From positions 1-54,847 of the forward strand of contig CALGYY010000047.1 in the NCBI GenBank assembly GCA_937934705.1: a DNA stretch of 54,847 nt, in the 5' to 3' direction. This stretch comes from an uncultured Bacteroidota bacterium (GTDB lineage: Bacteria > Bacteroidota > Bacteroidia > Bacteroidales > CAIWKO01). The translations under genes and the position numbers were made by a program. Below the pieces are notes generated by a model. It was not told the DNA's origin, searched no databases, and was given only the letters and a program-made list of their open reading frames with translations. Positions within the stretch are counted from its first letter, which is position 1. Each line of letters opens with the position of its first letter. This document shows positions 1 through 54,847 of this stretch, one piece after another.

Positions 1-198
1 ACCGCACGCGGCAGTGGCCTGTGGGACGGGAGTGTAAGCTGTCGGCGGTTTCACGAGGGCGCAGCCCGACGTGAAAATTGCCTTAGGGCGAGAAAAAAGC
101 GCTTTTGTTACTTTTGGCGCGACAAAAGTAAGGCAATGAAAAACTGAACTTTCAGATTGCTCAGGAGTGAATTCCAGACCACTGAATAATGACCTGAA

Positions 199-237
199 CA
201 AAAAGGAAAAGGTTCGGGTGCGGAAGACTCCCGAACC
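199..237 (-). terminator. Rho-independent terminator downstream of lnt
   Basis: 8-bp GC-rich stem GGTTCGGG (211-218) / CCCGAACC (230-237). An A-rich run at 199-210 on the + strand gives a T-rich tail on the - strand just after the lnt stop at 293. Confidence 0.6.
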
Positions 238-292
238 TTATGATGCTTTTAAAGCGATCACTCAATTTTTATATTCCTTTTATCAAATCCAG

Positions 293-1945
293 CTATTTCA
301 GTATCCCCGGATTTTTTTTCTTCTGAATAATCCTGAACCTCATATTCAACAGCAGCGCGACCAGATAAACGATAAAAAAAGCATAGGCAAAGTACTGGGT
401 GATGTTGCCCAGATAATCGCCGAAACGGACATAGAAGGTCTTTCTGTTTGTGGCATTAAGTGTATGGCTGATCACACGGGGTTCCCAGTAAGAAGTGGCC
501 ATCAGAATATCACCGCGTTGGTTGATAAAGGCGGAAATCCCGGTATTTGCTGAACGGGCAATGCTTCTGCGCGTTTCAATGGCTCTCAGTCTTGCATATT
601 GGAGATGCTGACGGTGACCGGGCGTGTCTTCCCACCAGCCATCATTGGTGATAATGAAAATCAGTTGCGCCCCGTTTCGGATATAGCCAGTCACAAAATC
701 ACCATAGATGGACTCATAACAAATCACCGGTGCCACTTTGATTTCATCGCTGGCCGGGCCCAGGGCGCTGCGCACATCCTGTGTCAGATGGCTCCCGGTC
801 ATCCCGCCGAGATCGATCGCAAATTTTTCCAGCGGCTTCAGTAATTTGGGAAAGGGCATCTTTTCTACTCCCGGGACAAGTTTCGACTTATGATAGAGCT
901 GAGCATTATAAGAAGAGTCCAGATACATGGCTGTATTGCACACATCATAATGATACTGGCCATCGCCAGAGAGACGAGCCGTTTCCGTGATCTTCTCTCC
1001 CTTATCATAAATCACATAGGAGGATATCCCGATCACCACCTTTAACTGCGGAAAATCAGCGATCAGGGCCTTCAGGCTGTCAATACTTTGTGATTCGTTG
1101 AGTTCATCTTCAACAATCCCTTCAGGTATGGCAGTTTCAGGACATACCAGGTAGTCTGTCTCCGAATCCACTTTCTCCCTGGCCAGGCTGATGATGCGGT
1201 CCAGCTGCTGCTGGGAGGTCATCCCTCCGAATTTTTCGTTGTACGGATCAATGTTGGGTTGAACAACGACAATATTGACCGGGCTCCCTTTTTCACGATA
1301 GGCGTGATAAATCACCTGCGACAGAATAATGGGCACGACGAGTAATACAGCTGCGGAAGAACCAAAGAGCAACACCCGGCTTTTAACTTTTACGAGTCCA
1401 AATGCAAATTTCAGTGCCAGATAGATGAGTATGTTCACGCCCAACACCCATGCCGTACCCCCCAGTGTTCCCGTATAGGCATACCATTGTACCCAGGATG
1501 GATAAGCTGCAAATCCGTTTCCCAGGTTCAGCCATGACCATGTCAGGTCCCAGTCAAGATGCAGATATTCAAAAGTGATCCAGAAAAAAATGAGTACATA
1601 ATAACCTCTTCTTCCTTTGAAGAGATTTCGTCGCAGCATATGGTAAAAGTGGAACACCAAGGCCATAAAGAGCGCGTTGAATACAACAGCCATGATGACG
1701 CCAAACAGGGTTGAATAATAAATCCACCAGGTAGTCAGCAGATTCCAGATAAAAAAGGCGAGATAGGCATACAGAAAAAAACTGCCTCGTTTAAAATTAT
1801 GCCTGTTTTGGGTGATATAATCCTCAGCAAAAAGCAATGGAATAAATGCAATGAAGAGCAGTCCGGGAAACCCCCTTGCAGGCCAGCTTAGCCAAAGCAG
1901 CAGTCCGGTCAGAACAGCCAGTAGTATGAGGTGAATTTTCTTCAT
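293..1945 (-). CDS. lnt: Apolipoprotein N-acyltransferase
   Basis: 550-aa ORF. Multi-TM N-terminal half followed by a CN-hydrolase domain (VVQPNIDPYNEKF, VICYESIYGDF), the typical Lnt architecture. Confidence 0.9.
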   Translation of the reverse strand: MKKIHLILLAVLTGLLLWLSWPARGFPGLLFIAFIPLLFAEDYITQNRHNFKRGSFFLYAYLAFFIWNLLTTWWIYYSTLFGVIMAVVFNALFMALVFHFYHMLRRNLFKGRRGYYVLIFFWITFEYLHLDWDLTWSWLNLGNGFAAYPSWVQWYAYTGTLGGTAWVLGVNILIYLALKFAFGLVKVKSRVLLFGSSAAVLLVVPIILSQVIYHAYREKGSPVNIVVVQPNIDPYNEKFGGMTSQQQLDRIISLAREKVDSETDYLVCPETAIPEGIVEDELNESQSIDSLKALIADFPQLKVVIGISSYVIYDKGEKITETARLSGDGQYHYDVCNTAMYLDSSYNAQLYHKSKLVPGVEKMPFPKLLKPLEKFAIDLGGMTGSHLTQDVRSALGPASDEIKVAPVICYESIYGDFVTGYIRNGAQLIFIITNDGWWEDTPGHRQHLQYARLRAIETRRSIARSANTGISAFINQRGDILMATSYWEPRVISHTLNATNRKTFYVRFGDYLGNITQYFAYAFFIVYLVALLLNMRFRIIQKKKNPGILK

Positions 1946-1973
1946 GTTTTGTCGTCACCAAAATTACTAAAAA

Positions 1974-3644
1974 TCAACGATCAGTCCTCCAGCCGAAAGC
2001 CGATGTTCTGATTCCCACCATAAAGAACAAACCCCAGGAATCAGAAGCTGCCACCTTTTGATTTCTGAACGAAAGCTCAGCTTCTGCCCGGAGGTTCATT
2101 GCCGGATTGATGATACAAGCGGCCCTCAGCGCACCATAGAGGGTCAGGGATCGTATACCCTGTCCGATGCTGTTATAATACTGTTGCACCGGGACATTAT
2201 CAAGTTCGGGGAAGTATGAGTCAAAGGTTGATTGAAAAATGTCGGCCCCAAAATGTGTTCCCGCGGAATCCCGACCCTGTTGCAGCCACATGAACTGCAC
2301 TTCCGAATACCATCGTTTATGGTGATAGCGGATAAAAAAGAGGAACTCCGAAAAGTTGGCTCCTGCCGGGTGCGCCAGGGGTTCGTTGTAGTGCGCGTAA
2401 TTCACATTCGACAGGCGGTGACTGTATGTATAAGGCCGGGCGGCATTGTATTCGGCCTGTACACCCATTCCTTTGAGGCCGAAAATATCATAAGCACTGA
2501 ATCCGAGTTGCCAGGCCTGCTTGTTGGTCCAGTAACCGTAAACGTCCCCGCTGTCGGCAGATCCGAACCATTGCCTGATCCTGTTTACACTGCCTGAGCT
2601 GAACTCGCCAATGATAATATCATCCATCAGGAACTGACCGTAGAAGAAATTCTTCCGTCCCACTTTTACCTTCAAACTAACTCCCATCAGACTGTTGTCG
2701 GGACTCCCTATGGCAAACTCAACGGGACGGTAAAAAATAAACGGATTGATATAGTTGACATCAAATCCTCTTTTCGAAACGCTGTCGCCGGCCTGCCAGA
2801 TAATGGCTTCAAAAAAGCCGATGTTTACCCGCTTATGTATATCCCAACTCAGAAAATGAAAGCTGCCGTATTTGGTCCGCATCTGGTCCCAGCGCCCTGA
2901 AGAGGTCATGCGCATGTCTTTCATCTGAGCATATAGGTTGACATATTTAATTTTCCAAACGGAAGTGGTGATTTTAATATAGGGATAGCTGAATGATCCA
3001 TCGGAGATGAAAAAACTGCGGTAGCCATCCCCCCAGAAATTACGCCCCATGCCGGCTTCCACATTGAAATGCCTGAGGAAATTGTAATTGATCCAGCCTG
3101 CGCCGTCCCACGAGTAATATCCACCCAGAGCTGATCTGTGCGCATATCCCATGGCCGGCAGCACCCGTGTGGCTTTCACTTTCTCATTCAGTGCGGCCGG
3201 CAGGCTGGTTTGATTGAAGCGCACATAGCCCCCGGCAGAAAAGGATTTTCCGGCATCTACAGCGGTTTTTAGTCCGAGCCCCCCGCCCCCTGTAATACCA
3301 TTTCCTTTCACTTCTACGCCGGCATACAAATCAATCAATGGATCTAATTTTATGCTGGTCTTACCCCATTTCAGGTCGAGGATATGGGAACTGACTTTCC
3401 GCGGCTTCAGGATGCCCATATACAGAAGGTCGCTGATACTGTCATCAGCATTGATCCGTACCTGCTTTTCCATAGCCGGCAGAATGGCGGCAAAGCGGCT
3501 CTCCCCGGCCACACTCCATTCAGCACGCACTGTTTCACGCGGGCCCCAGAACAACTCCCGGTATGCCTGCTGAGCTTTCAGTCCGAAAGGTATAAGCATC
3601 CAAAGGAGGCCGGCAGGGATCAGATATGTCAGGGTCCTTCTCAT
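1974..3644 (-). CDS. Wzi/RemB-like outer-membrane (capsule assembly / gliding-associated) family protein
   Basis: 556-aa ORF with a signal peptide. Motifs GDGYRSFFISDGSFSYPYIKI, ARPYTYSH and LAHPAGANFSEF are shared with the adjacent paralog. It ends 28 bp upstream of lnt. Confidence 0.65.
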   Translation of the reverse strand: MRRTLTYLIPAGLLWMLIPFGLKAQQAYRELFWGPRETVRAEWSVAGESRFAAILPAMEKQVRINADDSISDLLYMGILKPRKVSSHILDLKWGKTSIKLDPLIDLYAGVEVKGNGITGGGGLGLKTAVDAGKSFSAGGYVRFNQTSLPAALNEKVKATRVLPAMGYAHRSALGGYYSWDGAGWINYNFLRHFNVEAGMGRNFWGDGYRSFFISDGSFSYPYIKITTSVWKIKYVNLYAQMKDMRMTSSGRWDQMRTKYGSFHFLSWDIHKRVNIGFFEAIIWQAGDSVSKRGFDVNYINPFIFYRPVEFAIGSPDNSLMGVSLKVKVGRKNFFYGQFLMDDIIIGEFSSGSVNRIRQWFGSADSGDVYGYWTNKQAWQLGFSAYDIFGLKGMGVQAEYNAARPYTYSHRLSNVNYAHYNEPLAHPAGANFSEFLFFIRYHHKRWYSEVQFMWLQQGRDSAGTHFGADIFQSTFDSYFPELDNVPVQQYYNSIGQGIRSLTLYGALRAACIINPAMNLRAEAELSFRNQKVAASDSWGLFFMVGIRTSAFGWRTDR

Positions 3645-3646
3645 CC

Positions 3647-5275
3647 TTACCAGTCGAAATATTGATTCATAAAACTTGTTTTCAGGCCCAGGCTCAGCAA
3701 AAGATTGTTCTGGTTTTGAAGCGCTGACGTATAGTTACGGTATGCGATACCGATCTCTCCACTCAATCCGTATCGCGGATTGAGGAGGTAACCGAACCTG
3801 AAACCTGCATGGTTCAGCTGGTACTGCACACCTTGTCCCGTATGGTTTCCGACGGAATTATAAGCATTTTCAGCCCTGGTATCAGAAAGAAAAATATCCG
3901 AGCCCCAATGCGTATCACCCTCATCACCACCCCCTGAAGCCCATTGATATTGCATACCCGCGTAGAAGCGCTTGTAGCGGTAATTCAGCAACAACAATGC
4001 TTCCGAAAAGTTCGCGCCCAGCGGATGTGCCAGTGCCTGATTGTTGTGCGTATAGCTTTGCAAAGCATCCTGATGTCCGTATGTATATGGCCTTACACGG
4101 TTAAATTCGGTTTGTAACATCAGATTGGGGAGGCCGGCCACATGGAAGTATTTCAGTCCGATTTGCCATCCCGTTTTTGTCTTCTGGTAGGTCCAGACCG
4201 AGGGCTTTCTGAAATGGATATCATCCACCACAAATTGTCCGTACACCTGAACAGAGCGGCTGGGCCGAAACGAAACATTCGTTCCGATGATGACGTTGTT
4301 CCTGTCATAAAGAGAATAGCGGATCGTATTGAGAAACAGAACAGGGATCCACTGATTGATATTGAAAGCCGGATCCTTCAGTCCGCGTGATTTCCAGATC
4401 ACGCCCTCAAAGAGTCCGAGCTGCATCCATTTTGTCACATGAATGCTCAGGTAATTGAAGGTCGCACCCTTTTTCTGGTAACCATTGTACCAAATGACCG
4501 GCGCATCAAGCACGCTATCCGTATCCAGGTTCTGATAGCCCGCGAAGAGGCTGACATACTCGAATCGGTTGAAGCGGGCTGATATTTTAAGGAAGGGATA
4601 ATTGTAACTGTTATCCGACAACATGAGTGAGCGGTATCCGTCGCCGAAAAAATTCTTGCCATAGCCCAGTTGCAGGTTCAGGAAGCGCCATGGGTTATAT
4701 GAAACCCAGGCAGTAGCCAGTCCAAAGTCATAGGCATCAGCTTTGAAATCCTTCACGCGGTTCATGCCCGGCACCACCTGGTAATGCTGAACAAAGTCAC
4801 CGATCCAGGACGAGAAGCGCGCCTGGGATTCCAGGTATGAAGAATAGAAAGACAAGTGGTGTCCGAAGCCTCCCGATAGCTGAAGGCCACGGCCGTTGCT
4901 GTACAGCATTTTCTGATCCATGAGATCATAGCCTGCGCTCAGGTCCAGTAAAGGATCGGCAGCAATATAAAACCCGGAAGTGTCGGCCCGGAGGAAGTGT
5001 TCATAGAGGATTTTCCTGACGATCCACCGCTTTCCTTTTCCTTCGAGTCTGGCGCCCGGGGCCCAGAGGGAATCGGATCGTGAGACCGTGAATTCACTCC
5101 CGCTGACGAGTGGTTTGATGGAGGTGTGAACACCCCTGGCGTCGGGGCTGAATGAGGCCTCAAGATATAGAGTTCTGCTCTTTTCCAGGGGAATCAGGGT
5201 CTGACCGGTAGTTTGAATAACCGGAAAGACAAGAACAAACAAAATCCACCTGAAAGCGGCCTTCATGAGGGTCAT
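3647..5275 (-). CDS. Wzi/RemB-like outer-membrane family protein (tandem paralog)
   Basis: The ORF runs to 5293. The likely start is Met at 5275 or 5266 (MKAAFRWILFVLVF signal peptide), because the ferritin terminator occupies 5292-5314. Motifs GDGYRSLMLSDNSYNYPFLKI, VRPYTYGH and LAHPLGANFSEA are present. Confidence 0.65.
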   Translation of the reverse strand: MTLMKAAFRWILFVLVFPVIQTTGQTLIPLEKSRTLYLEASFSPDARGVHTSIKPLVSGSEFTVSRSDSLWAPGARLEGKGKRWIVRKILYEHFLRADTSGFYIAADPLLDLSAGYDLMDQKMLYSNGRGLQLSGGFGHHLSFYSSYLESQARFSSWIGDFVQHYQVVPGMNRVKDFKADAYDFGLATAWVSYNPWRFLNLQLGYGKNFFGDGYRSLMLSDNSYNYPFLKISARFNRFEYVSLFAGYQNLDTDSVLDAPVIWYNGYQKKGATFNYLSIHVTKWMQLGLFEGVIWKSRGLKDPAFNINQWIPVLFLNTIRYSLYDRNNVIIGTNVSFRPSRSVQVYGQFVVDDIHFRKPSVWTYQKTKTGWQIGLKYFHVAGLPNLMLQTEFNRVRPYTYGHQDALQSYTHNNQALAHPLGANFSEALLLLNYRYKRFYAGMQYQWASGGGDEGDTHWGSDIFLSDTRAENAYNSVGNHTGQGVQYQLNHAGFRFGYLLNPRYGLSGEIGIAYRNYTSALQNQNNLLLSLGLKTSFMNQYFDW

Positions 5276-5291
5276 TTCAGCAAAAATAAAC

Positions 5292-5314
5292 AAAAAAGCC
5301 GGGCAGTGCCCGGC
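5292..5314 (-). terminator. Rho-independent terminator downstream of the ferritin gene
   Basis: Perfect 7-bp stem GCCGGGC (5298-5304) / GCCCGGC (5308-5314) with a 3-nt loop. It is followed on the - strand by TTTTTT (5292-5297), 19 bp after the ferritin stop. Confidence 0.75.
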
Positions 5315-5332
5315 CTCAGAATCCCGTTCGGA

Positions 5333-5848
5333 TTATTCCTGCGCGGTAAGGGGATCAACAAATACCCTTGCCTTCATTTCACGATCAAGTAAAAGCAGGC
5401 CGTGTCCCTTACCTTCAACGATCTTCAACTGCTCCAGGATCTCTGTTGCAGAAGCTTCTTCTTCCACCTGCTCTTTAACGAACCATTGCAGGAAGTTGGC
5501 TGATGCATGGTCTCTTTCCTGAAGTGCCAGGTCAAGCAGATTGTGAATCAGTTTGGTCACATGCTGCTCATGCTTCAGTGTTGCTTCAAAAACCCCGATG
5601 GCGCCCTTCCAGTTGGAATCGGGTTTGGCAATTGCCTGAAGGGTGACTTTCCCGCCGCGTTCGTGTACAAAGCTGTACATCATCATCGCGTGGGCATTCT
5701 CTTCTTTTACCTGGATATTCATCCAGTTGGCAAAACCATTCAGGTTACTGTCAGTAAAATAAGCGGCCATCTGCAGATACAGGTATGAAGAATACAATTC
5801 TGCATTGATCTGGTCATTGAAAGCCTTTTCCATTTTTTTGCTTAACAT
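5333..5848 (-). CDS. ftnA: Non-heme ferritin
   Basis: 171 aa. The N-terminus LSKKMEKAFNDQINAELYSSYLYLQMAAYF and the ferroxidase-centre Glu/His pattern are typical of bacterial ferritin. Confidence 0.9.
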   Translation of the reverse strand: MLSKKMEKAFNDQINAELYSSYLYLQMAAYFTDSNLNGFANWMNIQVKEENAHAMMMYSFVHERGGKVTLQAIAKPDSNWKGAIGVFEATLKHEQHVTKLIHNLLDLALQERDHASANFLQWFVKEQVEEEASATEILEQLKIVEGKGHGLLLLDREMKARVFVDPLTAQE

Positions 5849-6002
5849 ATATTAATCTCCTATAATTAAATTCATTTTGTGATGCAAATATACAAAAAAA
5901 TGGCTTACGGATGGCCTAAAAAGGGATGAAAAAGGCTGTTCCTATGATGTTATCACCGGCTCCTCATGAAGCCAAAATACCTGTCCTGCAGGTTCAGCAG
6001 GA

Positions 6003-6884
6003 TTAGCCTTTCAGGGCATTGGCACCTGAGATGATCTCCAGGATTTCTTTTGTGATAGAGGCCTGCCGGGCTTTGTTATAAGTGAGCCGGAGTTCCTTGA
6101 GTATATTGTCGGCGTTGTCGGTGGCTTTGTGCATGGCAGTCATACGGGCACCATGCTCTGATGCAAACGAATCAAGAAGGGCCTTATAAACCTGGACTTT
6201 AAGTGTTTTCGGAACCAGTTCGCTGACGATGGAGGCTTGATCGGGCTCAAAAATATACTCTGTCTGATCAATTTTGTTACCGGCCTCCTTCACCTCGGGA
6301 ACAGGCAGGTATTGCTCGCAGACGAGGGTTTGCACGGCCGCATTGCGAAACTGGTTATAGATGATTTCGATACGGTCATACTGCCCGTCCACAAAAGCTT
6401 TCATCAGCATTGAAGAGATCTGCAGTGAGTTCTCATAGGTCAGTTGATCGAAGATCTGGTTATTTTGTCCGACAATCTGAAACTTACGGCGCTGGAAATA
6501 CTCTCCGCCTTTTTTTCCGATACACAGGAGTGACATCTGGCCGTTTTTCTGCTGTTCGGGATACTTTTCCCTGATGGTTTGCAGGGCCAGCTTGATGACA
6601 TTTGAATTGAAAGCTCCGCATAAACCACGGTTAGAGGTCACAATGACCAGGAGAACATGATTGAGTTTGTTCTGCCTGAAATATACGGCTTCTTCTGCTG
6701 TGCCCACACTGGACTTCAGCCGGCTGAGGATTTCATTCAGCTTGGCTGAATAAGGGCGCAGCTTCAGGATAGAGGTTTGCGCACGCCTCAGCTTCGCGGC
6801 CGAAACCATCTTCATTGCACTGGTGATCTGCTTGGTGGAGATCACCGAGTTAATCCTGGTCCTGACTTCTTTTAAACTCGGCAT
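6003..6884 (-). CDS. atpG: F0F1 ATP synthase subunit gamma
   Basis: 293 aa. MPSLKEVRTRINSVISTKQITSAMKMVSAAKLRRAQ and the C-terminal ITKEILEIISGANAL are canonical gamma-subunit ends. Confidence 0.95.
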   Translation of the reverse strand: MPSLKEVRTRINSVISTKQITSAMKMVSAAKLRRAQTSILKLRPYSAKLNEILSRLKSSVGTAEEAVYFRQNKLNHVLLVIVTSNRGLCGAFNSNVIKLALQTIREKYPEQQKNGQMSLLCIGKKGGEYFQRRKFQIVGQNNQIFDQLTYENSLQISSMLMKAFVDGQYDRIEIIYNQFRNAAVQTLVCEQYLPVPEVKEAGNKIDQTEYIFEPDQASIVSELVPKTLKVQVYKALLDSFASEHGARMTAMHKATDNADNILKELRLTYNKARQASITKEILEIISGANALKG

Positions 6885-6908
6885 GTTGTTATGACCTTAT
6901 CTTCAAAT

Positions 6909-8492
6909 CTATTTTTCGTATTTCGCAGCGATTTCCCTGGCTACTTTGTTCAGCACAGCGATAATCTCATCTGTGAGCTGACCGGCAGCAAGTCCATCGA
7001 GGATTTCTTTATGAAAGGTGTCGAGGTGGTGCAGGAAGCTTTCCTGAAAATCGGCCACACTTTTCACCGGCACTTTCTGCAACAAACCTTTGGTTCCGCA
7101 GTAGATGATGGCGATCTGGTGCGCCACCTTCATGGGTGAATACTGCGGCTGTTTAAGAATCTCCACATTCCTTATCCCTTTGTCAAGTACAGCGCGGGTG
7201 GCCGCATCGAGATCGGAGCCGAATTTCGAAAAGGCTTCCAACTCACGGAACTGAGCCTGGTCGAGCTTAAGCGTTCCTGCCACCTTCTTCATCGATTTGA
7301 TCTGTGCGTTACCGCCAACGCGTGACACGGAGATTCCCACGTTGATAGCCGGACGTATCCCCGAGTTGAACAGATTGTTTTCGAGGAAGATCTGTCCGTC
7401 AGTAATCGAAATCACATTGGTGGGAATATAGGCGGAAACGTCACCTGCCTGGGTTTCAATAACGGGCAGTGCTGTCAGGGAGCCGCCGCCTTTCACCAGC
7501 GGACGAAGGGACTCTGGCAGGTCATTCATTTTTTTTGCAATCTCATCCGAGGTGATAACTCTGGCGGCTCGTTCCAGCAGACGTGAATGGAGGTAAAAAA
7601 CATCTCCGGGGTAGGCTTCACGTCCCGGTGGACGGCGTAAGAGGAGAGACACCTCACGATAGGCCACGGCCTGCTTCGAAAGGTCATCGTAAATCACCAG
7701 TGCGGGACGGCCGGTATCACGGAAGAATTCACCGATCGCAGCTCCGGCAAAAGGCGCATAAAACTGCATAGCAGCCGGATCCGAAGCCGTGGCTGAAACA
7801 ACGATGGTATAAGGCATGGCGCCTTTGTCTTCTAAGGTCTTAACGATATTGGCTACCGTTGAGCCTTTCTGTCCGACAGCAACATAGATGCAGTATACCG
7901 GTTTTCCCGCTTCATAATTCGTTTTCTGGTTGATGATGGTATCAATGGCGATGGCCGTTTTTCCTGTCTGACGGTCGCCAATGATCAGCTCCCTCTGCCC
8001 TCTTCCGATGGGAATCATTGCATCGATGGCTTTGATCCCTGTTTGCAGGGGTTCATTCACCGGCTGACGGAAAATAACGCCCGGGGCTTTGCGCTCCAGC
8101 GGCATTTCGTAAACCGCGCCTTCCACAGGTCCCTTGCCGTCGATCGGCTGACCAATAGAATTAATAACACGGCCCAACATTCCTTCGCCCACATTGATCG
8201 AGGCAATCTTTCCGGTGCGCTTCACCACATCACCTTCCTGAATACGGTTGGATTCTCCGAGCAGCACAATCCCCACATTGTCTTCTTCCAGGTTGAGCAC
8301 GATGCCCATGATGTCTGCCTTTTCAAATTCAACGAGTTCGCCCGACTCGGCATTGGCCAGTCCGTAGGCACGGGCGATGCCGTCGCCGACCTGCAATACC
8401 GTTCCCACCTCTTCAAGTTCAGATTCATATTTGAATCCTGCCAGTTGCTGTTTCAGAATTGCTGAAACTTCTGCCGGTTTAATTTCTGCCAT
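6909..8492 (-). CDS. atpA: F0F1 ATP synthase subunit alpha
   Basis: 527 aa. Walker A GDRQTGKT plus alpha-subunit-wide similarity ([23 protein letters not shown]). Confidence 0.97.
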
Positions 8493-8518
8493 AGCTATGA
8501 TCTTGTTTTATGATGCTT

Positions 8519-9076
8519 TTAAAGTTTTTTTTCGTATACATTGACATTGAATTCTCGTGTCAGCTTCTTGATCTTCCTCAGTATAGAAGCATCCAGCTGG
8601 CGGTCTTCCACCGATAACACAAAGCCGCCGATGAGTTCCGGTTTAATCATGGTTTCCAGTTCAATCTCAGCTTTCAACTGCTCTTTCAGCATGTTGACAA
8701 TACGTTCTTTGACGGAAGCATCCACGCTTATGGCTGTAGTCAGCTTGGCGGTTTTGATGTTCTTCCATTCCCGGTATAAAAGGACATATTGCTCAGCGAT
8801 CTCCGGAAGGAAGGTTTCTCTCCTCTTGCGTGCAATGATATCGGAATAAGCCAGCGTGGTCGCATGAAAATGTTTGCCGAACAACTCGTGAACGACCTTG
8901 TTCTTTTTATCGAATCTGATGACCGGACTTTGCAGCATAACTCTGAACTCTTTGCTGTCGCGGCAGACCTGCGCCAGAAGTTGCATATCGCTGAACACAT
9001 CCTGACGGATATTCTGCTCGCCGGCAAGCTCAAAGAGTGCTTTCGCGTAACGGGAGGCTAATCTGATGGGTCTCAT
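8519..9076 (-). CDS. atpH: F0F1 ATP synthase subunit delta (OSCP)
   Basis: 185 aa. N-terminus ASRYAKALFELA, C-terminal IGGFVLSVEDRQLDASI, and a position between atpF and atpA. Confidence 0.85.
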   Translation of the reverse strand: MRPIRLASRYAKALFELAGEQNIRQDVFSDMQLLAQVCRDSKEFRVMLQSPVIRFDKKNKVVHELFGKHFHATTLAYSDIIARKRRETFLPEIAEQYVLLYREWKNIKTAKLTTAISVDASVKERIVNMLKEQLKAEIELETMIKPELIGGFVLSVEDRQLDASILRKIKKLTREFNVNVYEKKL

Positions 9077-9094
9077 CTTGCTTGAATTTTTCGC

Positions 9095-9589
9095 CTAATT
9101 GAAGTTCACTTCACCCAGCATTTTATCGATCAGCTGCTTTTGCTTGTCATCCTTCGACAATTCCTGGCTGAGAACCTTCTCCGCGATCTCAATAGACAGA
9201 ACAGCGATCTGGTTTTTCAGTTCGGTGATGGCTGCCATTTTTTCATAATGGATGCTCTGGCGGGCATTCTCGATAATGCGGTCTGCTTCAGCATTGGCCT
9301 TCTCCCGGGCTTCTTCGATGATGGCTTCGCGCACTTTCCGGGCTTCCCTGAGGATGTCGTCGCGCTCTTCCTTGGCCTGTTTCAGCAATTCTTCATTGCT
9401 GAACTTGAGTTCTTTCATTTCCTCACGGGCTTTTTCAGCCTCATTCAGGGCGTCAGCAATACGGTGCTCACGTTCTTTTAAGGACTTCATCACCGGTTTC
9501 CATGCATATTTTCCCAGCACCAGCAGGAGGAAAAAGAAAGCTATGGTCATCCAGAAAATGAGGCCCAGACTCGGAGTTACAAGTTCCAT
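9095..9589 (-). CDS. atpF: F0F1 ATP synthase subunit b
   Basis: 164 aa. A single N-terminal TM helix followed by a long charged coiled coil. Lies between atpE and atpH. Confidence 0.85.
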   Translation of the reverse strand: MELVTPSLGLIFWMTIAFFFLLLVLGKYAWKPVMKSLKEREHRIADALNEAEKAREEMKELKFSNEELLKQAKEERDDILREARKVREAIIEEAREKANAEADRIIENARQSIHYEKMAAITELKNQIAVLSIEIAEKVLSQELSKDDKQKQLIDKMLGEVNFN

Positions 9590-9673
9590 ATCTTGGATAT
9601 TTTCAGTTATTGATTCTTTTTAAACATCCTTCCGGCCCTGACCAACCGTCAGGGTCAGAAGGACGGGGACCAC

Positions 9674-9955
<282 letters not shown>

Positions 9956-9978
9956 TTAGTGAATAAAAAGAGCCTGTA

Positions 9979-11115
9979 TCAATGCGCGTGTTCTGTTTCG
10001 TGTGTGTGATCATGATGTTCTTCCGTTGCCATGCCGAAATAAAGGGCCGACAGCAGGGTAAAAACATAAGCTTGAATAAAGGCCACCAGTAACTCCAGGA
10101 GTCCCATAAATACGTAGAAGATGATAGACACTATTGAAACGGAGGCGCCCCATGGACTCATGGCGCTGAAGATAAAGATCAGGCTGATAAAGCCCAGTGC
10201 CACAATATGCCCGGCCATAATATTCGCAAAGAGACGAACCATGAGGACGAAGGGCTTGGTGATGACACCGATAAGTTCTACAACGGGCATCAGTGGCAGC
10301 GGGATCTTCAGCCACCAGGGAACCCCGGGTGCATTCACGATATGCTTCCAGTAATTCATATTCCCGCTGAAAGTGGTAATCACAAAAGTGAAAAGGGCCA
10401 GTACCAGGGTTACCGCAATATTGCCTGTGACGTTTGCTCCGCCCGGCATGAAGGGGATCAGTCCCATCAGGTTGGAGAAGAATATAAAGAAGAAAACCGT
10501 GAGGAGGAACACCATATATTTCTCGTACTTCTTCTCTCCGATGGCCGGTTTCGCGATATCATCGCGGACAAAAAGGATGAGGGGCTCCAGCCAGGATTGC
10601 AGTCCTTTGGGCGCGCCCGGATTCTTCCTGTAACGGCGCGCGATAGTGATGAACACGACGCAGAGCAGAATGACACAGATGAAGATGGAAACGACATTTT
10701 TGGTGATAGAAAAATCAAGGGGCAGCCCGGCTTCTTCATCCACCGTAACCCCATCGGTTTTGACTTTTACGATCTTTCCCTTGTATTCACCTTCAGTCAT
10801 CAGGCGGTAGCCCTTGTAAGGTTCGTGGCCATGATGAAATTTTGAAGACATGAAAGCAACAATCCGTCCTTCATCAAAAAGTATAACGGGCAGGGGTACA
10901 GATATATGGGTTTTTCCCATAGAGGCAATATGCCACTCGTGGGCATCCACGATGTGGTCGATGATCATCTCTCCCGCATTGAATTCTTTCTCTTCCCCGG
11001 TACCCGATCCATGAGCTTCATCCCCTGAAGCCAGAGCTAACTGCCACGTCAACATCAGGGCCATGGCCCAGAGTACTTTTCTGTATATTCCTGATAAGCA
11101 AAGATTCTGCTTCAT
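9979..11115 (-). CDS. atpB: F0F1 ATP synthase subunit a (long Bacteroidota-type N-terminal extension)
   Basis: 378 aa. The C-terminal half has the a-subunit signature LMVRLFANIMAGHIV. It is the first gene of the atpBEFHAG run. Confidence 0.9.
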   Translation of the reverse strand: MKQNLCLSGIYRKVLWAMALMLTWQLALASGDEAHGSGTGEEKEFNAGEMIIDHIVDAHEWHIASMGKTHISVPLPVILFDEGRIVAFMSSKFHHGHEPYKGYRLMTEGEYKGKIVKVKTDGVTVDEEAGLPLDFSITKNVVSIFICVILLCVVFITIARRYRKNPGAPKGLQSWLEPLILFVRDDIAKPAIGEKKYEKYMVFLLTVFFFIFFSNLMGLIPFMPGGANVTGNIAVTLVLALFTFVITTFSGNMNYWKHIVNAPGVPWWLKIPLPLMPVVELIGVITKPFVLMVRLFANIMAGHIVALGFISLIFIFSAMSPWGASVSIVSIIFYVFMGLLELLVAFIQAYVFTLLSALYFGMATEEHHDHTHETEHAH

Positions 11116-11304
11116 CTGCCAGTTACTTTGAGTGAATTTTGGAGCGAAGCGAATTTATACATTAATTCAAATGAAAAAAGCTTTTTTATGCTTTTTTTTT
11201 ACCCCTCCGATCAGGTGTACTTACCAATCTCAAAATGAATGTATCCATCCATACCCTCCCGTAAATTTCTGCGTTAATCAATTGATCTGAGAAAGGAGCC
11301 TTTT

Positions 11305-11904
11305 ATGAAAACTGCCTGCTTCGTCCTGATGCTGCTGCTTACACAGGGGGTCTATGCCCAAAAAGACACCAGCAATGTTTTGAATGTGAGCGACCTGGGT
11401 GATCGGATGCAAATCAGTCTTGGTGATTCTGTGATTGAATTCACTTATGAAGAAATGTATTATTACTATCTTGAGAAAGGTGTTGAACTTGCCAATGAGG
11501 CTGATTTTCAGACGGCTATATCCTACTTTGAACTATCCCTTCTCTACCTCACTACCGATGCACAGGCCTGGTACAATCTGGGTCTGTGTTACTACAACCT
11601 GGAGGCATATGAGGAGGCGGTCCTGAATTTCGATCAGGCAGTTTCACTGGATCCTGCTTTTTCCGAGGCTTATAATCAAAGAGCGATCTGCAAGGCACTG
11701 CAGGGAAATTATGAAGCGTCTCTGCCCGATTTCCAGAAGGCCATTGACCTGAATCCCGGGGTGGGGATGAATTACCACAACAAAGCGGTGGCTCACCTTC
11801 AGTTGGGTGAAACAAATCTTGCCTGTGACCTTCTGCATCAGGCTTTGTCGTTAGGATACGAAAACTCTGCGCATTTGATTGAGGAGTATTGCTCCGCGGA
11901 CTGA
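11305..11904 (+). CDS. Secreted tetratricopeptide-repeat protein
   Basis: 199 aa. Signal peptide (MKTACFVLMLLLTQGVYAQ) followed by repeated A-x-x-Y-N-x-G/A TPR-like units (AWYNLGLCYYNLEAYEEA, AYNQRAICKALQGNYEAS). Confidence 0.75.
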   Translation: MKTACFVLMLLLTQGVYAQKDTSNVLNVSDLGDRMQISLGDSVIEFTYEEMYYYYLEKGVELANEADFQTAISYFELSLLYLTTDAQAWYNLGLCYYNLEAYEEAVLNFDQAVSLDPAFSEAYNQRAICKALQGNYEASLPDFQKAIDLNPGVGMNYHNKAVAHLQLGETNLACDLLHQALSLGYENSAHLIEEYCSAD

Positions 11905-11973
11905 TCGGGGGATGAGGTCAGCAATGATCAGAGTAACGCGATTTAATTCAAGACATTAAAGGCTATGCCTGCG

Positions 11974-12366
11974 CTAATTCCGCCCCATGCTTTTGGTATC
12001 CCTTAAAAAGGCCGTGACTTCATATACGGTGAAGATCAGGTAGAGGATAAAGAAGGCCGCTACAAAGGGGAAGGCATCAGCTTTATTAAGCAGGACATAA
12101 ATCATGATGGCCACCACATACAGCAGGATCTTCCCGAAGGTCATCATCATAAAGCTGTTGACAAATCGGGGGAAGCGGTTTGCGGCAGATTGCAGCATGA
12201 TGTAATAGACTCCGGCGGTGACCACAAAAAAGAAGGGGATCATGACCGGCAGGGCCGGACTCAGGTAGGAACCGGGAATCAAAAAGAAGAGCAGTGCCCA
12301 GACCACATAGAGCACCCCTGAAATAACAGCACTTTGAACCAGAAACTTCCTGAAATGATTGGGCAT
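11974..12366 (-). CDS. Small polytopic membrane protein in the AtpI-like position
   Basis: 130 aa with four hydrophobic segments. It lies immediately downstream of the AtpZ-like gene. The function call rests on position only. Confidence 0.55.
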   Translation of the reverse strand: MPNHFRKFLVQSAVISGVLYVVWALLFFLIPGSYLSPALPVMIPFFFVVTAGVYYIMLQSAANRFPRFVNSFMMMTFGKILLYVVAIMIYVLLNKADAFPFVAAFFILYLIFTVYEVTAFLRDTKSMGRN

Positions 12367-12369
12367 GAT

Positions 12370-12585
12370 TTACTTTTTTCGGATGAAATCTCTTACGGAG
12401 AGATAGATTGCCAGGACAACGGAGAGCAAAGAAAGGACGATGGTAAAAACGGGAAGGGTCCATCCTGTTAAACGGTCGAGACCGAGCCCTCCGAAAACGC
12501 CAACAGTAATCACGACGGCCATCTGAAGCGCCATCGAAGTATAGCGTGCGTAATCAGAGAGTGGTTTGTTTGGACTTTTCCTCAT
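12370..12585 (-). CDS. AtpZ/AtpI family small membrane protein
   Basis: 71 aa. The YARYTSMALQMAVVITVGVFGGLGLD motif is typical of the putative F0F1-ATPase accessory subunit family found upstream of Bacteroidota atp operons. Confidence 0.7.
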   Translation of the reverse strand: MRKSPNKPLSDYARYTSMALQMAVVITVGVFGGLGLDRLTGWTLPVFTIVLSLLSVVLAIYLSVRDFIRKK

Positions 12586-12955
12586 TGCTTATTGCTGCCG
12601 GACTCTTGGGAGTGCTATCATGCATGGTGCAGTGACCTGAAAACTTCGCACCGGGTTCCACAGCAAGTTTACCCACCTTCAGCTCGCCGGTAATGTTGGC
12701 TGTAGATTTCATCACCAGAAGCTCGGCCACAGAAATATTGGCTTTGACCGTACCTGAGAAATCGGCGCTCTGACATACGATTTCCCCTTCGACATGCCCG
12801 GTCGTTCCGATGACCACTTTCCCTTTAGCCTGGACAGACCCCATCAGGTTGCCGTCGATGCGCATGTCGCCATTGGCACGGATATCCCCTTTGATCATCG
12901 TACCATTTCCGATCAGGTTGATGACCGGGGTTTCAGTTTCATTCGTTTTAGCCAT
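12554..12955 (-). CDS. Bactofilin (polymer-forming cytoskeletal protein)
   Basis: 133 aa. Beta-helical repeat pattern I-x-G-x-I (MIKGDIRANGDMRIDGNLMGSVQAKGKVVIGTTGHVEGEIV) characteristic of the bactofilin/DUF583 domain. Confidence 0.85.
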   Translation of the reverse strand: MAKTNETETPVINLIGNGTMIKGDIRANGDMRIDGNLMGSVQAKGKVVIGTTGHVEGEIVCQSADFSGTVKANISVAELLVMKSTANITGELKVGKLAVEPGAKFSGHCTMHDSTPKSPAAISNEEKSKQTTL

Positions 12956-13009
12956 TGAATATATTTATAAGAGCTTAATAAATGTTGATTCCCAAAGATA
13001 CAACAAAAA

Positions 13010-15691
13010 CTACTGATTCAGGTAGTTTTTGCTGAAAAAATCCATATACTGATTGATGTCTTTTAAGCGGTAAAAAGTCGTATAGTTGTTTGCCGATACG
13101 ACAAAATGGTTTATTTCAGCCGGGACCAGCTTGGCCATGATCGCCGGATTATTTCTCACGGTATTATAATAATCCATGGCCTTGTTCTTATTATCAAATC
13201 GGTTTACGGTGATCATTTGCTGGTCGGTATTCAGGTACATGCTATTGACTGAAAGTTTATCAAGCTTGAACAGCGATGCATTGTGATCGGAATAAAGACT
13301 CTTCACCTCGCTAAGTTTGACCTTAACCGCATCATACACACAGATGTAAAAATGAAAGCCTTCCGGATCATAGACATAGGGTGAGTTTTCTGCCACATCA
13401 GTCTGCACATTGTTGCCTGAATCCGACATCTGGGTGGTATTATTCACCGTGGTACCTGTCAGCATACTGATCAGTGCCCTGGCTAAGGGCACCACCTCGC
13501 TGGAAGGATATTTCGTCACAATTGTATTCAACGGATCAAGCATGGTACTGTCGCCATACAACTTAGCACCCGATACTGCCTTCAGGTAATAGAACTTCGG
13601 TATAAGGGTGAGATCCGCAAAGTGGGCAATGGCCGAATCGGCTTTACGGATGACCTGCAGGTAATTCCCTGCCTGATAGTCGGTGTAAGTCCCGGAGTAG
13701 AACTTCTCCTCTATCCCGCTGATTGAATCCAGCTTCTGATAATAATCCGGGTCATTCAGTATCCGGGCGTAGTCACTGTCAGGATATTTGCTGATAATAA
13801 GATCTTTGTAGTAATTGGCCTTTGAAATATTCTCCTCATCATCATAAATCCTGTACAGATAATAATAGGTCGTCAGCAGGTATTTGTTATCCGGGAAGCG
13901 ACTCATGAGCTTCTCAAAGGCTTCGATCGATTTATCATAGTCTCCCAGACCATCTTTATAGATCGTTCCTATATTAAAAAGTGCCTCCTTTATTTTATCG
14001 TCTGATTTGGCAAAAGCTTCCGGAGTGGTCGGGATGACTTTCAGGTAAGCATTCCGGTCTTTGGGGTCAAAAACATAAGCATCTGATGAATCAGCGGCAA
14101 CACTGTCGCCCTCCTGGGAACCATCATCCGTGTAGCCGAAATCAACAGCCACCTTATTACTGAGTCTCCAGAGGTCCTCCAATTTGCGATTGCCCCATTT
14201 TTTCTTGAATTCTGACATACCGAAGGAAATGGTCTGAGGATTTTCAAAATACCATTTTCCTCCTCCTGCGTTTTGATCCTGGAAGCCCATCTGCTGGAGG
14301 TTGCTCAGGGCATTGAGCCGGTCAATTTCTTCCTGTTTCTTTCGCTCCTCTTCACGAATAATGGCCAGAATAATATCATCAATTTTCTGTATCCTCTCAT
14401 TATACGGCAAACGGCCCATCATCTGAAGACTGTCCTCCAGTAAAACCACGTCCATGTTCTTCACCAGGTCGGTCAGGGTATTCGTTTTCGATTCTATCAG
14501 GCTCAGGTTGGGATAATCTTTAGGCAGGGACTGAAAGGCAGAATCATAAAATAGCTGAGCCGGGCGATAATCTTCGTCGGCATAATAAATATCTCCCAAT
14601 TTCAGATATGAAATACCTTTCTGATAATTGTTGGACACACTGGAACGGGCCGAGAGTTTGAGATTGGCTATGGCTTCCGTCATATTCTTCTCCTGCAGAT
14701 ATACCTCTGCCAGCGCGTAATATATCTGATCGAGAAAATCCTTGTTCTTCTCGTCGCGCAACATCTTCCTCAGGGTTTTTACAATGTCCCTGCTGTCGCC
14801 CGCAGCCGCATCATAACATTTGGCCATATTAATCTTGCAGGCAAATTCCATTTCATAAACCGGGTTATACCCGAGGACTTTCCTGTAGTATTCGGTTGCT
14901 TTACCCAGGTTACCGGTTTTCTGATACACCTGAGCAAGGATGAAAGTGGTTCTTGTTTTTACCCTTTTGTTTTTATTGAGCCGGATGGCTTGCTCCAGGA
15001 ACTCGATGGACTTCCCGTATTCTTCCTGTTGCAGGTAATAATCGGCCATCACCAGGGGGAACATCTTCTCGACATTCCTGGTCGCCTTATTTTTTTCCAC
15101 CCTTTTTTCCACCGCACTGATCAGTGCTTCTGCCTGTGAAAATTTCCCCTGTTGCGTATAGGTGCGGATCTGATACAAGATAGCCTGGTATACGATAGGG
15201 TTCCCTTTGTAACGCTCACGGATAAATGAAAATGTAGTGGCTGCCAGGTCATATTCCTGCTTGTACAGATAGGCCCTTCCGATCAGGAAATAGGCATCAT
15301 CAATCCATTTGACATGTTCAACCCTTTTGATATAAATTGAATGCTTTTGTATGACTTTGGATCCCTTTTCAATGGCACGGTCGAGCAAACCGTACATGGA
15401 CTGTGCATCTTCCTTGGACCCATACGGAAAAACAGGCAGGACCTTCGCATAATTGTCCTTGCTCTTTTTTGAAAGTTCAAGTACTGCCTCGTTCAGCGCT
15501 TCCTTGCCGTTATAATAGGCGTTGTAATGAGCCGTCAGGTTATGATACACCCTCCGGGTGAAAGTGTTTTTCTTGGTGGAGCATGCCATAGCACCCGTTA
15601 AGAGTGCCACAATAAACAGGCAGCTGATGAGTTTAGTATTCTTCAAAGGATGGTAAAATATCGGGATTCCCCTAATTAACTTAAAAACCAC
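13010..15691 (-). CDS. TPR lipoprotein, PorW/SprE-like (type IX secretion / gliding associated)
   Basis: 893 aa with a GTG start in the track. Lipobox LTGAMAC followed by STKKNTFTRRVYHNLTAHYNAYYNGKEAL, which I recognise as the SprE/PorW N-terminal signature. Multiple TPR units follow. Confidence 0.6.
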   Translation of the reverse strand: MVFKLIRGIPIFYHPLKNTKLISCLFIVALLTGAMACSTKKNTFTRRVYHNLTAHYNAYYNGKEALNEAVLELSKKSKDNYAKVLPVFPYGSKEDAQSMYGLLDRAIEKGSKVIQKHSIYIKRVEHVKWIDDAYFLIGRAYLYKQEYDLAATTFSFIRERYKGNPIVYQAILYQIRTYTQQGKFSQAEALISAVEKRVEKNKATRNVEKMFPLVMADYYLQQEEYGKSIEFLEQAIRLNKNKRVKTRTTFILAQVYQKTGNLGKATEYYRKVLGYNPVYEMEFACKINMAKCYDAAAGDSRDIVKTLRKMLRDEKNKDFLDQIYYALAEVYLQEKNMTEAIANLKLSARSSVSNNYQKGISYLKLGDIYYADEDYRPAQLFYDSAFQSLPKDYPNLSLIESKTNTLTDLVKNMDVVLLEDSLQMMGRLPYNERIQKIDDIILAIIREEERKKQEEIDRLNALSNLQQMGFQDQNAGGGKWYFENPQTISFGMSEFKKKWGNRKLEDLWRLSNKVAVDFGYTDDGSQEGDSVAADSSDAYVFDPKDRNAYLKVIPTTPEAFAKSDDKIKEALFNIGTIYKDGLGDYDKSIEAFEKLMSRFPDNKYLLTTYYYLYRIYDDEENISKANYYKDLIISKYPDSDYARILNDPDYYQKLDSISGIEEKFYSGTYTDYQAGNYLQVIRKADSAIAHFADLTLIPKFYYLKAVSGAKLYGDSTMLDPLNTIVTKYPSSEVVPLARALISMLTGTTVNNTTQMSDSGNNVQTDVAENSPYVYDPEGFHFYICVYDAVKVKLSEVKSLYSDHNASLFKLDKLSVNSMYLNTDQQMITVNRFDNKNKAMDYYNTVRNNPAIMAKLVPAEINHFVVSANNYTTFYRLKDINQYMDFFSKNYLNQ

Positions 15692-15804
15692 AAAATTATT
15701 TTATTTTTTTGAATTGGGAAACACCTTAATCCGACAGCCATCATATAGGCCGTCTCAGGATTTTAACCGATATTTGCAGTCCGATCTGTCGATTGGCTCT
15801 TCAC

Positions 15805-16683
15805 ATGGACAAGAAAAACTCTGGCTGGCAGCGTTTACGTAAGAAGTTGAATGACAAGTACCGCCTTGTCATCATGAACGACACCACCCTGGAACGTAAA
15901 TTCTCATTCAGGCTTTCACGCATGAATGTTTTTGTTGCACTCGGTCTTCTGGTCATGGTCCTGGTGGTGGGCACAACCTTTCTGATAGCTTACACCCCAC
16001 TGAGAGAATACATCCCCGGTTACGGTGATGTGAGCATGCAAAAAGACCTTTACCGTCTGGTTCAGCGCACCGATTCTCTTCAGCATGAGGTCTTTCTGAG
16101 GGAAATGTACCTCCAGAACATCAAAGATGTGATTTCCGGTAAAGATTTCTCACAGAGTGATCTGCAAAAACCCTCTGATTCGAATGCAAGCCGGTACGAC
16201 AGTCTGAATATCACGAAATCAAAAGAAGATTCCCTGCTGCGGATGGAGTTCGAAGAACTTGATGCTTACAGCCTGGTTTCGCCCGGTATGCGGAATAGTC
16301 CGTCATCGATTAATAATTTATTCTTTTTCAAGCCCATACAGGGAATCGTGTCGAATGGTTTCAATCCCGCAAAACGGCATTTCGGTGTGGATATCGCCGC
16401 ACAGGAAAATGAAGCGGTGAAGTCGGTTCTCGACGGAACCGTCATCTTTGCCGGATGGACACTCCAGACCGGATACACCATCGCTGTTCAGCACCAGAGC
16501 GATATTATTTCTATTTACCGGCACAATTCAGCCTTGCTGAAAAGGGAAGGCGAAACCATTAAAGCCGGGGATCCGGTTGCAATAGTAGGCAACAGCGGGG
16601 AGCTGAGTACAGGCCCCCACCTTCATTTCGAGCTTTGGTACAAGGGGAAACCCGTGAATCCACGCGATTATATTATTTTCTAA
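15805..16683 (+). CDS. M23 family metallopeptidase with N-terminal membrane anchor
   Basis: The track ORF starts at TTG 15793; the first ATG is at 15805. One TM helix. C-terminal LytM-type motifs HFGVDIAA and GPHLHFELW. Confidence 0.85.
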   Translation: MDKKNSGWQRLRKKLNDKYRLVIMNDTTLERKFSFRLSRMNVFVALGLLVMVLVVGTTFLIAYTPLREYIPGYGDVSMQKDLYRLVQRTDSLQHEVFLREMYLQNIKDVISGKDFSQSDLQKPSDSNASRYDSLNITKSKEDSLLRMEFEELDAYSLVSPGMRNSPSSINNLFFFKPIQGIVSNGFNPAKRHFGVDIAAQENEAVKSVLDGTVIFAGWTLQTGYTIAVQHQSDIISIYRHNSALLKREGETIKAGDPVAIVGNSGELSTGPHLHFELWYKGKPVNPRDYIIF

Positions 16684-16693
16684 GCCCAGGGAA

Positions 16694-17863
16694 GTGCCAA
16701 GGAAGATTGCTATACTGGGTTCAACAGGTTCGATCGGCTGCCAGGCCCTTGATGTCATTTCACGTCACCCTGAACAATTCTCCGTGGAGGTGCTGAGCGC
16801 CCATAGTAACGCTGAATTGCTGATCCGTCAGGCCGGGGAATGGAAACCCAACGCTGTGGTCATTACAGATAACAGCCGCTATGAAAGGGTTCGTTCGGCG
16901 CTGGATCCCCTTGATATAAAAGTGTACCGCGGGGAAGAATCACTCGTCAGCATTGTAGAATCAGGGGAGATTGATATGGTTCTGGCTGCTATTGTTGGTT
17001 TTGCGGGATTAAAAAGCACCCTGAGGGCTGTTGAAAGCGGCAAAGCGGTTGCCCTGGCCAACAAGGAAACCCTGGTGGTCGGCGGATCCCTGATTACGGC
17101 CGCCGCCAGGGAAAAAGGCGTAAACATATACCCTGTCGACTCTGAACATTCCGCGATTTTTCAATGTATGGCCGGAGAGTTTCACAATCCTGTGGAAAAA
17201 ATCATCCTCACTGCTTCCGGCGGGCCTTTCCGCGGAAAAAACACCAAATACCTCAGACAAGTCACCCCTGAAATGGCCCTGGCCCATCCCAACTGGAATA
17301 TGGGCCCCAAAATCACCATCGACTCTGCCAGTCTGATGAACAAAGGACTGGAGGTCATTGAGGCCCGCTGGCTGTTTAACCTGAAACCGGAACAGATCGA
17401 GGTGGTCATCCACCCCCAATCGCTCATCCACTCCATGGTCCAGTTTGCTGACGGATCCATCAAAGCGCAGATGGGACTTCCGGATATGCGCCTGCCCATC
17501 CAATACGCACTCGCCTACCCTAAAAGGCTTGCGGCCGACTACCCCAGGCTGGATTTCAGGTCCTGCAGGCACCTGGATTTTGAAGAACCCGATATGCAAA
17601 GTTTCCGCAATCTCGGCCTCGCATATCATGCTCTGCAGACGGGCGGTTGCGCCCCCTGCATCCTCAATGCCGCCAATGAAGTGGCCGTTGCAGCCTTCCT
17701 CAGAAAACAATGCTCCTTCACTGCGATGAGCCACATCATTGAAGATTGCATGCAGCACTTCCCTGCCCTGCCCTGTTCGTCACTCGAAGAGCTGGTAGAA
17801 GCTGACCGCCAGACACGGGCTTACGCAGAACTATTGATCAATCAAAATAAGTATACCATATGA
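16694..17863 (+). CDS. dxr: 1-deoxy-D-xylulose-5-phosphate reductoisomerase
   Basis: 389 aa. ILGSTGSIGCQALDV NADPH-binding N-terminus, LANKETLV, PVDSEHSAIFQC and NKGLEVIEA motifs. Confidence 0.95.
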   Translation: MPRKIAILGSTGSIGCQALDVISRHPEQFSVEVLSAHSNAELLIRQAGEWKPNAVVITDNSRYERVRSALDPLDIKVYRGEESLVSIVESGEIDMVLAAIVGFAGLKSTLRAVESGKAVALANKETLVVGGSLITAAAREKGVNIYPVDSEHSAIFQCMAGEFHNPVEKIILTASGGPFRGKNTKYLRQVTPEMALAHPNWNMGPKITIDSASLMNKGLEVIEARWLFNLKPEQIEVVIHPQSLIHSMVQFADGSIKAQMGLPDMRLPIQYALAYPKRLAADYPRLDFRSCRHLDFEEPDMQSFRNLGLAYHALQTGGCAPCILNAANEVAVAAFLRKQCSFTAMSHIIEDCMQHFPALPCSSLEELVEADRQTRAYAELLINQNKYTI

Positions 17864-19350
17864 ATGCACTGATCATGGCTGCCCAGCTGATCCTGGGACT
17901 TTCAATTCTCGTCTTTATACATGAACTCGGGCATTACCTTGCAGCCCGGGCATTTGGAATCAGAGTCGAGAAGTTCTACCTCTTTTTTGACGCCTGGAAA
18001 TTCCGGCTTTTCCGTTTTAAAAAAGGAGATACAGAATACGGGATCGGCTGGCTCCCCTTAGGAGGTTATGTCAAAATTGCCGGGATGATTGACGAGTCGC
18101 TCGATAAGGAAGCGATGAAGAAACCGCCCCAACCCTGGGAATTCAGAAGCAAACCGGCCTGGCAGCGTCTCATTGTCATGGTGGCCGGCGTGGTCATGAA
18201 CGTGATTCTCGGGATGATCCTCTTTGCATTTGTCACCTATCATTATGAAAAGGAATACCTACCGGTGGATGAACTCAGCGATGGCGTTTATGCTTATGCA
18301 AGCGGCCGCGATATCGGTTTTATGACGGGTGACAAGATCCTTGAGATCAACGGAGACCAGGTTGAGCGGTTCAAGGATGTGACGGCAACCAATGTGCTGC
18401 TTGGCGCGACCATTACGGTGGAGCGCGAAGGAAAGAATGTTGATATTGAAATCCCTGACGATTTCTATAAGCAGTTTACCAAAACCAAAATGCGCGATTT
18501 CTTTGTCGACGCGCACCACTTCGCCTGTGTTCCCGACAGCATACTGCCCGGTATGAGTGCTTCCTGGGCGCCTCTGAAAAAGGGTGACCGCCTGCTCTCT
18601 GTTGACAGTATTCCGGTGAAAACATTCGGGGAACTTCAAACCTTTCTGTTGCCATTCCGCGGGCATGAAGCACCGGTCCAGGTAATCCGCGATAATGATA
18701 CCCTTGAGTTATGCGTTCATATCAATGATGCAGGCTTTAAGGATGACGGGCTGCGAAAAGGCGATAAAGTTTACGCAGTGGACACCCTTTCAACCCCCTC
18801 CTATGGCGCTTTCCGCGAGGCCATCTGGAACAGTAAGGGAAAAACGGCAGAAGTATTTTTTGTTCGCGGAATGGATTCCATGACGGTGCGTATCCCTGTG
18901 GATACCACCGGTCTGATCGGCATCCTTTGCAAGCCGCCATACAAAAACCGCCATTACAGCATCGGTTCAGCGATTTCTTACGGGGTGAGCGATGCCATGG
19001 GAAACCTGGTGGCCAATGTCCGCGGGCTGGGCAAGATCTTTTCCGGAAAGGAAAACGTGAGTGATTCGGTCCAGGGACCCATCGGGATCGCCAAAATTTA
19101 TGGCAGTACCTGGGACTGGCACCGCTTCTGGCTGATTACGGGTCTGTTGTCGATGATCCTGGCTTTTATGAATATCCTTCCGATTCCGGCGCTGGATGGC
19201 GGACATGTGATCTTCACCACCATTGAACTGATCACCGGGAAAAAGTTTTCTGACAAATTCATGGAAAAGGCGCAGATCGTCGGCATGGTCATTTTGCTGG
19301 CCATCATGGCTTTTGCCATCGGCAACGACATCTGGAAAAGCATCTTCTGA
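17860..19350 (+). CDS. rseP: RIP site-2 metalloprotease RseP
   Basis: 496 aa. HELGHY zinc motif in TM1, PDZ-like central region, C-terminal NILPIPALDGG motif. There is a 4-nt ATGA overlap with dxr. Confidence 0.9.
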   Translation: MNALIMAAQLILGLSILVFIHELGHYLAARAFGIRVEKFYLFFDAWKFRLFRFKKGDTEYGIGWLPLGGYVKIAGMIDESLDKEAMKKPPQPWEFRSKPAWQRLIVMVAGVVMNVILGMILFAFVTYHYEKEYLPVDELSDGVYAYASGRDIGFMTGDKILEINGDQVERFKDVTATNVLLGATITVEREGKNVDIEIPDDFYKQFTKTKMRDFFVDAHHFACVPDSILPGMSASWAPLKKGDRLLSVDSIPVKTFGELQTFLLPFRGHEAPVQVIRDNDTLELCVHINDAGFKDDGLRKGDKVYAVDTLSTPSYGAFREAIWNSKGKTAEVFFVRGMDSMTVRIPVDTTGLIGILCKPPYKNRHYSIGSAISYGVSDAMGNLVANVRGLGKIFSGKENVSDSVQGPIGIAKIYGSTWDWHRFWLITGLLSMILAFMNILPIPALDGGHVIFTTIELITGKKFSDKFMEKAQIVGMVILLAIMAFAIGNDIWKSIF

Positions 19351-19352
19351 CG

Positions 19353-19823
19353 ATGGCTCCCGGGCCCGGCGTATATACCCTTCAGCAGGCCCTTGAGAAG
19401 GCACGCCGCTGGTGTGCCCTTCAGGAACGCTGTCATGAAGAGACTTCTGACAAGATCAGGTCATGGGGGATGAGTGAGGAAGAGGCCGGACAAGTGGTTG
19501 CACAGCTCATTTCAGAAGGATTTCTTAACGAAGAGCGCTTTGCAAGGGCCTTTGCCCGGGGTAAGTTCCGTATGAAGCAATGGGGCCGGGTGAAGATTGT
19601 GCACGCGCTCAAGCGCAGGAAAATCTCTGAATTCTGCATCAGACGAGGAATGGAGGAGATTGACGATGAAGAATACATGAATTGTCTGCGAAAACTGTTC
19701 GATAAAAAAAACCGCGAAATAAAAGAGCGGAATCCCTGGAAGCGAAAGGCGCTGCTGCTTTCGCACCTTCAGGGAAAAGGTTTTGAGAGAGAACTGGTGA
19801 TGACCCTGATGGACGAGAGGTGA
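19353..19823 (+). CDS. recX: Regulatory protein RecX
   Basis: 156 aa. Repeated three-helix units with LISEGFLNEERFARAFARGKFRMKQWGRVKI, typical of RecX. Confidence 0.8.
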   Translation: MAPGPGVYTLQQALEKARRWCALQERCHEETSDKIRSWGMSEEEAGQVVAQLISEGFLNEERFARAFARGKFRMKQWGRVKIVHALKRRKISEFCIRRGMEEIDDEEYMNCLRKLFDKKNREIKERNPWKRKALLLSHLQGKGFERELVMTLMDER

Positions 19824-19868
19824 TCACACCGGCAAATTCTTTACTTTTGTCCTTCAATTCTTAACATT

Positions 19869-20955
19869 ATGCTGATTAATGAATCTTTGAAAGACCTCGG
19901 ATCAAGGCTGGATGCCTTAAGGAGGTTCCTTTGACGTGGACGGGAAGCTGAAACAAATCGCCATCGAGCAGGAGGCTACACTTCAGCCGGGATTCTGGGA
20001 CGAACCCAAAAAGGCTGAACAACTGATGAAGGCCATCAATGAGAAGAAATACTGGACTGATTCCTATGCCAGAGCTGTAAGTGCCTTTGACGACATGAAA
20101 GTGCTGGTTGAATTCCTGGAAGCTGGCGACGGCACAGAAGAGGATGTGGAAAAACAATATGCCATCAGCATGGCGCTGGTGGAAGAACTGGAATTCCGCC
20201 GCATGCTGAGCGGAGAAGAGGACAAACTCAGCGCTGTTGTTCACATCAACCCGGGTGCAGGGGGTACAGAGAGTATGGATTGGGCAGCCATGCTGATGCG
20301 CATGTATATCAGGTGGGGTGAACGCAATAATTACAAGGTCACTGTTCTTGATGAACAGGCCGGTGACCCTGCCGGCATCAAATCGGCCTCTATCGAATTT
20401 GAAGGGGCCTATGCGTTTGGTTACCTTAAAGGGGAAAACGGGGTGCATCGCCTGGTGCGCTTGTCGCCCTTCGATTCCAACAACCGCCGGCACACCTCCT
20501 TTGCTTCGGTTTATGCCTATCCTTTAATCGACGACAACATCGAAATTGAGGTCAACCCCTCTGAGATCGAATGGGACACCTTCCGGAGTTCAGGCCCCGG
20601 CGGGCAGAATGTCAATAAGGTGGAAACCGCAGTACGCCTTCGCCACCTTCCCACCGGCATCATCATCGAATGCCAGGAAACCCGCTCCCAGCTCCAGAAC
20701 CGTGAAAAGGCCATCCGGATGCTGAAATCACAGTTATACGAAATTGAACTCCGTAAAAAGCAGGAGAAGATCAACGAGATCGAGGCCAGCAAAAAACGCA
20801 TCGAATGGGGTTCGCAGATCCGCAGTTATGTGATGCATCCCTATAAAATGGTGAAAGATCTGCGCACAGGGGTGGAAACCTCGAACGTACAGGCGGTGAT
20901 GGATGGTGACCTTGCTGACTTCATCAAGGCCTTTCTGATGCAATACGGTAGTTAA
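19869..20955 (+). CDS. prfB: Peptide chain release factor 2 (needs a programmed +1 frameshift at 19929-19935)
   Basis: Frame 0 gives [21 protein letters not shown] and then TGA at 19932. The +1 frame continues [13 protein letters not shown]...GFWDEP... through the SPF and GGQ ([16 protein letters not shown]) motifs to 20955. Confidence 0.93.
19920..19935 (+). promoter_or_regulatory. prfB recoding site: internal SD-like AGGAGG plus CTT TGA C slippery/stop context
   Basis: AGGAGG at 19920-19925, a 3-nt spacer, then CTTTGAC at 19929-19935. This matches the classical RF2 autoregulatory frameshift cassette. Confidence 0.85.
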
Positions 20956-20980
20956 TATTACTCCATACAATACCATAACA

Positions 20981-21601
20981 ATGAAAAAAGCGATCATCTT
21001 TCTGTCTTTGTTAACTGCCCTGAGTTCCGCGGGAATGGCCCAGGATCCTGCCGCGGATGTTAAAGAAAATCTGCTGGCCATCGACCAGTTATGTCAGAAC
21101 ATCCGTGAAAAAGGCTTTACCCGGGTTGATACTATACGTTTTGACTGCCCCCAAACCCCCGATTACGGGATGGTGCGCTACTACATACAGGATAATGAAG
21201 TCCGGTATATTGAAATTGAAGGCAGTGATCAGAGTCACTCGGATTACCTGAAGCGTTTTTATCTCAAAGACCAGCTGCCCGTGATGGTACGTATCCGGCT
21301 GGAGTCATGGAGTTTTTCCGGAAACCCGCCGGATGACGGCAGTCCTGCTCCAACCAGTGAACACTTCTACGAAAGCATCTTTTACGCGAAAGACGGGAAA
21401 GGACTGCTATGTCAGGAAAGATCCTATTCTGTTTCTTCTGATTCCATCTCCCTGGTTAATGCTGATGATTATCCCCTGGAAACGATGCACTGTTCATTCT
21501 TCGCAGAATTTGTGCTTCCTGACTTTCATGACCTGATGAAGGTCTATGCGGCACGCAAAAAGAAGCACAACTGCCTGTTTGAACTGCTGGATCCCCGCTA
21601 A
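20981..21601 (+). CDS. Hypothetical secreted protein
   Basis: 206 aa with a signal peptide (MKKAIIFLSLLTALSSAGMAQ). No family recognised. Confidence 0.55.
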   Translation: MKKAIIFLSLLTALSSAGMAQDPAADVKENLLAIDQLCQNIREKGFTRVDTIRFDCPQTPDYGMVRYYIQDNEVRYIEIEGSDQSHSDYLKRFYLKDQLPVMVRIRLESWSFSGNPPDDGSPAPTSEHFYESIFYAKDGKGLLCQERSYSVSSDSISLVNADDYPLETMHCSFFAEFVLPDFHDLMKVYAARKKKHNCLFELLDPR

Positions 21602-21611
21602 GCAGGAGTGA

Positions 21612-22415
21612 TCAGTCCCCGGCAGACCATCTCTGCCTGAAAGTTTCGAAAACCAGAACGGCCACTGAAGCCGCTACATTCAGTGAATCTGCCTTTCCCA
21701 TCATGGGAATGCTGATGATCTGATCTGCAGCTTTACGCCAGTATGGACTCAGGCCATGAGCCTCTGTCCCCATCACCCAGGCGACGGGACCACGGATGCT
21801 TTGCTGAAACAGACTTACGGATTCCTGCAAAGCCGCTGCGTAAACGCTAAACTTCCTTTTTCTCAGCCACTGGTGCACTGCCTCAGAATCTGCAACAAAA
21901 ACAGGAACGGTGAATATACAGCCGATACTGGCACGGATCACATTGGGGTTGTATGGATCCGTAAGCGGATCACAAACCACCACCGCGCTGACCCCGGCGG
22001 CATCGGCTGTCCGCAGCACAGCGCCCAGGTTCCCCGGTTTTTCAATGGCCTCAAGAATGACGATCACGGCATCGCCGGGCGGCTCAAATTTTTCCAATTC
22101 CCGCATTGGCGTTGCCATCAGTGCAATCATCCCCCCGGATTCCCCGCGGTATGCCAGCTTCTCAAATACGTGGGGCGACAGTAAAAAGCTTTTTTCTTCA
22201 TCAACACCCATGGCCGACACATCAAATGCATCCGGCAGCCGCTCAGGACAAATAAACAGTTGTTTGATATGAATCCCGGCCTCAAGGGCCATGCGAATCT
22301 CCCGAAGTCCCTCGGCCACGAACAAGCCCTGAGCGCGCCTTTCGGAGGACTTCTCCTGCAGCTTCAACAGTGCTTTGATCCGCGGATTGGAGGTACTGCT
22401 GATCGTTTCTTTCAT
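21612..22415 (-). CDS. TrmH/SpoU family RNA 2'-O-methyltransferase
   Basis: 267 aa. SpoU motifs PGNLGAVLRTADAAGV, WVMGTEAHGLS and IPMMGKADSLNVAASVAVLVFE. Confidence 0.85.
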   Translation of the reverse strand: MKETISSTSNPRIKALLKLQEKSSERRAQGLFVAEGLREIRMALEAGIHIKQLFICPERLPDAFDVSAMGVDEEKSFLLSPHVFEKLAYRGESGGMIALMATPMRELEKFEPPGDAVIVILEAIEKPGNLGAVLRTADAAGVSAVVVCDPLTDPYNPNVIRASIGCIFTVPVFVADSEAVHQWLRKRKFSVYAAALQESVSLFQQSIRGPVAWVMGTEAHGLSPYWRKAADQIISIPMMGKADSLNVAASVAVLVFETFRQRWSAGD

Positions 22416-22432
22416 CTGAGGGGCCGTGGATT

Positions 22433-23419
22433 TCAGTTTCCTTTATTCTCGCGGACAAAGGTCTGAACTTTATTGGTCATTTTCAACACGAAGTTTTGGG
22501 TTCCGCTTTCCCTTACCTGGGTTTCTATGGAATATAAACCCTGACCATAGCAGGCCTGCAGCCGGCTCCCTCCGCTGTAATAGTAACCGTAAGATCTTGG
22601 CACCAGGCTCGATTTCCCGACCAGAACCTTATCCTTCAGGGCTTCAAAATAAGCTTCCCGTCCGGGATCATCCGGATGAAGAGGCACATCCCTGAGGGGG
22701 AGCAGAAAACGGCCGATCTCGACATTGTTGTAAAAATGTCCGTCTTCGGTGACCCAGGTGGCTCTGAAAACGATTTCGATATCAATATTGAGTTTGTTCT
22801 TTTTCTTTTTTCCACCCCATGACCAGGGGATGTACCAGCGCGTGCCTGAAACTTTTGCTTTTGCGTAATTGATTTTGATATCTTTCAGTTTCAGCCGGAA
22901 GAAGGAATTGTTGATCAATTCGTAGGGATTGCTCAGGTCCGGTTCAAAAGCAGCGTAGAAGGCTGTATCAGTTGTTCGTGCTGAAGTCTTTACCATGCGC
23001 GTCACCTCAAATCCGTTAAACTGCATCCCTACCGGATCAAAGGTGTTCTTGTCGAAAAGCTGGTCATAAAAAACCAGGTCGGTAAGCGCCTGTTCGTAGG
23101 AAGCCGTATACTTGCGACGTTCCATATTGATAAGCATCATCACCCCTTTCCCGGCCATTGAAAGCACCGATCCAACGGCCAGGCCGCGGTCTTTACTGCC
23201 CCGGTCGGCCAGTTCCGGAATGTCCTGTTGCTGAAAAAGCGCATAATTGATCACCTCAGGACTTTCCTGAACGGAGGCATTGATCACTTCTCCCCTCTTC
23301 TTATTTGAATACCTTGACGAACCGCAACTGATGAGCAGTCCCGCCAAAGCAAGTAAATAAACAAACAGCATAACAACACGTATGTGGCGCATAAGCAGAG
23401 TTTTTACAAAAATAATCAA
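22433..23419 (-). CDS. Hypothetical lipoprotein
   Basis: 328 aa. Lipobox LLISCGSS after a hydrophobic leader. The start may be the internal Met at 23392. No family recognised. Confidence 0.55.
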   Translation of the reverse strand: MIIFVKTLLMRHIRVVMLFVYLLALAGLLISCGSSRYSNKKRGEVINASVQESPEVINYALFQQQDIPELADRGSKDRGLAVGSVLSMAGKGVMMLINMERRKYTASYEQALTDLVFYDQLFDKNTFDPVGMQFNGFEVTRMVKTSARTTDTAFYAAFEPDLSNPYELINNSFFRLKLKDIKINYAKAKVSGTRWYIPWSWGGKKKKNKLNIDIEIVFRATWVTEDGHFYNNVEIGRFLLPLRDVPLHPDDPGREAYFEALKDKVLVGKSSLVPRSYGYYYSGGSRLQACYGQGLYSIETQVRESGTQNFVLKMTNKVQTFVRENKGN

Positions 23420-23480
23420 TTGAACGGTGATGCTGAGGTGAATAAGTCTGAGATGGGAAATGTAAGTCAGACGGCGGGGA

Positions 23481-23564
23481 GTTGAAAGTCGAAAGTCATA
23501 AAGTCATAAGGTCGAAAGGTCGTAAAGTCCGAAGGTCGTAAAGTCGAATGTCAAAAGGTCGAAA
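23481..23564. repeat. Array of about 11 degenerate 7-8-nt tandem units (GTCRWAAR)
   Basis: Reads gttgaaa gtcgaaa gtcataaa gtcataag gtcgaaag gtcgtaaa gtccgaag gtcgtaaa gtcgaat gtcaaaag gtcgaaa. Lies in the divergent intergenic region. Confidence 0.8.
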
Positions 23565-23565
23565 C

Positions 23566-23938
23566 AGGCGCGGATTGACTATTCATCATGGCATTGTCCC
23601 TGCACGCGCCTCATGACAGGGCGCAGGCACTGCTCTGCATTAGCTGCATTGAATCTTCATGCGCCCTCATGACACGGCGCCAAAGCACCAAACTACCGGC
23701 ACTGCCCTCTACGCGCCGTCATTACAGGCGCGGATTCTGCCCTTTCATCAAGGCGATGTCCTTTCACGCGCCTCATGTCAGGGCGCAGGCACTGCTCTGC
23801 ATTAGATGCATTGAATCTTCATGCGCCCTCATGACACGGCGCCAAAGCACCAAACTACCGGCACTGCCCTCTACGCGCCGTCATTACAGGCGCGGATTCT
23901 GCCCTTTCATCAAGGCGATGTCCTTTCACGCGCCTCAT
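23566..23938. repeat. 162-bp tandem repeat (about 2.3 copies), each unit made of three roughly 54-bp subunits carrying a GCGCC-N8-10-GGCGC hairpin
   Basis: cacgcgcctcatg recurs at 23603, 23765 and 23927, an exact 162-bp period. The subunit hairpins are acgcgcctcatgacagggcgc, gcgccctcatgacacggcgc and acgcgccgtcattacaggcgcg. Confidence 0.9.
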
Positions 23939-23969
23939 GACTATCTTTACCTTTTCTTACCTTTGCCCC

Positions 23970-24872
23970 ATGAACATCAATCCGCAACCGGTCTTGTGGC
24001 ATGATTACGAGCTTATCGACAGCGGGGGCTTTGAGAAGCTGGAGCGTTTCGGGCAATACGTTCTCGCACGGCCCGAACCACAGGCCATATGGAAGAAGTC
24101 GCTGAGCGATGAGCAGTGGTTGAAACAGGCGCACGTCCGCTTCATCAGGGACAAGGGCGGGGCAGAAAAAGAAACAGACAGGGGTCGCTGGGACTTTCTG
24201 AAGAAAATGCCCGAACAATGGTTCATTGAATATCATCTTCAGGATATCAGGATAAAATTCCGTTTGGGTTTAACGGCCTTCAAGCACGTCGGTCTCTTCC
24301 CCGAGCAGGCTGATAACTGGAATTTCATTGCTGAGCGCGTGAGAAAGCTCAGAACCCCGGGAGCGCAGGTGCTGAACCTCTTCGCCTATACCGGTGGTGC
24401 ATCGCTGGCTGCCAGAGCCGCGGGCGCCGATGTGACCCATGTGGATGCAGTAAAGACTGTAGTCACCTGGTCGCGCGAAAATATGGAAGCTTCCGGACTG
24501 GAAGGTATCCGATGGATCGTGGAAGATGCTGCGAAATTCGTCAGACGTGAAGTCCGCCGTGAAAAACAATACCACGGGATCATCCTGGATCCCCCCGCAT
24601 ACGGACGCGGACCTGAAGGAGAAAAATGGGTGCTTGAGGACGGACTGCCGGCTATGATGGAGGATTGTTCCCGGTTGCTGGCTCCCGGAGGTTTTCTGGT
24701 CCTGAACCTCTATTCCATGGGGTATTCAGCCCTGGTAGCCGAAAACCTTCTCAAAAGTTATTCTGGAAAGCTTCAAAATGTCGGGAGTGGTGAACTCTCC
24801 TTCACCGATCGCTTCAGCAAAAAACTTCCCCTGGGCGTTTACTCCCGTGGCGTCAACGGCGGAAGCATTTAA
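23970..24872 (+). CDS. Class I SAM-dependent RNA methyltransferase (RlmI/RlmK-like)
   Basis: The track ORF begins at 23937 inside the repeat. The Met at 23970 (MNINPQPVLWHDYELIDSGGFEKLERFG) fits the family N-terminus. SAM motif VLNLFAYTGGASLAAR and catalytic region IILDPPAYGRG. Confidence 0.8.
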   Translation: MNINPQPVLWHDYELIDSGGFEKLERFGQYVLARPEPQAIWKKSLSDEQWLKQAHVRFIRDKGGAEKETDRGRWDFLKKMPEQWFIEYHLQDIRIKFRLGLTAFKHVGLFPEQADNWNFIAERVRKLRTPGAQVLNLFAYTGGASLAARAAGADVTHVDAVKTVVTWSRENMEASGLEGIRWIVEDAAKFVRREVRREKQYHGIILDPPAYGRGPEGEKWVLEDGLPAMMEDCSRLLAPGGFLVLNLYSMGYSALVAENLLKSYSGKLQNVGSGELSFTDRFSKKLPLGVYSRGVNGGSI

Positions 24873-24961
24873 GCGTAAAAAGTATCAAATAGTGACTTTC
24901 AGGATACGTGTGGAATTTCTGCCCAGCTGACTCTCTGGCCCCGCTTTTTAATTCCCGTTTT

Positions 24962-26311
24962 ATGAAGGTATTGATTTTCAGCACTCTGCTTGTTTTCATG
25001 CTGCTCCTTTTCACGAAGACGACAAAATCCCAGAGCTTTCTTAATGGCAATTTTGAGCTGACTTCAGCCAGCGTCGGAAACGACGAGATCAACCTCAGCA
25101 ATGATGCCTGGAACCAGAAAATGCGACATTCACGGGCTTTCGGAACCTATGGTGACATGGACATCATCAGTACGGGAACCTACAACGGCATGCCACAGGA
25201 TGGCTCCTTCTTTGTTGCCTTCACGGGTGGAGGAACCGATGCCATTTCGATGGATCTTTCATCTCCGGTCAAACAGGGAGAAACCTATACCATTTCATTC
25301 TGGGACAGGGCCAGCAGCAGTTATACTCCCCAGCCCTTTGAAATAGGACTTTCCAATGACCCCCTCAGTTTCGGCACCCCGGTCTATACCGGCGGTCTGC
25401 CGGTTGTCGGCGTCTGGACCGAACGGACTTTCACCTTCACCGCACCTGTCACGGCGAAATATATCACGGTGCAACTCAGCGGGGCCAACAATATCGGTGA
25501 TTGGGCGCAGGCTGACAATTTTAAATTCGTTGATACGCGTAACTCCATCACTACGCTGAAAACACGGGAAAGCAGTTTCTGTGCCTGCAGCGATCTGGTG
25601 GTTGCCTTCCGTGCTGAAGGCAGCTTTGATCCGGGCAATATTTTCAGTGTTGAACTTTCCGATGAAAGGGGAAGTTTTGATCATCCTGTCCTGATAGGAT
25701 CTTTTTCAGGGAACGGCCTGAATGAAGAAATTTCCTGTCAGCTACCCTGCGACCTTGAGGAGGGTAGTGCTTACCGCATCCGGGTGGTTTCATCAGCTCC
25801 TGCCATTACCGGAAGTGACAACGGGGAAAACCTGCGGATCAATACAAAGCAGACGCCTTCGGTATCCATCAGTGTTTCTCCCGGCGGAGAGGTAAAAAAC
25901 GGAACCACCCTGGTGTTTAGCGCTGATATCAGCGGTGCGGGGGAGAATCCCTCCTGTGAGTGGCTGGTGAACGGAGAAGTTAAAAGTACGTCTTCCGGAA
26001 GTTTCTCCTCTTCATCACTGAAAGACGGGGATGTGGTGAGCATGCACCTGACATCAGACCATCAGTGCAGTATTGGTGAAGGGGCTGCATCCAACGAGAT
26101 CATCGTAAGCATGATTGAAGAAGAAAAACCCGAACCCCCGCTCGTGCATAACGACAGCGGACAGAAGAAGATCCGCAAACACGGCCTGAAATATTATATG
26201 TATGTTTTCAAATCCAAATACCAGGGTAAGCAGTCCCGCGGGAAAAGCGGAAAACCCTACCGGGCGCTGAAGAAGAACAAACATACCATCAAGCACTGTC
26301 ATAAGTTTTAA
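24962..26311 (+). CDS. Secreted protein with Ig-like/beta-sandwich repeats and a lysine-rich C-terminal tail
   Basis: The Met at 24962 gives the signal peptide MKVLIFSTLLVFMLLLFTKTTKSQ. The central segment NIFSVELSDERGSFDHPVLIGSF resembles Bacteroidota surface-protein Ig-like modules. The basic tail ends KKNKHTIKHCHKF. Confidence 0.6.
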   Translation: MKVLIFSTLLVFMLLLFTKTTKSQSFLNGNFELTSASVGNDEINLSNDAWNQKMRHSRAFGTYGDMDIISTGTYNGMPQDGSFFVAFTGGGTDAISMDLSSPVKQGETYTISFWDRASSSYTPQPFEIGLSNDPLSFGTPVYTGGLPVVGVWTERTFTFTAPVTAKYITVQLSGANNIGDWAQADNFKFVDTRNSITTLKTRESSFCACSDLVVAFRAEGSFDPGNIFSVELSDERGSFDHPVLIGSFSGNGLNEEISCQLPCDLEEGSAYRIRVVSSAPAITGSDNGENLRINTKQTPSVSISVSPGGEVKNGTTLVFSADISGAGENPSCEWLVNGEVKSTSSGSFSSSSLKDGDVVSMHLTSDHQCSIGEGAASNEIIVSMIEEEKPEPPLVHNDSGQKKIRKHGLKYYMYVFKSKYQGKQSRGKSGKPYRALKKNKHTIKHCHKF

Positions 26312-26452
26312 TCCCGCACAATGTTAAAGACTTCCTGTCGTTATTTTATCTGCCGGCGTTGCTGAACCCTGCCGAAAATCAGATTTACGGGCTGTTGTCT
26401 CCGGGGGCTTTGTCCCCTGATGAACGCATGAATACACCTCAACAGTGAAAAT

Positions 26453-28936
26453 ATGCATAAGTCCGTTCGTATTCTCATCGCACTTTGTCTGCTGTCATGC
26501 CAAACATGGCTTCATGCGCAGAACGGCGGGAGTCTGACTACCCGCATCATCACCCTGGGAGGAGATCCCGGAAGCCGCACAGATATCCGGCGGGATGCCA
26601 CGACCCAGAGACTGATCATCGCGGAGAACCCTGATGGTCTGCATCCATCGGGGATACTGAACCTTTGCCTGGATTCTTTTCCGGCACTGCAATGCCTTGA
26701 GATCTGGAACCTGAGCACAGCCGTGCTGAGCCTGAGCGGCAGAGAGAAAAGCCCCTTACGCAGCCTCATTATCAGCAATTCCCCGGCTTTCAGTCTGGAT
26801 AAGGCGCTTTCATTTCTGGCGCAGCGTTCATGTCTTGAACAACTGACGCTTGAAGGCCTGACCGATCCGCGGCTGCCGGCAAAACTCAGGCGTCTCAGAT
26901 GCCTGAACAGCATTTCTGTGATCAATTGTGACCAGGTGGAGATGCAGTCCCTGATGGATGCACTGAAGGATCAGAGCGGCCTGGAGCACCTTTGTATCCG
27001 CGGCAATTTTGATCTGCGTTTTCCTCCGCGGTATCAGCCCCGGCGCTATTTTCACCGTCTCGACTTTTCTGACAACTACCTGACGACCTTCCCGGTTTGG
27101 ATGCTTGACCCGGAGGGAATGAGCAGCCTCGATCTCCGCGACAATGAGCTCTACCTGCCCGATGTGCTTTATCCCATGCGGGGTATACGCATCGACACCC
27201 TTTATCTCACTGCGGGTAAAGCCAGTGATACCATTCTGGTCAGGCAACTTTTCCCAGATGCCATCTGTTATTTTGAATACGACACACTGACACCTGAGGC
27301 ATCGATGATCCGTTTTACCGGCGGGATTGCAGGATATGACGATCGTGACGCGAAGGTCTTCCGTCCTGTGCGTAATTCCTTCCAGCCCCCTGTGGATAAG
27401 GCCGATCCTGAGTTCCGCAGGTACAGGGCCAATCAGGAATCGGATCAGGTGTTCAGGACCCTGGCGGGCAGCAGGATCACCATTGAAGCCAACAGCCTGG
27501 TAAACGCCAGGGGTGAGAGCATCAGCGGTGACTACGATCTCTATTTCAGGGAATTCACAGATCTCGGGTCTTTGTTTTTCAGCGGGATCCCGATGACTTA
27601 TGACAGCGGAGGAAACCTGAATTACTTTGAGACGGGCGGAATGTTTGAGATTTATGCCCTGCAGGACAGCAATCCTCTGCAGGTCAGACCTGGGAAGGAA
27701 ATCAGGGTGGAGCTGGCATCGCTCAGCCGGGAAACAGGTTTCAACCTTTACCAATACAACGATACAAGCGGCCATTGGGAATACACCTCCGCTTTGGCCA
27801 ATGAGATCACCGTCAGCAAGCGGCCCGCCGTTTATTCCGGGGCATACAAGTACCTCTATCTGCTGAAGACTTATCCCTTCGACACCTGTACCTTTGAGCA
27901 GCGACATGAGTTTCCCCAGTATGCCCGCACCAGAAAAATGGTTGATTACTTCTGGGGACTGAAGAAAGACCTCTACCCTTATTTTAAAATCAGAAAGATG
28001 AGGAGCAGCGGCCGGAACAGGGACAGGATTTTCTTCCGGCTTCCCTACCGCTATTCCGGAAGGCAGCACAAATATGTGATCACCACTTCGGCATATCGCG
28101 AAATGTCGATATACAGCAGTTATGAATGGGAATACCGGGGTCCGCTGACAAAGCAGGATTTTCTTAAAGAGTACTGCCGTTTGCGCAAATGGACAGATAT
28201 CCGGATAGAGTATAACGAAGCCTCAAAAGAACATTACATCACATTGAAATCCCCGCAACAGGAAAAAGAGCTGACAGCAGTAATACTGATACCGAACATC
28301 AAAGACCAGGAGAAATACGCTAAAACCGTGACGAAGATGGATGTACGGTACCGCAAATCACTGGAACGAACAGCTGCATCTTTCAACCGCAGCCTGGCCA
28401 AACGCAAGGAAAGGGATCAGCGGAAAGACTGGAAGACCATACGGACGGTGATGTCGTCAGAGGAAAGGGAGATGCCGGTTGAAGACTGGCTGATCTATGC
28501 CAACAAAGCCCTGGAAAACAGCCTCAGGTCGGATTCACAGTTTGTGTTCACCGGATCGGAAGTCACCCGTGCACTTAGTCTCAATGGTTTCGGGATCTGG
28601 AATGTTGACCGGAAAGTTGAGTATCCTAATTCACAGAATGTTCTTGCCGAAGTACGGGATGAAAACGACCAGCCCGTTCAGCTTTGGAAAGGATGGCTGG
28701 TGAACCGTTCAGCGGCCGGAGTGATCCCCCTGGAACTGCGCAACGGGAAAGTAAAATATACAAGTCCGGAGAATATGACCTGGGCCATGTGTTTTGTGGA
28801 TCATCAGAACCGTCTTTATGTCAGTCATATGAACCAGGTCGGAGATGTCGTACAGGTGACAAGCAGCAAGGTGTTGCGTTGTTCCCTGCTGGAAGACCCC
28901 TCCAATGAAGCGCTTCATAATGCCATGGGATTCTGA
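26453..28936 (+). CDS. Secreted leucine-rich-repeat protein with a large uncharacterised C-terminal region
   Basis: 827 aa. Signal peptide MHKSVRILIALCLLSCQTWLHAQ. LRR-like periodicity in residues ~60-250 (LQCLEIWNLS, LRSLIISNSP, LEQLTLEGL, LEHLCIRGN, LDFSDNYLTTFP, LDLRDNEL). Confidence 0.65.
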   Translation: MHKSVRILIALCLLSCQTWLHAQNGGSLTTRIITLGGDPGSRTDIRRDATTQRLIIAENPDGLHPSGILNLCLDSFPALQCLEIWNLSTAVLSLSGREKSPLRSLIISNSPAFSLDKALSFLAQRSCLEQLTLEGLTDPRLPAKLRRLRCLNSISVINCDQVEMQSLMDALKDQSGLEHLCIRGNFDLRFPPRYQPRRYFHRLDFSDNYLTTFPVWMLDPEGMSSLDLRDNELYLPDVLYPMRGIRIDTLYLTAGKASDTILVRQLFPDAICYFEYDTLTPEASMIRFTGGIAGYDDRDAKVFRPVRNSFQPPVDKADPEFRRYRANQESDQVFRTLAGSRITIEANSLVNARGESISGDYDLYFREFTDLGSLFFSGIPMTYDSGGNLNYFETGGMFEIYALQDSNPLQVRPGKEIRVELASLSRETGFNLYQYNDTSGHWEYTSALANEITVSKRPAVYSGAYKYLYLLKTYPFDTCTFEQRHEFPQYARTRKMVDYFWGLKKDLYPYFKIRKMRSSGRNRDRIFFRLPYRYSGRQHKYVITTSAYREMSIYSSYEWEYRGPLTKQDFLKEYCRLRKWTDIRIEYNEASKEHYITLKSPQQEKELTAVILIPNIKDQEKYAKTVTKMDVRYRKSLERTAASFNRSLAKRKERDQRKDWKTIRTVMSSEEREMPVEDWLIYANKALENSLRSDSQFVFTGSEVTRALSLNGFGIWNVDRKVEYPNSQNVLAEVRDENDQPVQLWKGWLVNRSAAGVIPLELRNGKVKYTSPENMTWAMCFVDHQNRLYVSHMNQVGDVVQVTSSKVLRCSLLEDPSNEALHNAMGF

Positions 28937-28974
28937 GGCGGCCGGTTTCAGGAAAAAAGGCTATCTTCGTAGTG

Positions 28975-29631
28975 ATGAAAGCCTATTTGCTGTCAGGTCT
29001 GGGATGTGATCAAAGGGCCTTTTGCCGCTTGAAATTCCCGCCGGGGATAGAAGCGGTACATCTTGACTGGCTGCTGCCCGGAAAAAAGGAGAAACTTTCG
29101 TCCTATGTTGACCGGATGATCGGACAAATGGACACTTCAGAACCCTTTTACCTGATCGGTCTCTCCTTTGGCGGGATGATCGCCTGCATGATGTCAGAGA
29201 AGATCCGGCCGGTGAAAACCATCATCATTTCCAGTATTGCCAGCAGGGAGGAGCTTCCCCCCTTTATGAAATTCATGGGGAAATCGCGGCTTTACCGGCT
29301 GATGCCTGACAAGCCCCTGAAAGGATCCAATCCTGTGATGGACCGGATGTTCGGGGTCAAAGACCGGGATAGTGCGGTTTTGCTTAATGAGATCGTCAAA
29401 GACAGTGATCCGCGTTTCACCAAATGGGCCATTGGCAGCATACTGCAGTGGGAGGGCCGCGGATGCAGTTGTGATCCTGTGCGCATCCACGGAATGAAAG
29501 ACCGTATTCTGCCGCCGCGGCGCTTCCGTCCGCACTACTGCGTGCACGACAGCGGTCATTTCATGGTGTTCGATTCGGCGGACCGGGTGTCTGCTTTTCT
29601 TCACGAAATCATAGAAGAAGATACTTTATAA
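28975..29631 (+). CDS. Alpha/beta hydrolase
   Basis: About 218 aa. Nucleophile elbow GLSFGG, C-terminal IHGMKDRILP...DSGHF His region. Confidence 0.7.
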   Translation: MKAYLLSGLGCDQRAFCRLKFPPGIEAVHLDWLLPGKKEKLSSYVDRMIGQMDTSEPFYLIGLSFGGMIACMMSEKIRPVKTIIISSIASREELPPFMKFMGKSRLYRLMPDKPLKGSNPVMDRMFGVKDRDSAVLLNEIVKDSDPRFTKWAIGSILQWEGRGCSCDPVRIHGMKDRILPPRRFRPHYCVHDSGHFMVFDSADRVSAFLHEIIEEDTL

Positions 29632-29668
29632 TATATTATAATAATTATATTCTGTCAACTGAAAAACA

Positions 29669-30289
29669 ATGAAGAATCATTTCGACGAGGTGGCCCGTCA
29701 ATGGGATCAGAACAAGGTTCACCTGGAACGCACGCGTGCCATTGCCGATGCTGTATTGCAGGAAGGATTGCTGATACCCGGATCAAGGGGTCTTGAATTC
29801 GGAGCGGGGACTGCCTTGCTGAGCATTGTCCTTAATGAGCATTTCCGCGAGATCGTGCTGGTTGACAGTTCGGCGGAGATGCTGAAGGTGACGGCAGAAA
29901 AGCTCAGCCGTGAGGAGCTGCATCATTTACACCCCCGTCTGATGGACATTGAAAAGGGGGATCCGGAAGCGGGAAGTTATGATGTGGTGTTTTCCCAGAT
30001 GGCCCTGCATCACATCCGTGACATTGGTGCCCTGCTGCCGGTTCTGCATCAAATGCTGAATCCGGGCGGGCGGCTGATCATTGCAGATCTTTATCCGGAG
30101 GACGGTAGTTTCCATGACCACCAGGATTATGTGCATCAAGGGATCGACCCTGAGGTACTCTCGCAAGGCTTACAAAATCATGGTTTTTCCGGTGTCGCCT
30201 ACAGGGAATGTTACCGCATCAGGCGTGAAAATGAATCCGGGATCAAGGAGTTTCCGGTGTTTCTGCTTTGGGCACAAAAGCAAGCTTAA
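29669..30289 (+). CDS. Class I SAM-dependent methyltransferase
   Basis: 206 aa. Motif I LEFGAGTALLS, post-I VLVDSS, motif II/III YDVVFSQMALHH...LNPGGRLIIAD. Confidence 0.8.
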   Translation: MKNHFDEVARQWDQNKVHLERTRAIADAVLQEGLLIPGSRGLEFGAGTALLSIVLNEHFREIVLVDSSAEMLKVTAEKLSREELHHLHPRLMDIEKGDPEAGSYDVVFSQMALHHIRDIGALLPVLHQMLNPGGRLIIADLYPEDGSFHDHQDYVHQGIDPEVLSQGLQNHGFSGVAYRECYRIRRENESGIKEFPVFLLWAQKQA

Positions 30290-30299
30290 AATGAGCGCA

Positions 30300-31364
30300 T
30301 CAGACGCTTTTAATATGAAGCGGTGAGGCCGGGGAGCCCATTGATTCGCCGTTTGTTCCCGTGTACTTTTGATCCGGGTCAAAGGTAATCCCGATTTTCT
30401 CCAGAATGGGCTCAACTGCTACCTGATGTAATTGCAGGCCCATGTCCCAGGGATCATATCCCAGCAGCAGACCGGCCAGTTCTTCATAGGTCAGCACCGG
30501 TATGCCGTAACCGTTTTCCCCATAGGTCTTACTTTCCATTTCTGCAATTACATATTGCCAGCGGTCGAGGAAATAGGTGCAGCCAGGACAATTGGCAATA
30601 ATCACATCCGGACGATAGGGTTCCATTGAATCAAATTTGCGCTTTGAATTGGTGATGGAATAACCCCGGTTGGATTTCAGCAGGTATTGTCGGAATCCAA
30701 AGCCACAGCAGTGCCTTCGTTCCGGATAATCTACCTGTTCGCCACCCCAGGCATCTGTCAAACCTGCCAGAACGTAAGGATACTCCGCCCCTCCTACACC
30801 TTTTTCCGGGAATATCTTGGCATAATGGCAGCCGATGTGATCCACCACCCTGATGGGTTTGCCGTCGATCTGATTCTTCAGGTAATAGCGAAATTGCTTT
30901 TCGATGTCGAGTCTGAACTTGTAAATAATATCGCTGGTGTGAACCAGGTTTTCAGGTATTTCAAAGCGTTTTCCGCAAGAGCGGTACAGGATATCCCTTG
31001 CCTTTTTTTCCGTATCCGGAAAATGCTTCCATGTTTCGAGCACCTCGGTGTAAATCCCGAATGAGGTAACACAGGAGCAGACAAAATTCCGGTACCCGGC
31101 TTCTGTCATCAGGGCAAACTGCCGGGCCACCACCGACATGGTGGTTTCCATGGGAATCAGTCCCGAATGATAGGCTATTCCGGTGCAGCTCGTTTGTTTC
31201 GGATCATCAAAAATATCTTTATGCAGAACATCTCTTAGGATTTTCATAAAGAGATCTTCAGCTGCCGGAAAGAAATTCTGGCGGATACAACTCCGTGCGA
31301 AGTAGTAATGATCATCTGCAATTTCCTTCTGGTAGCGTTCCCAGTTTTCGTTCTTATTCATCAT
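30300..31364 (-). CDS. hdrB: Heterodisulfide reductase subunit B-like protein (CCG-domain)
   Basis: The ORF is open to 31469 but overlaps hdrC. Candidate starts are 31409, 31379 and 31364. The C-terminal half has a full CCG-domain pattern (GCHY...HCCGFG...NCPGC). The N-terminal half is degenerate (SCTG, VCSC). Confidence 0.8.
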   Translation of the reverse strand: MMNKNENWERYQKEIADDHYYFARSCIRQNFFPAAEDLFMKILRDVLHKDIFDDPKQTSCTGIAYHSGLIPMETTMSVVARQFALMTEAGYRNFVCSCVTSFGIYTEVLETWKHFPDTEKKARDILYRSCGKRFEIPENLVHTSDIIYKFRLDIEKQFRYYLKNQIDGKPIRVVDHIGCHYAKIFPEKGVGGAEYPYVLAGLTDAWGGEQVDYPERRHCCGFGFRQYLLKSNRGYSITNSKRKFDSMEPYRPDVIIANCPGCTYFLDRWQYVIAEMESKTYGENGYGIPVLTYEELAGLLLGYDPWDMGLQLHQVAVEPILEKIGITFDPDQKYTGTNGESMGSPASPLHIKSV

Positions 31365-32061
31365 TTTTCCCGGCTTCATTTCCATGGTAGAGTCTGTTGA
31401 AATATTCATCTTTCCCTTCTCCGAAACGGGAACCTGTCTTACGGGCATATTCCTCCGATGCGGCTTCAATCTTTTCGAAGCGCTTCATGGCGCCGCTTTC
31501 TTCGAATATTTGCCGGAGCTCATTCATCGTAACCTCATCGATGTTCCGCAGTGCCCCTGCCCTGTCCATCTTATAGCTGGCTCCGAGTCTTTCCAATATT
31601 GCTGATCTGTGATCGAGAAACCACTGCCACACGGGTCCCTGTTCCGGATACATATCGAGGCTTATTTCATCAATATAAATACAATAGCCGTATTCAAGCA
31701 AGTGTTCGCCAATGGTCCGCTTCAAAGCAAGTTGTTTACGCCCCTGCCCGCTATCAGTGAAAAAACCTCCTTCGATGGATAAGGCGCGCAAAGCCTGTAT
31801 GATGTAGCAAGGAGTGTTACCCCTCGGGCAGCGGGTTTTGCATGACAGACATTCGCCGCACATCCATATGGTGTCAGAGCGCAGTAATTGTTCGAGAGCT
31901 GCTTCATCCTTTTGCTGCACGAGGTCAATGATCATTCTGGGGTCGTAATCACTGACTGCGGCGGCAGGACAAACGGCGGTACAGGTGCCGCAGTTGAAAC
32001 AGGCTTTAAGCCCTTCTGTGTATCGCGGATCCTGTTCCAGTTTCTGATAGAGTGTTTCCAT
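31354..32061 (-). CDS. hdrC: Heterodisulfide reductase subunit C-like 2x[4Fe-4S] protein
   Basis: 235 aa. CFNCGTCTAVCP and CGECLSCKTRCP motifs with HdrC-like spacing and a helical C-terminal extension. Confidence 0.8.
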   Translation of the reverse strand: METLYQKLEQDPRYTEGLKACFNCGTCTAVCPAAAVSDYDPRMIIDLVQQKDEAALEQLLRSDTIWMCGECLSCKTRCPRGNTPCYIIQALRALSIEGGFFTDSGQGRKQLALKRTIGEHLLEYGYCIYIDEISLDMYPEQGPVWQWFLDHRSAILERLGASYKMDRAGALRNIDEVTMNELRQIFEESGAMKRFEKIEAASEEYARKTGSRFGEGKDEYFNRLYHGNEAGKNDE

Positions 32062-32333
32062 TACTTCTGAATGCGTTTCTGTTTAATGGTGTGCCAGCTG
32101 ATGGCATCAGCAGGGCAGGTTTCGATACAGAGACCGCAGGAATTGCAGTGTTCGTAGATAAACACGAGATAATCAGGGTGGCAATTCACCTCAAGGGAAA
32201 TGCAATATTTCATACATTTTGCACATTGACTGCTCCCGGTCCTGACGATGGCCTGCTGAGGGCATGCTGCGATACAGGTTCCGCACTGGGTACAGAGCAG
32301 GGGGTTCAGTTCAGGTATCTTTTCCTGTTTCAT
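32061..32333 (-). CDS. 2x[4Fe-4S] ferredoxin
   Basis: 90 aa. CTQCGTCIAACP and CNSCGLCIETCP motifs plus extra Cys (CAKCMKYC). Confidence 0.8.
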   Translation of the reverse strand: MKQEKIPELNPLLCTQCGTCIAACPQQAIVRTGSSQCAKCMKYCISLEVNCHPDYLVFIYEHCNSCGLCIETCPADAISWHTIKQKRIQK

Positions 32334-33198
32334 GTCTGTTTTTCATTAATTGATCATACATATTCAAAAGTTTTTTTGATAAGCCGGATCCGGGCAAAAA
32401 CTCGGGTATACTTTTACCCGCGACCATGGCGTGCGTAAAACTCGCGTCGAAGGGAATCCGTCCGAGTAAAAGCCAGTTGTTCTCCAGGCATTCCGTCTCG
32501 ATCTCCCGGTCAGCCATAGTGTTCAGATCAGCTTTATTAATAATGACGGACACCCTGCTTTTTGTTGAATTGACCACTTTCATGACCCTTCTGAAATCAG
32601 CAAGCCCGGAAAGACTGGCTTCAGTGACCACAACCACCTGGTCCACTCCCGTGATGGTGCTGATCACCGGGCATCCGGTTCCCGGTGGCCCATCAAGTAT
32701 GATCAGGGGGAGTTTGTTTCTCAGGGATTCAGCTTTCGCCTTTTCGCGTACCAGGCTGACCAGTTTGCCCGAGTTTTCCTCCCCGGGTGCCAGGCGCCCG
32801 TATACGAGAGTTCCGTAGCGGAAGTCACCCGTAAAGAGGCGGCTGCGGTTTGCCGGGTCCATGGTGATGGCTTGTTCGGGGCAAAGGTGAGCGCATAAGC
32901 GGCATCCTTCACATTTCAGCGGATCGACAATGTAGTCCGGACCGGAAGTCATCACTGCCCCGAAACGGCAGTGTTGATGGCATATGCCGCATGATAAACA
33001 GCGATCAGCCATGATGCGGGCCTTATAACCCGATATATAGATTTCCTCCTCTCTGTGAAGCGGGTTAAACAGCAGGTACTGGTTCGCCGCATCCACATCA
33101 CAATCCGCCAGAACGAGCCGCCCGGCAGCAGTAGCCAATGCGGCAGCGATGCTCGATTTTCCGCTCCCTCCTTTACCGCTGATGACTGCTATTTCCAT
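32311..33198 (-). CDS. MinD/ParA-superfamily P-loop ATPase with inserted 4Fe-4S ferredoxin domain
   Basis: 295 aa. Deviant Walker A SGKGGSGKSS, Cys motifs CLSCGICHQHC and CEGCRLCAHLCP, and DGPPGTGCPV. Confidence 0.85.
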   Translation of the reverse strand: MEIAVISGKGGSGKSSIAAALATAAGRLVLADCDVDAANQYLLFNPLHREEEIYISGYKARIMADRCLSCGICHQHCRFGAVMTSGPDYIVDPLKCEGCRLCAHLCPEQAITMDPANRSRLFTGDFRYGTLVYGRLAPGEENSGKLVSLVREKAKAESLRNKLPLIILDGPPGTGCPVISTITGVDQVVVVTEASLSGLADFRRVMKVVNSTKSRVSVIINKADLNTMADREIETECLENNWLLLGRIPFDASFTHAMVAGKSIPEFLPGSGLSKKLLNMYDQLMKNRHETGKDT

Positions 33199-34049
33199 TT
33201 CTGCACGAATTGAGAGATCAGTTTTCTGAAATCATTCATGATTGCAGGGTGTGACTGAATGCTGAGACTGCCTCTGGCATAATTCGCTGCAATGCCCGCA
33301 TCATATGGAATGCGCATCAGCAGGGGAATTTTCCGCTCAGTGATGTACTTCATCATATCTTCAGTGCCGGTATCGCATCGGTTGATGATGAGCCCGTATG
33401 GTTTCCCTATTTCATTGAGGGTATCGATGCTCTGGCGGAGGTCGCTCAATCCGAAAGGAGTAGGTTCAGCGACAAGGATTACAAAATCCGCGGCGGAAAC
33501 TGTGTGAATAAAAGGGCAGGATGTTCCGGGAGGGGCGTCGAGGATATGCCATTCTGTATCCGGATCAGCAGAACTGATGGCCTGACGGATAACAGGAACA
33601 GGTGACATGGTCCCGGCATGGGTTCTTCCTTCAATGATGACTGTATTGTGATTCCAGCTGTGAACATTAACCCGGCCGGTTTCCCTGTAATCTTCCTTTA
33701 CGGCAGCGGTGTGACATGCATCGATACATGCTCCGCATGAATGGCAAAGTTCCGGTATGATATGAATCATCCCTCCCGGGGGTAAATAGAAAACTGCGTG
33801 GTACTGGCACCATTCAAAACAGCGTCCGCAGAAATCACATTCATCACTGACAATCCGTGGACAGAGCTGGTTCACCGGGATACTCTTTATTTGCGGGGCT
33901 TTAAAAAACAGCAGGCAATCCGGGGCTTCTGCGTCACAATCAGTAAGTGTAACCCGCAAGCCCTTTTCAGCAGCCAGGGCAAAAAGATGAGTTGAGACCA
34001 GGGTTTTGCCCGTTCCTCCCTTTCCGCTGGCCACTGCGAGGGTAAACAT
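33189..34049 (-). CDS. MinD/ParA-superfamily P-loop ATPase with inserted 4Fe-4S ferredoxin domain (paralog)
   Basis: 286 aa. SGKGGTGKT, CDFCGRCFEWC, CHSCGACIDAC and DAPPGTSCPF. Confidence 0.85.
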   Translation of the reverse strand: MFTLAVASGKGGTGKTLVSTHLFALAAEKGLRVTLTDCDAEAPDCLLFFKAPQIKSIPVNQLCPRIVSDECDFCGRCFEWCQYHAVFYLPPGGMIHIIPELCHSCGACIDACHTAAVKEDYRETGRVNVHSWNHNTVIIEGRTHAGTMSPVPVIRQAISSADPDTEWHILDAPPGTSCPFIHTVSAADFVILVAEPTPFGLSDLRQSIDTLNEIGKPYGLIINRCDTGTEDMMKYITERKIPLLMRIPYDAGIAANYARGSLSIQSHPAIMNDFRKLISQFVQKWK

Positions 34050-34053
34050 GAGA

Positions 34054-34491
34054 TCAGTCGTATTTGAGCCGTGTTTCCTCGTCAGCCAGAGCAGGTGCTA
34101 TCAGGCCCTGCCAGTGCCGTGTTTTCCATGTGCCGAGAGCAGCATGTGTAAGGTGGTATTTCTGCGGAATCGGGTGGGTTCCGAAAATCACTTCCAATCC
34201 GAATTTCTCACGAATGTAGCGTTCAAAATAATCGAGCCTTGGACAAGGCGGATAGCCCACCAGACAGCCCGTGGCAAAGTGAATTTTGCTGATCCCGTTT
34301 TTCTTCATCTCTTCCGGAGCATATTCAACATTTCCGCCGGGACACCCCCCGCAGTTTGCGTAAGCAGCAATTTCCACTTCCTCTCCTTTGTATATGGAGA
34401 AAGCGCCTTCCCTTTCCCTGAGTGCCCTGAAGCATTTGCCCCCTGCACAATCGCGGTAACGGTCACAAATGATCACGCCGATTTTAATCAT
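34054..34491 (-). CDS. CGGC-domain protein
   Basis: The track ORF starts at 34512. The Met at 34491 (MIKIGVIICDRYRDCAGGKC) fits the family N-terminus. The eponymous ANCGGCPG motif is present. Confidence 0.8.
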   Translation of the reverse strand: MIKIGVIICDRYRDCAGGKCFRALREREGAFSIYKGEEVEIAAYANCGGCPGGNVEYAPEEMKKNGISKIHFATGCLVGYPPCPRLDYFERYIREKFGLEVIFGTHPIPQKYHLTHAALGTWKTRHWQGLIAPALADEETRLKYD

Positions 34492-34501
34492 AAATGATAT
34501 T

Positions 34502-35350
34502 TTATTGAGCACGATATACTAAAGCAGAACCGACCGGAGCGTGAACACGTTCTGCGATGACATCACACTTCACCATCAGCAGGAAGAAGATTCTCGGATC
34601 CTTTTTATCGATCAGTCCCTCAAGATTGCCTTGTCCCTTCGAAATGATCAGGTCAGCAGTTTCGAAATGATGAAGAAAACCCTTTCCGGATTTGCTGAGG
34701 ATCACAGAGGGGGCGTCATATCCTGTAGATATGATATCTGCCACCACATGCATTTCCGTTTCTTTGGCATCTTCCAGAGTTACATCATTAATTACAGGAC
34801 CTCCCCTTACCGCAAATGTCACGTTGGGGTGCATCATCATTTCGATCAGCAGCTTGTCGAAAACGATTTCTCCGGCATTGTCGCCAAGGTACAATATCTT
34901 TTCCGCTGAGGCGATTTCCTTACGGAGGGCATCTGATTCATCCCTGAAGAAATCATTTTGCATGACCTCTGTAATGGTTTTCTCTGTGTCGAATTCAGAT
35001 AAGGCTCCGTAATCCATGATATTCCCGGCCACTGCCAGTCGCAACGCCATACTGAAAGGGTCCGCGGAATTTAACACGCGGGGTTTCCATCTTTCATAGA
35101 GCTCCATGGCCACCATATTACTTTGCATCTTTTCAAGGGTGAAAGGATCCTGAATCCCTTGCAGGCGGCAGAGATAATGATACAGCTCCCTTTGCACCTC
35201 CGGACTGCCGGGGCAGGGTTCCCTTTTCATGATTTCTGAAAAGAAGGCAGAAAACTCCTGTATCTGATTTTCTGTAAGAGTAAAGCGGTTTTTCAGGCGC
35301 CCGTAACTTCGGCTGAAGCAATCAGCACAGCGCGGATCCAGTCTGCTCAT
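34502..35350 (-). CDS. DUF89 / ARMT1-like damage-control phosphatase family protein
   Basis: The ORF is open to 35437 but overlaps nifX-like by 86 bp. The Met at 35350 lies 1 nt after the upstream stop. Motifs LGDNAGEIVFDKLL and IISKGQGNLEGL. Confidence 0.8.
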   Translation of the reverse strand: MSRLDPRCADCFSRSYGRLKNRFTLTENQIQEFSAFFSEIMKREPCPGSPEVQRELYHYLCRLQGIQDPFTLEKMQSNMVAMELYERWKPRVLNSADPFSMALRLAVAGNIMDYGALSEFDTEKTITEVMQNDFFRDESDALRKEIASAEKILYLGDNAGEIVFDKLLIEMMMHPNVTFAVRGGPVINDVTLEDAKETEMHVVADIISTGYDAPSVILSKSGKGFLHHFETADLIISKGQGNLEGLIDKKDPRIFFLLMVKCDVIAERVHAPVGSALVYRAQ

Positions 35351-35351
35351 A

Positions 35352-35690
35352 TCAGTGGTCGCAATAATTGGATTCAAGCTTGAGTGAGCCGTCAAGAAAG
35401 GCCTGAACAAGCTCCTTTGCACTTTGTATCGGGGCACCTACAAAAACATTGATCTTTTGTTCCTTAAAAAGGTCGATGGCTCTTTGGCCCATACCTCCGG
35501 CAATCACGTCCGTAACACCATACTGGGCAATCCAGCGCGGATAGAGTCCGGGCTGATGCTCCGGTGGTGTTACATGAATTTCGGCACCCGCAACTCCGTT
35601 ATCTACCGTGATGATCGCGAAATTCTCACAATGTCCGAAATGGGGACAAAGCACCCTGTTTTCCAATGGAACAGCAATTTTCTTTTGCAT
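35352..35690 (-). CDS. NifX/NifB-C-terminal type (dinitrogenase Fe-Mo cofactor family) cluster-carrier protein
   Basis: 112 aa. MQKKIAVPLENRVLCPHFGHCENFAIITVD and GVTDVIAGGMGQRAIDLF are typical of this small-domain family. Confidence 0.85.
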   Translation of the reverse strand: MQKKIAVPLENRVLCPHFGHCENFAIITVDNGVAGAEIHVTPPEHQPGLYPRWIAQYGVTDVIAGGMGQRAIDLFKEQKINVFVGAPIQSAKELVQAFLDGSLKLESNYCDH

Positions 35691-35753
35691 GCATTAAATG
35701 TTTGAATGTTAAAAAAAGGGAGAGGGAGGGGGCAAAAGCCCCCGCCCGGGGAC

Positions 35754-35993
35754 TTATTCAGTCCCTCTGAAACGGTTCCTGCGGCCGGTTCCGCGACCAC
35801 GGGCACAAACCCTAAGACCGAAGCCATGTCCCCGTCCACCACCGTCCTTTCTACGCCCTCTTCCCTGAAAAACACCAGAAACTTCAGCATCCTGCTGATT
35901 TGAAGGGCTGCAAATAATTCCTGTGCAGCGTCCCATTTTGCGACCGGTCATGGGACCCTCCCCGGCCGGACCGCGTTGATCGAAATTTGGCAT
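35754..35993 (-). CDS. DUF5320 family protein (Arg/Gly-rich)
   Basis: 79 aa. MPNFDQRGPAGEGPMTGRKMGRC N-terminus followed by an RG-rich tail, the pattern I associate with DUF5320. Confidence 0.7.
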   Translation of the reverse strand: MPNFDQRGPAGEGPMTGRKMGRCTGIICSPSNQQDAEVSGVFQGRGRRKDGGGRGHGFGLRVCARGRGTGRRNRFRGTE

Positions 35994-36007
35994 ATGCTCT
36001 CCTTTCT

Positions 36008-36328
36008 TCAGTTGTGATCGAGTAAATCAATCACCTCCTGAATAGTTTTATCTTCTGTTTTCATGACGATCATTTGAATTTTCAGGCTATCGAGCAGAGA
36101 TTTTATCTTGATCCCGAACTCGCCTGAAACGATCTTCTTCACCCCTTTTGATGCCAGGAAGCGCACGGAAGAGGGACCTGCGCCTTCTTCTGCTTCCTTG
36201 TTGGGATTGGGCATGATTTCAACCGATTTTAGCTCCGTATCATAAATCACAAAATAGGAGCATCTGCCAAAACGCCCGTCAATTGTGCTGTTTAGATCCT
36301 TTCCTGTACTCGTGATGGCTGTTTTCAT
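36008..36328 (-). CDS. NifX/NifB-C-terminal type cluster-carrier protein (paralog)
   Basis: 106 aa. IDGRFGRCSYFVIYD and GVKKIVSGEFGIKIKSLL motifs. Confidence 0.85.
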   Translation of the reverse strand: MKTAITSTGKDLNSTIDGRFGRCSYFVIYDTELKSVEIMPNPNKEAEEGAGPSSVRFLASKGVKKIVSGEFGIKIKSLLDSLKIQMIVMKTEDKTIQEVIDLLDHN

Positions 36329-36340
36329 TGGATACTTGGT

Positions 36341-36823
36341 TTATGGATTCATCTGCCCCCGCCTTAATCTTCTTCTCCTGCAGGATTTCTCCTGAATTTC
36401 TTCCGGCACTTCTGTATAGTTGGAAACGCCTGAATGACCACAGAGAGGGCACTCCTCTACAGAACTGGCCTTATCCGGGTGATTGAAAAAACAACCACAG
36501 CCCTCGCAGGTATACCACTCACTGTCGAAGAAGATCTTCCCGCCCTCGATAATGATCTGTTTCCCGTTCACAAAAGCGTCTGCAATTTTCTGCAGAGCGC
36601 GGGCATAAATTCTGGTGAGCGTTGGTCTTGACACTTCCATGGCCAGGGCTGCCTCAACCTGACTGAAACCCTTGTGATCGCAAAGCCTCAATGCCTCATA
36701 TTCCTCAAAATGCAGAAACACCTTCTCCCGGGTCAAAGCCCTGTCAGAAGCTCCGTAAGGTTTAAATCCTGCAATAAGGGGCGGATCACTGATCTTTCTG
36801 AGTCTTTTTGGTCTGGGACACAT
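36341..36823 (-). CDS. DUF134 (UPF0251) predicted DNA-binding protein with C-terminal zinc ribbon
   Basis: 160 aa. MCPRPKRLRKISDPPLIAGFKPYG, HTH-like EYEALRLCDHKGFSQVEAALAMEVSRPTLTRIYARA, then CEGCGC...CPLCGH. Confidence 0.85.
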   Translation of the reverse strand: MCPRPKRLRKISDPPLIAGFKPYGASDRALTREKVFLHFEEYEALRLCDHKGFSQVEAALAMEVSRPTLTRIYARALQKIADAFVNGKQIIIEGGKIFFDSEWYTCEGCGCFFNHPDKASSVEECPLCGHSGVSNYTEVPEEIQEKSCRRRRLRRGQMNP

Positions 36824-36827
36824 AATA

Positions 36828-36867
36828 TGAACATTTGTTCACCACAAAGGTAATGAACATTTGTTCA
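36828..36867 (-). promoter_or_regulatory. Twin operator: two identical 14-bp perfect palindromes TGAACAtTTGTTCA (TGAACA-TT-TGTTCA) flanking a TAccTTTG -7-type box
   Basis: tgaacatttgttca occurs at 36828-36841 and 36854-36867. On the - strand TACCTTTG (36845-36852) sits between them. The proximal palindrome ends 4 nt from the DUF134 ATG. Confidence 0.6.
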
Positions 36868-36905
36868 AATGCAAGAAAAAATATCATTTTTTTTCGCCGG
36901 GCCTT

Positions 36906-38090
36906 TTATGATTTAGCCGGTTTCTGCTTCATCAGCTTTTCTGCCTTGCTCACCACCAGCGAAAGGTAAATGGCCAGCGGCCGGTAGGCCAGGTGTGACC
37001 ATTTGGAGAACGGTACTTCAATGATCAGCATGGGGAAAAGGATCATCAGATGAACAACGTACATAATATACGTGGGATAAGGCATGCCATTCACCCGGAA
37101 GAAGTGAACCAGGATGCCTGTAACTGCGGTCAGCATCAGCAGGAGGAGGAAGGTCCAGTCGGTAAAGTGGGTATGCTTGGCCTTTTCTGTTTTCTTTTTG
37201 ATGCGGAGTACACTGAAATAGATAATGCCACCGATTAGTCCTACCGTGGTGTAATAACCCAATAAACGCTGGGGATGCCACCAGTCATGAATCTCATCTG
37301 TCTGAAACCAGCCGAGGAAACCCACGATCATGGTGAAAAGCATAACATAACTTGACATGAGCAGAAAGTGTACAAGCCAGTAGGTGTTCTTTCCCTGCTT
37401 CAGTTTCTCCCGCCAGGAAATTTTTTCAGTATGGCATTTGGCAAATCTTCTTTGGGTTGCAAAATGTCCGATCAGGGCCGGCAACTGTGTAAAGTAGAGT
37501 TTGAAGGGTATCCTTAAGCCTTCTTTCACCCTGCTTCGTACAATTTTCAGATACATGCGAACCACATTTGAAAGCAGGAGGCTTGAGAGTACAGCGGCGA
37601 CTCCCCAGTCGACGAGTTCAATGATTTGCCACGGGGCGAAAGTGTTCAGTTTTACGCCCCCTTCAGGGGTGAGTTCTGTAGTCATTTCCCCGTGAAAGAA
37701 GATGAAACCCAGCAGTACCAGCAGGGCGATGAACAGGAGTGCGACAATTTCAAAAGTTTTGGATGTGTACAGCATGCGGGAGATCCCGGTCCAGTCGTAT
37801 TTGGCGATCAGATAACGGCGTGTCGCCATCATAAGATTCCCGGGGTTGGCTTCGCGCGGACAGGTGGTTGAACAGTCGCCACAATAATAGCACAGCCATG
37901 GGTCGAGGGAGCGCTGTATCTGCCCGTCTAGTCCCAGCACGGTATAACGCAGCATCTTCCTCGGGAAGGAATTTTCGCCGTCAGACAGGGAACAGATGGC
38001 CGTGCATGTACCGCAGTTGTAGCAGGCATCGAATTCGTTGGCGCCGAATTTCTTGATCTCTTTTCCGAACTCTGGATTCACTCTTGCCAT
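36906..38090 (-). CDS. QmoC-like membrane protein: HdrC-type 2x[4Fe-4S] domain fused to an HdrE/NarI-type multi-TM (cytochrome b-like) domain
   Basis: 394 aa. CYNCGTCTAICS and CYYCGDCSTTCP are followed by about six hydrophobic helices with conserved His residues. Confidence 0.75.
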   Translation of the reverse strand: MARVNPEFGKEIKKFGANEFDACYNCGTCTAICSLSDGENSFPRKMLRYTVLGLDGQIQRSLDPWLCYYCGDCSTTCPREANPGNLMMATRRYLIAKYDWTGISRMLYTSKTFEIVALLFIALLVLLGFIFFHGEMTTELTPEGGVKLNTFAPWQIIELVDWGVAAVLSSLLLSNVVRMYLKIVRSRVKEGLRIPFKLYFTQLPALIGHFATQRRFAKCHTEKISWREKLKQGKNTYWLVHFLLMSSYVMLFTMIVGFLGWFQTDEIHDWWHPQRLLGYYTTVGLIGGIIYFSVLRIKKKTEKAKHTHFTDWTFLLLLMLTAVTGILVHFFRVNGMPYPTYIMYVVHLMILFPMLIIEVPFSKWSHLAYRPLAIYLSLVVSKAEKLMKQKPAKS

Positions 38091-38095
38091 GGGGA

Positions 38096-40078
38096 TCAGT
38101 TTTTCATTTTATAATTGAAGTAGGTGTCGCTCTCATCCATGCCGTCGGGCACAACGATCCCGTATTTGTTCATGGTCATCAGATGCCAGGTCACCAGGTC
38201 ACTGCTTTTGTTGATCTGCTTCGAAAGATCCGGTATATTCATTGGCCCTGAAGCAAGAGCTTCTTCAATCTCTTTCCAGAGCTGGGGATATTCCTTCATG
38301 GTTACGGCCGGGGCTTCTTCATTCTCTGTTGTGCTTTCCTGTTGTTTCTCACGCATCTCGACCTTCTCCATAAAACCATCAATCATGCTTTCGATCTCGA
38401 GATTGGTAAACTGTGCCAGTTCAATCGCGTCAGGCGGGCAAACCGGTGCACATATCCCGCATCCGGCACAGGTAGCATTATTCACAACCGCCACCTGTTT
38501 TCCCTGAAATTCGATCTGACGGATGGCATCGTAATCGCAGACCTCCGCGCACTTTCCGCACCAGGTGCAGGCTTCGCTGTTAACCCTGGCCACCACCGGA
38601 TCCAGCGAAATGGTCCCGCCTCCTAACAAGGCATTCATCTTGGCCGCGGCTGAAAGTGAGGATTCAACCGATTCTGTAATATTCCTCGGTCCCTGGCAAC
38701 TGCCGCCGATATACACGCCTTTGATCACCGTTTCCACCGGTTTCAGTTTGGGGTGGATTTCGTTGAAAAAACGATCGCTGCCAATGGGAATCTTAAAAAC
38801 GTCTGCAATGCTTCGACTGTCTTCCCTGGCGACGGCACCGGTAACCAGCACGACAAGATCCAGTGGAATTTCAATTTCTTCTTTCGATGTGAGATAGTCT
38901 TTTACTTTAACCAGGACCTGATCGCCAGCAGCCTCCACAAGCGGCGGTTCTTTTTCATCCCAGCGAATATAGATATCGCCCTGTTTTGAAGACTTCTCAT
39001 AAAGGATTTCCTGCTTCCCGTATGTCCGTATGTCGCGGAATAAATGCCATGCGGTCACATCCCCGTATTTTTCCTTTATCTTCAGTGAGGTATGTATAGC
39101 CGCACTGCAGCAAAAGCGCGAGCAGTATTTATTTTCCCCTTTTTTCTGGCGGTTTCCGACACAATAAATGAAACCCACCTGTCTCACCTTTTTGCCGTCC
39201 ACCACCAGCTCACCCTGCTCTTTCACCATACGGTCGAAATCCGGCAGTGTGACGATGCGCTTTGAACTTCCGTAAGCATATTCATTCTCCTTTGGCTGAT
39301 AGCTGTCCATCCCTGTTGCCACAAGAACGGAGCCCACATTCAGGCTCAGCTTTTCATCATTATCGCCTGTTCCGATGCTGACGCCAACGTGAAAATTTCC
39401 CAGGCTTCCGCTGACTTTCTCAACTGTCGCCCTTGTAAAAACAGTGATGCCGCTGTGCCTGCGGATCTCTTCCTGCAGGCGACCCGTCAGTTCGCTGCCG
39501 CTCTGCCCGCTCATGAATAAGCTGCCTGCCTGTGCCACACGGCCACCGGTCTGCGCTTCCTTTTCAATCAGGTACACCTGGTTCCCCATGCGTGCCAGAT
39601 CAATCGCGGCACGCATTCCGGCTACTCCGGCACCGATGACCAAAGCCGCCTTCACGACTGGAATCTCAATGTTCTCCAGAGACTCAGAATGTGATACCCG
39701 CTTGATTCCTGCACGGATGAGCCCCACAGCCTTTATGCTGGCTTCCTTTTTATTATCGGAATGTGGCCAGGAACATTGTTCCCTGATATTGACCTGTACA
39801 TAATTGGAGGGGTTCAGTTTTGCCCTTTCAGCCACTCCACGGAAAGTATGCAGGTGAAGCTTGGGTGAGCAGGAAGCCACAACGATCGCGTCCAGTTTGT
39901 GCTCTTCAATATCACTGACCATCTGCTTCTGGTTGGAATCGGCACAGGCGAACATGACATCCTTTGAGATCACCACACCCGTCTCTTCTGCAAGCATTTT
40001 ACCGAGTTCTTCAACATCAACATAATCGGAGATGTTGCCCCCGCAATGACAGATATATACTCCTATTCTCTGTTTCAT
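38096..40078 (-). CDS. hdrA: HdrA-type FAD/FeS flavoprotein (QmoB-position) with C-terminal 2x[4Fe-4S] and an extra helical tail
   Basis: The ORF is open to 40243 but overlaps the upstream gene. The Met at 40078 gives MKQRIGVYICHCGGNISDYVD. FAD fold ALVIGAGVAGMRAAIDLA, HdrA signature YCVGNRQKKGENKYCSRFCC, CTWCGKCAEVC and CAGCGICAPVCP. Confidence 0.85.
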   Translation of the reverse strand: MKQRIGVYICHCGGNISDYVDVEELGKMLAEETGVVISKDVMFACADSNQKQMVSDIEEHKLDAIVVASCSPKLHLHTFRGVAERAKLNPSNYVQVNIREQCSWPHSDNKKEASIKAVGLIRAGIKRVSHSESLENIEIPVVKAALVIGAGVAGMRAAIDLARMGNQVYLIEKEAQTGGRVAQAGSLFMSGQSGSELTGRLQEEIRRHSGITVFTRATVEKVSGSLGNFHVGVSIGTGDNDEKLSLNVGSVLVATGMDSYQPKENEYAYGSSKRIVTLPDFDRMVKEQGELVVDGKKVRQVGFIYCVGNRQKKGENKYCSRFCCSAAIHTSLKIKEKYGDVTAWHLFRDIRTYGKQEILYEKSSKQGDIYIRWDEKEPPLVEAAGDQVLVKVKDYLTSKEEIEIPLDLVVLVTGAVAREDSRSIADVFKIPIGSDRFFNEIHPKLKPVETVIKGVYIGGSCQGPRNITESVESSLSAAAKMNALLGGGTISLDPVVARVNSEACTWCGKCAEVCDYDAIRQIEFQGKQVAVVNNATCAGCGICAPVCPPDAIELAQFTNLEIESMIDGFMEKVEMREKQQESTTENEEAPAVTMKEYPQLWKEIEEALASGPMNIPDLSKQINKSSDLVTWHLMTMNKYGIVVPDGMDESDTYFNYKMKN

Positions 40079-40103
40079 TATATGTGGTTTTTGAAAGGTA
40101 CTT

Positions 40104-42899
40104 TCAGGATCCGCAGTGACAGCCGCAGCTTTCCTGGTCAACACATGAATTATTGAGGTAGGCTGCCACTTCTGATGCCGCGCAACCTGCCGATAAGATG
40201 GAATCCGGAATATCTTTCGGGCCGGCAGCACTGCCGGCCACAAAAACGCCTTCGATACTGGTCAGGGCCGGATGGATCAGTTCGTCGGCTTGTCTGACAA
40301 AGTTAAATTCATCCAGTTCGAGCGTCTCATTGCTGAAGAACTTTGCCGTATCCTTATTGGGAACTACACCTACCGAAAGCACCACCAGATCATGTTTTGC
40401 CTCTTTCAGCACTCCGGTAGTGATATCCTCATATCGCAGTATCACATCCCCGTTGGGATTCGAGTCATCTTTAGCACGAATCTTAGCAACTTTTCCTTTA
40501 ATAAAATTAACCCCCATGGATTTTGCTTCCTGGAAGAATTCCTCGTAGCCTTTGCCAAATGCCCGGATGTCGATATAGTAGATGGTAATATCTGCCATGG
40601 GTAAAGCTCCCATCAGCAGTTGAGCCTGTTTGATGGAATACATGCAGCAGATCTGGGAGCAGATCGGGTTGTTGGCACAGTCATCCCCGCAACCCATATG
40701 GTTTTCGATACTGCGGTCGCGGGAACCCGCACAAAGTACATAGGCAATATTGTCAGGGACCTTGCCGTCGCCGGGGCGGAGAACGCTGTTGTAAGGGCGT
40801 GTGGGTGCGATCAGGCGATCCATCTGCAAGGAGTCGATCACGTTGCCGAGGCGGGCGTACCCCAGTTCGGGTTTGCCTTCCGGCTTAAAGAGTTTATATC
40901 CCGAAGCCACAATTACGCTTTTGACCTCTGCATCCAGAATTTCCGGTTTCTGCGAGAAATCGATCGCATAGGCCGGGCAGGCGGTCACGCATTGATGGCA
41001 CTCCCGGCAATTGGAACAGTCGAGGCAGCGGTTTGCACTTTGCAGAACTTCGGCCTCGGTGAAAGTCAGTTCCACATCCCTGAAATCGCGGACCCTTTCT
41101 TCTGCCGGCCTGAATCCGTGGTGCAGGGCGGGAAGGATATTGACCTTCGGTCTGTTCAGTACCTGCTGTTTATCCACAGCCGGCAGCTTTTCCCCGAATG
41201 CTCCCATCGGAAAATCTTCTTTCATCAGGAAGCTGTGCATATAAAATGCTGCTTTCTTTCCGCTTCCAATGGCTTCAATGATGGTGCTCGCGCCATTCTT
41301 CGAATCACCACCGGCAAAAACCCAGGGAACTTTTGTCTGGTGGGTTTCAGGATCGGCCTGAATGGTGCCGTCTTTTCCGACACCAATGGGGGTTTTAACA
41401 GACGATGTTGTCGGACGCAAGCCAATGGCTTCAATGACGAAATCAACCTCTTCCCAGTATTCTGAACCTTCCTCAGGAACCGGAAGCCTGCGGCCTTTTT
41501 CATCGGCCTTATCGAGTTTCATGCGGATCAGCTGAACCTTCTTCAGCTTGCCATTTTCGCCACTGAAGCGGACCGGGTTGCGCAACTGCATCAACTCAAC
41601 GCCTTCCTCAAGGGCCTCTTCGATCTCAATATCCCAGGCCGGCATCTCTGAACGGCTCCGGCGGTAAACAACACTCACTTTTGAGGCACCGAGTCTCAGG
41701 GCTGTACGGGCGGAATCCATAGCCGTATTTCCGCCTCCGATCACCATCACACGCTTCCCTTTCAGATCAGCCGGAGTGCCGATATTGGCCTCTCTCAGAA
41801 AATCCAGGCAGGAGACCACACCCCTCAAATCTGCACCTTCGACGCGTAATTGGCTCGTTTCATGGGTGCCGACCGCCACAAATACGGCATCGTACTTCCC
41901 TTCTTCCTTCAGGGCTTCCAGGTCATCCACCCGGGTGTTCAGCTGTATCTGCACCCCAAGGGCAGTGATATTCTGAATATCGCGGTCAACAACGCTCTTC
42001 GGAAGGCGGTATTCCGGAAGCGTCAGTTTCAGCATTCCCCCGGCCTGTGATGCGGCCTCATAAATTTTCACGGAGTGACCCTTCTGCGCCAGAAAATACG
42101 CGGCGGTTAATCCTGCCGGACCAGAGCCGATAACGGCGACTTTCTTTCCTGTGAAAGGCGGCATCTCTGCTTTGGGTGCTTCAGGGTATTGCTTATAATA
42201 TTCCTCTGCGAAGAATCTTTTAATCCTGCGGATATCCACGTGCTGATCCTGTGTATCCCGTGTACAGGCTTTCTGACAGGGAGCATAACAGGCCCGGCCC
42301 AGGCTTCCTGGAAGGGGTGCGTCTTCCATGTGAAGCTTCATGGCATCCTCATACTGGCGGTTTCTCACCAATGTGATATATCCGTATGGCTTCACGCCTC
42401 CCGGACATTCATTGATACAGGGTGCAGAAACATCCTGCCGGTCGATGGAAGCGATACGGGGATTGGCCAGGCTGAAGGGAATATAGGCTACTTTACGTCC
42501 GGCCAGGTGAGCGTTGTAATCATCGCTGCGCACCTCAGGGCATACCACTTCACATTCCCCGCATCCCGTACAGTTTTCCTGTATTACATAGCGGGGATTG
42601 CGGATGATACTGGCATTGAACACCCCGTTCTGCTTCACGATCCCGTGAATATCGCTGTTGAGCGAAAGCGTAATATTCGGGTGACGGGCTGTTTCCGACA
42701 TTTTAGGAGTAGTGATACAGGCGGCACAATCGAGTGTCGGAAAAACCTTGCTCAGTTGTATCATCTTTCCCCCGATGGACAGACCTTTCTCCACCAGCAG
42801 CACCTGATAATTCATGTTGGCGAGACTTAGTGCGGCTTCCTGTCCGGCAATCCCGCCGCCGATCACCATCACATCATACTTATTCCGGTTTGTTGACAT
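40104..42899 (-). CDS. HdrA-type flavoprotein with an embedded GltD/NfnB-type NAD(P)H oxidoreductase module (HdrL-like)
   Basis: 931 aa. N-terminal YDVMVIGGGIAGQEAALSLA and CTGCGECEVVCP. Insert with GRACYAPCQKAC, KKVAVIGSGPAGLTAAYFLAQKGHSV, MVIGGGNTAMDSART and VFAGGD. The chain then resumes with HdrA features CLDCSNCRECHQCVTACP and LCAGSRD...CSQICC. Confidence 0.85.
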   Translation of the reverse strand: MSTNRNKYDVMVIGGGIAGQEAALSLANMNYQVLLVEKGLSIGGKMIQLSKVFPTLDCAACITTPKMSETARHPNITLSLNSDIHGIVKQNGVFNASIIRNPRYVIQENCTGCGECEVVCPEVRSDDYNAHLAGRKVAYIPFSLANPRIASIDRQDVSAPCINECPGGVKPYGYITLVRNRQYEDAMKLHMEDAPLPGSLGRACYAPCQKACTRDTQDQHVDIRRIKRFFAEEYYKQYPEAPKAEMPPFTGKKVAVIGSGPAGLTAAYFLAQKGHSVKIYEAASQAGGMLKLTLPEYRLPKSVVDRDIQNITALGVQIQLNTRVDDLEALKEEGKYDAVFVAVGTHETSQLRVEGADLRGVVSCLDFLREANIGTPADLKGKRVMVIGGGNTAMDSARTALRLGASKVSVVYRRSRSEMPAWDIEIEEALEEGVELMQLRNPVRFSGENGKLKKVQLIRMKLDKADEKGRRLPVPEEGSEYWEEVDFVIEAIGLRPTTSSVKTPIGVGKDGTIQADPETHQTKVPWVFAGGDSKNGASTIIEAIGSGKKAAFYMHSFLMKEDFPMGAFGEKLPAVDKQQVLNRPKVNILPALHHGFRPAEERVRDFRDVELTFTEAEVLQSANRCLDCSNCRECHQCVTACPAYAIDFSQKPEILDAEVKSVIVASGYKLFKPEGKPELGYARLGNVIDSLQMDRLIAPTRPYNSVLRPGDGKVPDNIAYVLCAGSRDRSIENHMGCGDDCANNPICSQICCMYSIKQAQLLMGALPMADITIYYIDIRAFGKGYEEFFQEAKSMGVNFIKGKVAKIRAKDDSNPNGDVILRYEDITTGVLKEAKHDLVVLSVGVVPNKDTAKFFSNETLELDEFNFVRQADELIHPALTSIEGVFVAGSAAGPKDIPDSILSAGCAASEVAAYLNNSCVDQESCGCHCGS

Positions 42900-42918
42900 A
42901 TGAATTTCTTTTTATTGA

Positions 42919-43380
42919 CTAGGACGCCTTATTATTCAGCTCAGCCTGTATGCTTCCGATCTCAGATAAGATACGGCTGAAATTGTCCATGTGACTGGCA
43001 AAGGGTTCCGCGCATACGGAACAAATGGCTGCCATGCGGATACGTTTGGGATTGATCCCCTGCTCTTTCATCATTGATTGCGCGTGGTTGATGAGGTCGT
43101 TGGTGCGGTCGGGACAACTGGCGCTGTAAGAACATTCATGTCCGTCGGCTGCGATGAAAACCCCGTCAAACCCCTGCCTGTAGGCATGCATGATCCATCG
43201 CGGTTTGATCCCCGAAGAGCATGGCATACTGATCACATAAACCGAGGGAGAATAATGAATTTTTCGCAGGCCGGCCTGGTCAATGCCCGGATCTGAGATC
43301 TTGTCAGTGGAGAAGACCAGGATTTTTGGTTGAAAACTGTTGGTGGTGGACATATTCGCTTTATGATTTGGACAATACAA
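42919..43380 (-). CDS. MvhD/FlpD-like (methyl-viologen-reducing hydrogenase delta subunit family) protein
   Basis: 153 aa; the start may be the Met at 43353. KILVFSTDKIS...VISMPCSSGIKPRWIMHAYRQGFDGVFIAADGHECSY aligns by eye with the MvhD fold but has an altered Cys pattern. Confidence 0.7.
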   Translation of the reverse strand: MYCPNHKANMSTTNSFQPKILVFSTDKISDPGIDQAGLRKIHYSPSVYVISMPCSSGIKPRWIMHAYRQGFDGVFIAADGHECSYSASCPDRTNDLINHAQSMMKEQGINPKRIRMAAICSVCAEPFASHMDNFSRILSEIGSIQAELNNKAS

Positions 43381-43441
43381 TCCTGAGACCCCGGCCTTTG
43401 AATGCGGGGTTTATTTTTGTACTATTCTGTTTACGAATTAC

Positions 43442-43699
43442 TTATGCTTTTTTCAGAAAAAGTCTGGAATAGCTGTCTTCCTCCACGATGCCAAGGAACT
43501 GGTGTTCCATTTTTTCGCACCATTTCGGGATGTCGTGTTTGGTTCCTTCGTCAGACGAAAGGATCTCCATGATCTCGCCGGATTCAATATCTCCGATGGC
43601 TTTTTTGGCTGCAAGCAGTGGTCCGGGGCATGCTGTTCCGCGGGCGTCAACAAGTTTGTTGGAGGTGAGGTTTCTGAGTTCTTCGGGTGTCATAATCAT
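43442..43699 (-). CDS. tusA: TusA/SirA-family sulfurtransferase
   Basis: 85 aa. DARGTACPGPLLAAKKAI active-site Cys motif and a two-layer alpha/beta-sized protein. Confidence 0.85.
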   Translation of the reverse strand: MIMTPEELRNLTSNKLVDARGTACPGPLLAAKKAIGDIESGEIMEILSSDEGTKHDIPKWCEKMEHQFLGIVEEDSYSRLFLKKA

Positions 43700-43728
43700 T
43701 ATTTTTATGTGATTTTACTTTTTCGTGA

Positions 43729-44298
43729 TCAGATAAAGAGCTGTACTTTGCTTTCGCTGGCATCGGCCAGGAAAGTGGCCACACCGCAGATGTTCATATG
43801 AGGATAGTCGATCATTTCTTCTTTTTTGAAGCCCATGAGGTTCATCGACATTTCGCAGATGTTGATTTCGACGCCCAGTTCGCCGGCAGTGGTGAACATT
43901 TCAGGGAGTGAGGCCACCTTATGTTTCTTCATGATGCCTTTGATCATGGATGTTCCCATTCCGCCCATATTCATTTTGCTCAGCTTAACCTTACGACTTC
44001 CTTTGGGAAGCATCATCCCGAACATCTTTTCCATGAAGGTTTTTCCGCTCACCTTTTTCTTCGGGTCACGCAGGGCTGCAATTGCCCAGAAAGTGAAGAA
44101 GAGTTTCACCTTCATATCATAAGCGGCAGCGCCTGTGGAAATAATCATGGCAGCCAGGATCTTGTCGAGATCGCCGGAAAAAACGACCATCGATAACTGG
44201 TCTTTGGTTCCCTTTTCCATTTTTCCGATCTTCTGCTGCAGTTCCTGTATCTGTTTTTCAAGTTCAGCACTCATAGGTTTGATTTTAAGTTTAAACAA
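43729..44298 (-). CDS. DsrE/DsrF/DrsH-like family protein
   Basis: 189 aa; the start may be the Met at 44274. MVVFSGDLDKILAAMIISTGAAAYDMKVKLFFTFW...LSKMNMGGMGTSMIKGIM...ICEMSMNLMGFKKEE matches the DrsE_2-type family usually paired with TusA. Confidence 0.8.
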   Translation of the reverse strand: MFKLKIKPMSAELEKQIQELQQKIGKMEKGTKDQLSMVVFSGDLDKILAAMIISTGAAAYDMKVKLFFTFWAIAALRDPKKKVSGKTFMEKMFGMMLPKGSRKVKLSKMNMGGMGTSMIKGIMKKHKVASLPEMFTTAGELGVEINICEMSMNLMGFKKEEMIDYPHMNICGVATFLADASESKVQLFI

Positions 44299-44303
44299 AA
44301 GTA
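44296..44303 (-). promoter_or_regulatory. Candidate -7 box (TActTTTG) for the dsrE-like operon
   Basis: The reverse complement of caaaagta matches the Bacteroidota TAnnTTTG consensus. It is only compatible with the internal start at 44274. Confidence 0.3.
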
Positions 44304-44355
44304 AGAGGTCTCATGAAGTCTTCAGCATCCCTGCCTGTGCATTTTCGCAAAGCCG

Positions 44356-44375
44356 GGTGTGATTTATATCACACC
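44356..44375. promoter_or_regulatory. Perfect 20-bp palindrome containing a consensus CRP-type site TGTGA-N6-TCACA
   Basis: GGTGTGATttatATCACACC has perfect 8-bp arms. Core TGTGA at 44358-44362 and TCACA at 44369-44373. It lies in the 192-bp divergent region between the dsrE-like operon and the Crp/Fnr gene. Confidence 0.65.
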
Positions 44376-44391
44376 TGTTCCAAAAAATGAT

Positions 44392-44399
44392 TATCTTTG
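44392..44399 (+). promoter_or_regulatory. Candidate -7 box (TAtcTTTG) for the Crp/Fnr regulator gene
   Basis: Matches TAnnTTTG about 90 bp upstream of the ATG at 44491. The centre of the CRP-type palindrome lies about 30 bp upstream of it. Confidence 0.4.
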
Positions 44400-44490
44400 T
44401 TAATCAGCAAAATGAGAATTCCGCGGCACCCTTCTGCCTGTTTCTGTGCGCAAGACTCCCCGGTATTTCTTTTAAAAAAAGATCAGTCCT

Positions 44491-45171
44491 ATGGCAACTC
44501 ACCTTTGTACTTCCTGCCCGCTCAAATCTCCTGCTGCCCGCAACCTGACAGATGAGGAACTCGGGATACTTGAAAAGAACAGCGCCTTGGTGCATTTTAA
44601 GAAAGGAGAGATCATTTTCCGGGAGGATGCATTATCGACCAATGTGGCCTATCTGCGGACCGGTATTGCCAAGATTCACAAAAGGGGGCCAGCTGCGGAT
44701 AAGATCCTCAGGGTTGTGAAAGCGCCCACCTATCTGGGTATCCCGACCAGTATGGGAGAAAAGATCAACCAGTTTTCTGCGACTGCACTGGTGGAAACAA
44801 GTGTCTGTTTTATCGACACCAATCTGTTCCGCAATTTTATTTTCCAGAACGGTGCATTTGCTTACGAAATCATCATGGAGCTTTGCCGTCATGAGCTCAA
44901 TGACTACCAGCGTTTCACTTCACAGTCCCAAAAACAGGTTCCGGGTATTGTTGCCGAGACCCTGCTTTGTTTCTCGGAAAAGATTTTCGCCAACACCCGT
45001 TTTCAGTTTCCGCTCACCCGCGGAGAGATCGGGGACCTCGTAGGAACCTCCCGCGAAAGTGTAAGCAGGGTTCTCACCGATCTGGCCGGTGAAGGGATTA
45101 TTACCTATGACGCCAGGGAGATCACGATTCTGGATCCGGAGCGTTTGAAGCAGATCAGTGATAAGGGTTGA
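44491..45171 (+). CDS. Crp/Fnr family transcriptional regulator
   Basis: 226 aa. cNMP-binding-like beta-barrel (FKKGEIIFREDA), C-terminal HTH (LTRGEIGDLVGTSRESVSRVLTDL) and an N-terminal CTSC pair. Confidence 0.85.
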   Translation: MATHLCTSCPLKSPAARNLTDEELGILEKNSALVHFKKGEIIFREDALSTNVAYLRTGIAKIHKRGPAADKILRVVKAPTYLGIPTSMGEKINQFSATALVETSVCFIDTNLFRNFIFQNGAFAYEIIMELCRHELNDYQRFTSQSQKQVPGIVAETLLCFSEKIFANTRFQFPLTRGEIGDLVGTSRESVSRVLTDLAGEGIITYDAREITILDPERLKQISDKG

Positions 45172-45224
45172 TGATTGTTCGTTAACGCATGACAGCCCTG
45201 CCTTCAGCGATCAGCCCTAAAAAA

Positions 45225-45248
45225 AAACGGGGACTTTCATCCCCGTTT
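45225..45248. terminator. Bidirectional rho-independent terminator between convergent genes
   Basis: Perfect 9-bp stem AAACGGGGA / TCCCCGTTT with a 6-nt loop, preceded by an A run (45220-45227). Lies between the regulator stop (45171) and the peptidase stop (45269). Confidence 0.7.
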
Positions 45249-45268
45249 CACATACACGATTATCATTA

Positions 45269-46933
45269 TTATTTGATGCCCAGCACCTCTTTCCCCTGCT
45301 CGAAGACAATATCCACGGGGATATTGGCTGATTTGAGAGCATCCAGTTCTTTCTGCAATTCGGCACTGATGGTGGCATTGGCATCAAGGTACTTTTTGGC
45401 GCCTTCATAATCGCCCGTTCCCTGGAAGGTCAGGATCTGTGCTGCCCAGGCATCAACGGCCGCTTTGGTCTTTTCAAAATCAACCTTGTACAGACCATTG
45501 GCATCACGGGTAAAGGCTCCCTGCGCCTGGAAGAAGTTGAAGCACATCATATTGGCCTTGCCATGGGAACTGGCTGCACCGAAGCGTACGCTTCTGAAAA
45601 TCCCGGCCATATAGGTTACGTAGCAATCTTCTTTGGTAATGCCATCGATCTGTTTCATGTCGATAAGTTTCGTCGCCATATATAAACCGAGAATATCCGC
45701 TTTGGCTTCTTCGAAAGCGCTGTAAACATCTTTCATCGCATCGCGGACCATGCCTTTGTTGTTGATGGTCTTCTTGATACCAAGTCCGTGAGCCACTTCA
45801 TGAAACATCACATTATTAAAGAAAGCATCAAACTTAATGTTAGGGGTCTGCGATTTGTCCATGAGCTTTTCTGCGATCGGCACGAGAATATTGTCGAATT
45901 TGGCCTTCATGGAATTCTTCAGCTGAAGCCTGCGGGAACCGGCTTTAAGCTGGACTTCCTCATCATTGGGCAGGTTGATGGCAATGGTTTTACTTCCGGC
46001 ATTGCAATCACCTGCATAGTAAACGGCATCATACACGCCAAGGTCAGACAGTGTTCCCGGCACTTCGGCCTTGAACTTCGGATCAACCGGCAGTTCTTTC
46101 TGCAGCTGAGGCAGCAGGGCAATGTATTTATCGAGCTTTTTGCTCCATTCCATATCCTTGATCAGAACAAAGGCCTCGAAAGCAGCTTTGTATTCAAAGA
46201 GACCATCTTCATAATTCTCTATCGGGCCGACAACAAAATCGATACGGTTGGTCTTCATTTCCATCCAGGCAAAATCGCTGGGCTGGTAATTTGAAGTTAA
46301 CAGTGCTTCTGCGCGAAGTTCCAGGTACTTCTTCAGTCCGGCATCTTCTGCCAGGGTTGCGGCTTTTTTTATCAGATCTGAAGCTTTTTTGAGTTTTTCC
46401 TGATAGGCTTCATGATACCATACCACTTTCAGGCTTTTGTCATCATTGCGGCGGATCAGCGTATAGAGACTGGTTTTGTTGCTGTCGGCCAGAGCTTCAA
46501 ATTCCTCTTTGGTCATATCTGCAGGATAGAAATTGGCTCCTGCCGGTTTTTCCCCATACTTTTCAATGAAGGCTTTGTTGTCGTTGAGGCGTTCCCAGGG
46601 GCCATAGTTGATCATAGCAAATTTCCGGGTGTTCTCATTCTGAATGCTGTCGAGAAAAGACTTTTGGGGCACAGAAAGGGTCTGCTCCCAGTAGAGTTCG
46701 TCCATGATCTGAGCCACGTCGATGAGGATGGAGATCATCTGTTTTTCCTGATCACTCAGCCGGCTCAGATCAGCGGTGAGCTTCACGGTGGCAAATTCGG
46801 CGACTTTAGCAGCCATTAGGGAATCTTCCTTGGGATCGGTTTTGCAATCCTTCTTTTCTGCAGGGCCGCAGCCCGTCATCACTGCAGCGGAAAGCACCGC
46901 CAGCAGCAGCATGGTCATGGTTTTTCTGATCAT
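45269..46933 (-). CDS. Lipoprotein, dipeptidyl-peptidase III (M49)-like zinc hydrolase
   Basis: 554 aa. Lipobox VMTGCG. Zinc motifs FHEVAHGLG and FEEAKADILG resemble M49 motif 1 (here the five-residue HExxH) and motif 2 (EExxAE/D). Confidence 0.65.
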   Translation of the reverse strand: MIRKTMTMLLLAVLSAAVMTGCGPAEKKDCKTDPKEDSLMAAKVAEFATVKLTADLSRLSDQEKQMISILIDVAQIMDELYWEQTLSVPQKSFLDSIQNENTRKFAMINYGPWERLNDNKAFIEKYGEKPAGANFYPADMTKEEFEALADSNKTSLYTLIRRNDDKSLKVVWYHEAYQEKLKKASDLIKKAATLAEDAGLKKYLELRAEALLTSNYQPSDFAWMEMKTNRIDFVVGPIENYEDGLFEYKAAFEAFVLIKDMEWSKKLDKYIALLPQLQKELPVDPKFKAEVPGTLSDLGVYDAVYYAGDCNAGSKTIAINLPNDEEVQLKAGSRRLQLKNSMKAKFDNILVPIAEKLMDKSQTPNIKFDAFFNNVMFHEVAHGLGIKKTINNKGMVRDAMKDVYSAFEEAKADILGLYMATKLIDMKQIDGITKEDCYVTYMAGIFRSVRFGAASSHGKANMMCFNFFQAQGAFTRDANGLYKVDFEKTKAAVDAWAAQILTFQGTGDYEGAKKYLDANATISAELQKELDALKSANIPVDIVFEQGKEVLGIK

Positions 46934-47060
46934 ATGAATTCACTTTTAACAATTAGTTGTACAATTATTGATAGCGAAAGTAGTTATTTTTTCAGCTTAC
47001 TTTTTCATCCGCATTCTATTTTATGTACATCATACCTTAAAAAGGGTAAAAAAACATCCC

Positions 47061-47540
47061 ATGACAAAAACGATCTTTCTGTTACTTTCGCTGTCCGCTT
47101 TTGCGGCCACGGCCCAGAATCAGCTTGGCAATGAGCCGGGCGGAAACAATCCGGTCAACAACATCGAAACTCAGGTGGCCCTTAACACTGACAACAACCC
47201 GGTACAGATTTACCAGAATCCTCCGGTGCAGTACCAGCAGGTACAGATCAATCAAAACCCTCCTGATCATTATCAGCAGTTCCGGGTACGGACCAACCCG
47301 GTGAATGACCATCCTCAGCAAATCAATACGCCGCAACAGGTGCAGCAAAAGGCGGGGCAGAGTATCCGGATCAGTTCCACTGGCGGAAGTTCGGGGATGT
47401 CGTCAGGAAAAGCAGTGAAAAAATCAAACAAGAAAAGTATGGCCTGGAAGGTCAAAAAGGCGCTGGATCGTTTATCAGATCACCACAGGGTGAAGAAACA
47501 CTATTCAAAAAGGGGCAAAAAGCACTGCAGCCGCTTCTGA
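47061..47540 (+). CDS. Secreted low-complexity Q/N/P-rich protein with a lysine-rich tail
   Basis: The Met at 47061 gives MTKTIFLLLSLSAFAATAQ. Contains NPV/NPP...YQQ repeats. The basic tail ends KRGKKHCSRF. Confidence 0.5.
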   Translation: MTKTIFLLLSLSAFAATAQNQLGNEPGGNNPVNNIETQVALNTDNNPVQIYQNPPVQYQQVQINQNPPDHYQQFRVRTNPVNDHPQQINTPQQVQQKAGQSIRISSTGGSSGMSSGKAVKKSNKKSMAWKVKKALDRLSDHHRVKKHYSKRGKKHCSRF

Positions 47541-47564
47541 GGTTTGAGTGTTTACGGGCTTCTG

Positions 47565-48266
47565 TCAGTTTGTGATGGGCCGCTTTCTTTTCATCAGCAC
47601 CTTATCGTAGAGTATCCACAATATTGGGACACCCATATTGGATTCCACGAGGCTGTTGATCAGCATTACATCCATGGATCCGGGTCTGATGCCGGCGATC
47701 CACAGCGAAGATTCCATCATGAAATGACAGAGGAAGCCGACCATGAAAAGATACAGTATGGTCTTTAAAGGGTAGCGCAGAATAAACAGCAAGAGGTAGC
47801 CGGCCACCACGATGAGGCTTTGCGTGAGGCGCGAATCGCCCATATGCCGCAGGGTAACAAACTCGGCGTCTTTAAAGGGGATCCATTGCGACAGAAGACC
47901 TACCAGGATCCAGCCTCCCCACAGCAGGAGGGTCCACCAGAGACCTTCTTTCCGGCGTTCGAACATCAGGAACATCCAGCTGAACATCAGTCCATAGGAG
48001 AAGCTGAACCAGAACATGAAGGTGAATACCCTCCAGTACTGCGGCCAGGAAGACAGGAAGCTTTCAGGCAAGGTCAGTTCCCTGATGCTGAAAACCTGCA
48101 GCCAGAACCCCCAGTCGATGATCATTATGGCCAGACCGCCCAGCCAGAACGCGACGAGGGGAATGGTCTTGCGATAACGGAACATGAGCACATGAAAGAT
48201 CGCCAGAAATATAAGATCGAAAAAGATATAATCAATACCGAAAGTGCGGATAACATCGTGGTTCAT
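47565..48266 (-). CDS. Polytopic membrane protein, unknown function
   Basis: The ORF is open to 48365. The Met at 48266 (MNHDVIRTFGIDYIFFDLIF) avoids overlap with the upstream gene. About 7 hydrophobic, Trp-rich segments. Confidence 0.55.
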   Translation of the reverse strand: MNHDVIRTFGIDYIFFDLIFLAIFHVLMFRYRKTIPLVAFWLGGLAIMIIDWGFWLQVFSIRELTLPESFLSSWPQYWRVFTFMFWFSFSYGLMFSWMFLMFERRKEGLWWTLLLWGGWILVGLLSQWIPFKDAEFVTLRHMGDSRLTQSLIVVAGYLLLFILRYPLKTILYLFMVGFLCHFMMESSLWIAGIRPGSMDVMLINSLVESNMGVPILWILYDKVLMKRKRPITN

Positions 48267-48304
48267 TGTACAATCAGATTTTAAAAAGATCCGTGCGGGG
48301 CAGT

Positions 48305-48742
48305 TTATCCCATAGCGCCGAAAAAGCCCCACTGGCCCTTGTACTTCCTCAGCATCACGGTGCAATAGTGTGCATATCCGGAGACCCTGAGGACACGGAA
48401 CATGACTTCGTATTCGTCTTCAGCCAGTTTCCGGGATTTTTCGAAGCTGATGGCGGAAATATCCGGCAGCCGGGTATTGGTAAAGCCCTTGGAATGGACC
48501 ACATCTTCATACCCGCTGAAGAACTCGTCGATGAATTGCTCCTGATCCTTTTTTAATAGTTTTTTATATTGCAGCTTCATATATTCATTATCCATGTATT
48601 CCATCACACTGTCGTAATGGTGAGTCATCACTGCCTTTTCGAAGCGGCTTACAAAATTCCGGGCATCATCCGGCAGGTTCTCCTGGGCAGAAACTGTGGC
48701 TGCCATCAGAAAAGCGATCAGGACACTCATTGCTGTTTTCAT
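48305..48742 (-). CDS. Hypothetical secreted protein
   Basis: 145 aa. Signal peptide MKTAMSVLIAFLMAATVSAQ. No family recognised. Confidence 0.5.
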   Translation of the reverse strand: MKTAMSVLIAFLMAATVSAQENLPDDARNFVSRFEKAVMTHHYDSVMEYMDNEYMKLQYKKLLKKDQEQFIDEFFSGYEDVVHSKGFTNTRLPDISAISFEKSRKLAEDEYEVMFRVLRVSGYAHYCTVMLRKYKGQWGFFGAMG

Positions 48743-48821
48743 GGGTTTATTTTTTTGGGGGGCTTTCTGCTTTCATTCAATCAATCACTGCATCGTATCC
48801 GGTCTTTGTGCTAAATCTGTT

Positions 48822-49634
48822 TCAGAGTGTCGACAGGAGTTCTTTCAGGATAAGGGTCATTTTGGGTTCTGATTCGCTGGCTGCTTTGATGACCTCCTCA
48901 TGTGAAACTTCGCAGACGACGCCTTCCACTCCCAGGTCGGTAATGACTGAAACGGCGAATACCGGCAATTTCATATGCCTTGCCACGATGACTTCCGGGA
49001 CGGTGGACATCCCCACACAATCAGCTCCGATGCGGTGAAAGTAGCGGTATTCTGCCGGAGTTTCAAAGCAGGGTCCTGAAACAGCGGCATAGATGCCGTA
49101 GCGGACATTGATGCCGTTTTCGGCTGCGATTTTCCCGGCCTTTTCAACGAGTGACTTGTCATATGCATCATGCATATCGGGAAAGCGGGGACCGAGTTCT
49201 TCTTCATTCTTCCCGATCAGGGGATTGGTGGGCATGAGGTTGATGTGATCGGTGATGATCATGATATCGCCCACGCTGAAAGCGGGGTTCATACCCCCGC
49301 TGGCATTTGAAACGACAAGGAGTTCGATACCCAGAAACTTCATTACCCTTACGGGAAAAGTCAGTTCCTGCATGGTCCAGCCTTCATAGAAATGAAAGCG
49401 TCCCTGCATGGCCACCACCTGTTTTCCGCCCAGTTTGCCAAAAATGAGCTGTCCTTTGTGTCCCACCACTGTGGATACCGGAAAATTGGGGATATCGCCG
49501 TAAGGGATAGTCGTTTCGGTTTCGATTTCATTCACCAGGCCACCGAGACCGGTTCCGAGGATAATACCTACTTCAGGCTTACTTTTAATCCTCTTTTGGA
49601 TGAATTCAACGCTTTGTCTGATGTTTTCCAGCAT
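48822..49634 (-). CDS. Purine nucleoside phosphorylase (trimeric PNP-I type)
   Basis: The Met at 49634 (MLENIRQSVEFI) is a likely start. Motifs GIILGTGLGGL, VGHKGQLIFG, GRFHFYEG, SNASGG and GMSTVPEVIVARH. Confidence 0.9.
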   Translation of the reverse strand: MLENIRQSVEFIQKRIKSKPEVGIILGTGLGGLVNEIETETTIPYGDIPNFPVSTVVGHKGQLIFGKLGGKQVVAMQGRFHFYEGWTMQELTFPVRVMKFLGIELLVVSNASGGMNPAFSVGDIMIITDHINLMPTNPLIGKNEEELGPRFPDMHDAYDKSLVEKAGKIAAENGINVRYGIYAAVSGPCFETPAEYRYFHRIGADCVGMSTVPEVIVARHMKLPVFAVSVITDLGVEGVVCEVSHEEVIKAASESEPKMTLILKELLSTL

Positions 49635-50679
49635 ATTCCAGTACTTGTTTGTCGAACCATGTCTTGTCCTCATTAAAAAACTCCACTTCTATGGGCTGAT
49701 AGTACAGCGGGAGGTCCCTGATTGCGCCTGCCAGCGCGGGATCTTCAAGCCTCATGCAGTCTTTCTCTGTGGTGACAAGGATCTTGTTTTTGCCTACAAT
49801 ATTAGTAAATCTTTCGCGGATTTCCATGACTTCCTTTGAAGTGTAGCGGTGATGATCGGGGAAGCGCATGGTTTCCAGGTAGGTGCAGCAGCGCCGGATG
49901 TGTTCCTCCAGGGGATACATGTTGGCGATGCCGGCAAACAGGAGTATGGAAGATACTTTTTTGATATCGGCGCAGGGAGGTGTGTTTTCAGGAAAAAAGG
50001 GCTGAAGAGGCCCGTAACCTATTCGTGAAAAATAAATCCTCTGATGCGCAGCAGGTTTAAGATTGCGTATATAATTTTTTCGGTCGATGGGCGCAAGGAC
50101 CGGAGGGCACTTGGTAACGATGATAATATCCGCCCTTCGTGCGCCGCTCCGGAACTCCCGGAGCATGCCGGAAGGAAGCACGCGATCTTTGAAATAGGGC
50201 TGAAAATAGTCGGTCAGCAGAATGTTCAGCCCGGGTTTCACATAGCGGTGCTGATAGGCATCATCCAGTAACACCAGACCTGCAGGAGGTGTCTCCAGCA
50301 GGAGGCGACGGATTCCGTGGACTCTTCTTTCATCAACAGCAACGTAAATTTCGGGGAATTTGCGGACGAACTGACAGGGCTCATCTCCTATTTCAGCAGA
50401 TGAACAGTTTCCGCTGGCCATCAGATAGCCCTGTGTTTTTCTGCCGTAACCACGGCTCAGGGTGGCCAAGCCCTTGTGATACGGTTTCAGCAGTCGGATC
50501 AGGTATTCAATGTGGGGTGTTTTTCCGGTACCCCCGGCTGACAAATTTCCGACGGAGACGACGGGAATATCAAACGATACAGAAGGCAGGAGGCGCATGT
50601 CAAACAGTTTGTTGCGCGCCCATCCTCCCAGTCCGTAAAGCAATGAAAAAGGTAAGAGTAAAGCTTTTCCCGCATTCAT
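49606..50679 (-). CDS. lpxK: Tetraacyldisaccharide 4'-kinase
   Basis: 357 aa. P-loop VGNLSAGGTGKTP, SRGYGRK and LLDDAYQH motifs. Confidence 0.9.
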   Translation of the reverse strand: MNAGKALLLPFSLLYGLGGWARNKLFDMRLLPSVSFDIPVVSVGNLSAGGTGKTPHIEYLIRLLKPYHKGLATLSRGYGRKTQGYLMASGNCSSAEIGDEPCQFVRKFPEIYVAVDERRVHGIRRLLLETPPAGLVLLDDAYQHRYVKPGLNILLTDYFQPYFKDRVLPSGMLREFRSGARRADIIIVTKCPPVLAPIDRKNYIRNLKPAAHQRIYFSRIGYGPLQPFFPENTPPCADIKKVSSILLFAGIANMYPLEEHIRRCCTYLETMRFPDHHRYTSKEVMEIRERFTNIVGKNKILVTTEKDCMRLEDPALAGAIRDLPLYYQPIEVEFFNEDKTWFDKQVLEYAGKHQTKR

Positions 50680-50989
50680 TGGCCTAAAGTACGCTAAAAG
50701 ACAGGTGAAATCAATACGTTAATTCCCGTGAATTGTTTCACAATTCCAAACATTTATCAGAAACCTGTACTCTTAGTCCTGTATGCTAAATATGAAACAG
50801 ACTTATTTCTTATTCCGGCATGCATGAATAAGCAGCGGGTATTAATGCCCGCTCGTCGTCCTGAATTCATATCCAATAGCTGTTCAATGAATACAGATTC
50901 CGGGTATGCCCCCGAATTTTTCAAGGGATTGCCTGTCGGGTAATAAAAACAAATTACATTTATGCTGTTAATTTAATCACAACCACACC

Positions 50990-52603
50990 ATGAGCACTTT
51001 TATTTATGAAAAACCTTTTCAGATTGGAAAGGACAGCACGCAGTACCGCTTATTGAGCAAGGACTACGTAAAATCCATCGAACTAGACGGAAGACAGGTG
51101 CTGAAAGTCGATCCACGTGCACTGGAGCTTCTGGCGCGTGAGGCCGTTTCAGATCTGTCGTTCTTCCTGCGCAGCTCACATCTTGAAAAAGTTGCGGCCA
51201 TCCTGAAAGATCCGGAGGCTACCCCGAACGATCGTTTTGTTGCCCATGTCATGCTAAAGAACACGATCATTTCTGCAAAAGGTGAACTGCCCTGGTGCCA
51301 GGACACCGGGACAGCCATAGTGATGGGAAAGAAGGGGGAGCAGGTGTGGACTGGGGCTGATGATGCGGAATATTTGTCAAAAGGAGTTTATACTACCTAT
51401 AATGAGAAGAATCTGAGGTATTCACAGGTTGTTCCCTTCAGTATGTTTGAAGAAAAGAACACCGGAACCAATCTGCCTGCTCAGATCGACATATACGCCT
51501 GTCAGGGTATGCGTTATGAGTTTCTGTTCATTACCAAAGGCGGCGGATCTGCCAATAAGACCTTCCTTTATCAGCAAACGAAATCCCTGCTGAATGAGGA
51601 GTCTCTCACGCGCTTTGTCCGGGAGAAGATCAAAGATCTCGGCACCTCTGCCTGTCCGCCCTACCATCTGGCTCTGGTGATCGGCGGGACTTCAGCCGAA
51701 GCCACCCTGAAAGCGGTCAAGGCCGCTTCGGCGGGTTATTATGATCATCTGCCGGAGAGTGGCAGTGAGGGGGGAAGAGCTTTCCGTGATCCGGAATGGG
51801 AGGCCCGGATTGAGCAGATCTGCAGGGAATATGGAGTGGGAGCACAATTCGGAGGCAAATACTTCGTGCATGATGTAAGGGTGATCCGACTGCCCCGGCA
51901 TGCGGCCTCCTGCCCGGTCGGCCTGGGCGTCAGCTGTTCCGCCGACCGCAACATCAAAGCATATATCAGTCAGGACGGGATTTTCCTGGAAGAACTCGAA
52001 CGCAATCCGGCCCGTTTCCTTCCCGCTGAATCCCCGCTTGCCGCTGAACCGGTGAAGATCGATCTGGACCGGCCCATAAAAGAAGTGCTTGCTGATCTCA
52101 GCAAACATCCGGTCAAAACCCGTCTGAGTCTTAGCGGAACCCTGATCGTTGCCCGGGACATTGCCCATGCACGGATCAAACAACTGCTGGACGAAGGCAA
52201 GCCCATGCCGGAATATTTCAAAAACCATCCGATCTATTACGCCGGGCCTGCGAAAACGCCTCCTGGCATGCCCTCAGGGAGCTTCGGACCCACCACGGCC
52301 GGCAGGATGGACACTTATGTTGATCTTTTCCAGAGTTTGGGTGGCTCCCTCATCATGCTGGCCAAGGGAAACCGTTCCCGCGCTGTGATTGATGCCTGTA
52401 AAAAGTACGGCGGATTTTACCTGGGATCGATCGGTGGCCCCGCAGCAATACTGGCCGCAGAACACATCCGTTCTGTTGAGTTAGTTGATTTCGAGGAACT
52501 TGGCATGGAGGCTGTAAGGAAAATCAGGGTTGAGAATATGCCTGCTTTCATTATCACGGATGATAAAGGGAATGACTTTTTCGATGAATACAATCAGCGC
52601 TGA
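50990..52603 (+). CDS. Class I (Fe-S, oxygen-labile) fumarate hydratase, fused alpha+beta type
   Basis: 537 aa. [25 protein letters not shown] and the C-terminal beta domain GPTTAGRMD...MLAKGNRS. Confidence 0.92.
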
Positions 52604-52725
52604 TATTTCTTACATCCACAAAATCATACCCTTGAGGGGACAAAGACCCCGGACCTGATTTTTGCATAAAGATTAATTATTTCATAAAAAAGAAGGGGTG
52701 ATGTTAAAAGGGATCAGAATTAGTC

Positions 52726-52733
52726 TACCTTTG
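52726..52733 (+). promoter_or_regulatory. Candidate -7 box (TAccTTTG) for the RRM protein gene
   Basis: Matches the Bacteroidota TAnnTTTG consensus 35 bp upstream of the ATG at 52768. Confidence 0.45.
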
Positions 52734-52767
52734 CCAAAATTTTAATTATCAAACATTTTAATTAAGT

Positions 52768-53127
52768 ATGAAAATTTTTGTCGGCAGTCTTCCTTTTAGC
52801 TTAGAGGAAACTGAATTAAGAGAATTCTTTGAAGAGTATGGCGAAGTAGCGTCAGCAGTAATCATTTCCGATAAGTTTACGGGAAGAAGCAAAGGCTTCG
52901 GTTTTGTTGAAATGCCGGACGATGAACAGGCCCAGAAAGCGATCAATGAATTGAACGGTGCCACGGTCAGCGGCCGTACCATTGTGGTAAACAAAGCTGA
53001 AGAAAAACGCGACAACAATCGCGGCGGCGGCGGCGGATTCAACCGTGGCGGCGGCGGTGGATATAACAAAGGCGGATTCAACAAAGGTGGCGGTGGATAC
53101 AATAAAAACCGCAACGACCGCTATTAA
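52768..53127 (+). CDS. RRM-type RNA-binding protein with a Gly-rich tail
   Basis: 119 aa. RNP2 KIFVGSL, RNP1 KGFGFVEM, and a C-terminal RGGGGG/NKGG repeat. Confidence 0.9.
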   Translation: MKIFVGSLPFSLEETELREFFEEYGEVASAVIISDKFTGRSKGFGFVEMPDDEQAQKAINELNGATVSGRTIVVNKAEEKRDNNRGGGGGFNRGGGGGYNKGGFNKGGGGYNKNRNDRY

Positions 53128-53149
53128 GAGTATTCTCTTTTATAAAAAG

Positions 53150-53180
53150 AAGGGGCTGTAGTTCGATACAGCCCCTTTTT
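53150..53180. terminator. Bidirectional rho-independent terminator
   Basis: 11-bp stem AAGGGGCTGTA / TACAGCCCCTT with loop gttcga, T-run 53176-53180 and an upstream A-run. Lies between convergent genes ending at 53127 and 53190. Confidence 0.75.
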
Positions 53181-53189
53181 CTTTGTCCC

Positions 53190-54737
53190 CTATTGAGGGT
53201 TAATGATCAGCGCTTTCATCTTACTGCCGGCCATGGTCATCACCAGCATACGCCCATCGGGCAAATCCTGCGAAGCATAGGGTACAATCCAGGCCTTATT
53301 CTTCTCATATGAATACAGGTTTCTGCGATTAATCTCCCCTGCTGCATTTAACTCGACCATGGTTACCACACCGGATTTCCCAAAATAACAATAATGTGTC
53401 TTCTGAGGATTCGGGGCATTATTCAATGCATTATCCGCAAAAACAAAATACAATTGTCCGTTACGTTCCGACATCACATAACCCAGGAAAGTGGTTGAAG
53501 AGCCTTTTTGCGCTTTGAGAATCTTCCGGGCTACATCAATTTTTCCATCCTGGTCAATTCCAACAACAATGATATTCTTATAATAATACGTTGTTCTTGT
53601 TGACGTTGTTCCGTTAGAATTGGTTGTGGTGGTGGTGACGATATCAAAATATTCAGCCACCAGGTATACGCCCCCGTCTTCCCTGAAAATAAGCTCGTCG
53701 AGCACGTAATTTAACATTTCTGTATTTCCGCCTTTGGCTGCCTTGTTCTCGGTTTTCTCCGCCTGCTTGTCTGTCATACCCTCTGTAATCAGTGAAATCG
53801 GGAAATCCATATGGTTGAAATTAACCTCACTGCCATCGCGGGCATCGAGCACGTAACAGAACGCTCCCTTGATCCCCTTCCCTTTCTCTGAGTAGAAACC
53901 TGCAGCCACCAAACGGTTATCTTCATCGCATCCGATCTGCATATCGGTGATATATAATTTACCCAGGTCAACTTTCGCTTCACGGGGTTCATTATCCTGC
54001 GGATCTATTCTGAGTATCGAATAATTGTAATTGCTTTCTTTGATAAAGGGCTTGGGCGGTCCGATGACCACGATGCCCGACAGATACACCACGCCATCAT
54101 TGGAAACGGCGACTTGTTCCAGCCTGAAATCCTTATCTCTTAGCGCAGAGGTTTGTGTGACATCGCTGACCACATTCAGATTATTGTCGATGACCATACA
54201 ACGAAACTTTTCCAGAGAACTTCTCTTCTCAGAGGGCTGATGAATCAGCGCCAGTTTGGTGGAGTCGGCTGAACGAACCCAATACAGGTTTCCGAAAGTA
54301 GGAAAAGGGCCCTTATCCACACTTACACTCATGACCTTGGTGGCTTTGGAAGAGAGCGTCCCATCCTCCGTATTGAAATCGTGATAATAATAAGTCAGCT
54401 GAGCGGTCCCCTTTTCCGTCAGTGTTGAAAAGATCAGGGTCTTTCCCTTGATTCTGACAGTAAAACTATAAGTGAGCGTGTTGCTGCCGTCTTTCAGCGG
54501 GAAGGTGGTGGATGAAACATAGCCAAGCTGACTGTTGAACTTCATGAAAGACACGCTGGTGGCCTGCATCAGCGGGTTGTACACAGGTGTCAGCAAGACC
54601 ATACCCCCGTCATTCAGAGACACCAGGGTAAACCCTTTCCGGATCAGGGTTTTCTTGAACGGGAGCCCCCATTTTAGATCCGCAGTTTGTGCCATGAGAC
54701 TACCGCCGATCAGGCACAAAAACATTAAATTGAGCAA
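53190..54737 (-). CDS. Hypothetical secreted protein
   Basis: 515 aa. N-terminal hydrophobic leader ending LMAQ and beta-rich composition. No family recognised. Confidence 0.55.
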   Translation of the reverse strand: MLNLMFLCLIGGSLMAQTADLKWGLPFKKTLIRKGFTLVSLNDGGMVLLTPVYNPLMQATSVSFMKFNSQLGYVSSTTFPLKDGSNTLTYSFTVRIKGKTLIFSTLTEKGTAQLTYYYHDFNTEDGTLSSKATKVMSVSVDKGPFPTFGNLYWVRSADSTKLALIHQPSEKRSSLEKFRCMVIDNNLNVVSDVTQTSALRDKDFRLEQVAVSNDGVVYLSGIVVIGPPKPFIKESNYNYSILRIDPQDNEPREAKVDLGKLYITDMQIGCDEDNRLVAAGFYSEKGKGIKGAFCYVLDARDGSEVNFNHMDFPISLITEGMTDKQAEKTENKAAKGGNTEMLNYVLDELIFREDGGVYLVAEYFDIVTTTTTNSNGTTSTRTTYYYKNIIVVGIDQDGKIDVARKILKAQKGSSTTFLGYVMSERNGQLYFVFADNALNNAPNPQKTHYCYFGKSGVVTMVELNAAGEINRRNLYSYEKNKAWIVPYASQDLPDGRMLVMTMAGSKMKALIINPQ

Positions 54738-54847
54738 GCGTTTTTTAATTATTCAGGTGGTTTAAGATAATCATCCAAAAATACAATTTTTTAATCAGTA
54801 GTGTCCGGTTAACTTTTTTGTAATCCTTGTAATATGCAGTAAAACAA

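Follow-up and report, generated by a model that had tools for sequence, protein, structure and literature searches.

The window, that is the whole stretch of 54,847 nucleotides that was analysed, contains a run of 17 co-directional minus-strand open reading frames that descends from position 44298 to 30300 in its ORF list, approximately 14 kb, as the earlier note had described. With corrected starts, neighbouring genes of the run either overlap or are separated by no more than 82 bp, and the three widest gaps are located between QmoC and DUF134 (82 bp), DUF5320 and the second NifX-like gene (63 bp), and TusA and MvhD (61 bp). Starts were moved downstream of the longest ORF for DsrE (44274), HdrA2 (40078), DUF89 (35350), CGGC (34491) and HdrB (31364), and these positions are identical to the public gene calls on identical contigs, in which the DsrE-like protein likewise comprises 181 aa. 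In addition, a −7 box overlaps the TTG of the longest DsrE frame, so the ATG at 44274 is taken as its start. Pfam agrees with the earlier family call for every ORF of the run, and no protein reaches the curated NCBIfam cut-off for its own family model. The flanks are housekeeping genes, as had been stated: F-ATPase, Lnt, ferritin, Dxr, RseP, RecX, PrfB, SpoU, an M49 peptidase and PNP. The absence of the partners that define known Hdr and Qmo systems also holds, as no apr, sat, dsr, lbpA or hydrogenase gene is present within the window and none turns up repeatedly among the neighbours in 51 related loci. The features are listed in Table 1, where the genes are divided into module A (44274-36906) and module B (36823-30300).

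Table 1. Genes and predicted regulatory features of the run, in the order of transcription of the minus strand.
Feature	Position	Strand	Basis or remark
Crp/Fnr-family regulator, N-terminal CxxC motif	44491..45171	+	Pfam cNMP_binding, HTH_Crp_2, Crp
Perfect CRP-type palindrome TGTGAtttataTCACA, Crp/DsrE intergenic	44358..44373	.	Sole 0-mismatch copy in window
Bacteroidetes-type −7 box TAnnTTTG upstream of module A	44296..44303	-	Motif match
DsrE-family (DrsE_2) sulfur carrier, 181 aa	43729..44274	-	PF13686, 4.7e-49
TusA sulfur carrier, CPGP active-site motif	43442..43699	-	PF01206, 8.4e-22
MvhD-like [2Fe-2S] electron-transfer protein	42919..43380	-	PF02662 FlpD, 3.6e-27
QmoA-like HdrA-type flavoprotein, "HdrL" architecture	40104..42899	-	Pfam; NCBIfam PRK12771 and HdrA2
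HdrA/QmoB-like flavoprotein with C-terminal winged-helix fusion	38096..40078	-	NCBIfam HdrA2 512 bits; PDB 5ODC_A 2.6e-115
Winged-helix domain at HdrA C-terminus	about 38096-38365	-	Separate ORF in 30 related loci
QmoC-like membrane subunit	36906..38090	-	NCBIfam qmoC 210.9 bits (cut-off 300)
Predicted module B promoter/operator region, QmoC/DUF134 gap	36824..36905	-	−7 box and twin palindromes
Palindromes TGAACAnnTGTTCA, two exact copies, 26 bp apart	36854-36867 and 36828-36841	-	Flank −7 box
−7 box TAccTTTG of module B	36845-36852	-	Between the two palindromes
DUF134 protein, HTH (sigma-70 region-4-like) and Cys4 C-terminal motif	36341..36823	-	PF02001
NifX-like (Nitro_FeMo-Co) protein, orange-protein/MTH1175/TM1290 type	36008..36328	-	PF02579
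DUF5320 small Gly/Arg-rich protein	35754..35993	-	PF17253; recurrent in module-B loci
GC-rich hairpin with U7 run, terminator-/attenuator-like, inside module B	35711..35747	-	Fold energy
Second NifX-like (Di-Nase) protein	35352..35690	-	PF02579; PDB PH0822/TM1816 type
DUF89/ARMT1-like damage-control phosphatase family protein	34502..35350	-	PF01937, 6.5e-57
CGGC-domain protein	34054..34491	-	PF08821, 1e-28
Two paralogous MinD/ParA-type ATPases	33189-34049 and 32311-33198	-	CbiA/ParA and Fer4 families
Small 2x[4Fe-4S] ferredoxin	32061..32333	-	Fer4 families
HdrC-like protein	31354-32061	-	NCBIfam HdrC 98 bits, below cut-off
HdrB-like (CCG) protein	30300-31364	-	NCBIfam HdrB 132 bits (cut-off 450)

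Module A begins with two sulfur carriers whose key residues are kept. A single Cys of the DsrE-like protein, which scores 62 bits against the NCBIfam DsrE2 model (cut-off 210), is conserved in 40 of 41 homologues, while Cys24 and Pro25/27 of TusA are invariant in all 39 homologues. The QmoA-like flavoprotein lacks the HdrA N-terminal domain and carries, at about aa 168-625, an NfnB/GltD-like NAD(P)H-FAD-2[4Fe-4S] segment of approximately 460 aa. Pfam displays it as an HdrA-like protein with embedded Fer4_20 and Pyr_redox_2, matches in the PDB are divided between HdrA 5ODC (aa 624-919) and NfnB-type chains (aa 149-640), and homologues of about 434 aa align solely to aa 1-167 and 626-917, all of which marks out the NfnB-like segment as a clean insert. 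The second flavoprotein, HdrA/QmoB-like, comprises an N-terminal Cys-cluster, FAD and 2x[4Fe-4S] domains; the winged-helix counterpart of its C-terminal 90 aa or so is ArsR/HTH_5-like in 14 of 24 members. In the QmoC-like subunit, an HdrC-like 2x[4Fe-4S] N-terminal domain is followed by 5-6 transmembrane helices, with five invariant His residues (H133, H241, H308, H347 and H366). Its structure model is of low confidence and resembles the folds of EtfD, HdrC and NarI only weakly.

Module B consists largely of other families. The DUF134 protein has four invariant Cys residues (C106, C109, C125 and C128), and the confident core of its AF2 model (aa 35-90) superposes on ECF sigma region 4 at 0.4-0.7 Å. 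The first NifX-like protein matches 1RDU (3.7e-16), 1EO1 (1.5e-10) and the D. gigas ORP 2WFB (4.4e-7) in the PDB, while the second is most like the C-terminal domain of MrpORP (NCBIfam 113.7 bits, profile positions 264-365). The hairpin between DUF5320 and the latter folds with −31.2 kcal/mol (z = −3.64), a stability found in 0 of 200 shuffles. The DUF89 protein scores 173.6 bits under NCBIfam (cut-off 440). An inserted 2x[4Fe-4S] ferredoxin domain is present in each of the MinD/ParA-type ATPases, which in this respect match Orp3/Orp4 as described (PMC6345978). The small ferredoxin is found upstream of HdrC in two other loci as well. In the HdrB-like protein, all five Cys residues are kept in the C-terminal CCG domain only, the N-terminal one being degenerate, and the HdrCB pair is 72-79% identical in many Bacteroidales. 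With its NifX-like/MrpORP Di-Nase, D. gigas ORP and MinD-ferredoxin components, module B is, by gene content, a relative of the Desulfovibrio orp cluster already described, to which an Fd-HdrC-HdrB set of its own is added. The "maturation cassette" proposed earlier is borne out as a metallocluster/Fe-S type of gene set, and it is this orp relative.

The two modules were compared across 80 genome and 82 metagenome loci. The order [DsrE]-TusA-MvhD-QmoA-like-HdrA-[winged helix]-QmoC was observed in 51 of the 80 genome loci (class A), and the block recurs by itself in at least seven named lineages and is spread over many phyla of anaerobes, its hosts including Bacteroidota, Krumholzibacteriota, Verrucomicrobia, Planctomycetota/Phycisphaerae, Chloroflexi, Desulfobacterales and others; the 17-gene order is accordingly not conserved as a unit. 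Within class A, the MvhD-like gene is found in 40 loci, TusA lies directly upstream of it in at least 35, and a DsrE-family gene is kept in 37, with the catalytic Cys of both carriers retained across at least seven named lineages, which bears out the tie between TusA/DsrE and the HdrA/QmoC unit. Rhodanese, a YeeE/YedE sulfur transporter, and ArsR or sigma-54 regulators are occasional neighbours. The NfnB/GltD insert is a minority feature, seen in 4 of about 50 loci, although the HdrA-NfnB/GltD fusion as such is widespread; the suggested NAD(P)H linkage would therefore apply to the present lineage and not to module A in general. A sister architecture (class B, 27 loci) combines QmoA-like-QmoC-HdrA-MvhD with a [NiFe] hydrogenase and lacks TusA/DsrE, implying that the core accepts exchangeable input/output modules.

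Module-B loci, for their part, combine NifX-like proteins, MinD-ferredoxin ATPases, Mrp/NUBPL, radical SAM and CGGC proteins with HdrCB. Among the HdrB-anchored loci of at least 6 kb (Bacteroidales), 47 of 53 carry at least one orp-like gene of the DUF134/NifX/MinD type, compared with module A in 7 of 53, and HdrCB sits amid orp-like genes in other loci as well. HdrCB is for this reason assigned to module B, and not to module A as the catalytic site that the earlier note had made of it.

Regulatory motifs also differ between the modules. The Crp/Fnr gene was confirmed as divergent from the run, an arrangement shared by related Bacteroidota loci. Perfect copies of TGTGAtttataTCACA adjoin Crp and/or DsrE in five further loci, with a 1-mismatch copy in another, and the palindrome is likely the operator for the Crp-family regulator. 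Between 30300 and 44600, TAnnTTTG has only two intergenic minus-strand matches, one ahead of each module. The TGAACAnnTGTTCA pair around the second box accounts for all copies in the window (0.17 expected). In 0.89 Mb of HdrB-anchored loci 35 exact copies occur against 0.17 expected, an enrichment of about 200-fold; 32 of the 35 are intergenic. Genes with the palindrome upstream include DUF134, HdrC, DUF89, DUF5320 and MBL, and four loci keep the 26-bp spacing of the twin copies. HdrCB thus has this operator in common with the DUF134/NifX/MinD genes. Such different operators and separate −7 boxes predict that the modules are transcribed under separate control, with DUF134 as a candidate autoregulator of module B. 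After QmoC no convincing terminator was found, and transcription may thus run on from module A into module B.

We consider that the run is best read as two adjoining modules, each independently conserved and separately regulated, module A being a Qmo-type complex and module B an orp relative, with a probability of roughly 0.6. Of the single supercomplex suggested before, the family calls, the missing partners and the association with TusA/DsrE persist, but the unit itself splits in two across the loci compared. It could still be argued that all 17 genes form one operon, in which the HdrBC pair, acting on a TusA/DsrE persulfide, would be the catalytic site of an HdrA/QmoC complex linked to NAD(P)H and quinone, with DUF134 to MinD for dedicated maturation. 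Canonical HdrA enzymes team up with HdrBC, all genes are co-directional with gaps of no more than 82 bp, and a strong terminator after QmoC is lacking. Moreover, the modules are neighbours in 8 of 51 class-A loci but in none of the 27 class-B loci (p = 0.045). QmoC-DUF89-HdrC-HdrB follow directly in order in L096 and L092 and QmoC-DUF134-HdrC-HdrB in L153, and module B begins two genes after module A in L168. As adjacency exceeds chance, a looser functional link may be conceivable. However, a single operon is unlikely given that the 82-bp gap has a −7 box of its own and a pair of operators that differ from the CRP-type operator of module A. Furthermore, the closest relative found (QmoC 76% identity) carries module A followed by a thioredoxin and no module B; in 43 of 51 module-A loci no module-B gene lies within 10 kb, as is true of all but two of those outside Bacteroidota; and 46 of 53 HdrCB loci lack module A over the same distance, some HdrC genes bearing the module-B operator. 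The degenerate N-terminal CCG site of HdrB points the same way.

The function of each module can also be read differently. Since module A contains no CCG or other evident S-S catalytic site, and its class-B sister runs the same core with hydrogenase and without TusA/DsrE, it might be a redox-balancing NAD(P)H/ferredoxin:menaquinone oxidoreductase of the bifurcating Qmo/Hdr type, with the NAD(P)H site provided by the NfnB-like insert. TusA has several unrelated cellular roles, and the TusA/DsrE genes would then share only the location with it, and would serve sulfur trafficking such as that for thiolation of cofactors or tRNA or for sulfur import. This is regarded as quite improbable, because the positions and catalytic Cys of both carriers are so widely kept, rhodanese and YeeE/YedE recur as extra neighbours, and NAD(P)H is not a general substrate when most module-A loci lack the insert. 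As to module B, a role in cell division has been proposed for the Desulfovibrio ORP complex, whose expression is off at raised redox potential, and AhpC, rubrerythrin, thioredoxin, Fur, ferritin and flavodoxin often adjoin both modules in relatives. Module B might on these grounds serve cell division and morphology, or belong to an oxidative-stress/Fe-S repair regulon, its adjacency reflecting synteny in an anaerobic redox island. A role of this kind appears very improbable in view of a content consisting mainly of Fe-S/metal-cluster-binding families, the in vitro transfer of Fe-S clusters by MrpORP, and the absence of division genes from the loci.

In the two-module reading, module A would most likely form a Qmo-type flavin/Fe-S complex anchored in the membrane, with the divergent Crp/Fnr-family protein as its regulator. 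Through QmoC, with di-haem b and 2[4Fe-4S], electrons would move to or from the menaquinone pool; their onward transfer would fall to MvhD and the pair of HdrA-type flavoproteins, flavin-based bifurcation or confurcation with ferredoxin being possible, and the NfnB-like insert would add an NAD(P)H site in the present lineage. The persulfide carriers TusA and DsrE are the only conserved non-redox partners, and from them we infer sulfane sulfur or a thiosulfonate as the carried substrate, purely so since module A has no recognisable S-S catalytic site besides its flavins. By analogy with the orp cluster, module B may constitute an ATPase/NifX-type system for Fe-S or heterometal clusters, in which the HdrCB-type pair could supply a thiol/disulfide redox step and the DUF134 HTH/Cys4 protein probably represses the module via the twin palindromic operator. 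Whereas AprAB is the partner of canonical Qmo, TusA and DsrE take this place in module A, which is an uncharacterised Qmo/HdrL variant that, judged from its conserved gene neighbours, probably acts on TusA-bound sulfur.

The earlier note described a run of 17 genes as one Hdr/Qmo-like redox supercluster, in which an HdrBC-type site would act on a persulfide or disulfide handled by TusA and DsrE. The run itself was recovered: 17 minus-strand ORFs are present in the ORF list, and the largest gaps have the lengths claimed, namely 82 bp between QmoC and DUF134, 63 bp between DUF5320 and NifX2, and 61 bp between TusA and MvhD. If the likeliest start codons are used, neighbouring genes elsewhere in the run overlap or lie 4-29 bp apart. 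The same genes and corrected starts (DsrE 181 aa, HdrA2 660 aa, HdrB 354 aa) are found in public annotations of identical contigs from other samples. Each family call was borne out by Pfam when the profile-HMM searches were run, and the divergent regulator of the Crp/Fnr family was found. The statement that the partners of known Hdr systems are missing also holds, as apr, sat, dsr, lbpA and hydrogenase genes were not found within the window, and the flanks are housekeeping genes as described (F-ATPase subunits, Lnt, ferritin, Dxr, RseP, RecX, PrfB, SpoU methylase, M49 peptidase, PNP and similar). The top homologues come from Bacteroidales or Bacteroidota MAGs. None of the 17 proteins reaches the NCBIfam curated cut-off of its own family: scores are 210.9 bits versus 300 for qmoC (the alignment covering profile positions 4-358 of 360), 132 versus 450 for HdrB, 98 versus 350 for HdrC, 62 versus 210 for DsrE2 and 56 versus 78 for TusA. 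The 17 proteins are relatives of the characterised ones and lie outside those exact families.

The coordinates of the genes and signals are collected in the table, which also holds several features outside the run. Tandem paralogous proteins of ~550 aa, 29% identical over 460 residues (E = 3e-70), are encoded between lnt and ferritin, and Pfam matches neither. The F-type ATP synthase operon comprises the genes for subunits a, c, b, delta, alpha and gamma; it stops at gamma and the ferritin gene is next, so that the beta and epsilon genes are not adjacent. Three further ORFs are without a Pfam match at E <= 1e-5. A hairpin with an 11-bp stem and T-runs, located between the convergent Crp-family and M49 peptidase genes, is likely the terminator of this gene pair. 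Rfam and tRNA scans of the window returned no matches.

Coordinates of genes and sequence signals in the window
Feature	Position	Strand	Location or remark
17-gene run	44298-30300	-	
Module A	44274-36906	-	DsrE-like to QmoC-like
Module B	36823-30300	-	DUF134 to HdrB
Crp/Fnr-family regulator	44491-45171		divergent from the run
-7 box	44296-44303	-	just 5' of DsrE
-7 box	36845-36852	-	QmoC/DUF134 gap
CRP-type palindrome TGTGAtttataTCACA	44358-44373		Crp/DsrE intergenic; only perfect copy in window
Hairpin + U7	35711-35747	-	63-bp gap DUF5320/NifX2; -31 kcal/mol, z = -3.6
Hairpin	45224-45249		between Crp-family and M49 peptidase genes
Tandem ~550-aa paralogues	1974-3644, 3647-5293	-	between lnt and ferritin
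F-type ATP synthase operon	6003-11115	-	subunits a to gamma
ORF, no Pfam match	20981-21601	+	206 aa
ORF, no Pfam match	22433-23419	-	328 aa
ORF, no Pfam match	26453-28936	+	827 aa

Comparison with related loci separates the run into two halves, a first one from DsrE to QmoC (module A) and a second one from DUF134 to HdrB (module B). When a QmoC profile was scanned against one genome per GTDB species, at least 598 confirmed relatives were obtained, and the best 80 loci were analysed with 10-kb flanks. Two architectures can be observed among these 80, class A with 51 loci and class B with 27. The class A order is DsrE (optional), TusA, MvhD, QmoA-like flavoprotein, HdrA, winged helix (optional) and QmoC, distributed over Bacteroidota, Krumholzibacteriota, Verrucomicrobia, Planctomycetota/Phycisphaerae, Chloroflexi (Anaerolineae), Desulfobacterales and others. 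The only recurrent extra neighbours in the 51 loci are regulators (a divergent Crp in Bacteroidota, a sigma-54 activator, ArsR, LysR), rhodanese and a YeeE/YedE-type sulfur transporter; apr, sat, dsr, lbpA and hydrogenase genes do not recur beside these 51 loci from the best 80. A gene of the second half lies within 10 kb in 8 of the 51. In the closest relative found, with 76% QmoC identity, a Crp gene in the opposite orientation is followed by DsrE, TusA, MvhD, HdrL (the HdrA-type flavoprotein with an embedded GltD/NfnB-type NAD(P)H module), HdrA and QmoC, then by thioredoxin and TonB receptors, and the second half is absent after QmoC. The 17-gene order is thus not conserved as a unit. Class B has the order QmoA-like, QmoC, HdrA and MvhD, after which come genes for both [NiFe] hydrogenase subunits (small, then large) and for a HycI-type maturation protease. 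Upstream are hypE, hypF and a third recurrent gene that, by reading of its sequence, would be HypD-like; TusA and DsrE are absent (27 loci, Bacteroidales/Draconibacterium). This paralogous system, noted in the related loci L017, L023, L028-L032, L034-L035, L037-L045, L047, L049-L051, L055-L057, L059, L066 and L070, looks like a membrane-anchored Mvh-hydrogenase:Qmo-type complex. From the contents of the two classes, therefore, the HdrA/MvhD/QmoC core pairs with differing partner modules.

The proteins of module A would be those of a quinone-linked electron path with an additional nucleotide-binding part. The first flavoprotein (931 aa) starts directly at the FAD-binding GxGxxG motif and therefore lacks the N-terminal Cys domain of HdrA, as does QmoA. 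Residues ~155-640 align with the NfnB/GltD-type chains 9N5U, 4YLF and 5JCA and with the NfnB-like parts of 9BOV and 8OH5, and residues ~624-919 with HdrA (5ODC). The NfnB-like insert contains two Rossmann motifs and a Fer4_20 domain, and its second Rossmann fold is followed by VVYRRS, a motif that marks NADPH binding in GltD/NfnB proteins. Shorter homologues of the flavoprotein (~434 aa) align only with residues 1-167 and 626-917, at 56-63% identity, which makes the NAD(P)H module a clean insertion of ~460 aa in a QmoA-like protein. The HdrL architecture is widespread, with dozens of 50%-identity clusters aligning across the whole query. Within class A, the inserted form of ~900 aa is restricted to L003, L014, L036 and L079, and the form of ~430-450 aa occurs in about 42 loci; two close relatives from the protein look-up, P0002 and P0010, have the long form too. 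The second flavoprotein is a full HdrA (5ODC_A, E = 2.6e-115), the final ~90 residues of which are a winged-helix domain. In 30 related loci a gene of ~90 aa encodes this domain by itself, and 14 of 24 members resemble ArsR/HTH_5. A DsrD-like identity for it was rejected, since no DsrD Pfam match was returned, only generic ArsR/HTH_5-type ones, and the PDB gave nothing below E = 0.02. In many related loci HdrA is represented by two ORFs, for which selenocysteine was considered and rejected: tblastn places in-frame stops only at the junction of the core and the winged helix, where one gene ends and the next begins, and no Sec codon stands opposite a Cys. The QmoC-like protein has two Cys4 motifs and 5-6 hydrophobic or transmembrane segments, within which five His are invariant; its AlphaFold model is of low confidence (pLDDT 64.8), and the best fold matches, EtfD, HdrC and NarI, are plausible, not significant. 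Regarding the sulfur carriers, the active-site Cys in the CPGP motif of TusA is invariant (39 of 39 homologues) and one Cys of the DsrE-family protein is kept in 40 of 41. In seven metagenome loci where module A stands beside the HdrC/HdrB pair, hereafter HdrCB (L086, L092, L096, L098, L107, L143, L153), QmoC is 36-40% identical to that of the window and shorter (median 348 aa), and the flavoproteins, MvhD and TusA are 55-89% identical, which suggests that two QmoC subtypes have been exchanged within one module.

The HdrB-like protein behaves differently from the HdrA/QmoC core in its neighbourhoods. It is 72-79% identical across many Bacteroidales and more conserved than QmoC. Contexts anchored on HdrB were gathered from 2 genome and 80 metagenome loci, and counts were made on the 53 loci of at least 6 kb. 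The typical order is DUF134, NifX, DUF5320 (not always), NifX and DUF89, optionally a radical SAM protein and a peptide deformylase or Mrp/NUBPL, then HdrC, HdrB, optionally a pyridine-nucleotide disulfide oxidoreductase or a Cys/Met PLP enzyme, and finally CGGC and two MinD proteins, the optional neighbours being named via Pfam. At least one of the DUF134, NifX, DUF89, CGGC and MinD genes accompanies HdrB in 47 of the 53 loci and at least three do so in 30, against only 7 with module A in either orientation; of the 51 class A loci among the best 80 for QmoC, just 1 has HdrCB within 10 kb of module A. From these counts, therefore, HdrCB is part of the second half and not a conserved partner of HdrA/QmoC, and the proposal that HdrBC supplies the catalytic site of the HdrA/QmoC complex is not supported. 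The site itself is altered: where methanogen HdrB has CC and CxxC, the N-terminal CCG domain reads CT and CxxS, invariantly in 14 homologues, and the C-terminal CCG domain retains all five Cys. NifX1 matches TM1290 and MTH1175 and, less well than these two, the Desulfovibrio gigas orange protein 2WFB (E = 4.4e-7), NifX2 corresponds only to the Di-Nase part of MrpORP (113.7 bits versus the NCBIfam cut-off of 450), and both MinD-type ATPases combine CbiA/ParA and Fer4 domains with 2x[4Fe-4S] motifs. Orp3 and Orp4 have been described as two paralogous MinD-type ATPases with two [4Fe-4S] ferredoxin motifs (PMC6345978). From the matches of NifX1 to 2WFB and of NifX2 to the Di-Nase part of MrpORP, and the fit of the ATPases to this description, the second half is therefore a relative of the orp cluster of D. 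vulgaris. In L082, L085 and 10 other HdrB-anchored loci (12 in all), the gene for a DUF4405 membrane protein lies directly 5' of HdrC, in the position that the small ferredoxin occupies in the window, and the HdrCB pair may be membrane-anchored in such genomes.

The two modules neighbour each other more than chance gives, as the 8 class A loci with module B genes nearby compare with 0 of 27 in class B (Fisher p = 0.045, among the best 80). In L096 and L092 QmoC is directly followed by DUF89, HdrC and HdrB, and in L168 module B begins two genes after QmoC. Genes for AhpC, rubrerythrin, thioredoxin, Fur, ferritin and flavodoxin abound in these neighbourhoods. The association would fit either a loose functional relation, such as a role in maturing an Fe-S-rich complex, or an island of redox genes of anaerobic metabolism. 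An obligatory 17-gene system or a single novel supercomplex is not supported by the locus comparison.

Regulatory signals separate the two halves as well. The Bacteroidetes -7 motif TAnnTTTG has five copies on the minus strand between 30300 and 44600, two of them intergenic, one before each half. The box in front of DUF134 is flanked by two exact palindromes, TGAACAnnTGTTCA, 26 bp apart, which are the sole copies in the window (0.17 expected). The HdrB-anchored loci (0.89 Mb) contain 35 exact copies, 32 of them intergenic, where shuffled sequence gives 0.17; the QmoC-anchored loci have only 4 copies in 1.29 Mb, all in L002 and L003, which are the loci with DUF134 clusters. The palindrome lies 18-46 bp 5' of DUF134 genes and is also found 5' of HdrC, DUF89, DUF5320, MBL-fold, DUF4405, CGGC and Cys/Met-PLP genes, and the 26-bp twin geometry recurs in L002, L083, L086 and L142. 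Its GAAC-N4-GTTC core resembles the LexA box of Gram-positive bacteria, and an SOS box was therefore considered; the sequence mismatches the motifs published for Bacteroidetes SOS systems (GGA-N5-TCC and CTAA-N5-TTAG) and adjoins DUF134/orp genes, not repair genes, and this identity was rejected. In DUF134 proteins Cys106, Cys109, Cys125 and Cys128 are invariant. The confidently modelled core of the fold can be overlaid on both sigma-70 region 4 and DeoR DNA-binding domains, at 0.4-0.7 A. We infer that DUF134 binds the TGAACAnnTGTTCA operator and is a candidate regulator of module B; literature searches found no paper on DUF134 function. Many Bacteroidales DUF134 proteins (homologues P0393-P0510) are ~194 aa long and have a second Cys-rich C-terminal tail with the consensus RCxDxCxCPxC...PCxxExCxxC, which is absent from the 160-aa protein of the window. 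Taken from the sequences, this variation suggests variable metal- or Fe-S-binding sensor modules.

At the head of module A the signal is of another kind. A perfect CRP-type palindrome adjoins Crp and/or DsrE in L011, L096, L098, L107 and L143 as it does in the window, and a copy with one mismatch is present in L026. Within module B, the hairpin in the DUF5320/NifX2 gap is a possible terminator or attenuator for transcripts of DUF134-NifX-DUF5320. Behind QmoC a convincing terminator was not found, as the local fold does not exceed shuffled sequence in stability (z = +0.6); read-through from QmoC into module B is therefore possible. Scans for sigma-70 promoters (20 versus 16.6 in shuffled sequence) and for intrinsic terminators (26 versus 17.1) showed no enrichment and were uninformative. 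The full Bacteroidetes promoter TTTG-N17-23-TAnnTTTG gave 0 matches, and of its parts the -7 box by itself was the informative one.

Among characterised systems, QmoABC is like module A in having two HdrA-type flavoproteins, one of them without the HdrA N-terminal domain, and an MvhD module; the QmoC-type subunit of module A would likewise join an HdrC-like Fe-S domain to a putative haem-b-type membrane domain. It differs in that aprBA/sat are absent from the window and from the recurrent neighbours of the 51 class A loci, that MvhD is a separate upstream gene whereas that of QmoB is C-terminal, and that HdrA2 ends in a winged helix. Moreover, module A includes TusA, the DsrE-family protein and the winged-helix protein as conserved members, an NfnB-like insert interrupts the QmoA-like subunit of the window, and the qmoC score (210.9 bits) is below 300. 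Type II Qmo has been reported from organisms with or without Dsr/Apr, its role being left open (Neukirchen et al. 2023, PMC10504309). HdrL is defined as an HdrA/GltD-NfnB fusion next to mvhD (PMC2702500), a description that fits the 931-aa protein, and HdrL-MvhD of Desulfobacterium autotrophicum and the HdrABC/HdrL locus of Syntrophobacter fumaroxidans share with it the large HdrA with a GltD/NfnB-type NAD(P)H module and the adjacent mvhD. Tandem hdrL/hdrA loci are already known. As described, however, HdrL loci are soluble and linked to dsrABC, fdh or hdrABC, whereas the HdrL of the window belongs to a QmoC-anchored unit with TusA/DsrE in which the NfnB insert is optional. With MvhADG-HdrABC of methanogens the locus shares the HdrA-type FAD/Fe-S architecture (5ODC), MvhD, HdrC- and HdrB-like proteins and, in the sister class B loci, an Mvh-type [NiFe] hydrogenase. 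Here, MvhAG hydrogenase and Fdh are absent from the window, the hydrogenase being confined to the paralogous class B loci, and comparative genomics does not make HdrCB the partner of the window's HdrA, which has a membrane QmoC subunit instead. In the HdrB of the window, two of five Cys are also missing from the N-terminal CCG site, whereas methanogen HdrB has two CCG domains with five Cys each, binding non-cubane [4Fe-4S] clusters.

The sulfur-oxidising sHdr-LbpA system (PMC11094781) likewise has Hdr-like proteins encoded with TusA and DsrE-family sulfur transferases. By contrast, lbpA and the hdrC1B1A-hyp-hdrC2B2 arrangement are absent from the window and related loci, the HdrBC pair is not linked to TusA/DsrE, a QmoC membrane subunit is present, and the hosts are anaerobic fermenters and sulfate reducers. 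The insert aligns with NfnB-type chains of NfnAB/SudAB, the NADH-dependent ferredoxin:NADP oxidoreductase, but it sits inside an HdrA-type flavoprotein and is not a separate subunit, and an NfnA-type subunit is absent. Module B resembles the ORP complex of Desulfovibrio vulgaris Hildenborough (Orp3, Orp4, Orp5, Orp8, MrpORP) in its paralogous MinD ATPase pair with 2x[4Fe-4S] motifs, matched to Orp3/Orp4 by description, its NifX-like/Di-Nase proteins including one of ORP type (NifX1, as Orp8), its small Fe-S proteins and its anaerobic hosts. It differs in lacking the Mrp-Di-Nase fusion MrpORP within the window (32 of 82 related loci do have Mrp/NUBPL as a separate gene), and in having extra DUF134, DUF5320, DUF89, CGGC, Fd and HdrCB. 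The orp genes form divergent operons that depend on sigma-54 and OrpR, whereas module B is unidirectional with DUF134 and a palindromic operator first, and no sigma-54 activator is found within the window. A further hallmark of the ORP system is that ORP binds a heterometallic Mo/Cu-S cluster. MrpORP transfers Fe-S clusters to Orp3-Orp4-Orp8 in vitro; a role of the ORP complex in cell division has been proposed, and its function is unclear.

By homology, module A would be a Qmo-type complex in which QmoC connects to menaquinone, the two HdrA-type flavoproteins and MvhD form the cytoplasmic electron path, and the NfnB-like module would add an NAD(P)H site in the lineage of the window. Apart from electron carriers, TusA and the DsrE-family protein are the sole conserved partners, with rhodanese and YeeE joining occasionally. 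Because of this, the most economical reading is that sulfane sulfur or a thiosulfonate on TusA/DsrE would replace the AprAB of canonical Qmo. Such sulfur would be reduced or oxidised by module A, and ferredoxin may be a third partner in bifurcation or confurcation. Module B, by analogy with ORP/MrpORP, would be an ATP-dependent system for handling Fe-S or heterometal clusters, and the HdrCB-like pair, with its single intact CCG site, might carry out a thiol/disulfide redox step. In the most far-reaching reading, module A may be an unrecognised Qmo-type, menaquinone-linked enzyme, possibly bifurcating or confurcating, whose terminal partner is TusA/DsrE sulfane sulfur and not APS reductase. Working in the cytoplasm, it would reduce or oxidise TusA-bound persulfide (or thiosulfonate) in anaerobes that do not reduce sulfate, from at least seven named lineages, and the Bacteroidales lineage of the window would have an NAD(P)H-fed variant. 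DUF134, in addition, would sense a metal or the redox state and repress a Bacteroidales orp/HdrCB regulon through TGAACAnnTGTTCA. This combined reading is tentative, and we give it a probability of about one in four.

HdrL-MvhD, Qmo (including type II) and the orp cluster are already known kinds. For the unit TusA/DsrE-MvhD-QmoA-like-HdrA-winged helix-QmoC and its NfnB-inserted variant, for a conserved HdrCB pair as part of a Bacteroidales orp-like regulon, and for the TGAACAnnTGTTCA operator, no description was found in the searchable literature. Although Qmo- and Hdr-type complexes have a central place in anaerobic energy metabolism, few of their partner combinations have been characterised. 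Here, a compact unit from DsrE through TusA, MvhD, QmoA-like, HdrA and winged helix to QmoC is defined in Bacteroidota, Chloroflexi, Planctomycetota, Verrucomicrobia, Krumholzibacteriota and Desulfobacterales without Apr, Dsr or LbpA, and the missing partner it suggests is protein-bound sulfur. For the orp-type cluster, which is poorly understood, a form in Bacteroidales is identified, a highly conserved HdrCB pair is assigned to it, and a testable operator is provided together with DUF134 as its candidate regulator. For annotation, caution is advised, since a long co-directional run in one genome may be a lineage-specific juxtaposition and not one system. If the reading of module A is true, there would be a cytoplasmic, quinone-linked route of sulfur turnover in abundant fermenters of sediments and digesters that are not counted as sulfur-cycling organisms.

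Follow-up and report, generated by a model that had tools for sequence, protein, structure and literature searches.

Gene clusters for the "orange protein" (ORP) complex were described in Desulfovibrio vulgaris from 2011, as cited in later work on the system (PMC6345978, PMC8359166). For the protein families that are of interest here, experiments on MrpORP, Orp3, Orp4, Orp8 and IssA have shown binding or transfer of Fe-S clusters (PMC6345978, PMC5524996): MrpORP transfers clusters to apo-proteins (PMC6345978), and proteins of the NifX fold are carriers of complex Fe-S species (PMC5524996). [quoted passage not shown] In Desulfovibrio, expression of the ORP genes is governed purely by redox potential and occurs only when that potential is low; the OrpR regulon of D. 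vulgaris consists of the orp operons only, with no Hdr gene reported therein (PMC8359166). In Desulfovibrio, orpR mutants have morphological defects and MrpORP is located at the cell pole (PMC8359166, PMC6345978). A role in cell division was proposed, yet the authors call the role of the complex "still unclear" (PMC8359166).

We examined a gene block in a 54,847-nucleotide stretch of DNA from an uncultured Bacteroidota bacterium (contig CALGYY010000047.1; the whole stretch is hereafter termed the window). Judging from its predicted proteins, the cassette in this block is the ORP cluster of Desulfovibrio in its Bacteroidales form. [quoted passage not shown] The cassette had been put forward as an orphan whose function is unknown; we rejected that description, as its parts match the ORP cluster known from D. 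vulgaris, with NifX-like 2 aligning to positions 264–365 of the 365-position NCBIfam MrpORP model (1.2e-32).

The block runs from 36823 to 30300 on the minus strand and comprises 11 co-directional open reading frames (Table 1). Pfam confirmed every domain originally named: DUF134, Nitro_FeMo-Co (twice), DUF5320, ARMT1-like/DUF89, CGGC, CbiA/ParA with Fer4 (in two genes), Fer4, the HdrC-type Fer4_8 and CCG. In gene order, the junctions are +12, +14, +63, +1, +10, +4, −10, −23, −1 (TAATG) and −8 bp, given the ATG starts that we chose for the DUF89 (35350), CGGC (34491) and HdrB (31361) genes; the last of these is also used by a database protein of 353 residues (P0001). The open reading frames thus reproduce the stated arrangement of overlaps or 1–14-bp gaps with one gap of 63 bp. 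MinD-Fdx 1 overlaps MinD-Fdx 2 by 10 bp, MinD-Fdx 2 overlaps the ferredoxin by 23 bp, and the ferredoxin overlaps HdrC by 1 bp. Such tight spacing is common to any operon and unremarkable alone. The repeated presence of these neighbours in other genomes, with their order shuffled, does exceed chance.

Table 1. Features of the gene block and its upstream region, in the order of transcription (positions in the window).
Feature	Position	Strand	Basis
Promoter/operator region upstream of DUF134 gene	36824..36905	-	Palindrome pair and -7 match
DUF134 (UPF0251) helix-turn-helix protein	36341..36823	-	Pfam PF02001 1.1e-21
NifX-like 1, single-domain Di-Nase protein, Orp8/orange-protein/MTH1175 type	36008..36328	-	Pfam PF02579 1.9e-16
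DUF5320, small cationic Gly/Arg-rich protein	35754..35993	-	Pfam PF17253 5.2e-9
63-bp intergenic gap with GC hairpin	35691..35753	-	RNA folding
NifX-like 2, stand-alone MrpORP-type Di-Nase domain	35352..35690	-	NCBIfam NF041136 MrpORP 1.2e-32
DUF89/ARMT1-like metal-dependent phosphatase ("damage-control phosphatase" family)	34502..35350	-	Pfam PF01937 6.5e-57
CGGC-domain cysteine-rich protein	34054..34491	-	Pfam PF08821 1e-28
MinD-Fdx 1, MinD/ParA-type P-loop ATPase, 2x[4Fe-4S] ferredoxin insert (Orp3/Orp4 type)	33189..34049	-	Pfam CbiA, ParA, Fer4
MinD-Fdx 2, MinD/ParA-type P-loop ATPase with ferredoxin insert	32311..33198	-	Pfam ParA, CbiA, Fer4
2x[4Fe-4S] ferredoxin, 90 aa	32061..32333	-	Pfam Fer4 x2
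HdrC-like subunit	31354..32061	-	Pfam Fer4_8 1.8e-11
HdrB-like subunit	30300..31361	-	Pfam CCG, one match

The small proteins were compared with characterized relatives. NifX-like 1 matched TM1290 (1RDU, 3.7e-16), MTH1175 (1.5e-10) and the D. gigas ORP (2WFB, 4.4e-7) in the PDB. NifX-like 2 has both MrpORP Di-Nase motifs, with CPHFGHCE close to its N-terminus and CDH at its C-terminal end; it is expected to bind a [3Fe-4S]-type cluster. The DUF5320 protein (pI 11.6; Gly+Arg 42%) appears to resemble the tail of IssA, which is likewise cationic and rich in Gly (PMC5524996). The 63-bp gap that follows its gene can form a GGGGGC-UUUU-GCCCCC hairpin, with a U7 run that begins 11 nt past the extended stem. 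Its folding energy (−21.3 kcal/mol; z = −1.7 vs. shuffles) is by itself not significant, and a terminator scan did not call the hairpin; it may act as a partial terminator or stabilise the RNA.

The P-loop residues of MinD-Fdx 1 (G9, K10, G12, G14 and K15) are invariant among 98 diverse homologues, as are seven of the eight cysteines of its insert; the eighth, C74, is present in at least 90%. Its AF2 model (pLDDT 96.5) has MinD, ATPase-type HypB, ApbC and NifH as its nearest folds, and the ferredoxin insert was absent from every solved structure in this comparison. The DUF89 protein matched the NCBIfam damage_ctl_Phtase model at 6e-51, which is under that model's cut-off.

Two exact copies of a palindrome, TGAACAAATGTTCA, lie upstream of the DUF134 gene (36867–36854 and 36841–36828), and these are the only exact copies in the window. 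Between them is TACCTTTG (36852–36845), a match to the Bacteroidetes −7 consensus TAnnTTTG. About 18 related loci show the same order ahead of their DUF134 genes: palindrome, TAtCTTTG, palindrome, ATG. Exact GAAC-N4-GTTC occurred in the 120 bp before DUF134 in 14/33 and 6/30 cases, against a background of 0.44% of random 120-bp windows. The double operator flanking the DUF134 promoter is thus conserved. The operator also precedes DUF134, DUF89, DUF5320 and NifX genes in related loci and stands directly upstream of hdrC in two (L119 and L128), a distribution that indicates one regulon. Against this, the exact form preceded hdrC in only 2 of 79 cases. The DUF134 protein, the product of the first gene after the operator, has a C-terminal Cys cluster (CEGCGC...CPLCGH) and weak Pfam matches to Sigma70_r4 and HTH_3. 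It probably controls the operon, and with it its own gene, as a repressor or sensor, and it probably binds the GAAC-N4-GTTC operators.

The block ends in the redox genes. The HdrC-like subunit has two CxxCxxCxxxCP motifs and scored 98 bits (3.7e-28) against the NCBIfam HdrC model, whose cut-off is 350; the HdrB-like subunit scored 132 bits with the NCBIfam HdrB model, where the cut-off is 450, while matching HdrB structures over its full length (9SFI, 1e-27; 5ODC, 5e-24). HdrC lies directly upstream of HdrB in 73–74 of 80 HdrB-anchored loci. HdrB had been said to carry non-cubane clusters in its CCG domains. This holds for the C-terminal motif, which is complete in alignments (C178, C218, C219, G220, C258 and C261), but not for the N-terminal one, which is degenerate, with only C25, C59 and C97 invariant; Pfam recognized a single CCG match. 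The 90-residue ferredoxin is an inconstant partner: the gene preceding HdrC varies, with the membrane protein DUF4405 taking the ferredoxin's place in L001 and others. Modular redox enzymes typically have exchangeable parts for electron input.

Linkage was counted from both sides. Among 32 metagenome loci anchored on the window's HdrB-like clade (flank of at least 8 kb), 27 had cassette genes nearby; in 19, HdrB lay between such genes, whose order was shuffled. The stated physical coupling of the cassette to HdrC-HdrB is real, and across the Bacteroidales clade it is conserved through changes in gene order. The most frequent order is DUF134-NifX-DUF5320-NifX-DUF89-radical SAM-(def)-HdrC-HdrB-CoADR-CGGC-MinDFdx-MinDFdx-Mrp; the window, L085, L111 and L134 have others. 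The reverse count used 80 loci from many phyla, anchored on the MinD-Fdx pair. The pairing itself was present in nearly all, and the stated co-occurrence was evident: NifX-like genes in 72–76 loci, DUF134 in 29–33, DUF5320 in 24–30, DUF89 in 21 (17/80 when anchored on HdrB) and CGGC in 8 (16/80 when anchored on HdrB). Only six of these 80 had any CCG gene within 10 kb, so the enrichment of CCG or Hdr genes anticipated around such cassettes was largely absent. Three of the six belonged to the window's Bacteroidota HdrB clade; the others were unrelated CCG proteins, at about the frequency expected by chance. In the sister HdrB clade, which has the same eight invariant cysteines, a cassette was found within 10 kb in 0/10 loci. 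The link between HdrC/HdrB and the cassette is therefore real but confined to one Bacteroidales lineage. The asymmetry (27/32 from HdrB to cassette, 3/80 from cassette to this HdrB clade) is as for an accessory module that joined an autonomous system.

Other neighbours recur as well. CoADR-rhodanese genes accompany 15/80 cassettes in many phyla, and outside Bacteroidota no such neighbour is commoner than CoA-disulfide reductase (CoADR), often rhodanese-fused. Downstream of HdrB, a CoADR-like gene is present in 14/80 loci (adjacent in eight); CoADR and HdrCB often occur together and do not replace one another. A NifU_N scaffold gene is found in 16/80 cassettes. L002, L003 and the window also have genes of sulfur metabolism close by (Cys_Met_Meta_PP, DsrE2, PAPS reductase).

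What, then, do HdrC and HdrB do in this company? The original proposal was that the cassette could be dedicated to assembling, inserting or carrying the non-cubane, CCG-bound cluster of HdrB. The linkage within the clade and the Fe-S-binding families, with their cluster-transferring MrpORP and NifX-fold carriers (PMC6345978, PMC5524996), uphold part of it, as do the NifU_N and Mrp genes in many cassettes. Full loading of recombinant HdrB and SdhE required in vitro reconstitution, leaving room for an in vivo helper, but chemical reconstitution alone gave methanogen HdrB from E. coli a CoM-HDR-like [4Fe-4S] cluster (PMC2754724). The idea fares poorly against the 74 of 80 cassettes that lack a nearby CCG gene, the non-orthologous nature of three of the six CCG neighbours, the unaccompanied sister clade, the single intact CCG motif and the Hdr-free OrpR regulon (PMC8359166). 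Many recurrent neighbours lack an Fe-S character (CoA-disulfide reductase, DUF89, thioesterase, deformylase and peroxiredoxin) and share the cassette interior with HdrCB, which argues against a client–maturase reading of the neighbourhood. Moreover, CCG proteins, with families such as GlpC, GlcF, LutA and SdhE, are found in aerobic and facultative organisms that are not known to carry this anaerobe-specific cassette. A dedicated maturase is thus a weaker reading, and we consider it quite unlikely; in a restricted version, ORP-like carriers may deliver clusters to HdrCB in Bacteroidales, and a maturase with several clients would likewise produce the asymmetric association.

A rather unlikely, though more serious, contender is co-regulation alone, in which DUF134 would govern a stimulon that responds to low redox potential, sulfide or iron. 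The genes for ORP-like proteins, HdrCB, CoADR, peroxiredoxin, deformylase, thioesterase and DUF89 would then be functionally independent and would cluster through a shared regulator, not a shared pathway. The heterogeneous, variable neighbour set, the different immediate neighbours of HdrCB, the operator's presence before several different genes and the purely redox-set expression in Desulfovibrio (PMC8359166) comport with this idea. The stop/start overlaps that couple MinD-Fdx 2, ferredoxin, HdrC and HdrB in the window do not, nor does the persistence of HdrCB within a few kilobases of cassette genes despite repeated rearrangement. Selection strong enough to hold genes together through rearrangement is usual for interacting products. 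HdrCB might alternatively belong to the upstream module (44298–36906), whose DsrE2, MvhD, HdrL-like, HdrA-like and QmoC-like proteins would complete an Hdr/Qmo-type, possibly electron-bifurcating, complex, the cassette being merely inserted between the halves. The module is co-directional, with 82 bp between the QmoC-like and DUF134 genes; HdrA is the normal partner of HdrBC; and a DsrE2-MvhD-HdrA-type module adjoins the cassette or HdrCB in L006, L096 and L132. We nevertheless find this very unlikely: most HdrB-anchored loci have no HdrA or MvhD gene within 10 kb (MvhD, 2/80), in contrast to the 27/32 with cassette genes, the QmoC-like protein already has an HdrC-like domain, and the DUF134 gene has a separate promoter and operator. 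A division or positioning role with HdrCB as an unrelated passenger is the least credible, being highly improbable. The MinD-type fold and the Desulfovibrio phenotypes (PMC8359166, PMC6345978) speak for it, but the recurrent neighbours are all redox, Fe-S or sulfur proteins, with no division genes among them, and the ORP authors themselves were noncommittal (PMC8359166).

We tentatively prefer to view the ferredoxin-HdrC-HdrB-like module as a recruited, working redox component of a DUF134-controlled ORP-type system and not as its client. It is favored because HdrCB is embedded in the cassette, with flanks on both sides in 19 loci, because a second S-S reductase (CoADR) recurs in the neighborhoods, and because the gene preceding HdrC varies, as for an interchangeable electron input. 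The homology to ORP parts, the asymmetric association, the operator upstream of hdrC as well as of cassette genes, and the nearby NifU_N and sulfur-metabolism genes also speak for it. The same linkage pattern is also expected if a general carrier system has several clients, HdrCB being one, or if the cassette and HdrCB genes only have a regulator in common. In this view, the block forms one operon, transcribed from a Bacteroidetes-type promoter between two GAAC-N4-GTTC operators, and it encodes the Bacteroidales version of the anaerobe-specific ORP system, including the DUF5320 and CGGC proteins and the DUF89 phosphatase. Electrons of low potential would flow from ferredoxin to HdrC and, by way of its two [4Fe-4S] clusters, on to HdrB, whose single intact CCG site would reduce an S-S bond; persulfide, polysulfide or a CoA-type disulfide are candidate substrates. 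The sulfide or thiol released would be handled, together with iron, by the NifX-fold and cationic proteins in the form of Fe-S or thiometallate species, and the MinD-Fdx ATPases would provide an ATP-dependent step of cluster or electron transfer. We infer the direction of the HdrCB–cassette relationship, the S-S substrate, operator binding by DUF134 and the ATPase role, whereas the analysis itself shows the gene content, its tight coupling, the homology to ORP components, the linkage within one clade and the conservation of the operator. That CoADR and HdrCB often occur together, and not in place of each other, weakens the case for analogous roles. The ORP-type cassette would accordingly be an Fe-S and sulfane-sulfur handling system, with CoA-disulfide reductase as a recurrent partner.

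The eleven ORFs on the minus strand that make up the cassette operon all point in one direction. With ATG starts chosen for the DUF89, CGGC and HdrB-like genes, the last of which agrees with database protein P0001 (353 aa), successive junctions measure +12, +14, +63, +1, +10, +4, -10, -23, -1 (TAATG) and -8 bp. These values agree with the original prediction of eleven tightly spaced genes that include one 63-bp gap. Pfam likewise confirmed all of the domain names assigned earlier: DUF134, two Nitro_FeMo-Co proteins (here NifX-like 1 and 2), DUF5320, ARMT1-like/DUF89, CGGC, two CbiA/ParA ATPases with Fer4 inserts (MinD-Fdx 1 and 2), a 2x[4Fe-4S] ferredoxin, an HdrC-type Fer4_8 protein and a protein with the CCG cysteine-motif domain (PF02754; HdrB-like). 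The operon ends at the HdrB-like gene, since a convergent methyltransferase gene terminates 10 bp beyond it. At its other end, an 82-bp spacer parts the DUF134 gene from an upstream same-strand module, whose HdrL-like protein is a 931-aa GltD/HdrA fusion and whose QmoC-like protein joins an HdrC-type Fe-S domain to a membrane domain. A Crp/Fnr-family regulator gene diverges from the DsrE2-like gene of this module, and a Crp-type regulator also lies near the HdrC-HdrB (HdrCB) genes of one related locus, L002. The sole long intergenic gap in the operon, after DUF5320, contains a GC-rich hairpin (GGGGGC-UUUU-GCCCCC) and a U7 run; it might attenuate read-through and thereby govern the balance between the first three genes and those that follow.

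Coordinates of features in the window and in related loci (L numbers)
Feature	Location	Coordinates	Strand	Remark
Cassette operon	window	36823-30300	-	eleven ORFs
Operator pair	window	36828-36867		
NifX-like 1	window	36328-36008	-	
DUF5320	window	35993-35754	-	
Hairpin-containing gap	window	35691-35753		
NifX-like 2	window	35690-35352	-	
DUF89	window	35350	-	chosen ATG start
CGGC	window	34491	-	chosen ATG start
HdrC-like	window	32061-31354	-	
HdrB-like	window	31361-30300	-	chosen ATG start at 31361
Upstream module	window	36906-44298	-	DsrE2-like, MvhD, HdrL-like, HdrA2-like, QmoC-like
Weak GAAC-N4-GTTC match	window	43496-43507		116 bp upstream of mvhD
Crp/Fnr-family regulator	window	44491-45171	+	
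DUF4405 membrane protein	L001	8554-9297		
DUF4405 membrane protein	L125	4534-5256		
Sister-clade example	L159	11065-12096		
Sister-clade example	L161	3322-5139		

The cassette had been described as a widespread group of unknowns. Homology to MrpORP and to orange protein places it instead in a named system with partial biochemistry, the ORP (orange protein) complex. NifX-like 2 matched the C-terminal Di-Nase domain of NCBIfam NF041136 (“iron-sulfur cluster carrier protein MrpORP”; 1.2e-32), and it has both of the motifs that Pardoux et al. reported for the MrpORP Di-Nase domain, CxHFGHCE (as CPHFGHCE) and a terminal CDH (PMC6345978). In Desulfovibrio, this domain binds a [3Fe-4S] cluster, and MrpORP passes clusters to apo-aconitase and to apo-Orp3-Orp4-Orp8 (PMC6345978). 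NifX-like 1 is a single-domain Di-Nase protein (PF02579 at 1.9e-16, Pfam) that matches TM1290, MTH1175 and the Desulfovibrio gigas orange protein 2WFB (4.4e-7), as expected of an Orp8 homologue.

The ORP cluster of D. vulgaris Hildenborough consists of orp3-orp4-orp5 and orp7-orp8-orp9 (DVU2103-DVU2109; PMC6345978, PMC8359166); Orp3 and Orp4 are given as MinD-like proteins with two [4Fe-4S] ferredoxin motifs each, Orp5 as homologous to a small [2Fe-2S]-binding protein, Orp8 as the orange-protein homologue and Orp9 as MrpORP (PMC6345978). Expression of the orp operons depends on sigma-54 and OrpR, a [4Fe-4S] PAS redox sensor, and occurs at low redox potential only (PMC8359166). The window resembles this arrangement in its adjacent pair of MinD-like ATPases, both of which combine CbiA/ParA with a two-[4Fe-4S] Fer4 insert, and in having a single-domain NifX-fold protein alongside a CxHFGHCE/CDH Di-Nase domain. 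Confinement to anaerobes is a further likeness, as is the separate Mrp gene that adjoins the cassette in many of the loci related to the window. However, the Di-Nase domain bearing both motifs is here a stand-alone protein, unfused to Mrp, in an operon that has no Mrp domain; no Orp5-type small protein was found in the window, DUF5320, CGGC and DUF89 being present instead; and the operon includes a ferredoxin-HdrC-HdrB module that is unreported for Desulfovibrio. The literature searched yielded no report linking Hdr-like genes to an ORP cluster. Regulation differs as well. Whereas D. vulgaris employs sigma-54, OrpR and IHF, the window has neither a sigma-54 promoter with an OrpR-type PAS enhancer-binding protein nor any other sigma-54 activator, and a DUF134 gene, a Bacteroidetes promoter and palindromic GAAC-N4-GTTC operators stand in their place. 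Judged by these sequence comparisons, the window carries a differently regulated variant of an ORP-type system.

The 82-bp spacer upstream of DUF134 holds two exact copies of TGAACAAATGTTCA, the only ones in the window. They flank TACCTTTG, which fits the Bacteroidetes -7 consensus TAnnTTTG. Because the operator straddles the -7 box, repression is suggested, with the DUF134 protein itself as the simplest candidate repressor. About 18 related loci share this arrangement ahead of their DUF134 genes, in the order palindrome, TAtCTTTG, palindrome, ATG. Upstream of DUF134 in the window and in L085, L088, L090, L092, L093, L098, L104, L106, L111, L115, L119, L120, L121, L124, L131 and L139, a pair of GAAC-N4-GTTC palindromes some 26 bp apart brackets a TAnnTTTG box. 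Exact GAAC-N4-GTTC occurred at most 120 bp upstream of DUF134 in 14/33 and 6/30 cases and in 0.44% of random 120-bp windows. In L119 and L128 it stands immediately before hdrC, and it also precedes some DUF89, DUF5320 and NifX genes. The double palindrome is probably an autoregulatory operator of DUF134, and it could define a DUF134 regulon. A stricter operator pattern, TGAACANNNTGTTCA, had hardly a match in other loci, and the relaxed GAAC-N4-GTTC core is the conserved element; a weak match to this core also lies before mvhD. A generic sigma-70 promoter and terminator scan, which is unsuited to Bacteroidetes, gave about as many hits as in shuffled sequence. The C-terminal 60 residues of the DUF134 protein contain CEGCGC...CPLCGH, a weak DUF7128 match and a basic tail; this cysteine cluster could be a metal-, Fe-S- or thiol-sensing domain. 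The literature searched yielded no description of a DUF134 operator, no experimental function for DUF134, DUF5320 or CGGC proteins, and nothing useful under DUF134, DUF5320, COG1149 or COG1433.

Which genes accompany the cassette beyond this contig? A diverse MinD-Fdx alignment, built from representatives at 50% identity, was used to fetch 80 loci with 10-kb flanks, one genome per species. About 27 of these derive from Bacteroidota; the others come from Desulfobacterota, Dehalococcoidia, Planctomycetota, Clostridia, Omnitrophota, Thorarchaeota and further groups. Cultured isolates of Mangrovibacterium, Maribellus, Geofilum and Plebeiibacterium are among the sources. Neighbors were counted by profile searches and by clustering of all ORFs, with Pfam checks. 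Several conserved families of 60–180 aa in this clustering (nos. 2 and 3) and in that of the HdrB-anchored loci described below are probably antisense shadows of the MinD-Fdx, HdrB and HdrC genes, a trap in naive ORF clustering, and were set aside. NifX-like genes were found in 72–76 of the 80 loci, DUF134 in 29–33, DUF5320 in 24–30 and DUF89 in 21. These were followed by metallo-beta-lactamase folds (19), NifU_N scaffolds (16), CoA-disulfide reductase (CoADR) fused to rhodanese (15), OrpR-like sigma-54 activators (15, in other phyla), FmdB zinc-ribbon proteins (15), radical SAM proteins (14) and CGGC (8).

A CCG-domain gene of any kind lay within 10 kb in only 6/80 loci. Three of the six are orthologues of the window's HdrB (L007, L017, L075), all in Bacteroidota. 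The neighbor in a Desulfonema MAG (L027) is an unrelated, canonical two-CCG HdrB on the opposite strand, and that in Smithella (L073) is HdrD-like and also unrelated. The CCG protein of a Dehalococcoidales locus (L036) was considered as a distant member of the window's HdrB family and rejected, its BLASTP similarity being limited to the motif. By a rough estimate of how many CCG genes such anaerobes possess, the count outside Bacteroidota is about what chance would produce. The original prediction named a lack of CCG or Hdr enrichment near the cassette in other genomes as refuting it, and outside one lineage such enrichment is largely missing.

The association looks different when viewed from HdrB. 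Homologues of the HdrB-like protein at about 75% identity are numerous in Bacteroidales MAGs, and the three genome contexts that we inspected all have ORP-type neighbors: DUF134-NifX-DUF5320-NifX-MinDFdx-MinDFdx-def-Mrp-4HBT-TrmO-x-CoADR/rhodanese-DUF4405-HdrC-HdrB in Mangrovibacterium, DUF134-NifX-Cys_Met_Meta_PP-Fd-HdrC-HdrB-4HBT-NifX-NifX in a 4.9-Mb genome, and NifX-DUF5320-NifX-MinDFdx-MinDFdx-x-HdrC-HdrB-Cys_Met_Meta_PP-OsmC-Mrp in a “Bacteroidetes GWE2” MAG. In an unbiased sample of 80 HdrB-anchored metagenome loci, HdrC lies directly upstream of HdrB in 73–74. The main HdrB clade (at least 67% identity) contributed 32 loci with at least 8 kb of flank; 27 of them contain cassette genes, 26 contain DUF134, and in 19 loci cassette genes flank HdrB on both sides. 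The commonest order, DUF134-NifX-DUF5320-NifX-DUF89-radical SAM-(def)-HdrC-HdrB-CoADR-like-CGGC-MinDFdx-MinDFdx-Mrp, puts HdrCB within the cassette, and the terminal position seen in the window is one of several. A sister clade (64–66% identity, L153-L164) has HdrC-HdrB followed by a 343-aa Pyr_redox_2 flavoprotein and then a 605-aa HdrD-like protein with two CCG domains; ORP cassette genes were found within 10 kb of HdrB in 0/10 of its loci. Eight invariant HdrB cysteines are nonetheless identical in the two clades. The link from HdrB to the cassette is strong but holds in only one clade (27/32 vs. 0/10).

The gene before HdrC varies, being a ferredoxin gene in the window and a DUF4405 membrane-protein gene elsewhere. 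The DUF4405 family occurs in 11/80 HdrB-anchored loci; its gene precedes HdrC in L001, and four more loci have it immediately before HdrC. This hints that the enzyme also exists in a membrane-anchored, quinone-linked form. A CoADR-like gene, whose best NCBIfam matches fall below cut-offs, lies downstream of HdrB in 14/80 loci and is adjacent in 8; the window has none. Enzymes of the CoADR-rhodanese (persulfide/polysulfide reductase) type reduce S-S bonds, as expected of a CCG site, but CoADR is an NAD(P)H flavoenzyme without an Fe-S cluster, unlike a CCG enzyme.

By sequence, the HdrB-like protein is a non-canonical HdrB. Its alignment with methanogen HdrB structures spans the whole protein (1e-27), and in its C-terminal half it retains the full CX(n)CCGX(m)CXXC motif (C178, CCG218-220, C258xxC261) of methanogen HdrABC (PDB 5ODC, 9SFI, 8RVU). 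The N-terminal motif, however, is degenerate: of its five cysteines only three (C25, C59, C97) are present and invariant, and Pfam finds one CCG domain rather than two complete CX31-39CCX35-36CXXC motifs. Such N-terminal degeneracy was noted in some CCG proteins by Hamann et al., who also obtained a CoM-HDR-like EPR [4Fe-4S] cluster in M. marburgensis HdrB from E. coli after chemical reconstitution (PMC2754724). The HdrC-like protein also resembles its methanogen counterpart and has two CxxCxxCxxxCP motifs for [4Fe-4S] clusters; its gene is directly upstream of HdrB, with an 8-bp overlap in the window. Both proteins score far below their NCBIfam equivalog cut-offs (132 bits vs. 450 for HdrB; 98 vs. 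350 for HdrC). CoM and CoB are not expected in a Bacteroidales host. Unlike the methanogen complex, HdrCB has no constant HdrA neighbor: the window has an HdrA-like gene 6 kb upstream, and MvhD is present in 2/80 HdrB-anchored loci.

The DUF5320 protein, encoded between the two NifX-like genes, has a pI of 11.6 and is 42% Gly+Arg, while the NifX-like proteins are acidic or neutral (pI 6.6 and 5.9) and tail-less. This pairing recalls IssA of Pyrococcus furiosus, in which a NifX-fold domain with a cationic glycine-rich tail stores Fe and S as thioferrate and can rebuild ferredoxin clusters (PMC5524996). The likeness lies in a NifX-fold (IPR003731) domain combined with cationic, glycine-rich, unstructured sequence and tied to sulfide and iron handling in an anaerobe. 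In the window, by contrast with IssA, the two elements are not on one polypeptide; the Gly/Arg-rich sequence is a separate product, and any thioferrate binding is putative. By analogy, DUF5320 could play the role of the IssA tail in trans, which we offer as a lead. Cationic Gly/Arg-rich DUF5320 genes also occur in L085, L104, L134, L006, L008, L010, L024 and L075, often tandemly duplicated between two NifX-fold genes. A related 76-aa Gly/Arg-rich protein with a CxxC...CxxC ribbon and no Pfam match accompanies 17/80 cassettes. Sulfur genes nearby (Cys_Met_Meta_PP, DsrE2, PAPS reductase), together with the NifU_N scaffolds, point to sulfide/persulfide and cluster chemistry.

Among 98 homologues of the MinD-Fdx ATPases, seven of the eight cysteines of the insert are invariant and the eighth (C74) is present in at least 90%. 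The confident AlphaFold model of MinD-Fdx 1 (pLDDT 96.5) has MinD, ATPase-type HypB, ApbC, FleN and NifH as its nearest PDB folds, with similar scores. It shares the SIMIBI P-loop fold with Mrp/NBP35/ApbC and HypB (Foldseek TM ~0.56–0.61), and ATP-dependent transfer of a metal center is a proposed role common to them; MinD-Fdx differs in the eight-cysteine ferredoxin domain inserted past the first quarter of the fold. Because no solved structure contains this insert and the PDB neighbors score alike, the fold cannot separate carrier, reductase-activator and positioning roles.

What, then, is HdrCB doing in an ORP-type operon? The original prediction made the cassette a dedicated assembly, insertion or carrier machinery for the non-cubane clusters of HdrB. 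As stated, that assignment is unsupported, with CCG genes near 6/80 cassettes and the reverse link confined to one clade. A maturase role survives only in the restricted form that ORP-like carriers load HdrCB in Bacteroidales. The most likely explanation is a widespread and autonomous ORP-type system that handles Fe-S and sulfur species, into which an HdrCB-like S-S reductase has been recruited as a working module in one Bacteroidales lineage. The asymmetry of the association favors HdrCB as a module over HdrCB as a client, as do its position in mid-cassette, the variable gene before HdrC and the recurrence in these neighborhoods of CoADR, with or without rhodanese, as a second S-S reductase. 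Moreover, many neighbors are not Fe-S proteins, which weakens the neighborhood as a list of maturation clients. The heterogeneity of the neighbors makes pure co-regulation of clustered genes a serious rival to recruitment.

HdrCB might instead complete the upstream HdrA/MvhD/QmoC-like module as its missing partner. Such a role could apply in the window and in L006, L096 and L132, the only sampled loci with a DsrE2-MvhD-HdrA-type module near the cassette or HdrCB, but it cannot account for most loci, which have no HdrA gene nearby. The role of ORP is called “still unclear” in PMC8359166, where a part in cell division is suggested; nothing in the neighborhoods supports such a role. Finally, recruitment could be taken further, to a reading that we consider improbable: the Bacteroidales ORP-like proteins, the HdrCB-like pair and CoADR would form one ATP- and ferredoxin-dependent machine that converts iron and sulfane sulfur, supplied as persulfide or polysulfide, into protein-bound Fe-S or thioferrate-like species. 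These would be held on a “split IssA” of NifX-fold proteins and cationic DUF5320, under an Fe-S- or thiol-sensing DUF134 repressor. If true, it would provide the first defined biochemical function for the anaerobe-wide ORP complex, DUF134 and DUF5320, and likewise the first for a CCG enzyme outside energy metabolism.

The ORP cluster is known; the HdrCB-containing Bacteroidales version with a DUF134 regulator is new. Our results correct an over-reading, in that adjacency in one window does not mean that the cassette matures CCG clusters generally. With its conserved double operator, DUF134 becomes a regulator that can be tested and whose regulon can be defined. The survey also gives Hdr research a bacterial HdrCB family that is well conserved (~75% identity across Bacteroidales), is HdrA-independent and has only one intact CCG site. 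The ORP cluster spans anaerobes of many phyla, and after fifteen years its role is still being called unclear; a lineage with a predictable chemistry built in, S-S reduction at a CCG site, offers a handle on the ORP substrate.

Follow-up and report, generated by a model that had tools for sequence, protein, structure and literature searches.

A palindrome pair at the promoter of a DUF134-headed, orp-like operon of Bacteroidota as the putative operator of an autorepressor

The DUF134 locus and its promoter

The window, that is, the whole stretch of 54,847 nt analyzed here (contig CALGYY010000047.1 of an uncultured Bacteroidota bacterium), contains a block of 17 genes in which an operon headed by the gene for a DUF134/UPF0251 protein lies behind a set of Hdr/Qmo-like genes (Table 1). 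Downstream of DUF134, this operon encodes a NifX-like protein, a DUF5320 protein, a second NifX-like protein, ARMT1/DUF89, a CGGC protein, two MinD-type ATPases, both of which carry ferredoxin domains, a Fer4 protein, and HdrC-like and HdrB-like proteins; the genes at 36008–36328 and 35352–35690 match the Nitro_FeMo-Co model and those at 32311–34049 the CbiA/ParA and Fer4 models. MinD-type ATPases with two ferredoxin motifs and single-domain NifX-like proteins are found together in one operon, the combination by which an orp cluster is recognized; an enhancer-binding-protein or σ54-activator domain was found in none of the cluster proteins scanned.

Table 1. Features at and around the DUF134 promoter of the window, in the order in which they are read on the minus strand (operators, promoter elements and transcription start are predicted)
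Feature	Position	Strand	Sequence or content	Remark	Relative to predicted start
Upstream operon	36906..44298	-	DsrE2, TusA, MvhD/FlpD, two HdrA-like, QmoC-like	ends 82 nt before DUF134 start
A-tract	36887..36894	-	A8	A-rich columns kept in 81-locus alignment	about -54 to -47
-33 element	36872..36875	-	CTTG (consensus TTTG)	19 nt upstream of -7 box	-35..-32
Distal operator (O-dist)	36854..36867	.	TGAACAAATGTTCA (minus strand)	extended 16-mer 36853-36868	-27..-14
-7 box	36845..36852	-	TACCTTTG	Bacteroidota σA type (consensus TAnnTTTG)	-12 to -5
Transcription start, near 36840	36839..36841	-		inferred from -7 box position	+1
Proximal operator (O-prox)	36828..36841	.	TGAACAAATGTTCA (minus strand)	extended 16-mer 36827-36842	-1..+13
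DUF134/UPF0251 gene	36341..36823	-	160 aa	first gene of operon, presumed repressor; ATG at 36823
Rest of orp-like operon	30300..36328	-	NifX-like to HdrB-like	Pfam matches

The gap of 82 nt ahead of DUF134 is the largest in the block (the next ones measure 63 and 61 nt); the gene coordinates bear out a preliminary description of the locus, which had it as the only gap above 63 bp. On the minus strand it reads ...A8-TGATATTTTTT-CTTG-CATT-TGAACAAATGTTCA-T-TACCTTTG-TGG-TGAACAAATGTTCA-TATT-ATG. The sequence TGAACATTTGTTCA is present twice, as had been described and as both sequence reading and a repeat search confirm; with one adjoining nucleotide the repeat becomes ATGAACATTTGTTCA, at 36827–36841 and 36853–36867, the two copies lying 26 bp apart from start to start. 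The description of each copy as a "perfect palindrome" holds for the 6-bp inverted arms of the 14-bp core, but not for its TT center, which is non-palindromic. Also correct were the positions given for TACCTTTG, which on the minus strand (36852–36845) lies exactly between both copies, and for the proximal copy, which ends 4 nt ahead of the ATG, a start codon backed by an MxPRP motif that is kept in 24 aligned DUF134 homologs. Within the window, exact matches to TGAACANNTGTTCA are confined to these two copies. When scored with a position weight matrix (PWM) built from operator sites, O-prox reaches 23.2 bits and O-dist 22.8 bits; further matches in the window, at 24211 and 35449, are weak and lie inside coding sequence, and were taken as chance occurrences.

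The 82-nt gap appears to constitute the σA promoter of the DUF134-headed operon. Bacteroidota σA promoters carry their -7 box, TAnnTTTG, at positions -12 to -5 (PMC9723704), and the start of transcription is therefore predicted near 36840, leaving a 5′-nontranslated leader of approximately 17 nt without a Shine-Dalgarno sequence and placing the ATG at +18. Besides the matching -7 box, the window has a -33 element within the 19–21 nt upstream of it that are characteristic of such promoters; CTTG matches TTTG in three of four positions, and the consensus of the alignment described below is tTTg at the same distance. The A8 tract further upstream is possibly an UP-like element. O-dist fills the spacer between the -33 element and the -7 box and abuts the latter, while O-prox covers the predicted start and the short leader. 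Since both sites overlap what RNA polymerase must touch, at least by their predicted positions, the arrangement is that of a repressor target, and the "classic repressor layout" proposed before is in this respect supported. Three metatranscriptome runs gave sparse, short contigs of low depth, seven of which fall on 35300–38300, with 36815–36915 uncovered. There is no canonical or U-tract terminator in the gap, so that read-through from the upstream operon is possible in this genome.

Conservation of the promoter and occurrence of the sites elsewhere

A profile of DUF134 homologs yielded 80 loci from species-representative genomes (counts of 81 include the window); most are from metagenome-assembled genomes (MAGs) of Bacteroidales and Rikenellaceae, a few are from other Bacteroidota, one is from an Ignavibacteriaceae MAG, and three belong to cultured Bacteroides or Phocaeicola strains. 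Their DUF134 proteins are 50–65% identical to that of the window. A similar palindrome upstream of orthologous DUF134 cassettes, which the preliminary description had named as a point to be checked, is present throughout: the same layout, TTTG(-33), ATGAnC-N4-GTTCAT, TAnnTTTG(-7), tGAAC-N4-GnTCA, ATG, recurs at 80/80 loci, and the consensus of all 81 is tTTg - N6 - aTtaTGAaCatatGTTCAT-TATcTTTG-TAn-tGAAC-nAtt-GaTcAtaa - ATG. A distal site is present at 81/81 loci, and so is the -7 box TAnnTTTG; a proximal site is present at approximately 68/81. The twin arrangement is thus not obligatory, as some 13 loci do without the proximal site. The cultivable Bacteroides luti DSM 26991 (L075), Phocaeicola paurosaccharolyticus JCM 15092 (L073) and Bacteroides sp. 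KFT8 (L070) carry the distal site only. Most constant are the half-sites adjoining the -7 box (GTTCA at 77/81, [T/C]GAAC at 61/81), while the 4-nt spacer of the operator is free and the outer half-sites alternate between GAAC, GATC and GAGC. A perfect proximal site is found at only five of the 81 loci; the window, with two perfect and identical copies, is an unusually clean case. The distance between the -33 element and the -7 box is a normal 19–20 nt at all loci, each of which has a good promoter.

At these loci DUF134 invariably heads its operon, followed in nearly all 80 (the exceptions are a few short or truncated contigs) by NifX-like, (DUF5320), NifX-like, (ARMT1), (HdrC/HdrB-like), (CGGC) and two MinD-ferredoxin ATPase genes. 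The Hdr/Qmo-like genes (DsrE-TusA-MvhD-HdrA-HdrA-QmoC), on the other hand, lie upstream of DUF134 in only about 8/80 loci, and their presence there is consequently best seen as a local accident. The earlier notion of an internal promoter in a supercluster is therefore apt for this genome but not in general; as a rule, the DUF134 promoter serves as the main promoter of an operon that is independent and widely conserved.

When 937 kb, comprising the loci and the window, were scanned with the PWM, 145 sites fell on the DUF134 promoters where they were expected and only 16 elsewhere. Strong sites among the latter precede a DUF5320 gene (L063) and, where the operon is split (L033, L056), its DUF5320-NifX-MinD half; further strong ones are found ahead of a second DUF134 paralog that faces a peroxiredoxin gene (L064) and of ArsR-FeoA-FeoB operons (L015, L007). 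An unbiased scan of metagenomes with the pattern TGAACNNNNGTTCATTANNTTTG, which combines the site with the -7 box, gave at least 121 sites on at least 120 contigs, and among the 121 matches listed at least 104 precede DUF134 or families of the window's own operon, namely NifX-like, DUF5320, ARMT1 and methyltransferase genes. The gene downstream is DUF134 in 67 of these 121 and a small Cys-rich membrane ORF, then DUF134, in eight; it encodes DUF5320 in 11, a NifX-like protein in eight, a small Gly-rich zinc-ribbon protein in four, a SAM methyltransferase like that of the window at 29669–30289 in two, and ARMT1, a radical-SAM/BATS protein, a peroxiredoxin (Prx) and a Cys/Met PLP enzyme in one each; 17 are unclassified, several of these being truncated DUF134 genes or seemingly intragenic. 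Judged by such sites, which mark further promoters in other genomes, the operator probably controls a small regulon and not the adjacent gene alone.

DUF134 as the candidate repressor and alternative readings

The protein of the window matches Pfam PF02001 over residues 4–97 with 77.7 bits (cut-off 27; E=1.1e-21), and NCBIfam PRK04217, a "hypothetical protein" family, only below that model's cut-off. Five Cys residues, C106, C109, C111, C125 and C128, are invariant in the alignment and could be ligands of zinc or of an Fe-S cluster. The AlphaFold model, with a mean pLDDT of 67.8 overall, has a confident core at residues ~34–88 (pLDDT >90), which in the model is a helix-turn-helix resembling σ70 region 4 of ECF sigma factors and the DNA-binding domain of DeoR. 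With this core, Foldseek best retrieved the PDB entries 7bhy, 3vep, 2h27 and 5fgm (rmsd 0.5–1.0 Å over 40–50 residues), at E values of ~0.04–0.2, that is, a weak similarity limited to about 45 residues; by sequence, the helix-turn-helix comes closest in the PDB to the DNA-binding domain of DeoR (E=0.045), and the PDB search returned no DUF134 relative with a solved structure. The modeled likeness to the N-terminal domain of SorC/DeoR proteins and to ECF σ region 4 concerns the helix-turn-helix core; DUF134 proteins have neither σ regions 2 or 3 nor the sugar-binding domain of SorC. As had been suspected, neither the literature searched nor the Pfam and NCBIfam annotations give a DNA target or a functional name for DUF134/UPF0251, and the literature on DUF5320 is likewise silent; matches to DUF1343, DUF1349 and similar names, or to a mutation table, do not concern DUF134.

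DUF134 lies directly downstream of the site in 81/81 loci, the window included, and alone among DNA-binding proteins is linked to it throughout. Moreover, the operator changes with the protein. Directly upstream of the short subfamily B (RIYN-x-AL / ..RIYN-x-ALK) the operator spacer contains G or C in 10/10 cases (e.g. TGAAC-GTAG-GTTCA), whereas upstream of the other subfamilies it consists of A and T only in 46/51 (Fisher p=3e-8, a value that ignores kinship). All operons starting with the Cys-rich membrane ORF (TM-Cys/B-type) have the G/C-containing spacer too; a locus with both operator subtypes was not found, and members of the paralogous subfamily C (L063, L201, L202) have no consistent site upstream.

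A generic DUF134 probe of our own design led to eight loci outside the Bacteroidota. Three of these contigs are archaeal-like, judged from genes for PriS, deoxyhypusine synthase and ADP-forming acetyl-CoA synthetase (GC 0.32–0.35), and each carries a bicistron of a DUF5320-like gene and a DUF134 gene for a protein of 96–100 aa that lacks the Cys-rich part; there, a TATA-like TTAAATA is followed by TGAATATATATTCA and, 23–24 bp on, by a second TGAAT-N4-ATTCA. In L206, two sites of this TGAAT-N4-ATTCA type are spaced by 38 bp; ATGGGCGTATGCCCAT, of the type TGGGC-N4-GCCCA, stands just after a TTGACA/TAACAT promoter in a Chloroflexota MAG (L210), and L208 has an imperfect TGAGCATATGACCA within its -35/-10 spacer; no such palindrome was seen upstream of DUF134 at the two remaining loci, L203 and L204. 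Of 11 occurrences of TGnnY-N4-RnnCA in 43 kb, nine fall into the 120 nt that precede the heads of DUF134 operons (p=2e-13); the three archaeal-like loci are related to each other. The putative recognition helix varies together with the half-site, SRPTLTRIY going with TGAAC, SQPTFFRLL with TGAAT and SRQTFQRVL with TGGGC, again with kinship ignored, and the archaeal-like and Chloroflexota operons with variant palindromes encode no DNA-binding candidate besides DUF134.

The twin palindromes thus share the traits of an autoregulatory operator, namely a dyad conserved upstream of the regulator gene, overlap with the core promoter (by position only) and co-change with the DNA-reading residues, and very probably are the binding site of DUF134 itself. 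The autoregulation by the adjacent DUF134 protein that had been suggested before gains support from the linkage, from the co-variation of spacer and subfamily and from the palindromes in other phyla, together with the lack of a DNA target of the family in the sources searched. The explanation we favor, and consider probable from comparison of the sequences, is that of a σA promoter which is autorepressed by DUF134 via two operators and through which the orp-like genes are repressed as well. DUF134 dimers would most likely bind both dyads (consensus ATGAAC-N4-GTTCAT), which lie 26 bp apart from center to center over the core promoter and the start, and would thereby block RNA polymerase; DUF134 would thus repress its own gene together with those for the NifX-like, DUF5320, ARMT1, CGGC, MinD-ferredoxin ATPase and HdrCB-like proteins encoded behind it. 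The analogy to the redox-sensing OrpR (see below) and the invariant Cys cluster of DUF134 suggest, speculatively, that the inducing signal might be redox or metal/Fe-S status.

The most serious rival is a regulator of another kind, for instance of the Crp/Fnr family, for which the palindromes would be operators and DUF134 merely one of the regulated genes. The geometry of the palindromes (5-N4-5, 14 bp) fits this family, the PrfA-type box TTAACANNTGTTAA having the same 6-N2-6 geometry, and such genes are sometimes nearby, in the window at 44491–45171 and in the metagenomes near the loci L155, L094 and L202. Nevertheless, this reading is unlikely: a homolog of the window's Crp/Fnr protein is encoded within ±6 kb at none of the 80 loci, DUF134 at all of them; the Crp/Fnr gene of the window has its own canonical TGTGA-N6-TCACA site (GGTGTGATATAAATCACACC, 44356–44375); the operator subtype tracks the DUF134 subfamily; and the minimal archaeal-like operons, which consist of the DUF5320-like gene and DUF134 only, retain the twin palindromes. 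The palindromes also differ in sequence from the sites of the family, TGTGA-N6-TCACA or TTGAT-N4-ATCAA.

It is similarly improbable that DUF134 binds these sites as an activator or as a σ-like recruitment factor instead of a repressor. Its helix-turn-helix resembles σ70 region 4, the domain that binds the -35 element, several homologs match Sigma70_r4 models of Pfam, and activators of the MerR type do bind within the promoter spacer. Yet the promoters already have a good -33/-7 pair at normal spacing at all loci, the second site sits over the predicted start and leader, which is no position for activation, and the archaeal-like sites are found just downstream of the TATA-like box, the usual place of a repressor, all three being arguments from position only.

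Less probable still is that the repeats act as nucleic-acid structure, be it as a DNA cruciform or, in read-through RNA, as a hairpin serving termination, attenuation or processing. The RNA of the gap does fold, one copy pairing with the other (ΔG -26.3 kcal/mol, z=-3.8), and the outer half-sites of both sites co-vary in mirror fashion across loci; however, the distal copy precedes the -7 box and hence would be absent from transcripts of this promoter, a co-directional operon that could supply read-through is present upstream in few loci (the ~8/80 mentioned above), mismatches in the arms (in 37/81 distal and 76/81 proximal sites) are not compensated within the site, and the region has no U-tract terminator and matches no Rfam family. 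That the pair arose by chance or by recent local duplication without function is effectively refuted by conservation, for while single 6-N2-6 palindromes occur in the window at chance frequency (18 observed, 15.9 expected), none of 300 Markov simulations produced two identical ones within 100 nt, and the layout is kept at 81/81 loci though the proteins are only 50–65% identical.

If DUF134 is the repressor at these promoters, it and its site would form a new pair of transcription factor and operator of a classical kind; the mechanism itself would not be new. More tentatively, DUF134/UPF0251 might be a family of autorepressors that spans Bacteria and Archaea and recognizes operators of the general type ATGnnC-N4-GnnCAT (the variants being TGAAC in Bacteroidota, TGAAT in the archaeal-like contigs and TGGGC in the Chloroflexota MAG), which senses redox or metal-cluster status via its Cys-rich ribbon or via a partner such as DUF5320 and controls the anaerobe-specific orp-like metallocluster genes, in the role that σ54 and OrpR play in Desulfovibrio; this wider view is plausible, though somewhat less likely than not. 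For a widespread family of anaerobic bacteria and archaea, a likely target, a regulon and a mode of action can now be proposed. The NifX-like, MinD-ferredoxin ATPase, DUF5320, ARMT1 and CGGC genes jointly make up one of the most conserved uncharacterized gene sets of anaerobes, and the operator offers a handle on the conditions that turn the orp-like genes on. Now that an operator is defined, a regulon predicted and a clear promoter layout described, the function of DUF134 becomes approachable by simple experiments; in addition, the operator might find use in Bacteroidales as a compact, repressible promoter part.

Comparison with known systems

Classical autorepressors act in a comparable way, such as LexA, which has two operators at lexA, or regulators of the TrpR and Fur type, which occlude promoters. 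The likeness lies in dyad sites of 14–16 bp over the core promoter and start and in the regulator gene directly downstream; the difference lies in the protein, which here has a σ70-region-4-like helix-turn-helix and a Cys-rich ribbon, and in the Bacteroidota-type -33/-7 promoter. In sequence, the sites resemble the Cheo box (CGAAC-N4-GTTCG), at which LexA/DinR acts in Gram-positive bacteria, and have the core GAAC-N4-GTTC in common with it; they are not taken for SOS operators, since the flanks are T/A and not C/G, and since it is orp-like metallocluster genes rather than genes of DNA repair that follow, both here and at over 100 related sites. Rex operators (consensus TTGTGAA-N4-TTCACAA) were also set aside, by inspection, as TGAA and TTCA are 6 nt apart here and 4 nt in Rex boxes.

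The orp genes of Desulfovibrio, where the first gene of orp1, DVU2107, presumably encodes a DUF134 protein as well, are related in content. In D. vulgaris Hildenborough, the orange-protein complex comprises the MinD-ferredoxin ATPases Orp3 and Orp4, the NifX-like Orp8 and Orp9 (MrpORP); the genes form two operons driven by σ54, IHF and OrpR, the latter of which binds GGGCGYRTTTTGCGCCC and senses the redox potential through a [4Fe-4S] cluster (PMC8359166, PMC3897727, PMC6345978). Shared with the operon described here are MinD-type P-loop ATPases with two [4Fe-4S] ferredoxin motifs (Orp3/Orp4-like; for the Orp proteins see PMC6345978), single-domain NifX-like "Di-Nase" proteins (Orp8-like), with a weak similarity to MrpORP, and the organization as an anaerobe-specific cluster with a dedicated local regulator acting on promoter palindromes, the binding being predicted in the present case. 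The systems differ in the mode of control: the Desulfovibrio promoters depend on σ54 and are activated by the enhancer-binding OrpR, whereas here the promoter is of the σA -33/-7 type, the sites overlap the core promoter in the manner of a repressor, and the candidate regulator is DUF134, the product of the first gene.

Mirror symmetry of the two operators

In the aligned promoter region of the fetched orthologous DUF134 loci (L001-L080), the outer half-sites of both operators co-vary in mirror fashion, while the inner ones are constant (GTTCA/TGAAC): a distal TGATC is paired with a proximal GATCA in all 17 of 17 cases, and a distal TGAGC with a proximal GCTCA in nine of 12. The whole 40-bp unit therefore forms a larger inverted repeat, with the -7 box at its centre; shared ancestry, the symmetry of a tetramer or correction by template switching are possible causes of the co-variation.

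Promoter surroundings and neighbouring genes

Further features in the window, and two palindromes from other loci, are listed in the table. The A8 tract coincides with an A-rich stretch conserved at equal distance in the 81-locus alignment and may be an UP-like promoter element. The third 6-N2-6 palindrome lacks conservation in other loci, and its occurrence is probably due to chance; the AT-rich inverted repeat does not qualify as a canonical terminator.

Features of the window and variant palindromes at two further loci
Feature	Position	Strand	Remarks
SAM methyltransferase gene	29669-30289	+	convergent with operon end
HdrB-like, mechanical ORF	30300-31469		
ARMT1, mechanical ORF	34502-35437		
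Third palindrome CATTTGTTCAAATG	36858-36871		overlaps distal operator
AT-rich inverted repeat GCAAGAAAAAAT/ATTTTTTTTCGC	36871-36897		upstream of -33 element
A8 tract, coding strand	36887-36894	-	about -54 to -47
Second HdrA-like, mechanical ORF	38096-40243		
CRP-type palindrome GGTGTGATATAAATCACACC (TGTGA-N6-TCACA)	44356-44375		
Crp/Fnr-family gene	44491-45171		divergent
Palindrome ATGGGCGTATGCCCAT	L210:2469-2484		Chloroflexota MAG; after σ70-like TTGACA/TAACAT promoter
Imperfect palindrome TGAGCATATGACCA	L208, upstream of 2501		within TTGACA-N17-TAATA spacer

The three mechanical ORFs each share 86-140 nt with the neighbouring gene upstream, and the true starts of these genes are probably internal to them; the HdrA-like protein, for example, would begin MKQRIGVYICHCG. 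The CRP-type palindrome sits in the interval that separates the DsrE2-TusA-Hdr/Qmo-like operon from the divergently oriented Crp/Fnr-family gene, and is probably the control site of that operon.

Genes linked to DUF134 or to DUF134-type operators

Upstream of the methyltransferase gene no DUF134-type operator is present in the window; homologues of this gene carry one at two loci (L167, L175) and adjoin DUF134 genes at six (L030, L135, L155, L097, L203, L204). High-scoring sites (TTGAACAATTGTTCAT, TTGAACAGTTGTTCAT) at L015:3291 and L007:2980 lie immediately downstream of a -7 box and ahead of ArsR-FeoA-FeoB operons, which hints that ferrous iron uptake is part of the regulon in some genomes.

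Two families of small proteins were also observed. Membrane proteins of about 80-95 aa with the motif C-x2-C ... C-G-P-[FY]-C, a family without Pfam match, are encoded at L084, L094, L102, L104, L113, L155, L170 and L196; at all of these except L170 their gene heads the operon and is followed by a DUF134 gene of subfamily B (short proteins with RIYN-x-AL). At L092, L105, L137 and L194 a DUF134-type operator precedes genes for zinc-ribbon proteins that stand alone; these are Gly-rich, 65-100 aa long (..YCVCAKCG..CPxCG..), and match the C-terminal extension of 194-aa DUF134 proteins, so that the ribbon looks like a domain found either fused to DUF134 or separate.

Variant palindromes outside Bacteroidota

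Behind the L210 palindrome follows a DUF134-DUF364-Fer4/DUF5320-NifX-MinD operon. Both there and at L208 the geometry of the palindrome is unchanged, but its letters are different.

What the first reader, a model, noticed from the sequence alone, without database searches (positions are those of the whole stretch)
36906..44298. Module A: DsrE-like / TusA / MvhD-like / HdrA::GltD / HdrA / QmoC-like, a Qmo-shaped complex with an NAD(P)H entry point and a sulfur-carrier front end
Two HdrA-type flavoproteins followed by an HdrC-domain/multi-TM fusion mirror qmoA-qmoB-qmoC. There are three differences. The MvhD-like domain, which is fused to the QmoB C-terminus in sulfate reducers, is a separate upstream gene. 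The QmoA-position protein carries a full GltD/NfnB-type NAD(P)H module. The operon begins with a TusA plus DsrE/DrsH-like pair, which elsewhere shuttle persulfide sulfur. This suggests electron flow between the quinone pool, NAD(P)H and a sulfur-carrier protein rather than APS reductase.
Basis: partly seen in the sequence, partly recalled or inferred. Interest (0 to 1): 0.8.

Follow-up and report, generated by a model that had tools for sequence, protein, structure and literature searches.

The report
Sulfur-carrier-linked Qmo-like NADPH/quinone complex
A Bacteroidales genome carries a six-gene operon for a membrane redox complex built like the sulfate reducers' Qmo complex but wired to NADPH and to the sulfur-carrier proteins TusA and DsrE2 instead of APS reductase; it belongs to a widespread, uncharacterised family whose function in anoxic sulfur cycling can now be tested.

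Summary
On the minus strand, 36906-44274 encodes DsrE2-like, TusA, MvhD-like, HdrL (an HdrA-type flavoprotein with an NfnB/GltD NADPH module nested in its inserted ferredoxin domain), a second HdrA and a QmoC-like di-cluster/6-TM protein. A CRP-type operator and a divergent Crp/Fnr gene lie upstream.

It is not a relocated ordinary Qmo. QmoC scores 211 bits against a 300-bit cutoff. Both flavoproteins are closer to archaeal HdrA than to canonical QmoA/B. No aprBA is nearby, and the source is a Bacteroidales MAG.

The gene order TusA-MvhD-QmoA-like-QmoB-like-winged helix-QmoC recurs in 42 of 80 related loci, from Bacteroidota, Krumholzibacteriota, Chloroflexota, Desulfobacterota and PVC bacteria. 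TusA is present wherever the upstream sequence exists. A sister cluster replaces TusA with a [NiFe] hydrogenase. The HdrL subtype is common in Bacteroidota, and its relatives add cysteine desulfurases, DsrC, DsrK-like proteins, SQR and rhodaneses.

Most likely this is a Qmo/Hdr-type complex linking menaquinone, NADPH and TusA/DsrE2-bound sulfane sulfur. The direction of electron flow and the catalytic site for sulfur are unresolved. I rate it a new variant of a known kind, with moderately high interest.

The parts
44491..45171 (+). Divergent Crp/Fnr-family regulator. It has a cNMP-binding domain, an HTH_Crp_2 domain and N-terminal Cys6-x2-Cys9.
   Evidence: Pfam; NCBIfam Fnr/FixK-like matches below cutoffs; sequence. 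A Crp gene sits in the same position in L013, L014, L016, L032 and L083-L087.
44358..44373 (.). Perfect CRP-type palindrome TGTGA-N6-TCACA, the likely operator of the operon.
   Evidence: It is the only match in the window, against 0.05 expected. A perfect palindrome lies 75-150 bp upstream of dsrE2 in L005, L013, L017, L018 and L083-L087. There are 23 matches in 1.39 Mb of loci against about 1.3 expected.
44296..44303 (-). TACTTTTG, which matches the Bacteroidetes -7 promoter consensus TAnnTTTG. That consensus is from general knowledge.
   Evidence: Read directly from the sequence. The role is inferred.
43729..44274 (-). DsrE2-like sulfur-transferase-family protein (PF13686), 181 aa, soluble, with an N-terminal coiled-coil stretch.
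   Evidence: Pfam 166.8 bits. The NCBIfam DsrE2 equivalog scores 62.5, below the 210 cutoff. Cys140 is conserved in 20/20 orthologues.
43442..43693 (-). TusA sulfur carrier, 83 aa, with the active-site motif D-A-R-G-T-A-C22-P-G-P.
   Evidence: Pfam 77.2 bits. Cys22 and the DxR...CPGP motif are conserved in 43/43 across phyla. The gene lies directly upstream of mvhD in all 42 complete type-1 loci.
42919..43353 (-). MvhD/FlpD-like iron-sulfur protein, 144 aa, encoded as a separate gene.
   Evidence: Pfam 95.3 bits. C111 and C114 are conserved in 42/43, C74 in 35/43. It is 30% identical to the MvhD domain of a canonical QmoB.
40104..42899 (-). HdrL, the QmoA-position HdrA-type flavoprotein, 931 aa. 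It has FAD, the FPTLDC58AAC61 motif, two inserted-ferredoxin clusters and an HA4-type cluster, plus a nested NfnB/GltD module.
   Evidence: It is 37% identical (303 bits) to M. wolfeii HdrA and 31% identical (195 bits) to canonical QmoA.
41064..42437 (-). NfnB/GltD-type NAD(P)H module (residues about 155-612). It lies between the two CxxCxxCxxxCP motifs of the inserted ferredoxin domain. The second Rossmann motif reads GGGNTAMD...VVYRRSRSEMPA.
   Evidence: Alignment to 5odc_A. PDB matches are 9bov_A 383 bits, 9n5u_A 'NfnA' 357 bits and T. maritima NfnB 4ylf_B 297 bits. The GltD-specific Cys occur only in the 4 HdrL sequences out of 40.
38096..40078 (-). HdrA, the QmoB-position flavoprotein, 660 aa. 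It has an N-terminal 4-Cys domain, FAD, an HA4-type cluster and a C-terminal 2x[4Fe-4S] ferredoxin domain. It has no inserted ferredoxin domain and no CxxC.
   Evidence: It aligns to 5odc_A residues 4-234 and 315-650. The conserved Cys are present in 40/40. It scores 391 bits in total against M. wolfeii HdrA and 149 bits against canonical QmoB.
38099..38341 (-). Winged-helix-like C-terminal extension of HdrA. In most related loci it is a separate gene of about 90 aa between the QmoB-like gene and qmoC.
   Evidence: Small ORFs. Pfam matches are weak: HTH_5, MarR and DUF7342 at 3e-5. Fusion is seen only in the HdrL subtype. The single-sequence model has low confidence.
36906..38090 (-). QmoC-like subunit, 394 aa. 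Residues 1-100 form an HdrC-like 2x[4Fe-4S] domain. Six TM helices follow, with conserved His241, 308, 329, 347 and 366.
   Evidence: NCBIfam qmoC 210.9 bits, full length, below the 300 cutoff. HdrC 7bkb_C matches at 1.3e-14. Hydropathy and the AF2 model, pLDDT 77.8. Cys are conserved in 80/80 and His in 79-80/80. Comparison with canonical QmoC.

Best explanation
Module A is one operon. It runs from the CRP-type operator and -7 box at about 44300-44373 to the qmoC stop at 36906. It encodes a membrane-anchored redox complex built on the Hdr/Qmo chassis.

Shown by sequence:
- A QmoA-like subunit (HdrL) and a QmoB-like subunit (HdrA) split between them the domains and clusters of an archaeal HdrA.
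- A separate MvhD-like protein is encoded upstream.
- A QmoC-like subunit joins an HdrC-type di-cluster domain to a six-helix, His-rich membrane domain.
- An NfnB/GltD-type NAD(P)H-FAD-2x[4Fe-4S] module is nested in the inserted ferredoxin domain of HdrL.

Inferred by analogy with MvhADG-HdrABC and QmoABC: the complex has three ports. The first is NADPH at HdrL. It is wired to the branch that in HdrA leads to ferredoxin. The second is menaquinone/menaquinol at QmoC. The third is the MvhD/QmoB-like branch. In the sister cluster that branch is served by a [NiFe] hydrogenase. Here its genes sit next to TusA and DsrE2.

My committed reading is that the third substrate is sulfane sulfur carried as a persulfide on TusA/DsrE2. 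In this fermentative Bacteroidales the complex would reduce that sulfur to sulfide with NADPH, together with menaquinol. This is confurcation, the same logic proposed for Qmo and APS, and it would let quinol oxidation at QmoC contribute to the membrane potential. The reverse reaction is thermodynamically allowed and cannot be excluded. In it, sulfide/persulfide at about -270 mV is bifurcated to menaquinone at -75 mV and NADP+ at about -320 to -370 mV.

The site where sulfur meets the electrons is unknown.
For: Domain content and cofactor ligands.

QmoC: 8 Cys are conserved in 80/80, there are 6 TM helices, four His are invariant and one nearly so. The best fold match is the di-haem/FeS membrane protein EtfD, followed by HdrC.

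Not canonical Qmo:
- The qmoC HMM gives 210.9 bits against a 300 cutoff, while control P0352 gives 378.9.
- In an NJ tree the window, all type-1 and type-2 loci and nine representative sequences form an 88-leaf clade. That clade excludes the 11-member canonical clade.
- HdrL and HdrA are closer to M. wolfeii HdrA (303 and 391 bits) than to canonical QmoA/B (195 and 149 bits).
- The canonical control locus L089 has aprB-aprA-qmoABC. Unbiased clustering of neighbours found no recurrent apr-like family in the loci.

Sulfur link:
- TusA with its active Cys is present in 42/42 complete type-1 loci across phyla.
- DsrE2 occurs in 19 loci, and a DsrE (PF02635) is confirmed after qmoC in Desulfobacterota locus L061.
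- Secreted rhodaneses occur in 7 Bacteroidota loci.
- ArsR-type two-Cys regulators occur in Chloroflexota loci.
- In HdrL-type relatives the same operon region holds cysteine desulfurases, a 2-Cys DsrC, a DsrK/HmcF-like protein, a type III SQR and TauE.

The sister type-2 cluster has the same core plus a [NiFe] hydrogenase. It co-occurs with type 1 in the same MAGs.

Desulfobacterota MAGs, whose lineage generally has canonical Qmo, also carry type 1.

The confurcation idea for Qmo is from PMC3333476.
Against: - Module A contains no HdrB/CCG or other recognisable sulfur- or disulfide-reducing site. The HdrC/HdrB-like pair at 30300-32061 lies behind a separate promoter and accompanies only 2 of the related loci.
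- The MvhD-like protein keeps only 2-3 Cys universally.
- One of the four His conserved in canonical QmoC is Gln in all 80 family members, so haem ligation is not proven.
- Foldseek gave no match at E<=1e-3.
- The window itself has no DsrC, cysteine desulfurase, SQR or rhodanese.
- The rest of the genome could not be inspected for aprAB, dsrAB or sat.
- The direction of electron flow rests on thermodynamic reasoning and neighbouring genes only.
- No expression or biochemical data exist for any member, as far as I could find.
Confidence: 0.45

Rival explanations
1. It is an NADPH:menaquinone oxidoreductase, possibly bifurcating to ferredoxin through the MvhD branch, and its redox substrates do not include sulfur. 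TusA and DsrE2 would only supply or sense sulfur. For example, they could serve cluster maturation, regulation by persulfidation, or the neighbouring ORP-like metallocluster proteins.
For: All the cofactors needed for NADPH-to-quinone transfer are present, and no sulfur-active site is. ORP-like, NifX-like and MinD-Fer4 genes follow the operon here and in L003-L005, L014, L047, L077 and L085. Cysteine desulfurase and NifX-like genes precede it in L083 and L087. The sister type-2 complex works with H2 and needs no sulfur.
Against: TusA is the one accessory gene kept in every type-1 locus, from Bacteroidota to Chloroflexota and Desulfobacterota. It is always adjacent to mvhD, and its catalytic Cys is invariant. 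The ORP-like genes are not universal and have their own promoter. Rhodaneses, DsrC, DsrK-like proteins and SQR in relatives point to sulfur trafficking rather than cofactor assembly.
Confidence: 0.25
2. It runs oxidatively. Sulfide or carrier-bound sulfane sulfur is the mid-potential donor, and a flavin-based bifurcation sends its electrons to menaquinone and NADP+. This would be a sulfide-detoxifying and NADPH-generating complex.
For: The reaction is thermodynamically favourable: a donor near -270 mV against an acceptor mean near -200 to -220 mV (reasoning from standard potentials). The NADPH module sits on the branch that is low-potential in HdrA. This would explain why NADP+ replaces ferredoxin when the donor is sulfur rather than H2. 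A type III SQR with DsrC/TusE and a DsrE2-like protein lies next to the cluster in L085. Two-Cys ArsR regulators occur in Chloroflexota loci.
Against: No oxidising catalytic module such as sHdrB, DsrAB or LbpA was found in the operon. The hosts appear to be fermentative heterotrophs with no obvious need for sulfide-derived NADPH. Cysteine desulfurases and DsrK/DsrC-type genes in relatives fit reductive handling of sulfane sulfur at least as well.
Confidence: 0.2
3. It is an ordinary QmoABC relocated away from aprBA-sat, serving APS reductase encoded elsewhere in the genome.
For: The three-subunit layout and the full-length match to the qmoC model fit. JGI annotates some homologues as QmoC. The rest of the genome could not be inspected.
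Against: The score is below the equivalog cutoff, while a canonical control passes. The window lies in a clade separate from canonical QmoC. The flavoproteins are closer to HdrA than to QmoA/B and keep clusters that canonical QmoB has lost. MvhD is not fused. The named sources are Bacteroidales. The cluster occurs as an extra system in Desulfobacterota MAGs. The operon starts with TusA and DsrE2.
Confidence: 0.03
4. It is a heterodisulfide or DsrC-type disulfide reductase. In this reading Module A works with the HdrC/HdrB-like proteins encoded 5 kb downstream (30300-32061). Together they would form a membrane-linked HdrABC-MvhD-like enzyme that reduces a protein disulfide or trisulfide.
For: HdrC- and HdrB-like genes give full-length matches of 98 and 132 bits. 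They lie on the same strand downstream here and next to the cluster in L005. L087 has a DsrK/HmcF-like protein and a 2-Cys DsrC inside the operon.
Against: The HdrCB-like pair accompanies only 2 of the related loci. In the window it lies behind the separately promoted ORP-like cluster. QmoC already occupies the HdrC position. No DsrC is encoded in the window.
Confidence: 0.07

Closest known systems
Canonical (type I) QmoABC of sulfate reducers and green sulfur bacteria
   Same: Both have two HdrA-derived flavoproteins plus a QmoC that fuses an HdrC-like 2x[4Fe-4S] domain to a multi-helix cytochrome-b-type membrane domain. Both have an MvhD-type module in the system and a link to the menaquinone pool. 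Three of the four His conserved in canonical QmoC are invariant here.
   Different: - QmoC is only 26% identical to the canonical one and scores below the equivalog cutoff.
- The window falls in a separate clade.
- MvhD is a separate gene.
- The QmoB-like subunit keeps the N-terminal and HA4-type clusters that canonical QmoB has lost, and it carries a winged-helix tail.
- The QmoA-like subunit carries an NfnB/GltD module.
- No aprBA is adjacent, whereas control L089 has it.
- The operon begins with DsrE2 and TusA.

'Type II' HdrA-like QmoABC (Chernyh 2020, as cited in PMC8477390; Neukirchen 2023, PMC10504309)
   Same: These are described as Qmo complexes whose QmoAB subunits are closer to HdrA than to bacterial QmoAB. 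They are found in organisms with or without Dsr/Apr, and their function is unknown. That description fits the window's proteins.
   Different: No direct sequence comparison with the V. moutnovskia or A. degensii proteins was possible. In the papers I could search, the published description mentions neither the TusA/DsrE2 linkage nor the HdrL fusion, the winged-helix component or the hydrogenase-linked sister cluster.
HdrL-MvhD of Desulfobacterium autotrophicum HRM2 (PMC2702500) and Desulfurivibrio dismutans (PMC12142623)
   Same: An HdrA-type flavoprotein is fused to a glutamate-synthase-type NAD(P)H module, and it is encoded next to mvhD.
   Different: Those HdrL proteins are predicted to be soluble. 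They sit next to dsrABC or fdhAB, with no QmoC, no second HdrA and no TusA. Orthology with the window's HdrL was not tested.
MvhADG-HdrABC electron-bifurcating heterodisulfide reductase (PDB 5ODC and relatives)
   Same: HdrL and HdrA together contain the full HdrA domain set: the N-terminal cluster domain, the TrxR-like FAD domain, the HA4-type cluster, the inserted ferredoxin domain and the C-terminal ferredoxin domain. MvhD is present, and an HdrC-like domain is present within QmoC.
   Different: The domains are split over two paralogues, implying a heterodimer instead of a homodimer. There is no HdrB catalytic subunit. Hydrogenase occurs only in the sister type-2 cluster. A membrane haem domain takes the place of HdrB. 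NADPH sits on the ferredoxin branch.
NfnAB / NfnB-type NADPH modules (PDB 4YLF, 5JCA; 9N5U; 9BOV; 8OH5)
   Same: The inserted module aligns over its full length, 297-383 bits. It has the Fer4_20 clusters, the FAD and NADPH Rossmann motifs and the YRR(S/T)xxEMPA motif.
   Different: There is no NfnA-type partner. The module is nested inside an HdrA-type subunit, so its iron-sulfur chain feeds another flavoprotein rather than ferredoxin.
sHdr sulfur-oxidising system and rDsr sulfur relay (TusA, DsrE2/DsrE3, rhodanese; PMC11094781)
   Same: Hdr-type redox proteins are encoded together with TusA and a DsrE-family transferase. Rhodaneses are present in related loci.
   Different: The operon has no sHdrB1/B2 or sHdrC1/C2 set, and lipoate-binding protein was not looked for. 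The DsrE2-like protein fails the DsrE2 equivalog cutoff, 62.5 against 210. The complex is quinone-linked through a QmoC-type subunit.
EtfD / DsrMK / HdrDE type membrane FeS-cytochrome b modules
   Same: The best structural match of the QmoC model is M. smegmatis EtfD, 9ojn, with probability 0.99. The logic is the same: FeS clusters plus di-haem b passing electrons to menaquinone.
   Different: QmoC has no CCG domain. The match is weak (E = 0.078, TM-score 0.28).

Membership tests
Canonical QmoABC (type I) | QmoC reaches the curated equivalog score (NCBIfam NF038018, cutoff 300 bits) | tested here: not met
   The window scores 210.9 bits in a full-length match. Canonical control P0352 scores 378.9 bits. 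Nine other family representatives score 106-213 bits.
Canonical QmoABC (type I) | qmoABC adjacent to, or co-occurring with, aprBA (and sat) | tested here: not met
   The window has no apr or sat genes. Neighbour clustering of the related loci found no recurrent Apr-like family. Control locus L089 shows aprB-aprA-qmoA-qmoB-qmoC. The rest of the source genome could not be inspected.
Canonical QmoABC (type I) | QmoB carries a C-terminal MvhD-like domain | tested here: not met
   The window's HdrA ends in a winged-helix-like tail, and MvhD is a separate upstream gene. Canonical QmoB in L089 has FlpD fused.
Canonical QmoABC (type I) | Flavoprotein subunits group with QmoA/QmoB rather than with HdrA | tested here: not met
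   The HdrL core scores 303 bits against M. wolfeii HdrA and 195 bits against canonical QmoA. HdrA scores 391 bits against M. wolfeii HdrA and 149 bits against canonical QmoB. This is pairwise BLASTP against one canonical reference each, not a full phylogeny.
Canonical QmoABC (type I) | QmoC architecture: HdrC-like 2x[4Fe-4S] domain plus multi-helix membrane domain | tested here: met
   Eight Cys are conserved in 80/80. HdrC 7bkb_C matches at 1.3e-14. Six helices appear in both the hydropathy profile and the AF2 model.
Canonical QmoABC (type I) | The four His conserved in canonical QmoC (candidate ligands of two haems b) | tested here: inconclusive
   Three of the four align with invariant His241, His347 and His366. 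The fourth is Gln213 in all 80 family members. The family has two extra conserved His, His308 (80/80) and His329 (79/80). Haem binding itself cannot be tested with these tools.
'Type II' HdrA-like Qmo (Chernyh 2020; Neukirchen 2023) | QmoA/B closer to HdrA than to type I QmoA/B, with QmoC outside the type I clade | tested here: met
   The definition is taken from PMC10504309 and PMC8477390.
'Type II' HdrA-like Qmo (Chernyh 2020; Neukirchen 2023) | Clusters with the reference type II proteins of V. moutnovskia / A. degensii | not tested
HdrL (HdrA::GltD fusion, Strittmatter 2009) | HdrA-type FAD/FeS protein fused to a glutamate-synthase-type NAD(P)H domain, encoded next to mvhD | tested here: met
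   mvhD lies immediately upstream. The definition is from PMC2702500.
HdrL (HdrA::GltD fusion, Strittmatter 2009) | Orthology with D. autotrophicum HdrL1-3 (same insertion point) | not tested
   No D. autotrophicum sequence was at hand. All named close homologues are Bacteroidota, apart from one MAG labelled Syntrophothermus.
HdrABC-MvhADG heterodisulfide reductase | HdrB (CCG domains, non-cubane clusters) as the catalytic subunit in the complex | tested here: not met
   Module A has no CCG protein. An HdrB-like gene lies 5.4 kb downstream, behind another promoter.
HdrABC-MvhADG heterodisulfide reductase | Single HdrA carrying all six clusters, with MvhAG hydrogenase as partner | tested here: not met
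   The domains are split between HdrL and HdrA. The window has no hydrogenase. Hydrogenase is present only in the type-2 sister loci.
sHdr sulfur-oxidising system | shdrC1B1AHC2B2 gene set with a lipoate-binding protein | tested here: not met
   The operon has no HdrB or HdrC pairs. LbpA was not searched for specifically.
TusA family | TusA fold with the conserved Cys in the CPxP motif | tested here: met
   PF01206 scores 77.2, above the 28.6 cutoff. Cys22-Pro-Gly-Pro is conserved in 43/43. The E. coli-type TusA equivalog scores 55.7, below 78, and is not met.
DsrE2 sulfur carrier | DsrE2 equivalog score and conserved active Cys | tested here: inconclusive
   PF13686 scores 166.8, above the 25 cutoff. 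NF047629 scores 62.5, below 210. Cys140 is conserved in 20/20 and Cys163 in 11/20.

The most novel reading that the evidence does not exclude
The TusA-MvhD-QmoA-like-QmoB-like-wH-QmoC family would be a new class of flavin-based electron-bifurcating/confurcating enzyme. Its mid-potential substrate would be the sulfide/protein-persulfide couple, splitting or joining electrons between menaquinone and a low-potential carrier. That carrier is NADP(H), hard-wired in the Bacteroidota HdrL subtype, and ferredoxin elsewhere. This would give abundant 'non-sulfur' anaerobes (Bacteroidales, Anaerolineae, Krumholzibacteriota) an energy-conserving role in cryptic sulfur cycling. It would also show where the long-sought second electron partner docks on Qmo-type complexes.
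Probability: 0.2. Interest if true: 0.85.

Novelty: new variant of a known kind. Interest (0 to 1): 0.68.

Why it matters
- Qmo has been understood only as the partner of APS reductase. Its energetics, meaning whether a second donor is confurcated with menaquinol, remain unsettled (PMC3333476). Here a relative of Qmo has an NADPH module fused exactly at the inserted ferredoxin domain of the QmoA-position subunit. A sister complex has a hydrogenase at the MvhD side. Together these are natural experiments that show the three ports of this chassis.
- The family is large. At least 579 GTDB species representatives matched the scan patterns and encode a relative of the window's QmoC (tblastn E<=1e-3). 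In the 1.84-billion-protein library, 178 clusters at 50% identity match at E<=1e-30. The family sits in lineages that dominate anoxic sediments and digesters but are not counted as sulfur metabolisers.
- If TusA-bound sulfur is its substrate, the complex would be an unrecognised route for cytoplasmic sulfane-sulfur reduction or sulfide oxidation. That bears on sulfide budgets, on reactive-sulfur detoxification in anaerobes, and on annotation. At present these genes are variously labelled glutamate synthase, heterodisulfide reductase, ferredoxin or QmoC.

Tried and rejected
- PDB sequence search for a solved Qmo found none. Only HdrC matched, and only the first 95 residues of QmoC.
- Foldseek of the QmoC model gave no match at E<=1e-3. 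EtfD, HdrC and NarI appear only weakly, so the fold evidence is suggestive, not decisive.
- The single-sequence AF2 model of the winged-helix tail had pLDDT 58.5. It was too poor to search with, so I did not run a fold search.
- The sigma-70 promoter and terminator scan did not exceed shuffles and does not suit Bacteroidota promoters. I read the intergenic regions directly instead.
- I suspected that the second HdrA-HdrA-QmoC-like set after the cluster in L061 and L070 was the canonical qmoABC. In L061 it is MTHFR + HdrA-MvhD + HdrC + HdrB; L070 was not re-checked.
- A search of the window for DsrC, cysteine desulfurase, DsrK-like and SQR-like genes, using relatives' proteins as queries, found nothing beyond DsrE2 itself.
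- The QmoC NJ tree does not recover the HdrL-subtype loci as one clade. They nevertheless share three derived traits. The trees are distance-based and have no support values.
- Six literature searches found no paper describing a TusA-linked Qmo-like cluster. The library is open-access only, so Appel 2021, Chernyh 2020 and Tanabe 2019 could not be read.
- The Cys-rich C-terminal tail of HdrL (CGCHCGS) looked like an extra metal site. It is unique to this sequence, 1 of 40, so I dropped it.

Full report
**What is in the sequence**

The minus strand between 36906 and 44274 carries six closely spaced genes. Pfam and NCBIfam assign them as follows.
- A DrsE_2/DsrE2-like protein: PF13686 166.8 bits. 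The DsrE2 equivalog scores only 62.5 against a 210 cutoff.
- TusA: PF01206 77.2 bits.
- An MvhD/FlpD protein: 95.3 bits.
- A 931-aa protein that matches HdrA2 at both ends (6.5e-131) and GltD/NfnB-type NAD(P)H proteins in the middle. The middle matches are PRK12771 505.5 bits, Fer4_20 at residues 158-235 and Pyr_redox_2 at residues 252-547.
- A 660-aa HdrA: 512 bits to HdrA2.
- A 394-aa protein that matches the qmoC equivalog model end to end, but at 210.9 bits against a cutoff of 300.

Public gene calls on the identical DNA (MAG GCA_036782535.1) and the promoter position correct three start codons. They also remove the apparent HdrL/HdrA overlap.

**The operon and its control**

A perfect TGTGA-N6-TCACA palindrome lies at 44358-44373, 84 bp upstream of the dsrE2 ATG. 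It is the only one in the window, against 0.05 expected. The motif TACTTTTG at 44296-44303 matches the Bacteroidetes -7 box. A Crp/Fnr-family gene is transcribed divergently.

The same palindrome sits 75-150 bp upstream of dsrE2 in L005, L013, L017, L018 and L083-L087. There are 23 matches in 1.39 Mb of loci, against about 1.3 expected.

Downstream of qmoC the 82-bp spacer holds two exact copies of the palindrome TGAACAAATGTTCA, flanking TACCTTTG. The following ORP-like genes therefore appear to form their own transcription unit. These are DUF134, two Nitro_FeMo-Co proteins, DUF5320, ARMT1, CGGC and two MinD-Fer4 proteins, ending with the HdrC- and HdrB-like genes.

**Anatomy of the flavoproteins**

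I aligned both proteins to M. wolfeii HdrA (5ODC chain A).

The QmoB-position HdrA has:
- the N-terminal four-Cys domain;
- the FAD domain;
- the CVG..KYC..CC cluster motif;
- the C-terminal 2x[4Fe-4S] ferredoxin domain.

It lacks the inserted ferredoxin domain (5ODC residues 237-312) and the FPTNDCSIC motif.

HdrL is the complement. It has no N- or C-terminal domains. It keeps FPTLDC58AAC61, both CxxCxxCxxxCP motifs of the inserted ferredoxin domain and the HA4-type motif.

The NfnB/GltD module (residues about 155-612) is nested between the two ferredoxin motifs. Its best solved relatives are NADPH-binding modules: 9bov_A 383 bits, 9n5u_A 'NfnA' 357 bits and T. maritima NfnB 4ylf_B 297 bits. 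The motif VVYRRSRSEMPA aligns with VLYRRTREEMPA. NADPH preference is an inference from that homology.

Across 40 orthologue pairs every cluster ligand named above is conserved in 40/40. The GltD Cys occur only in the four HdrL sequences. No QmoB-like protein has the CxxC.

The last 85 or so residues of the window's HdrA form a winged-helix-like module. In most relatives this module is a separate gene of about 90 aa between the QmoB-like gene and qmoC.

**The membrane subunit**

Residues 3-93 align with HdrC (7bkb_C, 1.3e-14). Hydropathy and an AF2 model (pLDDT 77.8) give six helices. The positive-inside rule places the HdrC-like domain in the cytoplasm.

In 80 family members from several phyla the eight cluster Cys and His241, 308, 347 and 366 are invariant. 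His329 is present in 79 of 80.

A nuance came from canonical QmoC sequences recovered later. The canonical clade conserves four His. Three align with His241, His347 and His366. The fourth aligns with Gln213, which is Gln in all 80 family members. His308 and His329 are specific to the family.

Foldseek gave only weak matches: M. smegmatis EtfD 9ojn at E = 0.078 and probability 0.99, then HdrC chains, then NarI at probability 0.2-0.3. Two haems are plausible but not shown.

**It is not an ordinary Qmo**

- The closest homologues of QmoC (60-77% identity) and of HdrL (68-82%) that carry names are Bacteroidales/Bacteroidota MAGs, apart from one HdrL homologue from a MAG labelled Syntrophothermus.
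- A search of 1.84 billion cluster representatives found 178 relatives at E<=1e-30. Ten were scored with the qmoC model. Only P0352, 28% identical to the window, passed at 378.9 bits. Nine others at 30-51% identity scored 106-213 bits.
- Contigs carrying P0352, P0357 and P0377 show the canonical context. L089 reads aprB-aprA-qmoA(421)-qmoB(761, FlpD fused)-qmoC(402).
- In an NJ tree of 170 sequences, the window, all type-1 and type-2 loci and nine representatives form an 88-leaf clade. That clade excludes the 11-member canonical clade. The tree has no support values.
- The HdrL core scores 303 bits against M. wolfeii HdrA and 195 against canonical QmoA. HdrA scores 391 against M. wolfeii HdrA and 149 against canonical QmoB. 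Canonical QmoB has lost the N-terminal CxC and the HA4-type Cys that the window's protein retains.

This matches the published description of a 'type II' Qmo. [quoted passage not shown] I could not compare with the reference type II sequences.

**Conserved neighbourhood**

A scan of one genome per GTDB species returned at least 579 species that encode a relative. The 80 best were fetched. Searching their ORFs with the window's proteins gave two architectures.

Type 1 (42 loci) has the order [DsrE2]-TusA-MvhD-QmoA-like (about 435 aa)-QmoB-like (about 645 aa)-winged-helix (about 90 aa)-QmoC.
- It occurs in Bacteroidota, Krumholzibacteriota, Verrucomicrobia, Phycisphaerae, Chloroflexota/Anaerolineae and Desulfobacterota.
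- Every locus with this core and enough upstream sequence has TusA next to mvhD. The remaining loci are cut by contig ends.
- TusA Cys22 and its motif are conserved in 43/43. DsrE2 Cys140 is conserved in 20/20.
- DsrE2 is present in 19 loci (Bacteroidota, Krumholzibacteriota, Phycisphaerae).
- In Desulfobacterota locus L061 a DsrE (PF02635) follows qmoC.

Unbiased clustering of all neighbours added the following:
- secreted or lipoprotein rhodaneses upstream of dsrE2 in seven Bacteroidota loci;
- ArsR-type regulators, with two Cys in the L047 representative, in Chloroflexota loci;
- sigma-54 response regulators in Desulfobacterota.

Type 2 (21 loci: Bacteroidales, Ignavibacteriales, Calditrichia) has the order HdrA-QmoC-HdrA-MvhD. 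A [NiFe] hydrogenase small subunit, large subunit and protease follow, with hypFED nearby.

Type 1 and type 2 co-occur in the same MAGs: L013 with L039, L008 with L043, and L087 with L044. They are therefore not redundant.

**The HdrL subtype**

Three derived traits go together:
- the GltD insert in the QmoA-like subunit;
- complete loss of the inserted ferredoxin domain from the QmoB-like subunit;
- fusion of the winged-helix module to the QmoB-like C-terminus.

The subtype is common. There are 120 or more 90%-identity clusters of proteins about 915 aa long at 68-82% identity. All the named ones but one are Bacteroidota, including Tenuifilaceae and Paludibacter MAGs; the exception is a MAG labelled Syntrophothermus.

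The neighbourhoods of these relatives are rich in sulfur genes.
- L083 has a NifX-like gene and a SufS-like aminotransferase before dsrE2. Thioredoxin, TauE and OsmC follow the cluster.
- L085 has an aminotransferase and a PALP enzyme upstream. Downstream it has a type III SQR (647.7 bits against a 525 cutoff), a one-Cys DsrC/TusE and a second DsrE2-like gene.
- L087 has a SufS-like gene, a two-Cys DsrC (96.3 bits against 53.5), a 206-aa membrane protein, a DsrK/HmcF/TmcB-like protein (295 bits) and a cysteine desulfurase (421 bits against 377). All lie between the Crp gene and dsrE2.
- L086 has TauE, ThiF and an extra DsrE.

The window itself has none of these extras.

**How it most likely works**

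The cofactor inventory and its conservation are shown by sequence.

The wiring is inferred by analogy with MvhADG-HdrABC (from my knowledge of the published structure) and with Qmo (PMC3333476).
- NADPH reduces the NfnB-type FAD. Electrons pass through its two clusters into the two inserted-ferredoxin clusters and reach the HdrL flavin.
- The HA4-type clusters connect to the HdrC-like clusters of QmoC, then to haem b and menaquinone.
- MvhD feeds, or is fed by, the C-terminal ferredoxin and N-terminal cluster domains of the QmoB-like subunit.

In type 2 the partner at that last port is a hydrogenase. In type 1 the only conserved extra genes are TusA and a DsrE-family protein.

I therefore take carrier-bound sulfane sulfur as the third substrate. 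Thermodynamics allows either direction.
- NADPH (about -320 to -370 mV) plus menaquinol (-75 mV) can jointly reduce persulfide sulfur (about -270 mV standard, higher at low sulfide). This is the confurcation logic proposed for APS.
- Sulfide/persulfide can instead be bifurcated to menaquinone and NADP+.

The second direction would explain why NADP+ rather than ferredoxin sits on the low-potential branch when the donor is sulfur and not H2.

Cysteine desulfurases and DsrC/DsrK-type genes in relatives, together with the fermentative character of the hosts, make me favour the reductive direction. The preference is weak.

The chief gap is that no site for sulfur chemistry can be identified. Module A has no CCG domain, and the MvhD-like protein keeps only two or three Cys universally.

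**Rivals**

- A sulfur-independent NADPH:menaquinone (± ferredoxin) enzyme, with TusA as an accessory, is the main rival (0.25).
- Oxidative operation is a variant of the main reading (0.2).
- Partnership with the downstream HdrCB-like pair is unlikely, because that pair is rarely syntenic and is separately promoted (0.07).
- The ordinary-Qmo reading is essentially refuted (0.03). The whole genome could not be checked for aprBA-sat.

**Novelty and verdict**

Each part is a known kind: Qmo/Hdr chassis, HdrL fusion, TusA/DsrE relay. A one-sentence notice of non-canonical 'type II' Qmo in organisms without Dsr/Apr exists. In the searchable literature I found no description of any of the following:
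- the universal TusA linkage;
- the winged-helix component;
- the HdrL subtype with its three coupled changes;
- the hydrogenase-linked sister complex;
- the CRP-type operator.

I rate the finding a new variant of a known kind, interest 0.68. My confidence that this is a non-canonical Qmo-type complex with NADPH and quinone ports is about 0.85. My confidence that TusA/DsrE2-bound sulfur is its third redox substrate is about 0.45-0.5.

Noticed in passing
L025, L029, L033, L035-L037, L039, L042-L045, L048, L049, L051, L052, L057, L059, L062, L067-L069 (e.g. L042:8177-13974): A sister 'type 2' cluster: Crp | HdrA(~600)-QmoC(~377)-HdrA(~578)-MvhD, followed by [NiFe] hydrogenase small and large subunits and a protease, with hypFED nearby. 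This looks like an H2-linked, quinone-linked Hdr/Qmo hybrid in Bacteroidales, Ignavibacteriales and Calditrichia. It co-occurs with type 1 in the same MAGs.
   Followed up: partly
window 32311-36823 (-), promoter region 36824-36905: An ORP-like ('orange protein complex'-type) gene set: DUF134, two Nitro_FeMo-Co proteins, DUF5320, ARMT1/DUF89, CGGC and two MinD/CbiA-Fer4 ATPases. It is preceded by two exact TGAACAAATGTTCA palindromes (36828-36841, 36854-36867) flanking TACCTTTG. Similar genes follow the Qmo-like cluster in L003-L005, L014, L047, L077 and L085.
   Followed up: partly
window 30300-32333 (-): A small ferredoxin (32061-32333), an HdrC-like gene (31354-32061) and an HdrB-like gene (30300-31364) close the ORP-like cluster. 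They give full-length matches below the equivalog cutoffs. A similar pair lies beside the cluster in L005. Whether they work with Module A is open.
   Followed up: partly
L087:2110-16053: A Bacteroidetes MAG operon reads: Crp | 113-aa protein, SufS-like, two-Cys DsrC, 206-aa membrane protein, DsrK/HmcF-like, cysteine desulfurase, DsrE2, TusA, MvhD, HdrL, HdrA, QmoC. This places a DsrC/DsrMK-like module and cysteine desulfurases inside the same unit in an organism not known to use Dsr.
   Followed up: partly
L085:18786-22373: In a Tenuifilaceae MAG, a type III sulfide:quinone reductase (NCBIfam 647.7 against a 525 cutoff) lies 3 kb downstream of the HdrL-type cluster. With it are a second Crp gene, an HMP-like protein, a one-Cys DsrC/TusE and a second DsrE2-like gene.
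   Followed up: no
window 40104-40145 (C-terminus of HdrL): The Cys-rich tail ...SCVDQESCGCHCGS is present only in this sequence among 40 orthologues. Its significance is unknown.
   Followed up: yes
window 44491-45171 (+): The Crp/Fnr-family regulator has Cys6-x2-Cys9 at its N-terminus plus Cys106, Cys132 and Cys160. This is reminiscent of cluster- or thiol-based sensing, but the effector is unknown.
   Followed up: no
L047:5243-5554, and cluster-16 homologues in L056, L065, L072, L075, L077, L081, L082: An ArsR/SmtB-type regulator gene recurs near the type-1 cluster, lying upstream of tusA in Chloroflexota loci (also in the deltaproteobacterial locus L072). The L047 representative has two Cys, one N-terminal and one C-terminal. 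The spacing recalls the persulfide-sensing SqrR/BigR type. That comparison is from memory and was not tested.
   Followed up: no
L070, L073, L076 (tusA ORFs of 173-207 aa): In some Desulfobacterota the TusA gene is a tandem. A Cys-less TusA-like domain precedes the active TusA domain.
   Followed up: no
window 1974-3644 and 3647-5293 (-): Two adjacent ORFs of about 550 aa have no Pfam match at 1e-5. They lie next to ferritin and apolipoprotein N-acyltransferase genes.
   Followed up: no
window 6003-11115 (-): An F-type ATP synthase gene run (a, b, delta, alpha, gamma) has no beta or epsilon gene adjacent. Ferritin follows gamma.
   Followed up: no
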